Assembly (NCBI RefSeq): GCF_964355755.1
Contig: NC_092677.1
Span: 12,174,101 to 12,238,100, forward strand
Source: Antedon mediterranea
Lineage: Eukaryota; Animalia; Echinodermata
Reading direction: 5' to 3'
DNA: 64,000 nt
Positions 1 to 64,000 of this stretch are shown here, piece by piece. Numbering within the stretch: position 1 is the first letter of the stretch; each line of letters starts with the position of its first letter. The notes below the pieces were generated by a model. The model made no database searches. It was given only the letters and a program-made list of their open reading frames with translations, and had not been told where the DNA came from. The position numbers and the translations under genes are program-made.

Positions 1-3000
1 CAGGTCTGAACATAATTTTTAAAAGTGGTCCAGAATTGGGACCGTGGTCCAGATTTTAACCTAAATTGGGCAGTGTCGTCCTTGCACCAGGTGACATGTA
101 TGGTAGTAATTTGGAGTCATTCGAATCAAAACTGTGAGCGCTAGAGTGATGACAAACAAACAAACAAACAAACAAACACACACACAAACCGCACCAATCA
201 ACATACTTGGCCAATTTTCAATTTGGCCAAGTAACAAACTAGCCTTCGCGCATAGCGCGATACTTGGCCAAATCAAAATTGGCCTCCTGACATTGACCCA
301 AATTTGCACCAAAAGTGTGTGTCTTATGCTGTGTGATTTAGGCTAATTTCATTACTATCATGTACACGAGTTTGGTGTACAGGTTATGTAACCAGCCTTT
401 CAACGAACAATAGCTTCAGTCGGCTAACAATAGAACACCAACGCGAAAAACACACGGGTGAATTTGAAAAGAAATAGGTTTTGTAAACTACTCGCATCAA
501 AAAACCTCTAAATTAAATCTAATTAAGTTTTAAAATTACAAATCACAAATTATAACTCTTGCCTCTTGTACAAAAATGGAGTTTTTTGAATAAGTAGTTC
601 GCGAGAAAATGCAATTTAGGTACTTGTTAATTTAAGACTGCTCACCGGCTTTTGATAATTCTGTCCTATCTTTTAACACTAGCAGGTCTAAAAATAATTT
701 TTAAAAGTGGCCCAGAATTGGAACCGTGGTCCAGATTTTAACCAAAATTGGGCAGTGTCGTCCTTGCACCAGGTGACATGTATGGTAGTAATTTGGAGTC
801 ATTCGACCCAAAACTGTGAGCGCTAGAGTCGAGTGATGACAAACAAACAAACAAACTAGCCTTCGCGCATAGCGCGATACTTGGCCAAATCAAAATTGGC
901 CTCCTAAACAAACTTGACTTTGACCGATTTTAACCCAATCAAAGTTCAGTATATGTCATAAACCTCCCATGTAACATGAAAATAGAGACATAATTTCTCT
1001 AGATGTAATTATAAATTAGCCGTATAATTTATATACTAAGAAATATACTTGAACAAAAAAGACGAATAATAAAAAAAAAATCTCATTTCGTTTCATTTCC
1101 CAAGGTGAGACTCGATCTCGGTAACTTAAATGCTGTAGACACCAGCACAGACCACCGAGCCATACACAACTGACTAACATTCGAAGAAAGATTCCTATGT
1201 GTATTTACCATTGTGAGCGATAGAGCGATGACAAACACACACACAAACCGAACAATAGAACAGCAACGCGAAAAACACACTGGTGAATTTGAAGAGAAAT
1301 AGGTTTTGTAAACTACTCGCATCAAAAAACCTGTACATTAAATCTAATTATGTTTTAAAATTACAAATCACAAATTATAACACTTGCCTCTTGTACAAAA
1401 ATGAAGTATTTTGGACAAGTAGTTCTCGAGAAAATGCAATTTTAGTAGTTTACTTGTTAATTTAAGACTGCTCACCGGATTTTGATAATTCTGTCCAATC
1501 TTTTAACACTAGCAGGTCTGAACATAATTTTTAAAAGTGGTCCAGAATTGGGACCGTGGTCCAGATTTTAACCAAAATTGGGCAGTGTCGTCCTTGCACC
1601 AGGTGACATGTATGGTATTAATTTGGAGTCATTCGCATCAAAACTGTGAGCGCTAGAGTGATGACAAACAAACAAACAAACAAACAGACAAACAAACAAA
1701 CAAACAAACTAGCCTTCGCGCATAGTGCGATACTTGGCCAAATCAAAATTGGCCTCCTGACAATGACCCAATTTTCACCAAAAGTGTGTGTCTTTTGCTG
1801 TGTGATTTAGGCTAATTTCACTACAATCATGTGTATACGAGTTTGGTGTACAGGTTATGTAACCAGCCTTTCAACGAACAATACCTTCAGTCGGCTAACA
1901 ATAGAACAGCAACGCGAAAAACACACAGGTGAATTTGAAAAGAAATAGGTGGTCCGGATTTTTACCAAAAGTGTGTGTCTTAATGCTGTGTGATTTAAGC
2001 TAATTATACTACAATCCTGTGTATACGAGTTTGGTGTACAGGTTATGTAACCAGCCTTTCAACGAACAATAGCTTCAGTCGGCTAACAATAGAACAGCAA
2101 CGCGAAAAACACATGGGTGAATTTGAAAAGAAATAGATTTTGTAAACTACTCGCATCAAAAAACCTCTACATTAAATCTAATTAAGTATTAAAATTACAA
2201 ATCACAAATTATAACTCTTGCCTCTTGTACAAAAATGAAGTTTTTTGGACTAGTAGTTCTCGAGAAAATGTAATTTAAGTTTACTTGTTAATTTAAGACT
2301 GCTCACCGGCTTTTGATAATTCTGTCCTATCTTTTAACACTAGCAGGTATGAAAATAATTTTTTAAAGTGGCCCAGAATTGGAACCGTGGTCCGGATTTT
2401 AACCAAAATTGGGCGGTGTCGTCCTTGCACCAGGTGACATGTATGGTAGTAATTTGGAGTCATTCGAATGAAAACTGTGAGCGCTAGAGTGATGACAAAC
2501 AAACAAACAAACAAACAAACAAACAAACAAACAAACAAACAAACACACACACAAACCAAACAGATCAACATACTTGGCCAATTTTCAATTTGGCCAAGTA
2601 ACAAACACACACACAAACCAAACAGATCAACATACTTGGCCAATTTTCAATTTGGCCAAGTAACAAACAAACTAGCCTTCGCGCATAGCGCGATACTTGG
2701 CCAAATCAAAATTGGCCTCCTGACCATGACACAATTTTCGCCAAAAGTGTGTGTCTTATGCTGTGTGATTTAGGCTAATTTCACTACAATCATGTGTATA
2801 CGAGTTTGGTGTACAGGTTATGTAACCAGCCTTTCAACGAACAATAGCTTCAGTCGGCTAACAATAGAACAGCAACGCGAAAAACACACGGGTGAATTTG
2901 AAAAGAAATAAACAATTTAAGTTTACTTGTTAATTTAAGACTGCTCACCGGCTTTTGACAATTCTGTCCTATCTTTTAACACTAGCAGGTCTGAAAATAA

Positions 3001-6000
3001 TTTTTAAAAGTGGTCCAGAATTGGGACCATGGTCCGGATTTTAACCAAAATTGGGCAGTGTCGTCCTTGCACCAGGTGACATGTATGGTAGTAATTTGGA
3101 GTCATTCGAATCAAAACTGTGAGCGCTAGAGTGATGACAAACAAACAAACAAACAAACAGACAAACAAACAAACTAGCCTTCGCGCATAGCGCGATACTT
3201 GGCCAAATAAAAATTGGCCTCCTGACATTGACCCAATTTTCACCAAAAGTGTATGTCTTATGCTGTGTGATTTAGGCTAATTTCACTACAATCATGTGTA
3301 TACGAGTTTGGTGTACAGGTTATGTAACCAGCCTTTCAACGAACAATAGCTTCAGTCGGCTAACAATAGAACACCAACGCTAAAAACACACGGGTGAATT
3401 TGAAAAGAAATAGGTTTTGTAAACTACTCGCATCAAAAAACCTCTATATTAAATCTAATTTAGTTTTAAAATTACAAATCACAAATTATAACACTTGCCT
3501 CTTGTACAAAAATGAAGTTTTTTGGACAAGTAGTTCCCGAGAAAATGCAATTTAAGTACTTGTTAATTTAAGACTGCTCACCGGCTTTTATAATTCTGTC
3601 CTATCTTTTAACACTAGCAGGTCTGAAAATAATTTTTAAAAGTGGCCCAGAATTGGAACAGTGGTCCGGATTTTAACCAAAATTGGGCGGTGTCTTCCTT
3701 GCACCAGGTGACATGTCTGGTAGTAATTTGGAGTCATTCGAATCAAAACTGTGAGCGCTAGAGTGATGACAAACAAACAAACAAACAAACAAACAAACAC
3801 ACAAACCAAACAGATCAACATACTTGGCCAATTTTCAATTTGGCCAAGTAACAAACAAACAAACTAGCCTTCGCGCATAGCGCGATACTTGGCCAAATCA
3901 AAATTGGCCTCCTGACCATGACACGATTTTTGCCAAAAGTGTGTGTCTTATGCTGTGTGATTTAGGCTAATTTCACTACAATCATGTGTATACGAGTTTG
4001 GTGTACAAATGTAACCAGCATTTCAACGAACTTCAGTCGGCTAACAATAGAACAGCAACGCGAAAAACACACGGGTGAATTTGAAGAGAAATAGGTTTTG
4101 TAAACTACTCGCATCAAAAAACCTGTATATTAAATCAATTTATGTTTTAAAATAACAATTCACAAATAATAACTCTTGCCTCTTGTACAAAAATGAAGTT
4201 TTTTGGAGAAGTAGTTCTCGAGAAAATGCAATTTTAGTTTACTTGTTAATTTAAGACTGCTCACCGGCCTTTGATAATTCTGTCCTTTCTTTTAACACTA
4301 GCAGGTCTGAAAGTAATTTTTAAAAGTGGTCCAGTATTGGGACCGTGGTCCGGATTTTAACCAAAATTGGGCAGTGTCCTCCTTGCACCAGGTGACATGT
4401 ATGGTAGAAATTTGGAGTCATTCGAACCAAAACTGTGAGGGCTAGAGTGATGACAAACAAACAAATAAACAAACAAACTAGCCTTCGCGCATAGCGCGAT
4501 ACTTGGCCAAATCAAAATTGGCCTCCTGACATTGACCCAATTTGCACCAAAAGTGTGTGTCTTATGCTGTGTGATTTAGGCTAATTTCACTACTATCATG
4601 TGTATACGAGTTTGGTGTACAGGTTATGTAACCAGCCTTTCAACGAACAATAGCTTCAGTCGGCTAACAATAAACAGCAACGCGAAAAACACACTGGTGA
4701 ATTTGAAGAGAAATAGGTTTTGTAAACTACTCGCATCAAAAAACCTGTATATTAAATCAATTTATGTTTTAAAATTACAAATCACCAATTATAACTCTTG
4801 CCTCTTGTACAAAAATGAAGTTTTTTGGAGAAGTAGTTCTCGAGAAAATGCAATTTTAGTTTACTTGTTAATTTAAGACTGCTCACCGGCCTTTGATAAT
4901 TCTGTCCTTTCTTTTAACACTAGCAGGTCTGAAAATAATTTTTAAAAGTGGTGCAGAATTGGGACCGTGGTCCGGATTTTAACCAAAATTGGGCAGTGTC
5001 CTCCTTGCACCAGGTGACATGTATGGTAGAAATTTGGAGTCATTCGAACCAAAACTGTGAGCGCTAGAGTGATGACAAACAAACAAACAAACAAACATAC
5101 AAACTAGCCTTCGCGCATAGCGCGATACTTGGCCAAATCAAAATTGGCCTCCTGACATTGACCCAAATTTCACCAGAAGTGTGTGTCTTATGCTGTGTGA
5201 TTTAGGCTAATTTCACTACAATCATGTGTCTACGAGTTTGGTGTACAGGTTATGTAACCAGCCTTTCAACGAACAATAGCTTCAGTCGGCTAACAATAGA
5301 ACCTCAACGCGAAAAACACACGGGTGAATTTGAAAAGAAATAGGTTTTGTAAACTACTCGCATAAAAAAACCTCTATATTAAATCTAATTTAGTTTTAAA
5401 ATTACAAATCACAAATTATAACACTTGCCTCTTGTATAAAAATGAAGTTTTTTGGACAAGTAGTTCCCGAGAAAATGCAATTTAAGTACTTGTTAATTTA
5501 AGACTGCTCACCGGCTTTTTATAATTCTGTCCTATCTTTTAACACTAGCAGGTCTGAAAATAATTTTTAAAAGTGGCCCAGAATTGGAACCGTGGTCCAG
5601 ATTTTAACCAAAATTGGGCAGTGTCGTCCTTGCACCAGGTGACATGTATGGTAGTAATTTGGAGTCATTCGAACCAAAACTGTGAGCGCTAGAGTGATGA
5701 CAAACAAACAAACAAACAAACAAACAAACAAACACACACACAAACCAAACAGATCAACATACTTGGCCAATTTTCAATTTGGCCAAGTAACAAACAAACA
5801 AACTAGCCTTCGCGCATAGCGCGATACTTGGCCAAATCAAAATTGGCCTCCTGACATTGACCCAATTTTCACCAAAAGTGTATGTCTTATGCTGTGTAAT
5901 TTAGGCTAATTTCACTACAATCATGTGTATACGAGTTTGGTGTACAGGTTATGTAACTAGCCTTTCAACGAACAATAGCTTCAGTCGGGTAACAATAGAA

Positions 6001-9000
6001 CACCAACGCTAAAAACACACGGGTGAATTTGAAAAGAAATAGGTTTTGTAAACTACTCGCATCAAAAAACCTCTATATTAAATCTAATTTAGTTTTAAAA
6101 TTACAAATCACAAATTATAACACTTGCCTCTTGTACAAAAATGAAGTTTTTTGGACAAGTAGTTCCCGAGAAAATGCAATTTAAGTGATTGTTAATTTAA
6201 GACTGCTCACCGGCTTTTTATAATTCTGTCCTATCTTTTAACACTAGCAGGTCTGAAAGTAATTTTTAAAAGTGGTCCAGAATTAAGACCGTGGTCCGGA
6301 TTTTAACTAAAATTGGGCAGTGTCGTCCTTGCACCAGGTGACATGTATGGTAGAAATTTGGAGTCATTCGAACCAAAACTGTGAGCGCTAGAGTGATGAC
6401 AAACAAACAAACAAACAAACAAACTAGCCTTCGCGCATAGCGCGATACTTGGCCAAATCAAAATTGGCCTCCTGACATTGACCCAATTTTCACCAAAAGT
6501 GTGTGTCTTATGCTGTGTGATTTAGGCTAATTTCACTACAATCATGTGTATAGAGTTTGGTGTACAGGTTATGTAACCAGCCTTTGAACGAACAAAGGTC
6601 TGCTAACAATAGAACAGCAACGCAAAAAACACACGGGTTAATTTGAAAAGAAATAGGTTTTGTAAACTACTCGCATCAAAAAACCTCTTTATTAAATCTA
6701 ATTCAGTTTTAAAATTACAAATCACAAATTATAACTCTTGCCTCTTGTAAAAAAATGAAGTTTTTTGGACAAGTAGTTCTCGAGAAAATGTAATTTAAGT
6801 TTACTTGTTAATTTAAGACTGCTCACCGGCTTTTGATAATTCTGTCCTATCTTTTAACACTAGCAGGTCTGAAAATAATTTTTAAAAATGGTCCAGAATT
6901 GGGACCGTGGTCTGGATTTTAACCAAAATTGGACAGTGTCGTCCTTGCACCAGGTGACATGTATGGTAGTAATTTGGAGTCATTCGAATCAAAATTGTGA
7001 GCGCTAGAGTGATGACAAACAAACAAACACACACACACACACACACAAACCGCACCAATCAACATACTTGGCCAATTTTCAATTTGGCCAAGTAACTAGC
7101 CTTCGCGCATAGCGCGATACTTGGCCAAATCAAAATTGGCCTCCTGACATTGACCCAATTTTCACCAAAAGTGTGTGTCTTATGCTGTGTGATTTAGGCT
7201 AATTTCACTACAATCATGTGTATACGAGTTTGGTGTACAGGTTATGTAACCAGCCTTTCAACGAACAATAGCTTCAGTCTGCTAACAATAGAACACCAAC
7301 GCGAAAAACACACCGGTGAATTTGAAAAGAAATAGGTTTTGTAAACTACTCGCATCAAAAAACCTCTTTATTAAATCTAATTCAGTTTTAAAATTACAAA
7401 TCAAAAATTATAACTCTTGCCTCTTGTACAAAAATGAAGTTTTTTGGACAAGTAGTTCCCGAGAAAATGCAATTTAAGTTTACTTGTTAATTTAAGACTG
7501 CTTACCGGCTTTTGATAATTCTGTCCTATCTTTTAACACTAGCAGGTCTGAAAATAATTTTTAAAAGTGGTCCAGAATTGGGACCGTGGTCCGGATTTCA
7601 ACCAAAATTGGGCAGTGTCGTCCTTGCACCAGGTGACATGTATGGTAGTAATTTGGAGTCATTCGAATCTAAACTGTGAGCGCTAGAGTGATGACAAACA
7701 AACAAACAAACAAACAAACAAACAAACTAGCCTTCGCGCATAGCGCGATACTTGGCCAAATCAAAATTGGCCTCCTGACATTGACCCAATTTGCACCAAA
7801 AGTGTGTGTCTTATGCTGTGTGATTTAGGCTAATTTCACTACAAATGTGTATACGTGTTTGGTGTACAGGTTATGTAACCAGCCTTTCAACAAACAATAG
7901 CTTCAGTCGGCTAACAATAGAACAGCAACGCGAAAAACACACGGGTGAATTTGAAAAGAAATAGGTTTTGTAAATTACTCGCATTAAAAAACCTATATAT
8001 TAAATCTAATTCAGTTTTAAAATTACAAATCACAAATTATAACTCTTGCCTCTTGTACAAAAATGAAGTTTTTTGGACAAGTAGTTCCCGAGAAAATGCA
8101 ATTTAAGTTTACTTGTTAATTTAAGACTGCTCACCGGCTTTTGATAATTCTGTCCTATCTTTTAACACTAGCAGGTCTGAAAATAATTTTTAAAAGTGGT
8201 CCAGAATTGGGACCGTGGTCCGGATTTTAACCAAAATTGGACAGTGTCGTCCTTGCACCAGGTGACATGTATGGTAGTAATTTGGAGTCATTCGAATCAA
8301 AATTGTGAGCGCTAGAGTGATGACAAACAAACAAACACACACACACACACACAAACCGCACCAATCAACATACTTGGCCAATTTTCAATTTGGCCAAGTA
8401 ACAAACAAACACACAAACCAAACAGATCAACATACTTGGCCAATTTTCAATTTGGCCAAGTAACAAACAAACTAGCCTTCGCGCATAGCGCGATACTTGG
8501 CCAAATCAAAATTGGCCTCCTAAACAAACTTGACTTTGACCGATTTTAACCCGATCAAAGTTCAGTATATGTCATAAACCTCCCATGTAACATGAAAATA
8601 GAGACATAATTTCTCTAGATTTAATTATAAATCAGCCGTATAATTTATATACTAAAAAATATACTTGAACAAACAATAAAAAAGATTTAATTATAAATCA
8701 GCCGTATAATTTATATACTAAGAAATATACTTGAACAAACAATAAAAAAAAAATCTGATTTCGTTTCATTTCCCAAGGTGAGACTCGATCTCGGTAACTT
8801 AAATGCTGTAGACACCAGCACAGACCACCGAGCCATACACAACTGACTAACATTCGAAGAAAGATTCCTATGTGTATTTACCATTGTGAGCGATAGAGCG
8901 ATGACAAACACACACACAAACCGAACAATAGAACAGCAACGCGAAAAACACACTGGTGAATTTGAAGAGAAATAGGTTTTGTAAACTACTCGCATCAAAA

Positions 9001-12000
9001 AACCTGTACATTAAATCTAATTATGTTTTAAAATTACAAATCACAAATTATAACACTTGCCTCTTGTACAAAAATGAAGTATTTTGGACAAGTAGTTCCC
9101 GAGAAAATGCAATTTAAGTAATTGTTAATTTAAGACTGCTCACCGGCTTTTTATAATTCTGTCCTATCTTTTAACACTAGCAGGTCTGAAAGTAATTTTT
9201 AAAAGTGGTCCAGAATTGGGACCGTGGTCCGGATTTTAACTAAAATTGGGCAGTGTCGTCCTTGCACCAGGTGACATGTATGGTAGAAATTTGGAGTCAT
9301 TCGAACCAAAACTGTGAGCGCTAGAGTGATGACAAACAAACAAACAAACAAACAAACAAACAAACAAACAAACAAACAAACACACACACAAACCGCACCA
9401 ATCAACATACTTGGCCAATTTTCAATTTGGCCAAGTAACAAACTAGCCTTCGCGCATAGCGCGATACTTGGCCAAATCAAAATTGGCCTCCTGACATTGA
9501 CCCAATTTGCACCGAAAGTGTGTGTCTTATGCTGTGTGATTTAGGCTAATTTCACTACTATCATGTGTATACGAGTTTGGTGTACAGGTTATGTAACCAG
9601 CCTTTCAACGAACAATAGCTTCAGTCGGCTAACAATAAACAGCAACGCGAAAAACACACTAGTGAATTTGAAGAGAAATAGGTTTTGTAAACTACTCGCA
9701 TCAAAAAACCTGTATATTAAATCAATTTATGTTTTAAAATTACAAATCACCAATTATAACTCTTGCCTCTTGTACAAAAATGAAGTTTTTTGGAGAAGTA
9801 ATTCTCGAGAAAATGCAATTTTAGTTTACTTGTTAATTTAAGACTGCTCACCGGCCTTTGATAATTCTGTCCTTTCTTTTAACACTAGCAGGTCTGAAAA
9901 TAATTTTTAAAAGTGGTCCAGAATATGGACCGTGGTCCGGATTTTAACCAAAATTGGGCAGTGTCGTCCTTGCAGAAGGTGACATGTATGGTAGTAATTT
10001 GGAGTCATTCGAACCAAAACTGTAAGCGCTAGAGTGATGACAAACAAACAAACAAACAAACATACAAACTAGCCTTCGCGCATAGCGCGATACTTGGCCA
10101 AATCAAAATTGGCCTCCTGACATTTACCAAATTTTCACCAAAAGTGTATGTCTTATGCTGTGTGATTTAGGCTAATTTCACTACAATCATATGTATACGA
10201 GTTTGGTGTACAGGTTATGTAACCAGCCTTTCAACGAACAATAGCTTCAGTCGGCTAACAATAGAACAGCAACGCGAAAAACACACGGGTGAATTTGAAA
10301 AGAAATAGGTTTTGTAAACTACTCGCATCAAAAAACCTCTATATTAAATCTAATTTAGTTTTAAAATTACAAATCACAAATTATAACACTTGCTTCTTGT
10401 ACAAAAATGAAGTTTTTTGGACAAGTAGTTCCCGAGAAAATGCAATTTAAGTACTTGTTAATTTAAGACTGCTCACCGGCTTTTTATAATTCTGTCCTAT
10501 CTTTTAACACTAGCAGGTCTGAAAATAATTGTTAAAAGTGGCCCAGAATTGGAACCGTGATCCAGATTTTAACCAAAATTGGGCAGTGTCGTCCTTGCAC
10601 CAGGTGACATGTATGGTAGTAATTTGGAGTCATTCGAACTAAAACTGTGAGCGCTAGAGTGATGACAAACAAACAAACAAACAAACAAACAAACTAGCCC
10701 TCGCGCATAGCGCGATACTTGGCCAAATCAAAATTGGCCTCCTGACATTGACCCAATTTTCACCAAAAGTGTGTGTCTTATGCTGTGTGATTTAGGCTAA
10801 TTTCACTACAATCATGTGTATACGAGTTTGGTGTACAGGTTATGTAACCAGCCTTTCAACGAACAATAGCTTCAGTCTGCTAACAATAGAACAGCAACGC
10901 GAAAAACACACGGGTGAATTTGAAAAGAAATAGGTTTTGTAAACTACTCCCATAAAAAAACCTCGTTATTAAATCTAATTCAGTTTTAAAATTACAAATC
11001 ACAAATTATAACTCTTGCCTCTTGTACAATAATGAAGTTTTTTGGACAAGTAGTTCTCGAGAAAATGCAATTTAAGTTTACTTGTTAATTTCAGACTGCT
11101 CACCGGCTTTTGATAATTCTGTCCTATCTTTTAACACTAGCAGGTCTGAACATAATTTTTAAAAGTGGTCCAGAATTGGGACCGTGGTCCAGATTTTAAC
11201 TAAAATTGGGCAGTGTCGTCCTTGCACCAGGTGACATGTATGGTAGTAATTTGGAGTCATTCAAATCAAAACTGTGAGCGCTAGAGTGATGACAAACAAA
11301 CAAACAAACAAACAGACAAACTAGCCTTCGCGCATAGCGCGATACTTGGCCAAATCAAAATTGGCCTCCTAAACACACTTGACCTTGACCGATTTTAACC
11401 CGATCCAAGTTCAGTATATGTCATAAACCTCCCTTGTAACAAAAAATAGAGACATAATTTCTCTACATTTAATTATAAATCAGCCGTATAATTTATATAC
11501 TAAGAAATATACTTGAACAAACAATACGAATAATAAAAAAAAAATCTAATTTCGTTTCATTTCCCAAGGTGAGACTCGATCTCGGCATGGATCTCGGTAA
11601 CTTAAATGCTGTAGACACCAGCACAGACCACCGAGCCATACACAACTGGCTAACATTTGAAGAAAGATTCCTATGTGTATTTACCATTGTGAGCGATAGA
11701 GTGATTATACACACACACAAACCGAACAATAGAACAGCACGCGAAAAAAATACACGGGTGAATTTGAATAGAAATATGTATTTAAAACTATTCGCATCAA
11801 AAAACCTGTACCTTAAATCTAATTATGTTTTAAAATTACAAATCACAAATTATAACACTTGCCTCTTGTACAAAAATGAAGTTTTTTTGACTAGTAGTTC
11901 TCGAGAAAATGCAATTTTAGTTTACTTGTTAATTTAGAACTGCTCACCGGCTTTTGATAATTCTGTCCTATCTTTTAACACTAGCAGGTCTGAAAATAAT

Positions 12001-15000
12001 TTTTTAAAGTGGTCCAGAATTGGGACCGTGGTCCGGATTTTAACCAAAATTGGGCAGTGTCGTCCTTGCACTAGGTGACATGTATGGTAGTAATTTTGAG
12101 TCATTCGAATCAAAATTGTGAGTGCTAGAGTGATGACAAACAAACAAACACACACACACACAAACCGCACCAATCAACATACTTGGCCAATTTTCAATTT
12201 GGCCAAGTAACAAACAAACAAACACACACACAAACCAAACAGATCAACATACTTGGCCAATTTTCAATTTGGCCAAGTAACAAACTAGCCTTCGCGCATA
12301 GCGCGATACTTGGCCAAATCAAAATTGGCCTCCTAAACAAACTTGACTTTGACAGATTTTAACCCGATCAAAGTTCAGTATATGTCATAAACCTCCCATG
12401 TAACATGAAAATAGAGACATAATTTCTCTAGATTTAATTATAAATCAACCGTATAATTTATATACTAAGAAATATACTTGAACAAACAATAAAAAAAAAT
12501 CTGATTTCGTTTCATTTCCCAAGGTGAGACTCGATCTCGGTAACTTAAATGCTGCAGACACCAGCACAGACCACCGAGCCATACACAACTGACTAACATC
12601 TGAAGAAAGATTCCTATGTGTATTTACCATTGTGAGCGATAGAGCGATGACAAACACACACACAAACCGATCCGAACAATAGAACAGCAATGCGAAAAAC
12701 ACACTGGTGAATTTGAAGAGAAATAGGTTTTTGTAAACTACTCGCATCAAAAAACCTGTACATTAAATCTAATTATGTTTTAAAATTACAAATCACAAAT
12801 TATAACACTTGCCCCTTGTACAAAAATGAAGTTTTTTGGACAAGTAGTTCTCGAGAAAATGCAATTTCAGTAGTTTACTTGTTAATTTAAGACTGCTCAC
12901 CGGATTTTGATAATTCTGTCCTATCTTTTAACACTAGCAGGTCTGAAAATAATTTTTAAAAGTGGTCCAGAATTGGGACCGTGGTCCAGATTTTAACCAA
13001 AATTGGGCAGTGTCGTCCTTGCACCAGGTAACATGTATGGTAGTAATTTGGAGTCATTCGAATCAAAACTGTGAGCGCTAGAGTGATGACAAACAAACAA
13101 ACAAACTAGCCTTCGCGCATAGCGCGATACTTGACCAAATCAAAATTGGCCTCCTGACATTGACCCAATTTTTACCAAAAGTGTGTGTCTTATGCTATGT
13201 GATTTAGGCTAATTTCACTACAATCATGTGTATACCAGTTTGGCGTACAGGTTATGTAACCAGCCTTTCAACGAACAATAGCTTCAGTCTGCTAACAATA
13301 GAACAGCAACGCGAAAAACACACGGGTGAATTTGAAAAGAAATGGGTTTTGTAAACTACTCGCATCAAAAAACCTCTATATTAAATCTAATTCAGTTTTA
13401 AAATTACAAATCACAAATTATAACTCTTGCCTCTTGTACAAAAATGAAGTTTTTTGGACAAGTAGTTCCCGAGAAAATGCAATTTAAGTTTACATGTTAA
13501 TTTAAGACTGCTCACCGGCTTTTGATAATTCTGTCCTATCTTTTAACACTAGCAGGTCTGAAAATAATTGTTAAAAGTGGCCCAGAATTGGAACCGTGGT
13601 CCAGATTTTAACCAAAATTGGGCAGTGTCGTCCTTGCACCAGGTGACATGTATGGTAGTAATTTGGAGTCATTCGAATCAAAATTGTGAGCGCTAGAGTG
13701 ATGACAAACAAACAAACACACACACACACAAACCGCACCAATCAACATACTTGGCCAATTTTCAATTTGGCCAAGTAACAAACAAACACACAAACCAAAC
13801 AGATCAACATACTTGGCCAATTTTCAATTTGGCCAAGTAACAAACAAACAAACAAACAAACACACACACAAACCAAACAGATCAACATACTTGGCCAATT
13901 TTCAATTTGGCCAAGTAACAAACTAGCCTTCGCGCATAGCGCGATACTTGGCCAAATCAAAATTGGCCTCCTAAACAAACTTGACTTTGACAGATTTTAA
14001 CCCGATCAAAGTTCAGTATATGTCATAAACCTCCCATGTAACATGAAAATAGAGACATAATTTCTCTAGATTTAATTATAAATCAACCGTATAATTTATA
14101 TACTAAGAAATATACTTGAACAAACAATAAAAAAAAATCTGATTTCGTTTCATTTCCCAAGGTGAGACTCGATCTCGGTAACTTAAATGCTGCAGACACC
14201 AGCACAGACCACCGAGCCATACACAACTGACTAACATCTGAAGAAAGATTCCTATGTGTATTTACCATTGTGAGCGATAGAGCGATGACAAACACACACA
14301 CAAACCGATCCGAACAATAGAACAGCAATGCGAAAAACACACTGGTGAATTTGAAGAGAAATAGGTTTTTGTAAACTACTCGCATCAAAAAACCTGTACA
14401 TTAAATCTAATTATGTTTTAAAATTACAAATCACAAATTATAACACTTGCCCCTTGTACAAAAATGAAGTTTTTTGGACAAGTAGTTCTCGAGAAAATGC
14501 AATTTCAGTAGTTTACTTGTTAATTTAAGACTGCTCACCGGATTTTGATAATTCTGTCCTATCTTTTAACACTAGCAGGTCTGAAAATAATTTTTAAAAG
14601 TGGTCCAGAATTGGGACCGTGGTCCAGATTTTAACCAAAATTGGGCAGTGTCGTCCTTGCACCAGGTAACATGTATGGTAGTAATTTGGAGTCATTCGAA
14701 TCAAAACTGTGAGCGCTAGAGTGATGACAAACAAACAAACAAACTAGCCTTCGCGCATAGCGCGATACTTGACCAAATCAAAATTGGCCTCCTGACATTG
14801 ACCCAATTTTCACCAAAAGTGTGTGTCTTATGCTATGTGATTTAGGCTAATTTCACTACAATCATGTGTATACCAGTTTGGCGTACAGGTTATGTAACCA
14901 GCCTTTCAACGAACAATAGCTTCAGTCTGCTAACAATAGAACAGCAACGCGAAAAACACACGGGTGAATTTGAAAAGAAATGGGTTTTGTAAACTACTCG

Positions 15001-17329
15001 CATCAAAAAACCTCTATATTAAATCTAATTCAGTTTTAAAATTACAAATCACAAATTATAACTCTTGCCTCTTGTACAAAAATGAAGTTTTTTGGACAAG
15101 TAGTTCCCGAGAAAATGCAATTTAAGTTTACATGTTAATTTAAAACTGCTCACCGGCTTTTGATAATTCTGTCCTATCTTTTAACACTAGCAGGTCTGAA
15201 AATAATTGTTAAAAGTGGCCCAGAATTGGAACCGTGGTCCAGATTTTAACCAAAATTGGGCAGTGTCGTCCTTGCACCAGGTGACATGTATGGTAGTAAT
15301 TTGGAGTCATTCGAATCAAAACTGTGAGCGCTAGAGTGATGACAAACAAACAAACAAACTAGCCTTCGCGCATAGCGCGATACTTGGCCAAATCAAAATT
15401 GGCCTCCTGACCATGACACGATTTTTGCCGAAAGTGTGTGTCTTATGCTGTGTGATTTAGGCTAATTTCACTACAATCATATGTGTATACAAGTTTGGTG
15501 TACAGATTATGTAACCAGCCTTTCAACGAACAATAGCTTCTGTCGACTAACAATAGAACAGCAACGCGAAAAACACACTGGTGAATTTGAAGATAAATAG
15601 GTTTTGTAAACTACTCGCATCAAAAAACCTGTATATTAAATCTAATTATGTTTTAAAATTACAAATCACCAATTATAACTCTTGCCTCTTGTACAAAAAT
15701 GAAGTTTTTTGGAGAAGTAGTTCTCGAGAAAATGCAATTTTAGTTTACTTGTTAATTTAAGACTGCTCACCGGCTTTTTATAATTCTGTCCTATCTTTTA
15801 ACACTAGCAGGTCTGAAAGTAATTTTTAAAAGTGGTCCAGAATTGGGACCGTGGTCCAGATTTTAACCAAAATTGGGCAGTGTCGTCCTTGCACCAGGTG
15901 ACATGTATGGTAGTAATTTGCAGTCATTCGAACCAAAACTGTGAGCGCTAGAGTGATGACAAACAAACAAACAAACAAACATACAAACAAACAAACAAAC
16001 AAACAAACTAGCCTTCGCGCATAGCGCGATACTTGGCCAAATCAAAATTGGCCTCCTGACATTGACCCAATTTTCACCAAAAGTGTGTGTCTTATGCTGT
16101 GTGATTTAGGCTAATTTCACTACAATCATGTGTATACGAGTTTGGTGTACAGGTTATGTAACCAGCCTTTGAACGAACAATAGCTTCAGTCTGCTAACAA
16201 TAGAACAGCAACGCGAAAAACACACGGGTGAATTTGAAAAGAAATAGGTTTTGTAAACTACTCGCATCAAAAAATCTCTTTATTAAATCTAATTCAGTTT
16301 TAAAATTACAAATCACAAATTATAACTCTTGCCTCTTGTACAAAAATGAAGTTTTTTGGAGAAATAGTTCTCGAGAAAATGCAATTTAAGTTTACTTGTT
16401 AATTTAAGACTGCTCACCGGCTTTTGATAATTCTGTCCTATCTTTTAACACTAGCAGGTCTGAAAATAATTTTTAAAAGTGGTCCAGAATTGGGACCGTG
16501 GTCCGGATTATAACCAAAATTGGGCAGTGTCGTCCTTGCACCAGGTGACATGTATGGTAGTAATTTGGTGTCATTCGAATCAAAATTGTGAGCGCTAGAG
16601 TGATGACAAACAAACAAACACACACACACACACACAAACCGCACCAATCAACATACTTGGCCAATTTTCAATTTGGCCAAGTAACAAACAAACTAGCCTT
16701 CGCGCATAGCGCGATACTTGGCCAAATCAAAATTGGCCTCCTGACATTGACCCAATTTTCACCAAAAGTGTGTGTCTTATGCTGTGTGATTTAGGCTAAT
16801 TTCACTACAATCATGTGTATATACGTGTTTGGTGTAAAGGTTATGTAACCAGCCTTTCAACGAACAATAGCTTCAGTCGGCTAACAATAGAACACCAACG
16901 CTAAAAACACACGGGTGAATTTGAAAAGAAATAGGTTTTGTAAACTACTCGCATCAAAAAATCTCTATATTAAATCTAATTTAGTATTAAAATTACAAAT
17001 CACCAATTATAACTCTTGCCTCTTGTACAAAAATGAAGTTTTTTGGACAAGTAGTTCTCGAGAAAATGCAATTTTAGTTTACTTGTTAATTTAAGACTGC
17101 TCACCGGCCTTTGATAATTCTGTCCAATCTTTTAACACTAGCAGGTCTGAAAGTAATTTTTAAAAGTGGTCCAGAATTGGGACCGTGGTCCGGACTTTAA
17201 CCAAAATTGGGCAGTGTCGTCCTTGCACCAGGTGACATGTATGGTAGTAATTTGGAGTCATTCGCATCAAAACTGTGAGCGCTAGAGTGATGACAAACAA
17301 ACAAACAAACAAACAAACAAACAAACAAA
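1..17329 (-). repeat. Tandem/nested array of non-autonomous Helentron (HINE-like, family B) units, ~620-bp and ~830-bp types; continues past the left edge
   Basis: Anchor gttaatttaagactgctcacc recurs about every 0.62-1.0 kb (~626, 1456, 2287, 2930, 3562 ... 16398, 17085). On the minus strand each unit ends TTGGCCAAGTA + hairpin TCGCGC-TAT-GCGCGA + AGGCTAG|TT. Many begin with the palindromic cap TACTTGGCCAAATTGAAAATTGGCCAAGTA followed by (GT)n/(GTTT)n. This is the subterminal IR, microsatellite and 3' stem-loop layout of DINE-1/HINE elements. Confidence 0.9.
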
Positions 17330-17894
17330 CTAGCCTTCGCGCATAGCGCGATACTTGGCCAAATCAAAATTGGCCTCCTGACACCAAAAGTGTGTGTCTT
17401 ATGCTGTGTGATTTAGGCTAATTTCACTACAATAATGTGTATACGAGTTTGGTGTAAAGGTTATGTAACCAGTCTTTCAACTAACAATGGCTTCAGTCGA
17501 CTAACAATAGAATAGCAACGCGAAAAACACACGGGTGAATTTGAAAAGAATTAGGTTTTTTTAAACTATTCGCATCAAAAAACCTGTATATTAAATCAAC
17601 TTATGTTTTAAAATTACAAATCACAAATTATAACTCTTGCCTCTTGTACAAAAATGAAGTTTTTTAGAGAAGTAGTTGCAATTTTAGTTTGCTTGATAAT
17701 TTCTCTAAACAAGTCAAGACATTTTAAGGCAGTTTGCATGTTTATCAAATGCCTCACAATAGTCATAATGTTATTTTGTTAGCAATGATTGTGAGCAAGT
17801 TCAAATTGAACAGAGAAATACAAACTTCTTTGAAATCCTTTATATTTTAATAAAGCATCACTAGTACATATTTTAGTATGTAATATTTTAATAG

Positions 17895-18455
17895 TTATTT
17901 ATTTTTGAAAACTATTTCGGTTGTGGCTATGGCACTTGATTGGCTTGGTTCCGTGCTTGCGGCTATGCCACTTGGTTGGTCGAGTTCCGGACTTGCAAGT
18001 GCTGTTGCCTGTAATAAAGCCAAATCATCTATGTCATCCTCAGGAAAATCATCAATGTTAATGGATTGTTGTGATTCAGAGTCTAGAGCGGGAGGGGTTA
18101 ATATTGCGGATGAAGTGGATGGGCTAGTAAACGGGTTGGTTGGCATATTCTCAGTCTTAATATACTTGGTGGGTGTAGTATTTATAGATGAGGTTTCAGA
18201 TACTGTCCTCTTTTTAGAATTTTTGTAGTCATCCGCGAGTTGTTTTTTCAAAGTGTCCGTTAAATTTATAATTTTCGACAGTTCGTTGTCGACAGTTTGT
18301 CTAAAGCTGTCTAGAGATTTGTAGCTGTGCTTGTTTGTGCCGGTACTTGTGACTTGCATATATGCCAGTTCTCTTCCGGTCATATGTCGAAGTTGCTGCA
18401 GTTTTGTAACGATGAGTGTGGCCTGACAGTGGGCAGGCTTTTTATTTGATGACAT
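17895..18455 (-). CDS. 186-aa accessory protein inside the Helentron; function unknown
   Basis: Uninterrupted ORF, more GC-rich than its flanks. ATG directly follows an acceptor (ttttcag|ATG). The stop overlaps AATAAA. Helical N-half, S/T/P-rich acidic C-half. Confidence 0.65.
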   Translation of the reverse strand: MSSNKKPAHCQATLIVTKLQQLRHMTGRELAYMQVTSTGTNKHSYKSLDSFRQTVDNELSKIINLTDTLKKQLADDYKNSKKRTVSETSSINTTPTKYIKTENMPTNPFTSPSTSSAILTPPALDSESQQSINIDDFPEDDIDDLALLQATALASPELDQPSGIAASTEPSQSSAIATTEIVFKNK

Positions 18456-18779
18456 CTGAAAAATTATATGTATATTATATGAATAAACACGGTGGAGTCA
18501 AATCTTAATTGCCGAGTTTCCAGTTAAGCTAAAGACAAATAATTCACATTGCATTTGCATTTATCAGATAATGTGATCACGTGCAGCGCGAAACTATTTT
18601 ATTTATATTTTTTTTAATATAATTATTATATTATTAGACAAATGTTTGGTAGAAATTAAAGAAATTGTACAGGAGACTTAATTGTAATCAACCAAAGTGT
18701 ATGCAGCAACCAAGAATAATTGTGAGTCCATTAAAGTGTGTTCACGCGTGCAGCTTAATTATGTTTAAAATTTACCTAC

Positions 18780-19400
18780 CTCAAAATACTGTCTAAATAT
18801 TCAAAGCAGTTTTGCAAAACAAATGGAGTATTTGTAGATCTGTTTAAAAAAAAGACAAAAATGTCAATAAATAATAATTACAACCGATTTATTTGTGAAC
18901 GTCTATTTAGACCAATTAATTTTACACCGGTGTATCATGGTTAAAAGTTGCACAAAGCTATACCTAATTGTATTCATAAAACTGTATAGCCAAAAAATAC
19001 AAAATTATGTCTTACACTAAAAAAATCAGGTTGATCAGCAATTGAAATTGCCATTGATCTTTGTTTTATCACAATATAACACGACTCAGGCTGTAGGTGT
19101 GTTCGTGTGTATGTAGTCTATTAATGCCTAGATGCAGTTCAGCTAAATTTTAACAATCACTATATAACCCGACTCAGGCTGTAGGTGTATGTGTGTCTAT
19201 TAATGCCTAGGTGCAATTCAGCTCCAATTAACAATGAATTTTGTGTGTTACCTGAGGCGTAATTTAGTATAATTATATTGCAACTTTAACTTACTGTCGT
19301 TATTTATTTATAATATAAACGGGTGACTTACCAACAATTTTCCATGTGACGGTGAAATAATGAATAGCGTTTAAAAATCGCGCCCAGTATATATATGGTG
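18780..19400 (-). promoter_or_regulatory. Putative TATA + Inr promoter and two non-coding exons (19361-19332; 18839-18780) for the accessory gene
   Basis: Minus strand: TATATATA at ~19396-19388, TTCATT (Inr-like) ~30 nt downstream at 19364-19359, donor G|GTAAGT at 19331. Acceptor ttttttaaacag at 18840 and donor GAG|GTAGGT at 18779. Confidence 0.5.
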
Positions 19401-19529
19401 TCAATCAGATCATGTGACCACGGGCAGTGCAAAATATTTGCAGCCGGACAGGTGTGCATTAAGCGAGTGACTGCGAGCGGTTATTGTAAATGAAATTGGT
19501 ATGAAAAACTGAAATTGAAATTAATTGAT

Positions 19530-21320
19530 TAGGATCCGTATATGTCATAAACCTCCCTTGTTACATAAAAATATGGACATAATTTTTCTATTTTTTATTA
19601 TAAATCAGGCGTAATTTATACACTAGGCTACACAACAAATAAATTGAACAAACGATACGGATATAAAAAAAAAAAATTATTTCGTTTTTGTTTCCCAAGG
19701 TGAGACTCGATCTTGGTACCACGAGTGGTATAGACGCGATCACATACCACTGAGCCATACGCACTTGAATCAAATTTGACGTAAAGATCTTCCGTGTATT
19801 TACTATGCAGTAACCACTTTGGTGCAATTATATTATTACATACCGCAATTAATCATAATTATTTGCTATGATGACATCTTAGATGATGCACTGTCAAAGT
19901 ATATACTTTTAACTTTAATATATGAATATTTTAAAGAAGAATATTGATATTTAGTTTGTAATTTTTGCCTCTTGTATAAAAATGAAGTTTTTAAGATAAG
20001 TAGTTCTGAAGGAAAATGCCTCCTATTGTTCAGCGCGGTTCAGCTGTTATGACCATGCAAATTTGGTTTCCGGGTAACAATTTTCTTTTCTAAATATATA
20101 TATATTAGGGTTCACCGAGCATTTTGACGATCTATATTAATGTGAAAAATACGCATAATTTCATCATTGTTTAGCCTACGCGTGCGTAGCCAGTCACTTT
20201 TGACGTGCTCGTATAACGCAATTTTGAGTTGAAAATGAATAAAATGTAATGGAATTGTTGTAGAAAGGTTGTAAAATAGAAATCGTGCAGAAATGGTACG
20301 CATTAACGTTTTATGTGTAGTGCGCACGCAAAAATATGCGAACTCATGGCAAATTTTTAAACGCTTAGAATTTCTTGAAACGTACTTTAATTTCCTAAAA
20401 AATGAATTTTATAAATTTTTTAAATGTTAAGCGCACGTACGCGTACGTTATATGCGCTACGCACGTAATTATATTGCCATACGATACACAACTGACTAAA
20501 TTTTAAAGATTTCCCCGTGTATGTACTATGCAGTAACCACTTTGTTGCAGATTGATTATAATATACCGCAATGAATCATAAATAGATTTTTTCTTTAAAT
20601 AGGCCTATTTGTAATAATGTTGGTAGGATTTTGGTAGCGCGACTGAAATAGCCGGTATCGTCACTGCACATCGAGCCACTTGCATAAAAACAACCCGATC
20701 AAAGATCCGTACATGATATAAACCTCCCTTGTTACATAAAAATATGGACATATTTTTTCTATATTTCATTATTCATTCGTAGCAATTTTTAAACATTTAA
20801 AATTACCTGAAACGTACTCTAATTTCATAAAAAATGAATGTTGACAATTTAAAAAATGTTAAGCGCAGGTTGACGTATATGCGCTACGCACGTCATTATA
20901 TTGCCATATGATAAAATATGACCTGACATTTATGAGTACCAAATTTTGTTTAATTATGATAAACAACCCGATCAAAGATCCGTATACGTTATAAACTTTT
21001 CTTTTTATATAATAATAAATACATAATTTTTATATGTTTCATTATAAATCAGGCGTATAATTTTTACACTACACAAGAAATAAAATTGAACAAACAATAC
21101 GGATATAAAAAAATCTTATTTCGTTTTGTTTCCAAGGTGAGACTCGAACACGGTACCCCGAGTGGTATAGACGCGATCACAGACCATTGAGCCATACGCA
21201 CTTGGTTGAAAAAATCATCTGTGTATTTACTATGCAGTAACCACTTTGGTGCAATTTTATTACATACGGTTCAGCTGTTATGACCATATGCAAATTTGGT
21301 TTCCGGGTGAAATTTTCTTC
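19530..21320. repeat. Diverged internal repeats between the two divergent Helentron genes, homologous to the long-type array unit
   Basis: atatgtcataaacctcccttgt / cccaaggtgagactcg blocks at ~19535-19850, 20690-20770 and 20960-21260. Duplicates also at 20350-20490 vs 20790-20910 and 20037-20075 vs 21267-21308. Confidence 0.75.
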
Positions 21321-21462
21321 AGTTTAACAGTTATCGTTTGTATAGTATATACTCTAACTGAACCTACATACAGATAGTAAATTATTCACTTAATAGTCAT
21401 ATACATATACAGGTATGTTTTGTAATTTTATCCTGTAATATACAATTAACCACATTTTCATA

Positions 21463-24400
21463 ATGGCTCGTGCAAAAAGTGCTGCACAAAGACGAAAAGA
21501 GCAGAAAATGAAACAACGAGAGGTCCGTGCCTGTCAATCTCAAGAGAAGTTAGAAGAAACTCGCAAAAAATGTAGGGAAAGAATGGCTCTAAAACGAAAG
21601 GCTGAAACACAGGAAGAAAGAAATTTGAGGATCAAAAAGGTGAAATTAACTATGGAAACAAATAGGGCAAAAGAGACTGAGGAAAAAACTAAGAAAAGGC
21701 TTGATGGAGAAAAACATGCAGTGGCCGAAAGACGTAAACAAGAGACTGGGAACCAGACTAAGGAAAGACTTAAGAGAGAAAAACGTTCAGTGTCTGAAAG
21801 ACGTAAACAAGAGACTGGGAACCAGACTAAGGAAAGACTTAAGAGAGAAACACGTGCAGTGTCTGAAAGACGTAAACAAGAGACTGGGAACCAGACTAAA
21901 GAAAGGGTTGAGAGAGAAAAATGTGCAGTGTCTGAAAGACGTAAACAAGAGACTAGTCAGCAGACTACGGAACGACTTCAGAGAAAACAACTCAGAGAAT
22001 CTGAAAGACGGAAAAAGGAGACTGGTGTACAGAAAACACTGAGGCTTCGGGAAAAAAGGACTACCGAGTCACTAAGACGTGAAAACGAGTGCTCGGACAA
22101 ACGGTCGAAAAGACTGGAAAATAGCCGATTAACAATGCAAAATATAAAACAACTAAGACGTACAAAAATACCTAGTAACGATGATATTGTGTCCGATTTT
22201 TTTAAAAATGTTAAGGATTCGGCAGATTATGTGTGCTGCTCTTGTCACCGGATGATGTTCAGAATAACAGTTGTTGAATTACATGGCGATCGCTACCCAA
22301 AAGCTAAACCATCAATGCTGGAAAATGTACTTTCATACAGAATCACATCGGCTCGTGGGAAACAATGGATTTGCAGAACTTGTCATTTAACACTCAAACG
22401 AGGAAAAATGCCCACGCAAGCAAAAGCTAATAATTTGTCTTTGACTGACCAACCACGAGCGCTAAAAAATTTGAATGCTCTTGAACTGAGATTGATATGT
22501 CAACGAGTTCCTTTCATGAAGATGGTTGGGTTGCCTCGTGGAAAACAACATGGTATCCATGGTCCCGCAGTCAATGTACCAGCAAAACTTGATACAGTAT
22601 GTTCTTTATTTCCACGATTACCATCGGAGACACAACTAATTCCAATGAAGTTTAAAAGAAGTTTAAAACATTCCTCGCATTATATCTATGACTATGTTGA
22701 TATCGGAAGAGTATTAACAGCTTTGAGATACTTGAAAAGAAACAATGTGTGGTACCACGAGATCGATATCAGAGACAATTGGGTTTTGGATGCTGAAAAC
22801 GATGACAAAGAGCTCTTTCAAGCTTTAGTATGTACCGGTTCAGATAAAAATTCAGATGAGAATCTAAAAACACCCGATGAAAACAGTGACTCGGAAAATG
22901 ACGGTCAAAGTGATGGTGAGAAATTTGACCAAGCTTGCACATGCACTGAGGTTGCTGAAACGAGAGGAGGCACATACCAAATTTGTAACGTTGACGAAAA
23001 TAGCGATTTGGGGAAATTGAACACAATGGCAAAGGAAAATAACATGAACATTGTCGATGTTCCTGGAGATGGGGATTGTATGTTCTACTGCGTGTGTTAT
23101 CAGCTTGAAAGATTAGAGATCACGAAGCTGAATGTCAAGGAGTTACGGAGTTGTCTATCAAAATATATGGTTGACAATGCAGATTGCTATCGAGACTTTG
23201 TTTGTGCTAGCGTAGAATCCAATGGTCTGTCCAATGCAGATACCGAGCAACCAACTGGCGACGATCGTGCAATTTCCTTGATAAGCGATGTCGAAACAAG
23301 AAAAGAAATACAATGGATAAAATACTTGGACCGTTTAGAATCTGGAACTCAGTGGGGAGAACATATTTCACTACAAGCTATTGCAGACATGTTGTCTTTG
23401 TGCGTGTTTGTTCATACAACAACAAATATGTTAAAGCATTCTGTTCGCTCAAGATCGGAGTTGAAACATAGTTTTCATGTTGGGTTGATTGGACAGTCTC
23501 ATTACGTTGTGTTTGAGCCTTATGCTGAAGAAAATAATGACAACGATGTGGTGCTGCCTGAATCTGTGTGGCAAAATTATGATGACGATGTTGATCAATT
23601 ATTGGCAGTACATGAGATAAATGAAGAGGGTAATAATTACAGTGATGAAAATGATGCTGAAGATGCTGATGCTTTTGAAGCGGCTTCAAAGATTCGTGGC
23701 TTGCCCTATGAAACTAGCATGGTCAAAGAAAACGCTGATCTTAAAAATAACTTGATAAGCGTCGCTCCAGCCGAATCGGAAAAACCGCAGCCGATACTCT
23801 GTGATCCTAATTTTGAAGAGCTATCGAATCCTGATAAATATCCTGATGGCAAGAATGCTCTAACAGCTGAAAGACCAATTGAAATAGCTCCACGGAAATA
23901 CTTCAATCAAAGACTTCTTGATGTGGATGGACGTTTTGCGAAATCTATTGAATATCTTCTGAGCGCACAATATGCTGTGGAAAACAAACAAGTTCAGGGT
24001 GACATAAACCACTTTATATTTCGCAGAACGGCCGGAAAACATTGTCATGGTACACGTCTAAATGTTGGCCTTACTAAGAATGTTGAGAAGATGAATGAAC
24101 TGATAAAGGGCGACCATGCATACAAGATTCTAAAAAATATACGAGGTACACCTGCCTATTTTCAGACTGTATTCTATGATGTGTTAGCAATGGTGAGGCA
24201 ACATGGAATTCCAACATGGTTCTTCACTGTATCTGCTGCGGATATGCAATGGGCAGATGTGATCCAAACTATAGCTAGACAATATGGGACAACACTTTCT
24301 GATGATGATGTTCGGAATTTGTCTTTTGCAGACCGTACCATGTGGCTTAGATCAAACCCAGTAACCGCTGCACGACAGTTTCAGTACCGATTGGAGTTGT

Positions 24401-25578
24401 TGTTTAAAGATGTTCTGAAATCCAAGGCGCATCCCCTGGGTGAGATTACGGACTACGTTATTCGTATTGAATTTCAGGCTCGAGGGTCTCCGCATGCGCA
24501 TACATTACTTTGGGTAAAAAATGCACCTAAACTTGGCTTGAACTCAGATGAGGAAATATGTCAGTTTATTGATAAACATGTCACTTGTGATGCTTCTGAT
24601 GAAGACAATTCATTTACAAATCTGGTGCAACGGGTGCAAACACATACACATTCTTCTTACTGTCGGAAAAAGGGTTCGTGTTGTTTTAACTTCCCACAAG
24701 CTCCTAGTTTGGAGACAGTTGTGGCAAGAGAACCAGTTGATGACGAAAATGTGGCTGAAATACAGTATGAATCAAAGAAAGTACTCAAGTCTGTCCACGA
24801 TGTATTAACTGATACGGAAACGCCAAATGACATCAGTATGGGAGAGCTTCTTTTTAAAGCAGACGTGGAAGAATTTGAGTACATGAACTCGCTGAAGGTT
24901 TCACAAAAGGGCAACCACATTGTTTTGAAAAGAGTTCCACGTGAAGTATTTGTCAATGCCTACAATCCTACCATATTGAAAGCATGGCAAGCTAACATGG
25001 ACATACAATTCATAGTTGACGCATATGCATGTGTTATGTATGTTGCTGCTTACATGACAAAGGGTGAGAAAGGTATAGGTGAGCTGATAAAACAAGCATG
25101 CAGAGAATACAAAGACAAAGATATTAAAGGCATGCTGAGACGTGTTGGATCTGTGTTCTTGAATCATCGCGAAGTCAGTGCTCAAGAAGCTGTGTACAGA
25201 ATCTTATCGATGCCCCTTAAGAAATTCAGCAGAAAGGTACTTTTCGTGAATACCGATGACAAGTCCGAACGTGCCAGTGTACTTAAACCCATGAAAGAAC
25301 TTGAAGGCAAAAATGACACAGATGTGGACATCTTTCAAAAGAATATCATCGATAGATATGTTTCCCGACCAGATACTTTAAGCGATCTTTGTCTAGCAGA
25401 ATTTGCGGCAAATTACTCAGTGACCTCTGTTGAAAAAGAAGAAGCGGATGACAGTGTTCCATTTGTGCTTGATAACAACGAAGGTATAGTGCAGAACACA
25501 AGCAGAGATAGGTTGCCCAAACGCATTAAATTGAAAGATGGCAATGGTATGATGTTTAGGCGAAAATTGAAGCTGTGA
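21463..25578 (+). CDS. Helentron RepHel protein, N-terminal part: 23-aa STPR-like repeats, CxxC/CxxC Zn finger, DUF6570-like region, OTU cysteine protease, HUH Rep (Y2)
   Basis: 1371-aa ORF. ETGNQTKERLKREKRSVSERRKQ repeats; CCSCH...CRTCH; VPGDGDCMFY...WGEH...SHYV (OTU); WFFTVSAAD, RIEFQARGSPHAHTLLW (HUH) and YVAAYMTK (two catalytic Tyr); REVSAQEAVYR. Confidence 0.93.
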   Translation: MARAKSAAQRRKEQKMKQREVRACQSQEKLEETRKKCRERMALKRKAETQEERNLRIKKVKLTMETNRAKETEEKTKKRLDGEKHAVAERRKQETGNQTKERLKREKRSVSERRKQETGNQTKERLKRETRAVSERRKQETGNQTKERVEREKCAVSERRKQETSQQTTERLQRKQLRESERRKKETGVQKTLRLREKRTTESLRRENECSDKRSKRLENSRLTMQNIKQLRRTKIPSNDDIVSDFFKNVKDSADYVCCSCHRMMFRITVVELHGDRYPKAKPSMLENVLSYRITSARGKQWICRTCHLTLKRGKMPTQAKANNLSLTDQPRALKNLNALELRLICQRVPFMKMVGLPRGKQHGIHGPAVNVPAKLDTVCSLFPRLPSETQLIPMKFKRSLKHSSHYIYDYVDIGRVLTALRYLKRNNVWYHEIDIRDNWVLDAENDDKELFQALVCTGSDKNSDENLKTPDENSDSENDGQSDGEKFDQACTCTEVAETRGGTYQICNVDENSDLGKLNTMAKENNMNIVDVPGDGDCMFYCVCYQLERLEITKLNVKELRSCLSKYMVDNADCYRDFVCASVESNGLSNADTEQPTGDDRAISLISDVETRKEIQWIKYLDRLESGTQWGEHISLQAIADMLSLCVFVHTTTNMLKHSVRSRSELKHSFHVGLIGQSHYVVFEPYAEENNDNDVVLPESVWQNYDDDVDQLLAVHEINEEGNNYSDENDAEDADAFEAASKIRGLPYETSMVKENADLKNNLISVAPAESEKPQPILCDPNFEELSNPDKYPDGKNALTAERPIEIAPRKYFNQRLLDVDGRFAKSIEYLLSAQYAVENKQVQGDINHFIFRRTAGKHCHGTRLNVGLTKNVEKMNELIKGDHAYKILKNIRGTPAYFQTVFYDVLAMVRQHGIPTWFFTVSAADMQWADVIQTIARQYGTTLSDDDVRNLSFADRTMWLRSNPVTAARQFQYRLELLFKDVLKSKAHPLGEITDYVIRIEFQARGSPHAHTLLWVKNAPKLGLNSDEEICQFIDKHVTCDASDEDNSFTNLVQRVQTHTHSSYCRKKGSCCFNFPQAPSLETVVAREPVDDENVAEIQYESKKVLKSVHDVLTDTETPNDISMGELLFKADVEEFEYMNSLKVSQKGNHIVLKRVPREVFVNAYNPTILKAWQANMDIQFIVDAYACVMYVAAYMTKGEKGIGELIKQACREYKDKDIKGMLRRVGSVFLNHREVSAQEAVYRILSMPLKKFSRKVLFVNTDDKSERASVLKPMKELEGKNDTDVDIFQKNIIDRYVSRPDTLSDLCLAEFAANYSVTSVEKEEADDSVPFVLDNNEGIVQNTSRDRLPKRIKLKDGNGMMFRRKLKL
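21718..22000 (+). repeat. 69-bp coding tandem repeat (23-aa STPR-like unit), ~4 well-conserved copies
   Basis: agacgtaaacaagagact starts at 21730, 21799, 21868 and 21937. Confidence 0.9.
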
Positions 25579-28223
25579 TACGATTTCGAAAATTCAACTC
25601 TGAGAAAGATTCCATGAATTTTTATCGAGCAAAACTAATGTTGTATTTGCCATGGCGAGATGAAGAGACTGACTTGATTGGTAACTATCCGGATTTCGAA
25701 TCTCATTATCATGCAGTTTGTCATCGAGTTCGTAAAAAGGAAGCAAAATTCACTGAAAACCTTGACCTCATAGATCAAGCAATTCACGAGAACGCAGTGT
25801 ATGGGCCCCCAGAACATGCATGGGCAAATGTCGCACCTGGTACGGAACATGCTAATTTGCAAGATGTAAATGAAGGTGTCGAAATTGAACGTCACATACA
25901 CCAAGAAGACCTAGATGCAAATGCTGCAATGCTTGAGGAACCAGGATGTGGTCCAACGTCAGATTTGATTGCACGTTATCAAATTGAAACTGATAGAGAA
26001 CTGCTTTCACCCAGTGATTACAGAAAAATGGTGCGCGGTTTGAATGAGAAACAACGACAAATTGTGTTTTATCATAGAAATTGGTGCAAACATACAGTTA
26101 TAGCCATCAAAAACAAACAGAAAGTAATTCCGTACAGAATCTTTCTCAGTGGACCGGGTGGAGCAGGAAAAACTCACGTGATCAGACTGATTCATTCAGA
26201 CACCAGAAAGCTGCTTTCACTTTCACGGATCATAAAGCCAAATGATGTGACAGTTCTTCTGACAGCACCAACAGGTGTGGCAGCTTTTAACGTGGGAGGT
26301 ATGACAGTCCATTCTGCTTTGCTATTAAGAGTCAAGAAATATGGACAAGGAGGTGAACCACTTACGTTTGAGAAGTTAAACACCCTGCGATCTAAACTTG
26401 AGAACCTACAGCTGGTCATCATTGATGAAGTTTCAATGATTGGTTCCGATTTGCTGCTCAACATTCACAAGCGATTAGATGAAATTAAAGGTCAGTCTGG
26501 TGACGATATTTTGTTTGGCAACGTTTGTATTCTTGCTGTAGGAGACCTATACCAGCTACCGCCTGTGAAACAGTCACCCATTTATGCTCCAGTACATGAT
26601 AGAATGGAGAGACTCAATGGTTCACTGTGGAAAGACCACTTTCAACTACATGAGTTGGATAAAGTTATGCGACAGAAAGATGATCAAGCTTTTGCCGAAA
26701 TGCTTTGTCGAATCAGAGTTGGCAAACAAACTGACGATGATATTGAAATGCTGAAATCCCGAGTGATATCTGCAGAAGACGAAAACTATCCGGAAGATGC
26801 CTTGCATGTATATGCTTTAAATCGTGATGTTGATGAAAGAAATGAGAGAAAACTGGAATGTCTTGCACCGCTTGAAGAACAACGAACTCGTATCTTCGCG
26901 TCGGATGACAAACGTGACAGCACAGGTTTGGTAAATTTAGAGAATATCGGATCTTCTAAAAAACGTTCCGAGACAGCGGGATTGCACACAGTGTTGATTC
27001 TAACTGAAGGAGCACGAGTCATGCTGACATATAACGTTGACACAGCAGATGGTTTGGTAAATGGCGTCATAGGAACGGTTACATCAGTGGTAAGAAACGA
27101 CAAAGGGAAGGTACTAACTGTTCTTGTTTGCTTTGATAATGAGCAGGTTGGACTAAAGGCAAGATCTACAAGCCAATGGAAAGACATATACCCACTTGCA
27201 GTTCCAATTAAGCGTCATGAAGGAAAATTTGATAAAGGTGGGAAGAAAGGTGCACAAATTGCCCGGAGGCAGTTTCCTTTGACGTTAGCGTGGGCTGTGA
27301 CAATTCATAAATGTCAAGGACTCACTGTTGATCAGATTGTTGTTAGTATGAAAAATTCCAGACGGTTTGGACAAGGACAAGCCTATGTGGCATTTAGTCG
27401 TGTGCGATCTTTGAATGGTCTCTTCATCACAGATTTTGACGAGACAGGAATTAGAACCAGCCAAAAAATAGAAACAGAAATGAATGAAATGCGTGATCAA
27501 TTGGTGCATTCTATTCCAAAGCCAAACTTTGTCAAACTTCCCAAACCTGAATGGATCACACTTGGTCATCTCAATGTTCACTACTTCTTAGAGAAATTAT
27601 GTGACTTAAACAGCCACCATGAAACTGAACTTCTGGCAAAGACAGATGTCATGTGCTTTACCGAGACCTATTTGAAAAAGGAGCACATCATCGATCAATT
27701 TTTAATGATGCATAACTATATAGCGTTCAGAGAAGATGTGCCAGATGAACAAAATTACGCTGGCAGACATGGTGTTATGATATGTGCGTCACCAGACTTA
27801 AGACCATTGGAGCTTCCTTTGATCTCAGTAACTGGACTAGAATCAAATGTAGTTGTTCTCACGACAACAACATCTCGACTAATCGTTGCCGTTATATATA
27901 GAAAACCTTCACATTCAACAAAAGATTTCTTGCATTTACTAGACTCACTGCTTGCCCTGATGCCCTTGAATATTCCAACAATTATACTTGGTGATTTCAA
28001 TGATAATTTACTGAATGAGAAACAGTCCTCATTAACATATTTCATGGAGCGCAATGGCTTTAAGCAGTATGTGTGCAGAGCGACAACTGATGGCGGATCT
28101 TTGTTGGATCATATTTACTTTAACAGACATGATATTAATTTGAATGGTACTGTTCAGATTCATGTGCAGGATGTGTATTACTCAGACCATGACGCAGTAT
28201 TCTTATCAACAAACTGTTTATGA
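25575..28223 (+). CDS. Helentron RepHel protein, C-terminal part: PIF1-family SF1B helicase plus EEP/AP-like endonuclease (continuation of 21463..25578 after a -1 frameshift)
   Basis: GPGGAGKT (Walker A), APTGVAA, IIDEVSM (Walker B), GDLYQLPPV, TIHKCQG, QAYVAFSRV. Then HLNV, FTETYL, ILGDFND, LDHIY, YSDHDAV (EEP catalytic motifs). Confidence 0.93.
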   Translation: MIRFRKFNSEKDSMNFYRAKLMLYLPWRDEETDLIGNYPDFESHYHAVCHRVRKKEAKFTENLDLIDQAIHENAVYGPPEHAWANVAPGTEHANLQDVNEGVEIERHIHQEDLDANAAMLEEPGCGPTSDLIARYQIETDRELLSPSDYRKMVRGLNEKQRQIVFYHRNWCKHTVIAIKNKQKVIPYRIFLSGPGGAGKTHVIRLIHSDTRKLLSLSRIIKPNDVTVLLTAPTGVAAFNVGGMTVHSALLLRVKKYGQGGEPLTFEKLNTLRSKLENLQLVIIDEVSMIGSDLLLNIHKRLDEIKGQSGDDILFGNVCILAVGDLYQLPPVKQSPIYAPVHDRMERLNGSLWKDHFQLHELDKVMRQKDDQAFAEMLCRIRVGKQTDDDIEMLKSRVISAEDENYPEDALHVYALNRDVDERNERKLECLAPLEEQRTRIFASDDKRDSTGLVNLENIGSSKKRSETAGLHTVLILTEGARVMLTYNVDTADGLVNGVIGTVTSVVRNDKGKVLTVLVCFDNEQVGLKARSTSQWKDIYPLAVPIKRHEGKFDKGGKKGAQIARRQFPLTLAWAVTIHKCQGLTVDQIVVSMKNSRRFGQGQAYVAFSRVRSLNGLFITDFDETGIRTSQKIETEMNEMRDQLVHSIPKPNFVKLPKPEWITLGHLNVHYFLEKLCDLNSHHETELLAKTDVMCFTETYLKKEHIIDQFLMMHNYIAFREDVPDEQNYAGRHGVMICASPDLRPLELPLISVTGLESNVVVLTTTTSRLIVAVIYRKPSHSTKDFLHLLDSLLALMPLNIPTIILGDFNDNLLNEKQSSLTYFMERNGFKQYVCRATTDGGSLLDHIYFNRHDINLNGTVQIHVQDVYYSDHDAVFLSTNCL

Positions 28224-29236
28224 AGAGACATTTGATCTGATATGTAATATAATATAATAATAATACAGAATAATATCCGCCAAGTCACATGCTATGATAT
28301 GCACTTGATTTGAGGTAGATATTTGAAATAAAACCGAAGTGTTTTCGAATTATGTGTTTTGACCTAATTGTATTGTAGTAATGTGGAGTCATTCGAATCA
28401 AAAGCGTGTGTAAGCGATTTTGGTGTAAAGGTAAATCAAAATTGGCCTCCTAAACAAACTTGACCTTGACCGATTTGAACCCGATCAAAGTTCAGTATAT
28501 TATGTCATAAACCTCCCATGTAACATAAAAATAGTGACATAATTTCTCTAGATTTAATTATAAATCAGCCGTATAATTTATATACTAAGAAATATACTTG
28601 AACAAACAATAAAAAAAAATCTGATTTCGTTTCATTTCCCAAGGTGAGACTCGATCTCGGTAACTTAAATGCTGTAGACACCAGCATGCACAGAACACCG
28701 AGCCATACACAACTGACTAACATTTGAAGAAAGATTCCTATGTGTATTTACCATTGTGAGCGATAGAGCAATGACAAACACACACGCAACCCGAACCGAA
28801 CAATAGAACAGCACGCGGAAAAAACACACGGGTGAATTTGAAAAGAAATAGGTTTTTAAAACTATTCGCATCAAAAAACCTGTACATTAAATGTAATTAT
28901 GTTTTAAAATTACAAATCACAAATTATAACACTTGCCTCTTGTACAAAAATGAAGTTTTTTGGACAAGTAGTTCTCGAGAAAATGCAATTTAAGTACTTG
29001 TTAATTTAAGACTGCTCACCGGCTTTTTATAATTCTGTCCTATCTTTTAACACTAGCAGGTCTGAAAATAATAATTAAAAGTGGCCCAGAATTGGAACCG
29101 TGGTCCGGATTTTAACCAAAATTGGGCGGTGTCTTCCTTGCACCAGGTGACATGTATGGTAGTAATTTGGAGTCATTCGAATCAAAACTGTGAGCGCTAG
29201 AGTGATGACAAACAAACAAACAAACAAACAAACAAA

Positions 29237-29905
29237 CTAGCCTTCGCGCATAGCGCGATACTTGGCCAAATCAAAATTGGCCTCCTGACATTGACCCAAT
29301 TTTCACCAAAAGTGTGTGTCTTATGCTGTGTGATTTAGGCTAATTTCACTACAATCATGTGTATACAAGTTTGGTGTACAGGTTATGTAACCAGCCTTTC
29401 AACGAACAATAGCTTCAGTCGGCTAACAATAGAACAGCAACGCGAAAAACACACTGGTGATATTGAAGAGAAATAGGTTTTGTAAACTACTCGCATCAAA
29501 AAACCTGTATATTAAATCAATTAATGTTGTAAAATTACAAATCACCAATTATAACTCTTGCCTCTTGTACAAAAATGAAGTTTTTTGGAGAAGTAGTTCT
29601 CGAGAAAATGCAATTTTAGTTTACTTGTTAATTTAAGACTGCTCACCGGCCTTTGATAATTCTGTCCTTTCTTTTAACACTAGCAGGTCTGAAAATAATT
29701 TTTAAAAGTGGCCCAGATTTGGAACCGTGGTCCAGATTTTAACCAAAATTGGGCGGTGTCGTCCTTGCACCAGGTGACATGTATGGTATTAATTTGGAGT
29801 CATTCGAATCAAAACTGTGAGCGCTAGAGTGATGACAAACAAACAAACAAACACACAAACCGCACCAATCAACATACTTGGCCAATTTTCAATTTGGCCA
29901 AGTAA
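29237..29905 (-). mobile_element. Complete short-type family-B HINE nested in the GTTT tract of the autonomous element
   Basis: Cap at 29873-29904, core, hairpin and CTAG at 29237, with microsatellite on both sides. Confidence 0.75.
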
Positions 29906-30135
29906 CAAACACACAAACCAAACAGATCAACATACTTGGCCAATTTTCAATTTGGCCAAGTAACAAACACACAAACCGCACCAATCAACATACTTGGCCA
30001 ATTTTCAATTTGGCCAAGTAACAAACAAACAAACACACAAACCAAACAGATCAACATACTTGGCCAATTTTCAATTTGGCCAAGTAACAAACACACACAC
30101 AAACCGCACCAATCAACATACTTGGCCAAGTAACA
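29860..30135 (-). repeat. Stack of five family-B 5' caps (the last one collapsed)
   Basis: catacttggccaattttcaatttggccaagtaac at 29873, 29931, ~29989 and ~30055; catacttggccaagtaac at 30117. Confidence 0.9.
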
Positions 30136-30177
30136 AACACACGCTACCGATTACATATACCTCCTTGCCGGAGGTAA
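30133..30177 (-). mobile_element. 5' end of a family-A HINE bounding the whole array
   Basis: Reverse complement tttacctccggcaaggaggtatatgtaatcggtagcgtgtgtttgtt matches 50943-50989 with one mismatch. Confidence 0.85.
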
Positions 30178-30774
30178 AATATATATATAAACATTAAAAA
30201 TAAAGCTCAGCAAAACAGACAAATATAAAGAGATATCAAAAAAGTAATGAGTAAGATTGCACGTTATCAATTAAAGACCATTATAGTTATCATAATTATT
30301 ATTAATATTAAATATTGCGTTCAAAATGCTTTTTAATATGTGATTTGAAAGTTTAAATTAGTTGGAAGAGCGCTTTACTGTATGTATTGTTTAAATCATG
30401 TGTTTTAGCCCAAAAAATTGTTGTCAAGTGTCAATTGTATTACCTCAAAGTTATGCTAAACATGATCTGACTACTTGACTCCCCAATGCAAAAAAAACAG
30501 TTACTATACTAGTATCAACTACCACATAATAGTACAGTAGGCTACCAACTGCTTATTTAGGTATAAATTTAACACTAGTCATCTGCGAAGTCTTAGGGTC
30601 TAGAAGTATGAACGTCATGGCCTTATTTGAACAGTACAGTAGGCCTATATTGTATGGAATTTGCACATTATAAATTTATAATAAATTATTATATGTTATT
30701 TATTTTAATACCTTTTAATTGAAATTTTTATCAGTCCCGCTGAGGTTTTTATTTTGTTTATTTTTTTAATTTTT

Positions 30775-31078
30775 TTTTTGTGGACCTTGATCTTTGACCC
30801 TGACCCTTCAAAATTTAACCACAATTATATGATGAGTCATTGATCATTGAGAATCGGATAAAAACTGTGGTCTCTAGTCAGTAAAATAGTTTTTTGTTAG
30901 TTTTGACCTTGAACTATGACTTTTTCCCTCACAATCGAACTCGTCCAAGCTTTTGGGGCATAGATCATTGTGGCCAAATTCGGATGAAAACTGTGGCCTC
31001 CAGGCTGTTCAGAGACACACATACACGCACGCGCAAAGATACAGGGGTGAAAATATAACCTCCTTGGCGGAGGTAATA
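30775..31078 (-). mobile_element. Partial HINE with family-A-type 5' end
   Basis: Minus strand begins ttattacctccgccaaggaggttatatt, followed by a GT-rich tract and ggtcaa-rich core. No 3' hairpin seen. Confidence 0.7.
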
Positions 31079-31158
31079 AAGAGATATTTAAATCATATGT
31101 ACATGAGTATTTGTTACAATACATCAGAATATTTCTATAAAAACAACATGGTACTTAC

Positions 31159-33438
31159 TTTCAGTGCATTTGTAACCCTTCAAACCTGATGGACATACAA
31201 AGCCAATCGGAGACAGGAGGCTTATAAGAGTTTCATGAAGGTCTCCTGCATTAGATGAGGAGCAATCCTCACTACCACATTCAGTGTCAACTTAAGAAAT
31301 AGGCAAAGTATTGTGTTTTAATATACATGTATGTGACAAACCTAGAAAGAATTATGTACAGTCAAGATGACATGTTAAAATACCACATAAAGAAAAGGTT
31401 GAATAGTGTTCTCACCATTTTCACATCGTGTACCACTATACCCAGGTGGACAGCTGCAGGTACAACTGCCATAAGAATTTCCACCATTGTAACAATCTGG
31501 ACAATCGGAAGAAAATTTAGTACAACTAAGATTTATTATAGTTTTGAGAACCATATATCTGAGACATTTTCTATAGAAGTTGGAGAATATAATTTTTTTT
31601 TTATCTATTGTAACAATTGTACTGATTTTGCTTACAAGGTTCACAGTGAGCACCACTAAAACCAGCTGGACAAACACAGGTGCAATAACTGACATCACAA
31701 TGTCCACCATGACAATATGGACAACCAGAAGAACAAGACGGGATTACAGAAGTTGGAAAAGCTGTAAAAACAATGCATACAACACATTTGTTATTCTTTG
31801 TAGCACTTTCAATTTATAAACTTCAAAATAGGGAATAGTCCAGTGATCAAAATATACTAGGCAACAAACTCAATATCATGTTTCTCAATCTTCAATAATA
31901 TACAAATAATGAATGTTTCGCCTCGTTGAGATATAGCAAATTCATGTCAATTGAATCAGATTGAATAAAAGGGTAGGCTTTTGATTCACATTAAAACAGT
32001 AACATTTATTTTTTTTTTTAAATAATATTAAATATTATATTTATTTGAATTTTATTATTATTATTATTATTTATTAACACACCTACTGTAATGTAATTAC
32101 TGTATGTAACCAAATGATCAAACATTTCTAGGCTAAAGCACCTAGGCCTAGCCTAATACTAACAGGCCTAGAAAGGCAGTGATACTATTACGAAACTTCG
32201 AAAGGCAATTGAAACTTATGTAGGCTAATTCTGTTTTTTCCAACGTTTTGTTAAAGATGTTCCCATTTTTTCATCAAAATTATACAAAAGATCTAAAGCT
32301 AATTTAAATGCTTTTTTTGGTCTAAATTAGTACATCTCTCCAATAATGTACTTCCATCACGATACCAGTCATCACACTCAATCTTCATGGCAGAAGTACA
32401 AAATAGGTGGCGCTGTTGTTGTATTTCAAAAGTAATTGTATGAAATAAAATATTTTTCAAATGCGATAAGATTTTTTTTCGTACATGTCAAAAATTACTA
32501 GTAATAAATTGTTAATTAATTTTATATTTGTTAAATAGATAGAATATCTTTAATTTTAGTTTAATTACTTTAAGAATACAAACCTGATATTTCACAAACA
32601 TACTGCATATGTTTAACAAAACAGAAGTCATATCCGAAGTGGTATTGATCTTTACTCACAAAATACCCACACTTCTTAAAATTTGCCTTGTCAACGCTGA
32701 ATGAAGGTGGGCTACAGTCTAACCAGTGACAATTACCATTGAATGCTTCACAAAAACATCCTGAAGCAGAATACAGAAGGTATTACATTTTTAATCATTA
32801 CCAAACCTATAAATGGCTGCTCCGGGTATAAATTTCAATTGTGTATTAATATACTGTACCTTTTTAACAAAATTAATAATAATCTCTTTCCTAAAAAGTG
32901 GTGTTTCAGGAATCTGTGTAAAATTGGAAGTTATTTAGATTTATATACTTTTTTCCCCTACGAAAAAGGTCTCAAATTTACATAAATGAAAACATTTTTA
33001 AAACGGCTTATTCATGATGCTTGTTCTGTTTGACAAAAAATAAGTGGGATTTATATTGTAAATGTTGTTGTAAAGGTTTACACTTTATAACAAACACTTT
33101 AAACACTGGAAATATCCTTTAATTTATGAATTATATTGTAGTTGGACAAGTTTGTGTGTGTGCGCTTAAATCTTTAAATTCTTCTTCTTTTATGTATATT
33201 GGAAATACTGAATAGAAAAAGTACATGAGCATACCTATCCAATATTTATTAGTAGTATTAGTTCTTCTCTGGATGTACTCAATTTCAGCCTCGGTTTTAA
33301 TTAGGGCTAAATCTCCATTTTCAACTTTCATACATTCCAATCTAGCATCTTTCCATGTAATTGGTGTGGACGACGTGACAAATCGGTAACACGAGCCTTC
33401 AAAACCAGTCTCCCAACCATCAAACATGCTACAAGGAT
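31159..33438 (-). CDS. CTLD-4 (two exons) and three EGF-like exons, partly degenerate
   Basis: GSCYRFV...ITWKDARLEC...DLALI...YWIG; CPYCHGGHCDVSYCTCVCPAGFSGAHCE; CYNGG...CSCPPGYSGTRCE; CPSGLKGYKCTE. Confidence 0.8.
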
Positions 33439-36400
33439 CTGAAAAGGCAAAATGTTATTTAGAATAAAATAATAGTTATAAAATGGGATCTGAGAAAGAG
33501 GACTTTATTCTTACAGTATCATCATTTAATATTAACAGAAAGAGAAACCTGTAATTTTATTTTTTTATCTCAATGTGTCTCAATCGATTTTATCAACTTT
33601 TGTTCGACTTTAGTAATTGCATTTTATTGATGGTAGGTACGAGTTTTCACTGTCAATGTATTTGACCCTTATTTTTAATGAATTATGTGTTATAGGCAGT
33701 CTAAAGTAACAAGGTTCTAAAATAAAAAAATATATAGATCATATAGGTCATAGAGGTCATGGGGAATACATGAGAAAAGGGAGAGTGAAACACGGTTCGA
33801 GCACATGTTTTTTTTAACAGTTTGCAGGGAATGGGGCAGTGATTAAAAGATGAGCTATTAACTCAATCTTGCCTGACTCCATGATAGCATTTGGTTTAAA
33901 ATTAATAGATATTTTACCATTTTCACAGTGGGTACCACTAAATCCAGGTGGACAGACACAGGTGCAAGATCTGGCATGACAACGTCCACCATTGTAACAA
34001 ATTGGACAATTAAGAGCACAGGATGGGATACCACAATAAGAAGTCGGACATTCTGTAAAGACAGGACAAATCCACAGCACATCAATAATACAATGAAGTA
34101 AAAAAATTCAGGGAATTCAACTGGGTCCCTAACACCTGAATCCATCACAGCATTTTTCAATTTTTTTTTTATTTCCTTTTTTTTTTATTGAAACAATAAT
34201 GGAAAAAAAGAAATATATATAACTAGAAATAATTAAATTTGAAAATAATAAAAGGTACAAGATTTTGAGTCTGGTTCTGAGAATATAGCAGCTAAAAAAA
34301 CCACATAAAGTACCGTACCTGTGACATATAAATATATAAAATGATGCATCCTAAAATGCCGTTCTCCCTGGTAATAACACTCATACACACCCTCATCTTC
34401 ACGACGAGCATTGACAATGGTCAGGTTTTTCACATCATGTGATGAGTCGCTGTATATAAGTTTGTTGTTATGTCTCCAACGAAGATTGTTTGCAGTGGAT
34501 GCAATCACAGTAAGTGTTACTGTCTCTCCAAGACCAACAGTCACAGATCTCTGGGATGGCTCTACTTTGACATTTGCTTGACAATAACATGGATAATTTT
34601 TTAATTTTAAATAATAAATAAAACAAAATATTAAGCTTTTAACATGTGAAAATCTTGTTGAATTTAACACACTTAGCTATTGTTGATTGAAAAATGTAAC
34701 TGCATAAAAAAAAATTACAACCAGTGCAGTGATCTACTGAAAATTTAATTAATTGATTAATTTGAAACAATAAAGATGAGGAAATCTGTGAGAATGAGAA
34801 AGTATTGAAAATATATATAATTTATATTATACAGTAGAACTCCTTCCTATTCAATAAGCAATAAAAATAACGGGACAATTTTCTAGGAAAAAAACTTCTT
34901 TAATTTCTTTTATTTTCTGTAGAAAAAAATGTATATTCATCAATTTATTATAGTTGGTTATTGTGCTAGTATAAACAGCCTCTAAAGGGACATAAGACAG
35001 ATGAGGAACAATATATTGTCCCTTAATAGAGGTTTCCAATGAATAGGGTGTCTCAACTCTCTACTGCAATTTGTATATAATGTATCAATTTTTTATAAAT
35101 TCTACTTACCAGTTGCCTTTAAAACCATCCATTGTACAGTTGTACTAACACCATTCAATTCAATTCGAATTTGAAAGACACCAACAGGCTCCTCAGATGT
35201 CATTTCGATCGTGACCATTGTGTTTTGACTGTTTGTTTTAACATTCATATTCGGGAAATTTGTCTCCGAAGAGGAAATCTCAGCTTTGTCCGATGTGTAG
35301 CTTGTCAAAGATAGTAATGAACTAATGTAAACATTACTGTCTTCATCCTTATAACACGTTACTGATTTTTCAGAATATAATACTGAGCAATGAACATTTA
35401 ATGGTGGGTCTAAAGAAAAAACAATAAATACATTGAAAAGTTATAAGCAAAAACAATAAATACAAGAATTTTTTTTAACGTAGTCTCAATCTGACAAAGT
35501 TTCCACCTTTCTTTAAAAATAGGACAGTTTGATTCTTAACCTGGTAAAGAATTATAAATATTTTATTTTAATTTAACCTTGTTTTGATTTATATTAGAAT
35601 TATGAAGAATTCCATGAACAAGTTGAAAAGTCTATAACAGTTAATTTTAGTCAGCTTTGGTAAAGTCTTAGACAAAAGTGTTTTTTGAAAAGTAGACAAA
35701 ATGAGGTCACATTTAACAGTGATAAAATTTGTTTCTTAAAGTTATACTGAAATGAGTAAATAAAATAACATAAATATTACTATAAAATATCAAGTAAGTC
35801 GACCATGAAATATACTCACCAAAGATTTCAGAGGTATGATGTTGCACAGGTGTAATCATATATGCTGAAAAAAGATAAAGAAATACATTAAGAATTCCTT
35901 GCCATTTCATTATTACAATCATAGGGTATTTTATATTATCTTATTTGGGAAAATCTGTCAATGTACATTATGTACAAAGGGAGTTTTCCTTCTGAAAATA
36001 TCAAATTTATTAGGGTAGAGACCCAGGTAGAGAACGTGATGATGGAAATGTTACGTTGCATATCATTTGTATACTTGCCTCTTTCACATATGAAATGCAC
36101 TTTAGAATCACAAGAAGATCTTTTCAAAGAAGATCCATTAAACACTACACAATCAAAGGCTTCGTCACCATCCATGGTTGATATGTCTGTAGTAATAATA
36201 ATAATGAAATTTATTCTGCAATCCTTCACAGTGTGGTAGCCATGTTTTATAGCCATATTTTATATGGAATGGTTGCGAGAGGGAAGCAAACTCTTACAAT
36301 ATTGCGGTATACTTAAGGTCAACTCAAACAGCGTCGTACGACAAGGACCTACGAAATGTCTTGACCCGTCGGTGCTGTCTGAGTTGAATCCCGATAAGAT

Positions 36401-39400
36401 GGGTCATCTTTAGATAGCGTCGGGCATAGTTTTTAGGTCGTCGCGAGAACTTTAAACTTGTTTTATCTTCTCCCGAGACGACTCGTCGGGCCCCATTATA
36501 TGACGCTAAGTTGGCCTTACGTAACAGCAAAGAAGACCCTTATGCAAGTGACCCCAAAAAGTAGCACATATTTAGATAGTGTAAAAAGAAGCTTCAATTT
36601 GTGCTGAACACAAATGAAATAAAATAAATTAAGCGCTCAGGAACTATGCAAAATACTTGGCAAAATAGGGGGAATACTATTTAATATTTTAAATAAAATT
36701 GAAGATACAGGTAACTCAACTCAACTTAATATAATAAGCTTTTGTGAAGTCATCAATATATATGTTCTATTATCATTATGAAACGATAGTTTTAAAATTA
36801 TGGATGGATTGTGTCGTGTAAACAAAAAAACAAAGCAAGTATTATATTCTTTGGCATGGTAACAAACTTCCTTACTCAGAGCACTCCATGGACTGTGTCC
36901 AATATCCATCTCATAGAATTCTTTTACATTTCGTCTATGATAGCCAATGAAATAGTTGTTCTTCAGATATGGCATCAGTGTATTAAGTTCCTCTTGAGTA
37001 TTAATGACAAGTAAGCTAGAATCAAGCTGTCGGCAAACTTCCATTGCATTGTGATAATTTAACTCATTATCATGATGATAGTAGCAGGAATGTTGAAAGT
37101 ACATGAAATTATTTGGGCAGGCATCTATAATTATGAAAGAATTGATTAAAAAAAAATTTACTACATATAAAAAGTTGCTTACAAAGCCAGATGGCAATTG
37201 TAGGTGAATGAACTAAAATCCAATTTTATTACAATACATGTTTAGATGATACATTGCTTGTGATTGGTCAAAATACTTGAATGCATGTATGTTCTTGCAT
37301 TCTCCTAATAAAGATATATTTCAACCGCCGTCCAGAACAACTGTGATTGTCTTTAAAACGGTACCAGGATAGTATACAAATAATGAATATTTATGAGCTG
37401 GATGGTGAGAATATTTCATGAGTTGAAATATTGATGGAGCCAAGATTAAAAAGATTAAATAGATAAATAGACAGTAGATACATTATTTATTTTTTAACAC
37501 ACCTACTGTTCTAACATAATGGAGTATAGAGATGTTATATATAACATGCACTACAGGTTGATTTTTTAAGGTAACTCAGTCAACGACGTCGGGTGGCAAC
37601 AAATTCTCTAAATGTTTACAAAAAGCTGAAAATGTTTAAAACTATTAATTAATAAAATTAGAATTTTTTAATAGAACTACAACCGAATGGCATGTATTGA
37701 AAGAATAGAAAGAATACACTCAGGTTTGTGTTATAAATTTACTCTTGGATGTTTGGCAGTGCTTTCAAGATATCTACTATACTAACTTACCTATTTGACA
37801 CATAGTTACAGAACTATCTTGATTCTGATCAGTTTGTTGATTTGTGGCCCATCCTGAATAAAGCTTATTATTGTTAATAATCAATACAATGATAAATATG
37901 ATGCATAGAAAATTTACAAAAAAATATTTGATTAGTTTTGAATTTAGATTTTATACCAATAAAATGTTGATATCTTGATGAAACCAGTTTGAAAATAGAA
38001 ACTCACCATCTAAGTACTGAGGCAGCTTTTCTCCATCACAAGTGATCTCTGTAAATGTATCTTTGTGACCTTTATCAGAGTAACCTAATGATATCTCGTT
38101 ACGATATTCTTTAAGATTAGCCATATCCTCTGCATTCTTGAAGATTGGTAAGGTAGCTCCATACTCACTTTGACAGAATTGGTTAGCCTCACGCCAGGTT
38201 CGATCTTTATTAAATTTCTTCCTGCATACATCTCCCTGAAGTGTCCATGTTTTAGGACAACGTTCTAAAATTTGTTTTAAATAAAATTAAAATGCTGTCA
38301 TTAGGGTTACTTTTCAACTATTACTTTTTCTCTCTTGTAGATTTCAATACCTCTATCTAATTGTAGTGCTATTAAAGTGCTATTGTTCCTTCTCTCCAAG
38401 AATACATAAGACTTCTTTTAGCCTTATTCTCAGACTTTTAAAAACCCTTTGCTTAACCTGGAATGAAATTCTGTATTGTTAGATTGATTTTCATATATAT
38501 TTATATAAAATTCTGTGCTATCTCTATGGATGTGAATTCCAAATTCAAAGATGAATTAAAATAACTATTTTTGAAGATTAAGATTTTCTCACTGTTTTTC
38601 ATATTATTATTATTAGTAGCATGTTTGCAGATACAGGGCCTGTTCAGACCTACGGAGTTGCTTTCGTATTTTACGTGACATACAACTCCATAGGTCTGAA
38701 CCAGGAAAAGATTAGTGGAAGCCACCTCGTATGACACTGATCTTTCGTTCGTTACTACAGCTCAAGGTACAGGATTAGTGAAGTCCGCTTACGATACGGA
38801 AGTCATGCATCATGACCTCTAACCAATCAAATTTACTCCTGCATACCAGATGTTAACCCAAATCGGTAGATAGGCAAATCTGAACACTTTGCTGTTACAA
38901 CGCTAATTATAATATGACATTGCTTGCAATACAAAAGCATAACTCCATGGATCTGAACATACCCTGTGTCAGTTTACAGCATATTTATACTATTACTGTC
39001 CTAATATCCCAAATGGTGGAGCCAGGATTTTGGTCCAAGGATTAAAATAAAAAAAAGTGCTGAACTATAAACCAAATGTTCTATTTTTTGTATTGAATTG
39101 TTTTTGCCACGAGAATATACTAGTTAAATAATCTTAAGTGGCTGCATATTAGCAGTTAGTATTAGTTTGAATGTCAGTTTTGGCAACTTTTTCCAGTAAT
39201 TTTTATTTATGTTCAGTTCTTCTGGAAACACAAATTGTGCGACATAAAGTGGTGTAAAGTATTATTGCTACAGTTCACAAGCCAGTGTTTTGGTTTATGA
39301 GAGATAGTCTTTTCTGTATCTTGGTTCTAATATAGGAACAGTCATATTACACTGTTTTTATACTATATCACATAGACTTTTTTCTGTTCTACCATGACTT

Positions 39401-42400
39401 ACCGACTTTACAGACCCAATTCCCCTCTTCACTACAATCAATCGAATACCAGTGTCTGTTCGTCCTTTCCATAGCTGTACAGGTTTTGTGTTGTACTGGA
39501 TTATTTATCTTCCAGTCTGAAAGAAAAAAAAAGAAACTGAGGAGTATATCCTTATCACATCTCATTTCAAGTTGCAACCAGGTTTATGTAGTGTGAAAGA
39601 AATTTCCAGAGACCTGTTCACTACGGTGGCATATAGGTATGGGTTAACAACCTTAAGTGGGATACACACATTGGTGAGATCGTTAGCAAGGCCAATAAAG
39701 CCATGCATATTGTGTCGGTACTTAAAAGGTTTGGTGCACCAGAAGATCGGTTTAATCAAGATTTATAAATCTTTTATACGCCCCATAATTGAATATGCTT
39801 GCCCAACCTGGCACTCCTCCCTGACTTCCGAATTAAGCTTTGACCTGGAATCGGTCCAGAAGAGGTTTTTAAGAATTGTACTAGGGAGGAGGTACTATTC
39901 GTACACTGCAGCCCTATAAAGGAATTTTCTCTTGATAGGCTCTGTGACCGTCGTCTCCAGCTTGTTCTGAAGTTTGGGAGGAGTGTCCATGAAAAATTTA
40001 GTAATATTATCCCCAATACCCGTGCTGAAGCGACAGATAGATCTCTCAGAAACGCAAACAAAATATCCCAAATTAAATGTAGAACAGAGAGATTTAAGAA
40101 ATCCACACTCCCATTCCTGATTAACAATGACCTTATAGTGCAATAATATATATATATGAAATTCGTCATTTTGATAGATAGGCCTACGGATAATTAATAA
40201 TTTTACTCGCAGTTTTTTAATTTGTAATTGTATATTCTTTATTTTTTTTAATGCATTTATGTATATATATATATATATTTTTATAGTAGATGGTTGTGTA
40301 ATTTTGCTCGTTTTTGATATATATCTTTGTAAATTTGTAATTGTATATTCTTTATTTTTTTTAATGCATTTTTGTATATACTAGATGGCACGCTCGCTTC
40401 GCTCGCGTACCATCTAGGGGTGCTCACAGATGGTTCTCGAATACAGTAGAATCCACGGACGGGGACTTTTTTGGGACACTAAACAAAAACGGAAGTGTCC
40501 CCCTAATTGGGGTATTCAGAAATAGAGACAACAAAACCAATACTGGATTCCATAAAGGACAATTAATTTATGTGGATTAAAGAAATTAGGGAGAAATGGA
40601 AATGTATGTACGGGAATTGGGCGGCGGCACGTGGTGGTGGTGATGGAACCGCAGTAATAAAGTTGATTGTATTTATATATTATAAGAACCAAACTAAATA
40701 AATAGACCTAGACATTCTGCGAAATGGAAATCGGAAATTCAAGCTGCTATTCAGTGAAAAATTAAACTGTAGTCTACCTAAATATTTAGGGCAAATCATC
40801 GGTTGTGGTGTTGAACTTCCTGTAAACATTTGTGTGAACCAAACTGGGTCGAATTTCTGTCATGAGTACTGATTTGTTGGCCTGTGATTTATGACGCCTA
40901 AGGGATCTATCTAGACTTATTTTTTAGAATAATGTACGTACCTGTCAGATACAATTGTCTTGTGTCGTATAATAAATAAGTACTGTAATAGTTACTGAAG
41001 TTACTATTACAATCTCGTCAATGAAAACACGAAAATGTATATGCACTTACTTATGAAAACGTATACAGTATTATACTCAGTTATTGAAACAGTAGGTTTA
41101 AAAAAGTTTCGTTTGTCTGTAAAATGATGTAATCAAGCTGTTTACATGAGTCTTAATTTATAAGCACATCAATAATAAAATAGTTTATCTATCCTGTAAT
41201 TGGCGAGATTATGGTCGCTGTTGAATGAAATAAAGCCAATCGGTATCATATTTGTACAGAAACGTTTTCGCGGCCGAAGGGTGTAACCTAAATTCGTTGT
41301 ATTATCGTCAAGAACTAACTGTAACTAAACTTACATAGAAAGTAGGGTATCATAAATTTGGCCTTAGCACTCGGGGGAGTGGCTAAGATGAAGTCCGTGG
41401 GACTACTAAATATAAATTGTAATGAACCTCGAGGGACATAAATAGGAATATTTCATGTTTCATTATCAATGTATAATAAATGGAAACTGTTTACCGATTC
41501 AAATAATAGAAATTGGTTTTTTAACATTTTCCGAACCTATTGCAAGTTTATTCTCAAAGGGCCCATATATTTACCTACCGTATGTGTTAAACCAAGGGCT
41601 CATAAATTTACCTACAGTACTTGTGTTAAACCAAACTGGATGTTCCATTCATCGCAAATCAATACATTTGTATAATCGTATATTAAATCTATCAAAATAG
41701 TATTTTTTAAAGAAAATCGGCCTGTCTTCAACATTATGATGGTGTACTCTAGCAATCTATCAAAATAGTATTTTTAAAAGAAAATCGGCCTGTCTTCAAC
41801 ATTATGATGGTGTACTCTAGCTGTTCAACCGGTTTTCAGCTATTAAAAACAATTATCGTAGGAGGAGATAGGAAAATGCGAAGCCTCCTCGCTATGTAAC
41901 ATTAGGGTTGAGGGATGGGAAAGCGGATAGGTACAAAGAGGAACAATTTTTAAATATATTCTTTATCCACTGAGTAACGAAATATTTTGTTCATGTTTTA
42001 TAGGCCTATAAATAATATACCTCTAAATACAGTAGGCCTAAAACATTTGCGATTTAATACTTTGTTAAAACTGTCACTGTCATAATCGATTGAAATATTA
42101 AAGTACATGTCACGATACACCACTACGACGTTTATATTTTTGGTAATTATTAATTAATACAAACGTTGAGAAGGAACTGTCAGTATAAAGTTTATTTGTA
42201 TATCTAACAGTAGAGCCTATCCACAGTCTCAGTAATAAAGTTTATTTGTATATATTTTTATATTACATCTAACAGTACGAACATTCACAGTAAGAAATGT
42301 TCGATTCAAATGAAAAATAGTTAATAGGTATTTACAGTATTGTCAAAGTATTGCAAGTTTATTCTCAAAGGGCCCATATATTTACCTACCGTATGTGTTA

Positions 42401-45400
42401 AACCAAGGGCTCATAAATTTACCTACAGTACTTGTGTTAAGCCAAACTCTGGCAGACTGAGAGATTGGGATGTTCCATTCATCGCAAATCAATACATTTG
42501 TATAATCGTATATTAAATCTATCAAAATAGTATTTTTTAAAAAAAATCGGCCTGTCTTCAACATTATGATGGTGTACTCTAGCTGTTCAACCGGTTTTCA
42601 GCTATTAAAAACAATTATCGTAGGAGGAGATAGAAAAATGCGAAGCCTCCTCGCATTTTTTTGGCGGGTATTTTTCAAGACGGACATCCATTAGACAGTG
42701 TATACCACGATCGGAAAACACCCCTATTTGGGGCAAATCTTTGAACCTAAATTCGTTTTAATCGTCAATAACTAATTATCTAACTCAATTTAATTAGTAA
42801 ACAGGGTTACATCAGGCGGTTAAAATCAGTACCGAAAGTACGAACCAACTTTACATACCATCGAGTGAAAATTCTAGAAGTAAGGCGCGATTTACCGAAT
42901 TTTGCCCTTACGTAAATTTATATATAGATATATATATATATTTTTATAGTAGATGGTTGTGTAATTTTGCTCGTTTTTGATATATATCTTTGTAAATTTG
43001 TAATTGTATATTCTTTATTTTTTTTAATGCATTTTTGTATATATATATATATTTTTATATTGGATGTTTGTGTACATTTTGCTCGTTTTTGATATATTTT
43101 TATGTTTATGTTACTGGACGCAATTCAGTTTTGTACTGCCATGTCTTTGTTTTTAATAAACCAGAATTTAAAAAAAATAAATAAATAAAAACAAAATATT
43201 TTAGCTCTTATTATCATCATTTTTTTTTATCATTATCATTATTATTGTTATACTATATTTCTGTACAGACTAAAAGACTTAGGAATATTTCACTTTAGAG
43301 GCAAACGTGCTGGCAAAAAATCAAACAAAAATAGAAGTAGTTCAAAGAATTCTAGGTTACATACCGGTACTAACTACAATGAAAGGAAGTTCCATAAATG
43401 GAAAGCAGGTCAAATTAATGTAAGAACAGCATCAGATGACTTTGTCCTAAATGAAATCATTGATGACTGTACAGATGCTAATTAGACATAGCATGTATGC
43501 AGGAGATGAGAAGAATAGGTAGTGGGTCCATATGTCATAAGGGATATAATGTGTATTGGACAGGAAACAAAACAAAGACAATGTTTGGTGTAGGATAGCC
43601 ATTAGACAATCTAAAGCAATAACTTTAACAGAAATAAAACATACATCAGAAAGAATGATGGCTACTGATCTTGCTGTAAAGAACTGTAAACTTAGAGTCA
43701 TTAGTGCATATGCACCCACAGAATACAGTCCACTATCAAAAAAGGAATCATTTTATCAGAAACTCCAAGAAATTAGTAAAGTGGAAAAAGGAAGTTATTG
43801 ATTCTAGGCGATTTCAATGCTACGTCAACAATGACAACCAGCAAAACATGCTTTGAAGGTTTTTCTTATCCAGGTAAAAGAAATGACTGGTCCAATGAAA
43901 ACGGACAGATGCTCCTGGACTTCTGTTCCATACACAGATTATCCGGCATCCTAAATACTTGGTTTGAGCATCCATTAAAACACAGAATAACATGGCAAAG
44001 CAATGACGGATGAACAAAAAAAGTAATTGACTACAGTATAAGTGATTCCTGGATTAGAAATTTTGTCAAAGATGTTAGGGTATATAATTCATATTTCCAA
44101 TCAGATCATCGTCTAATAATTACCGTACTTGAAACACCAGCAAATAAAGCTGCAAGATGGAAACCAAGAAAACGGATACTCGGTACAAAAAGTACAAAAC
44201 CAGACATGAACATCAAAGGACATCATTGTAAGGAAAGACGTAATACAATCTATGACGTTAACAACCCAACACAAAGGAACACCCAAGATGAGAAACATGA
44301 CTTTCTGACATCATCTCTAAAGAAAGCACAGATCTTATACCAAAATTGAAAAAACACAAACAAAGCTACCCATGGGATGATGATCAAGAACTTCAACAAC
44401 TGATAGAATCTAGGAAAGAGATAAGAAATAAATATGAAAATGATACTCGAGAACACACAAGGAACCTACAAAAGAGAATTAAAAGCAGAGTCAACATGCT
44501 AAGAAACGATTACTATAAATGTAAAGCAAATGAAATTAATGAAGCAACACAAAACAGGAGAGTTGTTGAACAATGGTGACAAGCAAAAGAACATGCAGAA
44601 ATAATAAGAAAGAAACCAAAACAAATGAAATGTCCTGGAATACAAGAATATTTCAAAGATCATTTTAACCCAGACCAATCCACACTCAAGATGCCGATAG
44701 AAATAAAAGATCCACCAAATTATATCAAAAAGCTTCAAAACCAAACCATGGTAATAAACAACGAAATGCCATCTGGAAATCTGGAAGAAGAAAGGTAGTC
44801 CATCAGACCCATCAAAATACAGAGGTATATCAATTGGTTCCACATTGACTAAGGTTGCTATGAACATCATACTTGATCGTCTATCACCATTCTACGAGGA
44901 AAACTCATGCATACTCAGTTTGGCTTCCGATCAGGAAAAGGATGCAGTGACGGCATATACGTATGTAGACAACTTCAAGAAATCGCACACAGAATACAGC
45001 GAAAATTGTTTTCAGGCTTTATCGATCTCACAGCAGCATATGACCACGTCAACAGAGAATTCCTGTTCCAAAGCATAAAAAACAGAATACATTATACACA
45101 GCCAACTACTAATGTAAACATATTGGAGTCCCTGTATAGATGCACACAATCATACCTAGCAGAAGAAGGCCCAGACTCTCAATTTACAGCAGGTGTTCGA
45201 CAAGGTGGTAACGAGAGTCCTAACCTGTTCAACCTCTACATTATGCCCTTAGAGTGTTAACATATCGTTACCAGCAAGATGCTACTACCAGAGGTTTAGA
45301 AATCAAATACCGTGTTCCAATCATAGCAACCAACAGGGAACAAAGAAGAACATCACCCATGTGTGGCACATATACAGACCTTGTTGCTGGATATGCTGAT

Positions 45401-48400
45401 GATCTAGTAACATTTGCAATCTATGGTAAATCTTATACATCTGGTTTTCAACGAATATGGTCTCCAGATTAACATATCTAAAACGGAGACCATGGTGTAT
45501 AACTGGCAAAAAGATGATGGAGAATATCCAACCTCTATTATCAACATCAATGGCACAAATCTGCATAATGTAAACACATTTAAATACCTAGGAGTCTGGA
45601 TGACCTATGATAATATCAACATAGGAAAACAGGAAATTCATCATAGAATAATATGTGCTAAGGCTGCTTTTGCTGAACATAAAAAACTCCTGACAAATCA
45701 AATCATTAACCTTAGAACAAGAATCAAATTCCTGAACGGATTGGTTAGAAGCAGACTGATGTACGGTTGTTATGCTTGGAGACCAATAAACACTGAAATT
45801 GGACTAATAACAACAACGTACAATAGATTCCTCAGGAGGATGATTAAAAATGGTTTCAGGCCCACCAGACAAACATACACAATCAGACGATGAGAAAGAA
45901 ATAGAGTCTGAGGAAGAAGAAGAACAACAGGAAACTGATTGGCGGTACGTTGTCAATAACCAGAGGCTCTACGCAATAACCAACACGATATCAGTATTTG
46001 AATTCTACCAACAACAGCAATCTAACTGGATTTCACACTGTATTCGGAGACAGAACTATGATCCCTGCAAAGTTCTTACATTTTATGACCAAAAAAGTAA
46101 ATTAATAGGAAGACCGAGCCCAAGTATACTCCAGAGAACTATAAACGCTAGTCAACTAGACCGAGAAGACTATATAAGGAAGTGCTTCCAACATCTTTTA
46201 TAGAAGACAATAACTACCATGTCCAATAGTCATTAAGTTGATTAATTTTATGTCTTGATGTTTAATTTTAATTTTAAATGTAAATAGACTGGGTAATCAT
46301 CAGGAATAGTCCTGAACAGGGAGATGAGCGCCCCTGCCCACCGATGAGTTTCGGGATCCCTTTGACCCGGAGGGAGAGTACCCGTCAGGGTCCCTACCTA
46401 GGGTTACAGGTCCCAGGTTTTAGTTGTTTTAATTAGTGTTCCATGACCTTCTCATCAAAATTAATGTCTCTCCTTGTTGTGCTATAGTCATTTAGTCATA
46501 TAGTCATAGTCATATATACTTTATTGTCCATTTAAAAAAACAGAAATGTGATTTGAAAACTGGCAAAATACAAAAATATAAATATAAAATACAATTTACA
46601 AAACACACACAAAAAGTTAAGAGGCTAAAAATTGTTAAAATTAGATAAATATTATTATATGATTTATTATTATATTGCACTAACGATGATTTGTAAAAAT
46701 ACATGCGTGAGCTTTAAAATTAAACAAAAGCGGTTACGTTTTATCTTTGTACTCTGGAGTTATATAAGTGTATAGCATTAGGTACAAACGAGCACCTAAA
46801 CCGTTTTGTTTTGGTATTAAGTGCACGTAGTCTTATGCCAGAATTCATGAGGGCAAATTGTTTGTGAAGAGCATGTGTTTCATCATCAATGATACTTTTT
46901 ACTTTTTTTAACACATTTTCTTTATACAAGGATTCAACATCAGGTAAGTGCTCTCCTACTAGTCTAATTGCTCTATTTCCTATTCGATTAAGTTTAATTT
47001 TATCTTTTTGCATTGTATTACCATAAAAACAAACATTACAAAAAAGTATTACACTGAGAATTACAGAGTTATAAAACAATTTAAGTATAGTTTTGTCAAT
47101 TTGTAGGTACTTCATTTTTCTTAAAATAAATATCCTTTGGTTGGCTTTGCATGTGGCTTTATTTATATTATTTATCCAATTTTTAGCTTATTGTCAATTA
47201 TACAACCCAGATATTTGTACTCATTTACTACTTCAATCTCATTTTCATTTATAATCAGAGGTTCTAAGGGTTCTTTAATTTTCCTAAATTGTTTTCTTTA
47301 TGTTTAGTTTCAGGTTGTTATTGCAGCACCAGTGATAAAAATCACATCCTAGTTGTCTATAGCTTGTTTCATCATTGCCAGTAATGTATCCAGTGATGAC
47401 TGTGTCATCTGCATATTTTATTATACAACATTCATTTGAATTGGCTCTGAAACTGCTGGTGAACAGTGAAAACAACATTGGGGAGATAACAGACCCTTGT
47501 GGCGTGCCAATGCTAACAGTTCTTTTATCAGATAAAATACCGTTTAGTTTAACATACTGGAACCTTTTTGTTAAGAAATTATATATCCATGAAGTCAATG
47601 TGTCGTTTACGCTCATTTCTTTAAGTTTGCGTACTAATGAACCAGGTTCAATGGTATTAAAAGCACTAGAAAAATCTATATACAAACATCTTACATATGA
47701 TTTAGGCACATCTAAATGTTGGTAAATATTATGTAAGTGGAAGAGCACAGCATCTTCAACACTTCTATTACTCCGATAGGCAAATTGGAGAGGATCGAGA
47801 AAAAATTTGGTCTGATCAAGCAACTGCCTGAGTACAATCTTTTTTAGGCACTTACCAACATTGGATGTGATAGCTATTGGCCTATAGTCATTAAGTTCCT
47901 TGGGATTTTTTATCTTAGGAATTGGTGAGATACAGGCCGTTTTCCATTGATTGGGCACTGTACCACTTGCTAAACTCTCATTAAAAAGTTTGGTATATAT
48001 CGGTGCCAACTCTTGGTTGCAGTATTTAATAACACGATTTCCAATTCCATCAGGGCCAGTACTTTTACCAGGCTTTACTTTGGTGAATACATTATGCACA
48101 TCAACTACATTTATGATTGCATTGTTTACTAATGAAGTCTCATTTTCGCAGATTACTGTGTCTTCATTTTCATTTTTGGTAACTAATATCTCGGATTCAA
48201 AACGACGGAAAAAGTTGTTTAAGTCATTAGCGAAGTTTTCACTTCCATGTACACCCAATATGGTTTCTTTGTAGCCGGTTAGTGTTTTAATTGCTTTCCA
48301 TGCTGCTTTAGGATTTTTGTCTTTAAATTTATTTTCTAGTGTTTTTTTGTATAAGTTCAGTTTGCTATTTTTATACACTTGTTTATTTCCTTTTGAATTT

Positions 48401-51400
48401 CTTTGACTTTAGGAGTATCTTTTCCTATGCGCTATACGCTTATCTTGTAACAGTTTCCTTAGTTGGTTAGAGATCCATGGTTTTTCATTTGCATACATCT
48501 TTTTTGTTACTTTAGGTATAACCATATCAACACAAAAGGATATGTATGATGAGATTGTAGATACACTTACATCAAGAGTATCATCATCATGAGTATCATC
48601 AACATCGAGCATAATATCCCAATCAGTACATGCTAGACAGCCACGCAACTTTTCAACCACCTCTGTACTCCACAACTGCTGGTTTTGACTGTTTTAATTT
48701 TGACTTGTATTTTGGCATAATATGTATATTGTTATGATCAGAATTTCCAAGTTTTGAACAGATTTTGCTTGTGTATGCATTTTTCACATTGCAGTAGCAT
48801 AAGTCCAGTGTAGCACTGCCTCTTGTTTCTACAGAGATTGCTTGTTCATAAGTAGGTAGCACATCCTTAAAAGGGCATTTGTTGAAGTCTCCTAGAATTA
48901 TTTGTGGAGCATCCGGTGCCATTGTTTCATACCGGTGAACAGTACTGGAAATAGTCTCACTCGCATTATCAATATTTGCATTTGGGTGTATGTAGCACAC
49001 GGTAAGGACAATTTTAGAAAATTCTCATGGTAGATAGAAGGGTCTTGCACTTATGGTCAGTAATTCTATATCCGGCGTACAGAGTTGTTCACGTATCCTC
49101 CAGTTACTACACCATGCTTTATTTATATAAAAACATACTCCTCCTCCTCGTTTTTTCCCCGACCCTACAGTTCTATCCGCTCTAGCTAATTCAAAATTAC
49201 TTAGTACTAGTTCGCTGTCAATAATATTATTATTAAGCCATGTCTCTGTGAAACACATCACTGAGACTTCTCTGTATTCAAACATATGTTTAGAACATGC
49301 TCGGAGTTCGTCGATTTTATTTGACAGAGATCTCACATTTCCTAAAATCATCGATGGAAGTGGAGGTTTAGACTTACGTTTTCTAAGGCGCTTTCGAATA
49401 CCTCCACCTTTACCCCTTTTCCTTAACTTCCCGTGGAAACTGACAATAGTCTTCAGGTTTCGGGCTATCGTGACGCCTGAGCCGCAACAGTTCATTCCTG
49501 GCGTAGGATATTGCAATTGATAAAGGCCTAGGCCTAGACATATTTGATACAGAAATCGGCGTGTACAAACAACTCAGAAAAAGACAGACGCATATATAAG
49601 TTCCTAAAAACATCTAGAGAAACGTACAGACAGAAAAGTATATATAATGGGTGCATAAAGTGAGAAAAAGAACAATCTTATAGACAAATTTGCCAAAAGT
49701 CTGGTCGCCACAGTGCAGCGCCCTATGTCAACATAATGTCAATGACGGCGAAATGTCCCCAATAATGGGGATAGCTATGCAAACAAGTAACAAGTAAGTT
49801 ATATGTCAACAACATACAATTGTTTATTTATGATGAACATATTGGTTATGATCAAATAAAGATCGAAACGTAGAATCATTGCCTCTCATTATTTGGAGTC
49901 AGTTTTATACTATGTTATTTAAACATAATCAGTGCAGCTATACTATTGGTTTTTGGTTGATTAATATTTTGTCTCTTTAGTTTTATTTTGGTACTTACGT
50001 TTGTAGTCAAGACCTATGTCAACTCCATCCCATTTCATAGTCCCGTGTGATGAGCGATAGAGTCCCAAGATGGTGGATGATTGTTGATACATGTTCTCTG
50101 CAATAAAATAATTTTCCTCTTTGGATTCAATGTAGACCATAAACGAATGTTTTTCAGCGCAAATGGTTGAGATGTCTTCTTTAGTTTTGGTATCATTCCC
50201 AAAAATGTACAGACTGTTGCCAAACTCTTCCTGTTTTTCCAATGCTAAAAAAAAAGAGGAATATGTTAAAAATCATTTTTATACTTTGCTATGTACAGTA
50301 CAATTTATCTCATCCTTCTTTTGGAATCCTTCTATTCAGGGAACTTTATTAAGAGGACATTCTAATGTGAAACAAACAGAGACAATATATACTTCAAGCT
50401 ACTTGCAAATCACACCCGGAGAAAAATATTGTGGAAAATGAGTTCAGTAGTAAAGCATAAGATTGTTCACACCAAATTCGTACCTGATTCGGGCTCCAAA
50501 TTCATAGTGATGGATCAGAAAGTCATTTGTATTTTGAAACCAGCAGTGAGTATGAATGACCAACACTCGCGATATTTTTCTCAGGGGGCGGGAACGAATC
50601 ACGAGTAGCAATATCGTCGACCCATGTTCAGGGGGACACTGTGTTAGGTCCTGAAGGTGTCCCTTTGATAGAGATTCTAATGTGAACAACAGTTGGTAAT
50701 CCTGATTTAGAGTAAAGCTCTTTCATCAAACTTTATGTGAAAAAAAAGTGTGATGTGCCCATATATGGACATGATGATGTCAAATCACTACCATATTTAA
50801 GCATATCACTACCATATCTGGGCACATCATACTTTTTTGACAAACTAGTTTGATAGTGTAGACAAAGCTTTACTCACACAGGCAACAAATCTACTGACAT
50901 AGATCCTGCAATTCCAATACAATCATTATTTTATATTTATTATTTACCTCCGCCAAGGAGGTATATGTAATCGGTAGCGTGTGTTTGTTTGTTTGTTAGC
51001 AGGATTACTCAAAAAGTAATTACAAAATCTTCACCAAAATGAATATACAGATAGATATGTGGTCAAGGACCATTCCATTAAATTTTGGGACCACTTTTTA
51101 GTATACTTTTCAGACCTGCTAGTGTTAGAGTGAAAGAGTCTTTAGATACAGATAAACTAACTAACGTTGACACTTTTAAACGATGGGGGCTTATTGCAGA
51201 CGTCTGTAAAGATGCAGCAATAAATGTAGTAGGATTTAAAGAAACTCGAAGAGCAAATAAAATACAAAATGATGAAATTAAGAAACTTTCTCAGAAACAA
51301 AAGAAACTTAGGCTAGAAATAAATGCATGCAAACAAAATGATGATAGGATTAAAATGAAAAAACAACGAAATATAGTACTTAAGGAAATTCATAGTAAGA

Positions 51401-54400
51401 TAAAATATGAGGAAGAAAAAACAATAAGTAGACAAATTGAAGAACTTGAGAAAATAAAAGATGAACCAAATAAAATGTTTCAAGCAATAAGACATCTAAA
51501 AAGAACAGAAAAAACGGATAAAAGTTTTGTATACGACTGTAGAAATAGCATAATTACCAATGAAACAGAACAAGTAAAAATTGTAACAAGTTATTTCAGA
51601 GAAGTCTATGAGAAGAAAGGAGTTGAGAAGAACCTAGGAATTGATAAGATAAGGATGAAAAATCCATTTAAGATAGAAGAAATTAAATTAGCTGCCAAGA
51701 AACTGAAAAATGGGAAGAGCCCAGGGCCAGATGAGGTTCACTCTGAACTTATAAAATATGCACATGACAACATTTTCAGTAGTATTGCAACTATGTTTAA
51801 TGATATGGTTATGACAGGAAAGGCGCCCCATGATATCACAGAAGGTACCATAGTTCCATTACATAAACCAGGCAAACAAAAGGGTATCGTAAAGAACCTT
51901 AGACCAGTTGTCCTCCTAAATATCAGTAGAAAAATTTTGGCCATTTGCCTTATCTATATATAAATTTACGTAAGGGCAAAATTCGATAAATCTCGGTTAA
52001 TTTATAGAATTTTTACTCGATGGTACATAAAGTTGGTTCATACTTTCGGTACTGATTTTAACCATCTGACATAACCCTGTTTACTAATTAAATTGAGTTA
52101 GGTAATTAGTTATTGACGATTAAAACGAATTTAGGTTCAACGATTTGCCCCAAATAGGGGTGTTTTCCGATCGTGGTATACACTGTCTAATGGATGTCCA
52201 TCTTGAAAAATACCCGCCACAAAAATGCGAGGAGGCTTCGCATTTTCCTATCTCCTCCTACGATAATTGTTTTTAATAGCTGAAAACTGGTTGAACAGCT
52301 AGAGTCCAGCATCATAATGTTGAAGACAGGCCGATTTTCTTTAAAAAATACTATTTTGATAGATTTAATATACGATTATACAAATGTATTGATTTGCGAT
52401 GAATGGAACATCCCAGAGTTTGGTTTAACACAAGTAGGTAAATTTATGAGCCCTTGGTTTAACACATACGGTAGGTAAATATATGGGCCCTTTGAGAATA
52501 AACTTGCAATACTTTAACAATACTGTAAATGATATTTCAATCGATTATGACAGTGACAGTTTTAACAAAGTATTAAATCGCAAATGTTTTACTTTATTTA
52601 GAGGTATATTATTTATAGGCCTATAAAACATGAAAAAAAATATTTCGTTACTGAGTGGATAAAAAATATATTTAAAAATTGTTCCTCTTTGTACCTATCC
52701 GCTTTCCCATCCCTCAACCCTAATGTTACATACAAAACACAAATTGGGTTTCTTTAAATGAGTCCAAATCAAAAATTTAGACTCATTTTGTGATAAGTTT
52801 CTCCTTCGGAAGTAATTCCCAGGGTGCTAATTTTAGTTGACTACATAAATCATCGTTTCTATTTATTCGTTTCTGTAAACGACAATGTATTATAGTCCTG
52901 CGGTACGTACATTTGAAATCGCCAGTTTTGTTACGCTGAAATTACTGTGTATTCGAGAACCATCTGTGGGCACGACCTAGATGGTACGCGAGCGAAGCGA
53001 GCGTACCATCTAGTAAATAGAATTGATGATAAGCTTAGGACCATTATACCACCCTCACAGGCAGCATACTGTAAAGGAAGGAGTGTCACTGAACACGTGT
53101 TTACTCTCCGAACACTAGCAGAAAAAGCAATCACATCATCAGACTACGAAATAAATGTACTCATGTTAGACATGAGCAGTGCTTTTGATACTGTAGACAG
53201 GAAAAAATTAATTGATATAATATCTCACATCCTTGAACCAGAAGAGCTAAATATTATCAAAATTCTCATAGAACAAGTAGATCTTAGAGTAAGGATTGGA
53301 AAGGAAATAGGCGACCCAATTAAATCAAACATAGGAGTACCACAGGGAGACTGTCTTAGTCCCATCCTTTTCATTACATATCTAGCACATATCCTACAAA
53401 AATATGAACAAGAGCAACGTCAACAAAAACAATATACATACATATTTTTATTGGATCAACACATGCATATGAGGTAATATTCTACCAATATTGTGTATCA
53501 CTTTATAAAAAGCTATTTTTAAATTGTAGAAAATTTATTCAAAAATACCCAAAGATGGAAAAGAAATTAACATTTACAAAAACGATAATTACAACCAAAA
53601 ATTACAATCGAAATGTAGTTAAAAATTTAATATAAATGTCTTTAATAGCTTATTGAAACAGACAGTATGCTGTTCTCTGATGATGTTTTGTCATTGAGCC
53701 TTCAGAGGGTGAAATTTGGCCGAATTCGTCCGCCGAGGTCAATGTAATTTTCAAACCCCAGGAAGCTACTATATATTCCCGTACAGCGTACTGTGACATT
53801 ACTGGACGTGAATCCAGACTACCGTTGAGGATTCGTGGTGATGGTGTTGGTCCAAAATTTATGTTTTCTTTTGATTCGCTTGATATGGGCCATATTTACA
53901 TTAAACATTCAATATGCAGATGACTTATCTTTTGTATCTACCTCACAAGAATATATAAATGAAATAAATACAGACATTCCACGGTATCTACAAGACTATA
54001 ATCTAAAAGTTAACCCGTCAAAAACCGAAGATTTTAAAATAAAAAGGAAAGGAAATGAAGACTGGCGAAACTGCAAATTCCTTGGAAGTAAATTGGGAAC
54101 CAGAGAGGATGTTAATAACAGAAAACGTCTCGCATTAGCAGCTTTCAGCAAGATAAATCCCATACTCCAAAATAGAAAAATAACAATAAACCTGAAAATG
54201 AGAGTCTTCAACGTATACATTACAAGCATCTTTCTGTATAACTGTGGACAATGACAGCATCACTAAAAAGCGAAATCGATGTCTTTCAAAGAAAATTCCT
54301 AAAGAGAATAATAGGTATAAGGTGGCCGGAGAAAATAAAAAATGAAGATTTGTACAAAAGAACAGGAGAAAATGAGTGGAGTAAGAACGTAAAGAAAAGA

Positions 54401-57400
54401 AGGCTGACATGGTATGGTCACCTGCTCCGTTTAAATAAAAACACACCAGCTAAGATCGCACTCGGAGAGGCTCAGAGAAAGACCAAAAAACCAAAAGGAA
54501 GACCAAAAACAACATGGATGGCAAACATAAAAAAGGAAACAGAACTTTTCACACGCGGACCTATACACATGCTTGCTCAAAAACGTACTGAGTGGCGAAC
54601 ACAAGTGAGACGCGCAATGTCTAACGACGATTAGCGTTTTAGGAGGAGTGTTAAAAGATAGGACAGAATTTTTCAAAAGCCGGCGAGCAGTCTTAAAGTA
54701 TTAACAAGTAAACTGAAATTGCATTTTCTCGAGAACTACTTGTCCAAAAAACTTCATTTTTGTACAAGAGGCAAGAGTTATAATTTGTGATTTGAAATTT
54801 TGAAACAAAATTTGATTTAAAGTGCACGTTTTTTGATGCGAGTAGCTTAAAAAACCATATTCACTCGTTTGATTTTGGCGTTGCTGTTCTATTGTTAGTC
54901 AACTGAAGCTATTGTTAATTGAAAGGCTTGTTACATTACACCAAACTCGCATACACATGCTTGTAGTGAAATTAGCCTAAATCACAAACAGCATTAAGAC
55001 ACACAAATATATATATTTTTTTTTTTTTACCGGAGAAATCTTATGTAGGAGAATTTTACAGTAGGCGGAGGTATGCACTCTCAGAGTGGCTTTCTAGTTT
55101 GTTATATCTTTGTTAATTTTGTATTTTTATAGTTTATTTTGTATTTTCTGTTTGTATGTTTGAGGGTCCCTAATGATCAGCTCATGCTGGATGGATCACC
55201 CTCGTAAAATATTATTGAAATAAATGAATAAATAAATAAATTTCATAACATCATATAAACAAGGCATTCATATACAAATGCCAATACCCTTGTAGCACTT
55301 TGTAAATTGTCTGAAGCGGATTTTGAGGGAGTGCATCAGGCGCATGCCCACCTTATATTTCATGTAGAAAAATTGAAAATACACAAACGTAACATAAGTT
55401 GGGGACCCCTCATAAAACATCTCAAAATAAACGTGAATAATTCATTTATTCAATTTACATGTACATAAGGTTTGATGTAAAAATTTACCTGGCTACAATT
55501 CGCTATGCAGATGTTGGCCGACTGAATAGTCGATTGGTTTAGACTATGAATGAGAACATGCTTTGAAGTTTAGTTTTAGTTTCAGTTTAGTTTAAGTTGT
55601 TTTAAAACTATGTTTAAATGTGCCGTAGGGCCCCTCGGAAAAGCAGTTTTATTTTATTACTGAGAGGACTACCCTACTGAAAGAAAACGAAATAAAATAA
55701 AATAAAAAATAATGCATGTCGATGTATGGGGTTCAAATCCCATGAGCAACAAGTCACACAAATCCCAATCAGGTCTCAAGCTATTGTTTGTGCTAATGTT
55801 GGATATTAAATAATCGCACAATATTAAACACCAAACATTTGAAAATTTTAAAATAAATATACTTACCAACTGCATTTGCAAATAATGTTGCAATGACATT
55901 CAATGCCAACCAAACCTGAAATAAAAAACATTAATATAATAAAACCCTTTGAATAAACATGAACACAAATCGACAAGCAAACAAATAATATAAACATTTT
56001 TGTAATTAAGATTTTAACAGTGGCATGCAATGGTAAAGTTAAGTTGACTATTTCTATTGGCTTATAAGGAAAAGATACCTAGCCAATGATAGAATAGAAG
56101 GGCTCTAGTTTAACCAATCAAGATAGAGTCACCAATTCATGAAATCAGCCAGTAACAAGCTGTCATTAATTTGCCAATAAAAGAAAGGGTATACCATTAG
56201 ACACATAGGTGGAATTATTATTATTGTTCAGGTTTTTTCATAGGTAAGAACAGAAAGATATATATAAATTTACAGGAAAATTCGTGTAAATCACGCATTA
56301 CTTGATGGTATATAAAGTTGGTTCGTACTTTAGGTACTGATTTTAACTACCTAATATAATCCTGTTTACTAATTAAGTTAGATAGTTATTGACAACTAAA
56401 ACAAATTTAGCTTGAACAATTTGCTCCGATTGTGGTATACACTGTCTAATGGATGTCCATGCTGAAAAATACCTGCACACAATAATACAAGGATGCTTTG
56501 CATTTACCGATCTCCTCCTACGATAATTGTTATTGATAGTTCGAGTACAGCATCATAATGTTGAAGACAAACCAACTTTCTTTAAAAAATACTATTTTAA
56601 CAGATAATAACTGAATAAATGTATATGAACTAGAAACAGATTTAATATATGTTTATACAAACGTATTGTTTGGAAATGAATGGAACATTCTAATCTCATA
56701 TAAACACATATACAAATAAACTTTATTATACGTTTGTATTAATCAATAATTACAAAAAAAAAACGTTGTAGTGGTGTATTGTAACATGCTACTGTACTGT
56801 TTCAATCAACTGATAGTGACAGTTTCAACAAAGTATTAAATCACAAAATGTTTTACTATGTTTACTGGATACATTATTTATAAAACATGAAAACAAATAA
56901 ATTTCTGTTGAGTTGATAAAGAATATATTTAAAAATTATTCCTCTTTGCATCATCTGTCTCACATCTCTCAACCCTAATACATACAAAACATGAATTGGG
57001 TTTGTTTAAATTTCACTAACAAATTTGGACTCATTTTGTGAAGTAATTCCCAGGGTACTAATTTTAGTTGACTACATAAATCACTGTGTCTATATTGTTT
57101 GTTCCTGTAAACGACAAGTATTATATTCCTCTGCGGTACCAAACTGAGCATTGCATGCATTTAAAAATTGACAGTTTTATTTACGCTTAAATTACTGTGG
57201 GCATGACCTAGTTAAAGTAATTTTTCAAATTCTTAAAAAATGTATTGCATTCCCAAAAAAGGAAAAATAAGAATGAATAAAATAAAACTTTGTGGCATTA
57301 CAAATTTTGTAGTTTTAAGAAAAAAAAGTATGTTTATAAAAAAAAATATATATATAAAAATACCAGTTTATTATTGTTAATTATTAGGTTTACCATTTAT

Positions 57401-58628
57401 TTTTAATTTTTAAATTACACTTAAATGGTTTTTTCGAGATCTCATTTTTTCTCAAAGTTAAAATTTATTATCCAACATTAAATATGGCCTATTTAACAAC
57501 ATAAAGTTGTAATTATTTTTTCAGGGTGTACAAAATATATCTTTAAACTTCTTAGTGGAACCCAATCAAAATAACGATACAAGATTCCTGTTATATATTT
57601 AACTAAAAATATTCATACAGTATGTACTAGCCACTTTGAAGCCTATATATATGAACTTACACTTTAGGTGTATAAAGCTGTCTACAATATCAAACTAGTT
57701 TGTAAAAAAAAAAATATGGTAGTGATATGACCAAATATGGTAGTAATATGACATCATCAAGTCCATATATGGGCACATCAAATTTTTTTGTCACATAAAG
57801 TTTGATAGTGTAGACAAGGCTTTAGACAGGTCACTCGCAAAAAAAACTCAGTCAGCTACTCTCTTGTTTCGCATAAGAAGTGAAGGATTTAAGGAGCTAA
57901 ATCTGCTGATTTACCCAGTGGAATATGCCTTATTTTGACTACTAGGTTAAAACAATTTTCCTTAAATATTGTGGCATTACAAATACAATTTCTGGCGGGT
58001 AGGGGATCAATGGCTATCAGGTCCTCACAATAAATTCAATTTTATAGAAGCCCTTTCTGAACTTAGGGGGATGGACCTGTTCATAGTTTATCAGTTTTAA
58101 ACATTTTATTGGAATGAAATTGTCCTTGAAAATACATAGACAGGAAAATTAACCAAAATTTATGCTTTTAATTCTGCTGGTAAACTTAGATGTAAACTTG
58201 GAGTCTCCCACTTTTCTTTAAAGATGTATTGTCCCCCAAAAAATTAAGATTAATTTAATCATACTTTGAATAGGTTATTTTGTAGTTTTAATAAATGTAA
58301 TCACTTCCATAGAAAAAAAATGTTTTCACCTATAAAATAACAAAATAAATGGTTAAATTCGACCAAAAACCCATGGCTGGCAGCCAATTTGACTATTTTT
58401 TGCTTTAAATTACACTTTTTCAGGTAAATACATTCTGTTTTTATTCATTTTTTGGTCATAGTGGAACTATTATGATATTAAAATGGCATATACAACCACA
58501 AATGTTTTAAGAATTGTTTGTTTAAGTGGACAATACATCTTTAAAATATTTTTAATGTTAAAGTACATTTTTTAAATATATAAATTAGAAAAACTTACAT
58601 TACGAAAACCAGGCTGCAATAATGTCAT
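31159..58628 (-). CDS. Multi-exon gene for a secreted or cell-surface protein: SP - CTLD x3 - Ig - Ig - EGF - CTLD - EGF x3 (Tie/angiopoietin-receptor-like ectodomain with lectin domains); 3'-incomplete
   Basis: Predicted exons, all open and phase-compatible: 58628-58599, 55915-55867, 50244-49999, 39516-39403, 38264-38007, 37853-37791, 37124-36876, 36186-36079, 35864-35820, 35409-35110, 34576-34319, 34052-33918, 33438-33235, 32760-32584, 31761-31636, 31496-31416, 31290-31159 (~858 codons). From exon 3 on every exon is phase 1-1. Confidence 0.8.
33918..35409 (-). CDS. Tie-like Ig, Ig and EGF exons
   Basis: GETVTLTV...LRWRHN...LTIVNARREDEGVYECY; CPICYNGGRCHARSCTCVCPPGFSGTHCE. Confidence 0.85.
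36079..38264 (-). CDS. CTLD-2 (two exons, shortened) and CTLD-3 (two exons)
   Basis: CPKTWTLQGDVCRKKF...TWREANQFC; CPNNFMYFQHSCYY...VCRQLDSSLLVI...YFIG; DCVVF...SCDSKVHFICER. Confidence 0.85.
36316..36517. mobile_element. MITE, PIF/Harbinger-like
   Basis: Imperfect TIRs aggtcaactcaaacagcgtcgta / tatgacgctaagttggcct in a TAA/TTA context. Confidence 0.55.
38634..38966. mobile_element. MITE with CAGGG...CCCTG TIRs (hAT-like)
   Basis: cagggcctgttcagacctacggagttgctttcgtatt vs aatacaaaagcataactccatggatctgaacataccctg. No clean 8-bp TSD. Confidence 0.6.
39600..43195 (+). mobile_element. 5'-truncated L2/CR1-group LINE 3' fragment; its 3' UTR carries a ~115-bp tandem repeat interrupted by a Helitron
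   Basis: IYKSFIRPIIEYACPTWHSSLT...LESVQKRFLRI (post-RT region), frameshifted. Ends with aataaa and an (AAAT)n tail at 43156-43195. Confidence 0.7.
40381..42928 (-). mobile_element. Non-autonomous canonical Helitron (TC...CTAG) with internal duplications
   Basis: Minus strand starts TCTATATATAAATTTACG and ends in a GC-rich hairpin + CTAG. Inserted at A|T with no TSD. Same family as 51953-53013. Confidence 0.9.
43270..46205 (+). pseudogene. Decayed RTE-clade LINE (APE + RT)
   Basis: ISAYAPT, ILGDFNA, SDH, QFGFRSGKGCSDGI, FIDLTAAYDHV, GVRQGGNESPNLFNLY, GYADDL, FKYLG; many stops and frameshifts. Confidence 0.85.
46485..49722 (-). mobile_element. Near full-length Rex1/Babar-like LINE, frameshifted, with (ATGACT)n tail
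   Basis: KRGKGGG...PPLPSMILGNVRSLSNKIDEL, FTETWL, RPFYLP, GDFN, SDHN, DYRPIAIT, LQFAYR, IDFSSAFNTI, GTPQGSVISP, KYADD. aataaa followed by atgact repeats at ~46513-46485. Confidence 0.88.
49999..50244 (-). CDS. CTLD-1 first exon; completed by exon 39516-39403 across a 10.5-kb TE-filled intron
   Basis: EEFGNSLYIF...TICAEKHSFMVYIESKEENYFI...ILGL...MKWDG joins HWKINNP...CTAM...WYSIDC...WVCK. Confidence 0.8.
50713..50872. mobile_element. ~165-bp palindromic MITE family, copy 1 (Harbinger-like TIR)
   Basis: TIR consensus aagctctgtctacactatcaaact; internal gatgtgccc...gggcacatc. Confidence 0.8.
51953..53013 (+). mobile_element. Non-autonomous canonical Helitron, 1061 bp
   Basis: A|TCTATATA...GATGGTACGC-GAGCGAAGCGA-GCGTACCATCTAG|T. 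Removing it restores the RTE frame LAICL-I-NRIDDKLR. Confidence 0.93.
53448..53897 (+). pseudogene. HYDIN: Captured genomic fragment of HYDIN (intron-like DNA + one exon, one frameshift)
   Basis: After tttaatag| (53648): LIETDSMLFSDDV(F)VIEPSEGEIWPNSSAEVNVIFKPQEATIYSRTAYCDITGRESRLPLRIRGDGVGPKFMFSFDSLDMGHI. I recognise this from memory as the HYDIN ASH/Ig-like repeat region (WPNSSAE...YCDI.GRE.RLPLRI.G.G.GPK). Confidence 0.82.
55100..55241 (+). mobile_element. L2-type 3' terminus (stem-loop + (AAAT)n tail)
   Basis: gagggt...cagc-tcat-gctg...accctc followed by aataaataaa. Confidence 0.5.
55560..55712 (+). mobile_element. L2-type 3' terminus (stem-loop + (AAAAT)n tail)
   Basis: gtaggg...cctc...cagt...actg...gagg...ccctac then aaataaaataaa. 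Confidence 0.5.
55867..58628 (-). CDS. Signal-peptide exons 1-2 (MTLLQPGFRN|VWLALNVIATLFANAV)
   Basis: atcaccATG...AAT|gtaagt at 58599; tttcag|GTT at 55915; G|gtaagt at 55867; hydrophobic core. Confidence 0.7.
56259..57211 (+). mobile_element. Older, diverged copy of the same canonical Helitron family
   Basis: Colinear with 51953-53013 (tatataaatttac...ggtatacactgtctaatggatgtccat...gggcatgacctag); terminal hairpin missing. Confidence 0.8.
57673..57824. mobile_element. Same MITE family, copy 2
   Basis: aaagctgtctacaatatcaaact...agtttgatagtgtagacaaggcttt. Confidence 0.8.
58222..58540. mobile_element. Kolobok-like MITE (TTAA TSD, 5'-AG termini); degenerate relatives at ~32252-32552 and ~57234-57546
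   Basis: TTAA|AGATGTATTGTCC ... GGACAATACATCT|TTAA. Confidence 0.75.
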
Positions 58629-60746
58629 GGTGATTTTACTAACACATACTTTTCAGAAATTGAATAGCCATCACAACCATTCTTTAAGACGACCAACTCG
58701 GTTATGCATACAAAAATGCCGACGCTTAACTATATCAAGCAACAACTGCGTATTAAAACTTTGTGTCAATAAATTATTTAATATTATTTAATATTCTTTA
58801 AAATCGTGCTTAAATTTTAATATCTGTATGCATATTTTTTTTTTTTTGCATGCTCTAAATACATACATAATTCAAAAGATGATGGCGTAAGAAAATATTG
58901 ATTTTGTTTAATGTCATGTGCATATAACTGTGTTTCGGTAATACATGTTGGAATATTAATTATAATAATAATCAAATTTTGAACAACGTTAATTAAAAGT
59001 TGTTTATTGTGTTTACTAAATGTGTGTAGATAATTAATATAATTTAATTTAATGATTATTTATTTTTTATTTCGGTTTCGGTATAGATATCTCAATATTA
59101 ATATTTTAAAATTTAAATAATACTAGTGGGTAAAAATGAATATACTGCAACCCAAAAATTGGGTTGCACGCTCCTTCGTCTTAAACTTGGAATATTAGTC
59201 TCTAATACTATTGTTAGGCTTCGAGACATAAAGATCCATTTTTGGATTATGTTCAAAGATTGCAATACAATATCTCTATGGTTCAGACAAGCGGCTGAGT
59301 CAAACCCGAAGCCGCGGTCTCTGAAGGTTTGAACAAACTCTGCTTTCCCAAGTGCCCTTTTTAAACTAAAGACTAGCAACAGTATGATAATGCTTAACTA
59401 GCCTAAGTTATGACGATTTTTGTGAAAAAGGTTCCTCCGGTAGATATTCTGGCCTTGGGCAAATTTATGTTCACTAAAATAGCTGTATTATTATTATTTA
59501 TAAGTTGAGGCTCGAATTTGAATTATAATTAGTTATAATTATGATGGATTATGATAATTGCAAGTTAATGTACTCAAGTTATGTGATGCAGCATACTAAT
59601 GTACATTGTGTATAATAGAATAAAAGAGTTCAAACTACCTATATGAATAAATTAGATATATGTTGTGACTTGCTATAACGTGACTACACAATCATTATGA
59701 TATAAATATTCACGACGACCACAATATTATTAGAAAAATTTGAATTTTATTACTGTACTATTGATTTTGGGGTAGTTAAACAAAATTATTATTTTTCTCA
59801 GTATTGTCAATAAAACTTGTTACCAGAATTCTGAAAGGTTTATGAGTTTATGAAAAAATAATACAAATAAGTAATAATAAATTAAAAATAGAAAAAACAA
59901 TTTTTAATTATATCCAAATTCTTATATTTTCTGTCCATCAGAAATGTATATTTAATTTTCTTAACATTTTGACTGAATTATGACAAATTATATCTTTTAA
60001 ATTTTTAATTTTTTGTATTCACATATAATCAATAAAGCCTGTGGCTTCTAACCAAATTAACACAGAGAGTTTGTGTGTTTAACTTACCTTTACCCTTACC
60101 TTTGTTGTACGTCCTCCATCTTAACATGCTTTTTTTGTTTACTACGATGGTAATAAAGATTTGATTTAGGGGTGAAAACCTACATTCATTGAGGGAGGTT
60201 ATTAAAGTTGAATGTCCTTATCATCATTCATTTTTATAACAATTATTATTAACAATTGAACCTTCTCTATTTGATAAAAAAAATGATCGGGGTAATAATG
60301 TGCAGCGCATTGAGTGCTTGCTATATAAGATTAAACTATTATTAGTATTATTTGTAGCTTTTCTGCACTTTTCTATCCACCGGTAGAGTAAAATAATGTT
60401 CAGAAAATAAAAATCATACAATGATTGATGAGTCTATTTCCAAGTTTGTTTGTACAATTATTTTCTATTTATTCCAGGCATAATTAATTATGCTACGAAT
60501 ATTTTCAATAAAGTTTTGATAAAGTCATGATAAAAAAAAAAGGAGAATATTCCAATGCAACACGTTCCGAAAGTAATCCGATTGGTTAATAGCTAGTCTA
60601 TAGTTACGACAATGCTCTGTTAGCAGCATACAATGTCATGCATATATATAGGAGTTTATTGCTTAAAGGAACATGATAATTTGATGTACATGCGCTGGTA
60701 TGAATATCTAATCTATAGTTATCTACAATATTTGTATGTGATACAT

Positions 60747-61105
60747 CAGTCAATTCTCTCAATATCGGACACCCTTTGGCTTGCCTAATACTGTATGTTC
60801 AGTTTTATGGAAAGTCTGGTATTCTGAATGTGTTTTTAATAGTAAGAAAAAATTTCAAATCTTTTAAACTTCAAGAAAGGTGTGGTTTTAGGAGATTTGA
60901 CTGTATTCAAAAAACAAATCCTGTATTGAATACAGTTTTATTATTAAAATTATTGTTAAAATTCATTTAAAAATTGTTGGTGGTCTGGAGGAAATATTTT
61001 ATTTTCTATATGAGAATTGCCAAATCTTAAACAAATTTGTGTTTTCAAAGATGAACTTAATAACCCTCTCAACATCTTAATTGTTTCGGTTTTCAGAGAG
61101 TCTGG
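60747..61105. mobile_element. Tc1/mariner-like MITE; a similar remnant lies at ~34830-35067
   Basis: cagtcaattctctcaatatcgga ... tctggtattgagggagttgactg|ta. Confidence 0.6.
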
Positions 61106-61177
61106 TATTGAGGGAGTTGACTGTATACATATCAAACAAATATTGCATGGGGTTTTAAGATTATACATGGTTCAAAC

Positions 61178-61320
61178 TTCTGTCTACACTATCAAACTAG
61201 TTTGACAAAAAAAGTGCGATGTGCCCAAATATGGTAGTGGCATGGCCAAATATGGTATTCATATGGCATCTTCATGTCCATATATGGGCATCACATTCTT
61301 GTCACATAAAGTTTGATAGT
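61178..61320. mobile_element. Same MITE family, copy 3 (ends clipped)
   Basis: tctgtctacactatcaaactag...agtttgatagt. Confidence 0.8.
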
Positions 61321-61427
61321 TCGCAGTCAATATGCCTTGACTTCATATTGAGATATGGTATAGCCTCTAGATCACCCTGGGCTGTGTGTCTATGATTGGT
61401 TAGGTCAGGGAAGAGTGAAATTAATGT

Positions 61428-61615
61428 CAATAGAGAGCTTTCGATTTGCGACAAACTAGGAATAAGCTGGGTTATGTCGATCGCTGTCGTAAGTAATCAC
61501 CTGGACCTAGAAACCACCAATACTTTGTCGAGGTGGGGAGCATACATATATCCCCATATGAGCATGATAAATTAACAACATGACCTAATTAGGCCAAATC
61601 AAAAGCTCTCTATTG
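61428..61615. mobile_element. MITE with ~21-bp TIR
   Basis: caatagagagctttcgatttg / caaatcaaaagctctctattg. Confidence 0.7.
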
Positions 61616-62155
61616 TGATGAAATTGATGTAAACAATTATATCAGATGATAAAAAAAACGACAACGAGATAAACTCCACTTGTTAATTTATTAAAAATAT
61701 TTCATCCAAATATTAGTACTGTTAGCTGAAATGAGAAATGATTAAAAATGAAATGATGGTGATAACATATTAACAATAAAAGTGATTAACTGTGGAAAAA
61801 ACAAAATTAGTTAAAATAACATAAATTAGCATTATTAATAAAAAAAAAATGTAAAAATAACTTTCTTCGTAGTTGATATAACATACCATATAAGTGTCTG
61901 TCCATTGGATAAGAGAAAATGTTATGCATATATAACAATATATTATACCACGAAAACTTCAAATTATTACCCTTAACAAGAATAATACAACATCATTTAT
62001 CAAAGAATAAGAAGACACAAAACACAGCATATATATTATGTAGGGGGTGACCGAAAATTGGAAAACATTTAAACAAGTACATGTAACATAATAAACACTT
62101 ACTTAAAGTATTGCATAATCATTATATGGAATAAAACACATAAAATTAACATATT

Positions 62156-62297
62156 AAAGCTCTGTCTACACTATCAAAAAATGTGACAACCAAAATGTGA
62201 TGTGCCCATATATGTACACGATGATGTCATATCCACACTACCATATTTGGGCACTCACACATTTTTGTTAAAACAGTTTGATAGCCTAGACTAGGCT
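62156..62297. mobile_element. Same MITE family, copy 4
   Basis: aaagctctgtctacactatcaaa...gtttgatagcctagac. Confidence 0.75.
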
Positions 62298-62402
62298 GAA
62301 AGTGTATTATAGATAAAATAGTGATCTTTGCATGGTAAATATTATAAGTTTAGAGAATGAATGAATTTGATACTGAAAGCACCCAATGTACTGTATGGCA
62401 TT

Positions 62403-62531
62403 AATGTCCAATATCATATGCAAATTCTGTAGTACAGTGTCACATATGTATCACATGTGGCATATGATACAGACATCACATGATACATATGTGACACTGT
62501 AATACACAATTTGTCTGATACTGGACACATT
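62403..62531. repeat. Imperfect ~130-bp palindrome
   Basis: tacagtgtcacatatgtatca / tgatacatatgtgacactgta with looser outer arms. Confidence 0.7.
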
Positions 62532-63033
62532 ATAGATATATAGACATTTTTTTCATCATCCTCCTTGTAATTTGAAAATTAAGATAAATGTTCAATTGCA
62601 ATTATGAGACAGTTTTGTATCTTATAGAGTAAAAACAAAGCTGATGTTAAGTACAGTATGACATGACCTTGTTGCTATGCAACTAAGATTTTCGTCAATT
62701 CATAGCTAGCTTTGTATTGGTTTTGCAACTGTAACTGTAGTTAATAATTTCAATTATAATACTTCTGTATCGATATATCAGAGAACTGACACGCGAGTTT
62801 TGTGCATGTTTTGTGTTACTATCAGTTAAATTTGTTATTTAACTAGGCAAGGCAAAGGTATCGAAATCAATATACATCTGGATATGGCTTCAGAATGCAT
62901 TGACCATGTACGAAGGTATTAACTGCAATCTTGAGTCGTATGGCAACAAAGCATGTGATGCGGTACCATGACATCAGAGTATAATACTCTATGTATACAA
63001 TTGAAATCTCATATTCGAACAGTTCATTGATAT

Positions 63034-63198
63034 TAGGCTCTTACTACACTATCAAACAAGTTTAACAAAAAACGTGTGATGTGCCCAAATATGGTAGTGA
63101 TATGCCCAAATATGGAAGCGATATGACATCATCATGTCCATATATGGGCACATCACATTTTGTTGTCACATAAAGTTTGATAGTCTAGACAGGGCTTT
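63034..63198. mobile_element. Same MITE family, copy 5, 8 bp from the kringle exon boundary
   Basis: aggctcttactacactatcaaac...gtttgatagtctagacagggcttt. Confidence 0.8.
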
Positions 63199-63206
63199 AT
63201 ACATAC

Positions 63207-63467
63207 CATCCTCAACGCTAGGACACAGTTCACTTGCAGTTCCAATATCACAGTACTCCCAAACCCCTGAATCTGTAGCTGTATAACACCATACTGTATA
63301 ATCTGATTCAGGGTTACGACAAAAGTTGTGGTCTCCCAGACCTGCATCTGGAGAATTTTCTGGAGTGAATAAATGTATACTGGATCCCCATCTGTGACAC
63401 ATTGAACCATACATCGTAGTGCTTCTTGAGCCTCGGTAATCCTCACCTTTTTCCATTTCGTAACATT
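63207..63467 (-). CDS. Kringle-domain exon (phase 1-1)
   Basis: CYEMEKGEDYRG...CHRW...NFCRNP...WCYT...WEYCDI; tttcag acceptor and G|gtatgt donor; 261 nt. Confidence 0.9.
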
Positions 63468-63574
63468 CTGAAATTCAATTAATTTTGTTGTGATGAAGTA
63501 AAGAAGTTTTAGTTTCTAGCTAAATAATCAGTGTGGATCTCTCACTCAACCATGACTGTAAATTTCTGAGCTTA

Positions 63575-63919
63575 TTTAAACCAAAGAACTTATAACACAA
63601 GAATCTCCTGTTCGTCCGAAGCGCGTAACAATTTCGAAAGGCATTGTGGGATAGAATAGAGCTATGGGTGGCGCCATTGTGAGCCATGGAGTAGGGCGCC
63701 CGCATCAAATTAGAAAGTCAAAATCATAGAGGGGATCTGCAAATACTCTAGGGGGGGGGGGGGGTAGAGTAATTGACTTCCTAGTTTGGAGGGGGCGCTT
63801 CTCCATGCTGTGAAATGGCGTCGCCCAGTTTGACCTTTTAACCCTGTACTTCCGATACTGTGTTTTGAATGCAAATTGAAGAACAGGAGATTCTTGTGTT
63901 ATAAGTTCTTTGATTTAAA
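63575..63919. mobile_element. MITE with ~39-bp near-perfect TIR
   Basis: tttaaaccaaagaacttataacacaagaatctcctgttc / gaacaggagattcttgtgttataagttctttgatttaaa. Confidence 0.85.
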
Positions 63920-64000
63920 CTTAAATTCAATTAATTACCATTTTATCTTTATATTATTCTACACTAAAAAATGTTTTATCTTTTTCAATTTTTGGATTGG

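What the first reader, a model, noticed from the sequence alone, without database searches (positions are those of the whole stretch)
1..30177. A self-targeting Helentron nest: satellite built by elements inserting into their own microsatellite
Seen: the 'satellite' parses into three modules on the minus strand, namely a palindromic 5' cap, a core, and a hairpin-CTAG 3' end. The 3' ends join either directly to (GTTT)n + core with no cap (e.g. 856, 1709, 3174, 17330) or to a cap. Caps occur in stacks of 2, 3 and 5 separated only by microsatellite (2569/2631, 8369/8431, 12178/12248, 13746/13808/13886, 29873-30117). Known: Helentrons insert at TT without a TSD. Inference: each element carries a GTTT tract just inside its 5' cap that is a preferred target for the next copy, giving bracket-like nesting (stacked openers, serial closers). 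That would be a self-supplied safe-harbour that grows a >30-kb array. My manual count is ~20 caps against ~26 3' ends, so nesting alone does not balance and duplication or cap loss must contribute.
Basis: partly seen in the sequence, partly recalled or inferred. Interest (0 to 1): 0.9.

Follow-up and report, generated by a model that had tools for sequence, protein, structure and literature searches.

The report
Transposons stacked inside their own microsatellite
At least 27 small rolling-circle (Helentron-type) transposon copies and one large frameshifted transposase gene sit head-to-tail, with almost every joint inside a GTTT repeat that each copy carries; they likely piled up by inserting into these repeats and were then reshuffled by recombination, a large example of self-insertion already proposed for this group.

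Summary
The parse is real: 26 intact hairpin-CTAG ends, 20 caps, stacks of 2, 2, 2, 3 and 5, all in register with (GTTT)n. But 17.7-28.4 kb is not satellite. Insertion into the tract is supported: 7 of 9 neighbouring caps differ, neighbours are no more alike than random, near-twin units mostly have different followers, and the outermost cap interrupts the tract of another family whose paralogue is intact. Pure nesting fails: 7-8 ends stay unclosed, cores are recombinant mosaics, and two dimers are duplicated. Public contigs show GTTT-biased flanks, but also non-self tracts and plain sites, so 'self-only safe harbour' is not shown. Best reading: repeated insertion into GTTT tracts, then stack collapse, read-through and exchange. 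Precedents: Fusarium self-insertion giving multiple 5' ends, and Helitrons targeting simple repeats. This scan reported the same pattern in two other genomes. Interest 0.4.

The parts
1..17702 (-). Left block of non-autonomous Helentron (HINE) units, open at the window edge: 25 hairpin-CTAG ends, 15 caps, cores of about 600 bp (A type) or about 810 bp (with an extra B module)
   Evidence: mean core divergence 5.3% over 25 units
7727..8400 (-). One intact unit: cap 8371-8400 (5' hairpin with subTIR), (AC)n and (ACAA)3 tract, core, subTIR, hairpin, CTAG at 7727
7065..7126 (-). The only exact head-to-tail joint (no tract between CTAG end and cap), 1 of 10 cap-to-end joints
   Evidence: the same joint is spanned by a 56-base contig without differences in run X12
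12147..15356 (-). Adjacent tandem duplication of a two-unit block (offset about 1630-1638, 98.9% identical, 964 bp exact)
   Evidence: could also be an assembly duplication of two haplotypes
4472..5729 (-). Two-unit block with a non-adjacent twin at 9437-10694 (97.9%, no gaps), both bounded by element ends
17691..28432 (+). Helentron body inside the nest; holds diverged B-module and core pieces (74-94%) in the same orientation as the small units
21463..25578 (+). Transposase, first frame: DUF6570, OTU, Helitron-like Rep with the Helentron-type motif 2 (GSPH)
25560..28223 (+). Transposase, second frame after a single frame break near 25560-25578: Pif1 helicase and AP-type endonuclease
   Evidence: best relatives are single proteins with all these domains
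28433..29904 (-). Right block: a B-type unit lacking its hairpin-CTAG end, and an intact A-type unit from 29237
29875..30132 (-). Stack of five caps, types 1,2,1,2,1, the last internally deleted
30133..30176 (-). Tract remnant and cap of a different HINE family (family A), into which the outermost copy is inserted
   Evidence: 93% match over 60 bp to the copy at 50930-50989, whose tract is uninterrupted
50930..51130 (+). Paralogous family-A half element with an intact (ACAA)3 tract: stand-in for the empty site

Best explanation
The block is a same-orientation pile of non-autonomous Helentron copies around one frameshifted Helentron transposase gene, likely built by repeated insertion into the GTTT tract that each copy carries just inside its cap and then likely remodelled by recombination and slippage. 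Shown: the termini, the in-register joints, two cap types mixed in stacks, mosaic cores, two duplicated dimers and 7-8 missing caps. Inferred: (1) a Helentron RepHel-endonuclease, from this lineage but not necessarily this broken copy, inserts new copies at T|T in GTTT tracts of its own or related elements, without duplication. (2) Each hit splits a host into a capless body and a displaced cap; a second hit in the same tract leaves 0-3 repeat units between neighbours. (3) Cap stacks are direct repeats of 58-78 bp and collapse or expand by slippage; read-through of a 3' hairpin or unequal exchange copies two-body blocks. These processes remove the bracket balance. (4) The concentration in one place needs more than a short target word, so local re-insertion or in-place exchange must contribute.
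For: All 46 termini are in register with the tract or directly joined. All 11 directly capped cores carry 3-12 tract units. Core-side remnants (mean 7 units, n=16) and cap-side remnants (mean 2, n=10) fit split tracts. 7 of 9 adjacent caps differ, in both orders. The outermost cap interrupts a family-A tract whose paralogue is intact. Neighbours are not more alike than random (p=0.34; Mantel p=0.23). Similar units do not share similar followers (rho -0.03, p=0.60, 300 pairs). Four near-twin pairs (5803/8472, 3174/28433, 5104/10069, 13106/14744) differ both in cap state and in follower. In public contigs, 7 of 7 shown rows at the CTAG end and 5 of 7 at the cap run into ACAA-type repeats, one of them a non-self tract. 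Remodelling: four-gamete conflicts rise from 0.13 to 0.45 with distance (p=0.0005); mosaic painting gains 41 against at most 14 in 60 shuffles.
Against: Brackets leave 8 of 27 ends open, or 7 of 26; cap loss is inferred, not observed, apart from the internally deleted last cap. All 5 cores with one right-end variant are capped, against 6 of 22 others (p=0.006). That fits joints inherited by descent as well as a young wave with short tracts. Mid-core recombination shows exchange is active, and exchange concentrated at tracts or hairpins would also break follower continuity. 2 of 7 cap-side rows (3 contigs) are plain non-tract sites. Read rows are consensus lines over contigs, not copies; three of the four runs are one sample, and 5 rows were not shown. 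No presence/absence polymorphism was seen or could be tested.
Confidence: 0.6

Rival explanations
1. A handful of seed insertions (about 4-6) made each kind of joint, and unequal exchange then amplified and shuffled them into an ordinary satellite; most units never transposed.
For: Mosaic cores; an adjacent 1.6-kb duplication at 98.9%; cap state linked to a core variant (p=0.006); unbalanced brackets. The two-step model is published for other elements (PMC5932611, passages).
Against: No neighbour similarity and no follower continuity beyond two dimers. Near-twin right halves change partner exactly at the joint. I did not simulate this model, so the power of these tests is unknown.
Confidence: 0.22
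2. Rolling-circle concatemers were inserted in one or a few events, with 5' ends lost or bypassed.
For: All units face one way. One exact head-to-tail joint exists and recurs in reads. The non-adjacent dimer is bounded by element ends, as 3' read-through would give. Tandem whole Helitrons are cited in PMC7492417 and PMC5148889 (passages).
Against: Only 1 of 10 cap-to-end joints is exact. Adjacent units differ by 5.2% on average. Concatemers do not make stacks of mixed caps.
Confidence: 0.07
3. Pure one-by-one nesting without later change (the strict first reading).
For: In-register joints and mixed cap stacks. Displaced caps are mostly type 2 (7 of 9) and first caps mostly type 1 (8 of 11), p=0.07.
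Against: 7-8 unclosed ends in a block whose right edge is visible; duplicated dimers; recombinant cores.
Confidence: 0.05
4. The order of units is mostly an assembly artefact of a collapsed repeat.
For: One block is duplicated with 964 bp exact.
Against: Apart from that duplicated block nearly every unit carries private differences. Capless, cap-cap, exact and one-unit joints all occur in public contigs.
Confidence: 0.03

Closest known systems
HINE / DINE-1 non-autonomous Helentrons (PMC4067079; passages and part 1 of 3 of Results read)
   Same: subTIRs at both ends, 5' inverted repeat, 3' stem-loop, internal microsatellite, insertion between Ts with no target change, partner with Rep, Pif1, endonuclease and OTU
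   Different: In the passages seen they are dispersed copies in T-rich sites. Here whole copies are piled in their own microsatellite, and the unit has no central tandem array.
FoHeli self-insertion, Fusarium oxysporum (PMC5148889; passages)
   Same: Multiple 5' termini repeating the first 31-85 nt, explained by self-insertion; here the stack periods are 58-78 bp. ORF reversed against the termini in some subgroups.
   Different: A few termini per element, no endonuclease, no microsatellite target or long array in the passages seen.
MINE-1 Helitron-like elements at (GAAA)n (seen only as cited in PMC3812793) and Paramecium Helitrons in telomeric repeats (PMC13085455; passages)
   Same: A rolling-circle element flanked on both sides by a simple repeat in fixed orientation, read as targeting of the repeat
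   Different: There the repeat is host sequence; here it is carried by the element family and its relatives.
TE tandem dimers expanding by unequal exchange (PMC5932611; passages)
   Same: Target preference makes tandems; exchange then acts on them
   Different: Side-by-side double insertions with target duplications in Drosophila; here nested, without duplication, with displaced caps.
Oyster Cg_HINEs (PMC7492417; passages) and Hydractinia subtelomeric Helitron-like repeats (PMC11934779; part 1 of 6)
   Same: Helentron/Helitron derivatives that yield satellite-like arrays; 4-nt microsatellite in the left module of Cg_HINEs
   Different: In oyster the arrays are central repeats inside one element; here the monomer is the whole element.

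Membership tests
Helentron (HLE2) transposase | Rep + Pif1 helicase + AP-type endonuclease, often OTU | tested here: met
   Pfam PF14214, PF05970, PF03372, PF02338, all above cut-off, across two frames
Helentron (HLE2) transposase | DUF6570 marker; F/Y-x-x-R before motif 2 and S in GSPH | tested here: met
   PF20209 E 6.6e-19; motif; criteria read
Helentron (HLE2) transposase | Intact single reading frame (autonomous) | tested here: not met
   One frame break near 25560-25578, no internal stops; a real break and an assembly error were not told apart
Helentron (HLE2) transposase | Placement in the HLE2 clade by phylogeny | not tested
   No tree built; best relatives (81% and 59%) carry the same domain set
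HINE (non-autonomous Helentron) | subTIRs, 5' hairpin, 3' stem-loop after the 3' subTIR | tested here: met
HINE (non-autonomous Helentron) | Insertion at TT without target duplication | tested here: met
   In-register joints and one paralogous uninterrupted site; not a true orthologous empty site
HINE (non-autonomous Helentron) | Deletion derivative of a coding partner with the same ends | tested here: inconclusive
   Collinear pieces at 74-94% in the coding body, but its own ends cannot be assigned within the nest
HLE2-reverse arrangement | Stem-loop end upstream of the ORF | tested here: inconclusive
   The ORF reads from the hairpin-CTAG side towards the caps; this holds only if these ends are its own. 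Definition read
Self-targeting element | Genome-wide excess of insertions in own tract over other GTTT or T-rich sites | tested here: inconclusive
   Contig flanks mostly tract or self, some non-self and plain; no genome held
Homogenised satellite DNA | Neighbouring monomers more alike, repeated higher-order blocks | tested here: not met
   p=0.34 and 0.23; only two dimer duplications

The most novel reading that the evidence does not exclude
The family truly targets itself: the transposase is drawn to the cap of a resident copy and inserts 58-78 bp inside it. This builds a satellite-scale array by transposition rather than crossing-over, around an animal, endonuclease-bearing Helentron with the reversed (HLE2-reverse) layout. 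The skew of insertion points towards the cap (7 against 2 units, p=6e-5) and the near absence of foreign flanks in contigs fit this.
Probability: 0.3. Interest if true: 0.65.

Novelty: new variant of a known kind. Interest (0 to 1): 0.4.

Why it matters
It offers a concrete route from a rolling-circle transposon to a satellite-like block, in which the element supplies its own landing site. The joints keep a readable record, so insertion and crossing-over can be told apart with long reads from a few individuals. Each ingredient is published; I did not find the combination at this scale in six literature searches. It is a good test locus, not a new kind of system.

Tried and rejected
No host genome is held, so the genome-wide flank table could not be made. 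A translated search of metagenome contigs found no relative of the helicase frame (0 of 28 candidates). A degenerate subTIR pattern gave 12 loci, all chance matches of 21-30 bases with no element around them. Look-ups of earlier findings by sequence and by place returned nothing. No hairpin ends of a separate element were found in 17300-21500 or 28150-28520 at the settings used; this is weak evidence. Matching cap type to core through the bracket parse fitted two twin-based predictions (28433 and 10069 to type 2), but 7 of 9 displaced caps are type 2 anyway, so I gave it no weight. Read depths were not used as copy numbers. Simple cap deletion as the origin of capless joints was rejected for four twin pairs because the follower also differs. 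A short T-rich target word alone was rejected as the cause of clustering: TTTVTT occurs 8.9 and TTTGTT 2.5 times per kb outside the array. Supplements of the papers were not read; the figures on HLE2-reverse are supplementary and may bear on the orientation claim.
Full report
Observation. I describe the + strand, on which a unit reads CTAG end, core, (ACAA)n tract, cap. A scan with slices of the window finds 26 intact CTAG-hairpin-subTIR ends and 19 full caps. A 20th cap, shortened by a deletion between its two inner repeats, is at 30119, and a unit lacking its hairpin end starts at 28433. Sixteen cores run through the tract straight into the next CTAG end, and 11 are followed by a cap. Both hairpins are significant against shuffles. 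The joints are in register: 25 of 26 ends follow ACAAA and 19 of 20 caps precede ACAAAC. The exception on both counts is one exact head-to-tail joint at 7094-7096. Outside the array these contexts make up 1.2% and 0.2% of 8237 TT steps.

17691-28432 is not repeat. Two overlapping frames (1379 and 887 codons) encode DUF6570, OTU, Helitron Rep, Pif1 helicase and an endonuclease, with the motif-2 signature that PMC4067079 gives for Helentrons. The best relatives are single proteins with all these domains, up to 81% identical; the named hits are from a tunicate and lancelets. The gene therefore has one frame break. The body holds diverged pieces of the small units in the same order and orientation, which suggests kinship. 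If the ends are its own, the ORF reads from the hairpin end towards the cap, the layout that PMC11417382 calls HLE2-reverse and describes for Fusarium. That link is unproven. The repeats total 19.4 kb in the window and continue past the left edge.

Evidence for insertion into the tract. There are two cap types. Seven of 9 adjacent pairs differ, in both orders, so slippage of one cap cannot make the stacks. Spacers between a cap and the next end are 0, 1, 2 or 3 units (1, 4, 3 and 2 cases). The last cap is followed by one tract unit and the cap of another HINE family. A paralogue of that family at 50930-51130 has the tract whole, and it is the only (ACAA)3 tract outside the array in the window. 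Adjacent units are no more alike than random (0.052 against 0.053, p=0.34; Mantel p=0.23; 25 units). Similar units do not have similar followers (p=0.60). Four near-twin pairs change both cap state and follower at the joint.

Public contigs. Laid on the exact joint (four runs, two samples; 23 of 28 loose-end rows shown), all 7 rows at the CTAG end (17 contigs) end in ACAA or ACAG repeats. At the cap, 5 of 7 rows (13 contigs) continue in such repeats, including one non-self tract seen in three runs of one sample, and 2 rows (3 contigs) are plain sites. The share of laid sequence running into foreign DNA is 0, 0, 0 and 0.03. Capless, cap-cap and one-unit joints also occur there. These rows are consensus lines over contigs, and short overlaps with unique flanks may be missed, so they show a bias but cannot measure it.

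Evidence against pure nesting. The right edge is in the window, so every end should be closed, yet 8 of 27 stay open (7 without 28433). Cores are mosaics: four-gamete conflicts rise with distance (p=0.0005), and painting finds 18 switches against a mean of 6 in shuffles. Two dimers are duplicated: one adjacent (98.9%) and one distant and bounded by element ends (97.9%). One core variant is always capped (5 of 5 against 6 of 22, p=0.006). Cap stacks are direct repeats of 58-78 bp, so collapse is expected, and 3' read-through would copy two bodies with one cap; both points are inferences. Imbalance therefore refutes the strict model, not the insertion origin.

Mechanism. Most likely (0.6), insertions land repeatedly in GTTT tracts of own or related copies, and slippage, read-through and exchange follow. 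Short target words are too common outside the array to explain the clustering, so a local or self-directed component is needed; I cannot say which. The main rival (0.22) is a few seed insertions amplified by unequal exchange with breakpoints concentrated at the joints. I did not simulate it.

Comparison. PMC5148889 reports multiple 5' termini repeating 31-85 nt and proposes self-insertion. PMC11417382 shows a frog HLE2 with two different left ends in direct repeat. Targeting of simple repeats is cited for MINE-1 (original paper not seen) and argued for Paramecium Helitrons. Tandem insertion followed by exchange is the model of PMC5932611. Six searches gave no paper describing a long array built in an element's own microsatellite. 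The library lacks most subscription papers, and I read only passages or sections. Two earlier notes of this scan describe the same pattern in other genomes with other short repeats; they are leads, not support.

Verdict. A real and well-formed example of a known kind of behaviour at a larger scale, with a missed transposase gene inside. New variant of a known kind; interest 0.4.

Noticed in passing
window 54647-55097 (-): Family-A left end (CTAG, weak hairpin, subTIR matching the CCTCC-type cap) joined to a piece 85% identical to the array core: two families with different ends share internal sequence. Contig loose ends at the same boundary show many such copies.
   Followed up: partly
window 30780-31078: Another HINE-like element with two diverged internal repeats, an (AC)n tract and a family-A-type cap. 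All three such caps in the window (30160, 31059, 50947) have AT-rich, non-tract outer flanks, unlike family B.
   Followed up: partly
window 17895-18497 (-): 200-codon open frame upstream of and opposite to the transposase, no Pfam match. PMC5148889 mentions a similarly placed ORF in FoHeli3; any relation is untested.
   Followed up: partly
window 21671-22025: Five copies of a 69-bp coding repeat in the N-terminal part of the transposase.
   Followed up: no
window 1709-2470, 2672-3112, 8617-8749: Units with internal changes: a 188-bp duplication, a deletion of about 130 bp, a 66-bp duplication.
   Followed up: no
window 31375-31743, 34233-34676, 36721-37212, 63153-63515 (all -): Exon-like frames that look like EGF, immunoglobulin, C-type lectin and kringle-like modules (judged by eye, from recall; not searched): possibly a host gene whose intron or flank holds the nest.
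   Followed up: no
window 39521-54634: Several broken reverse-transcriptase and endonuclease frames of non-LTR retrotransposons (judged by eye).
   Followed up: no
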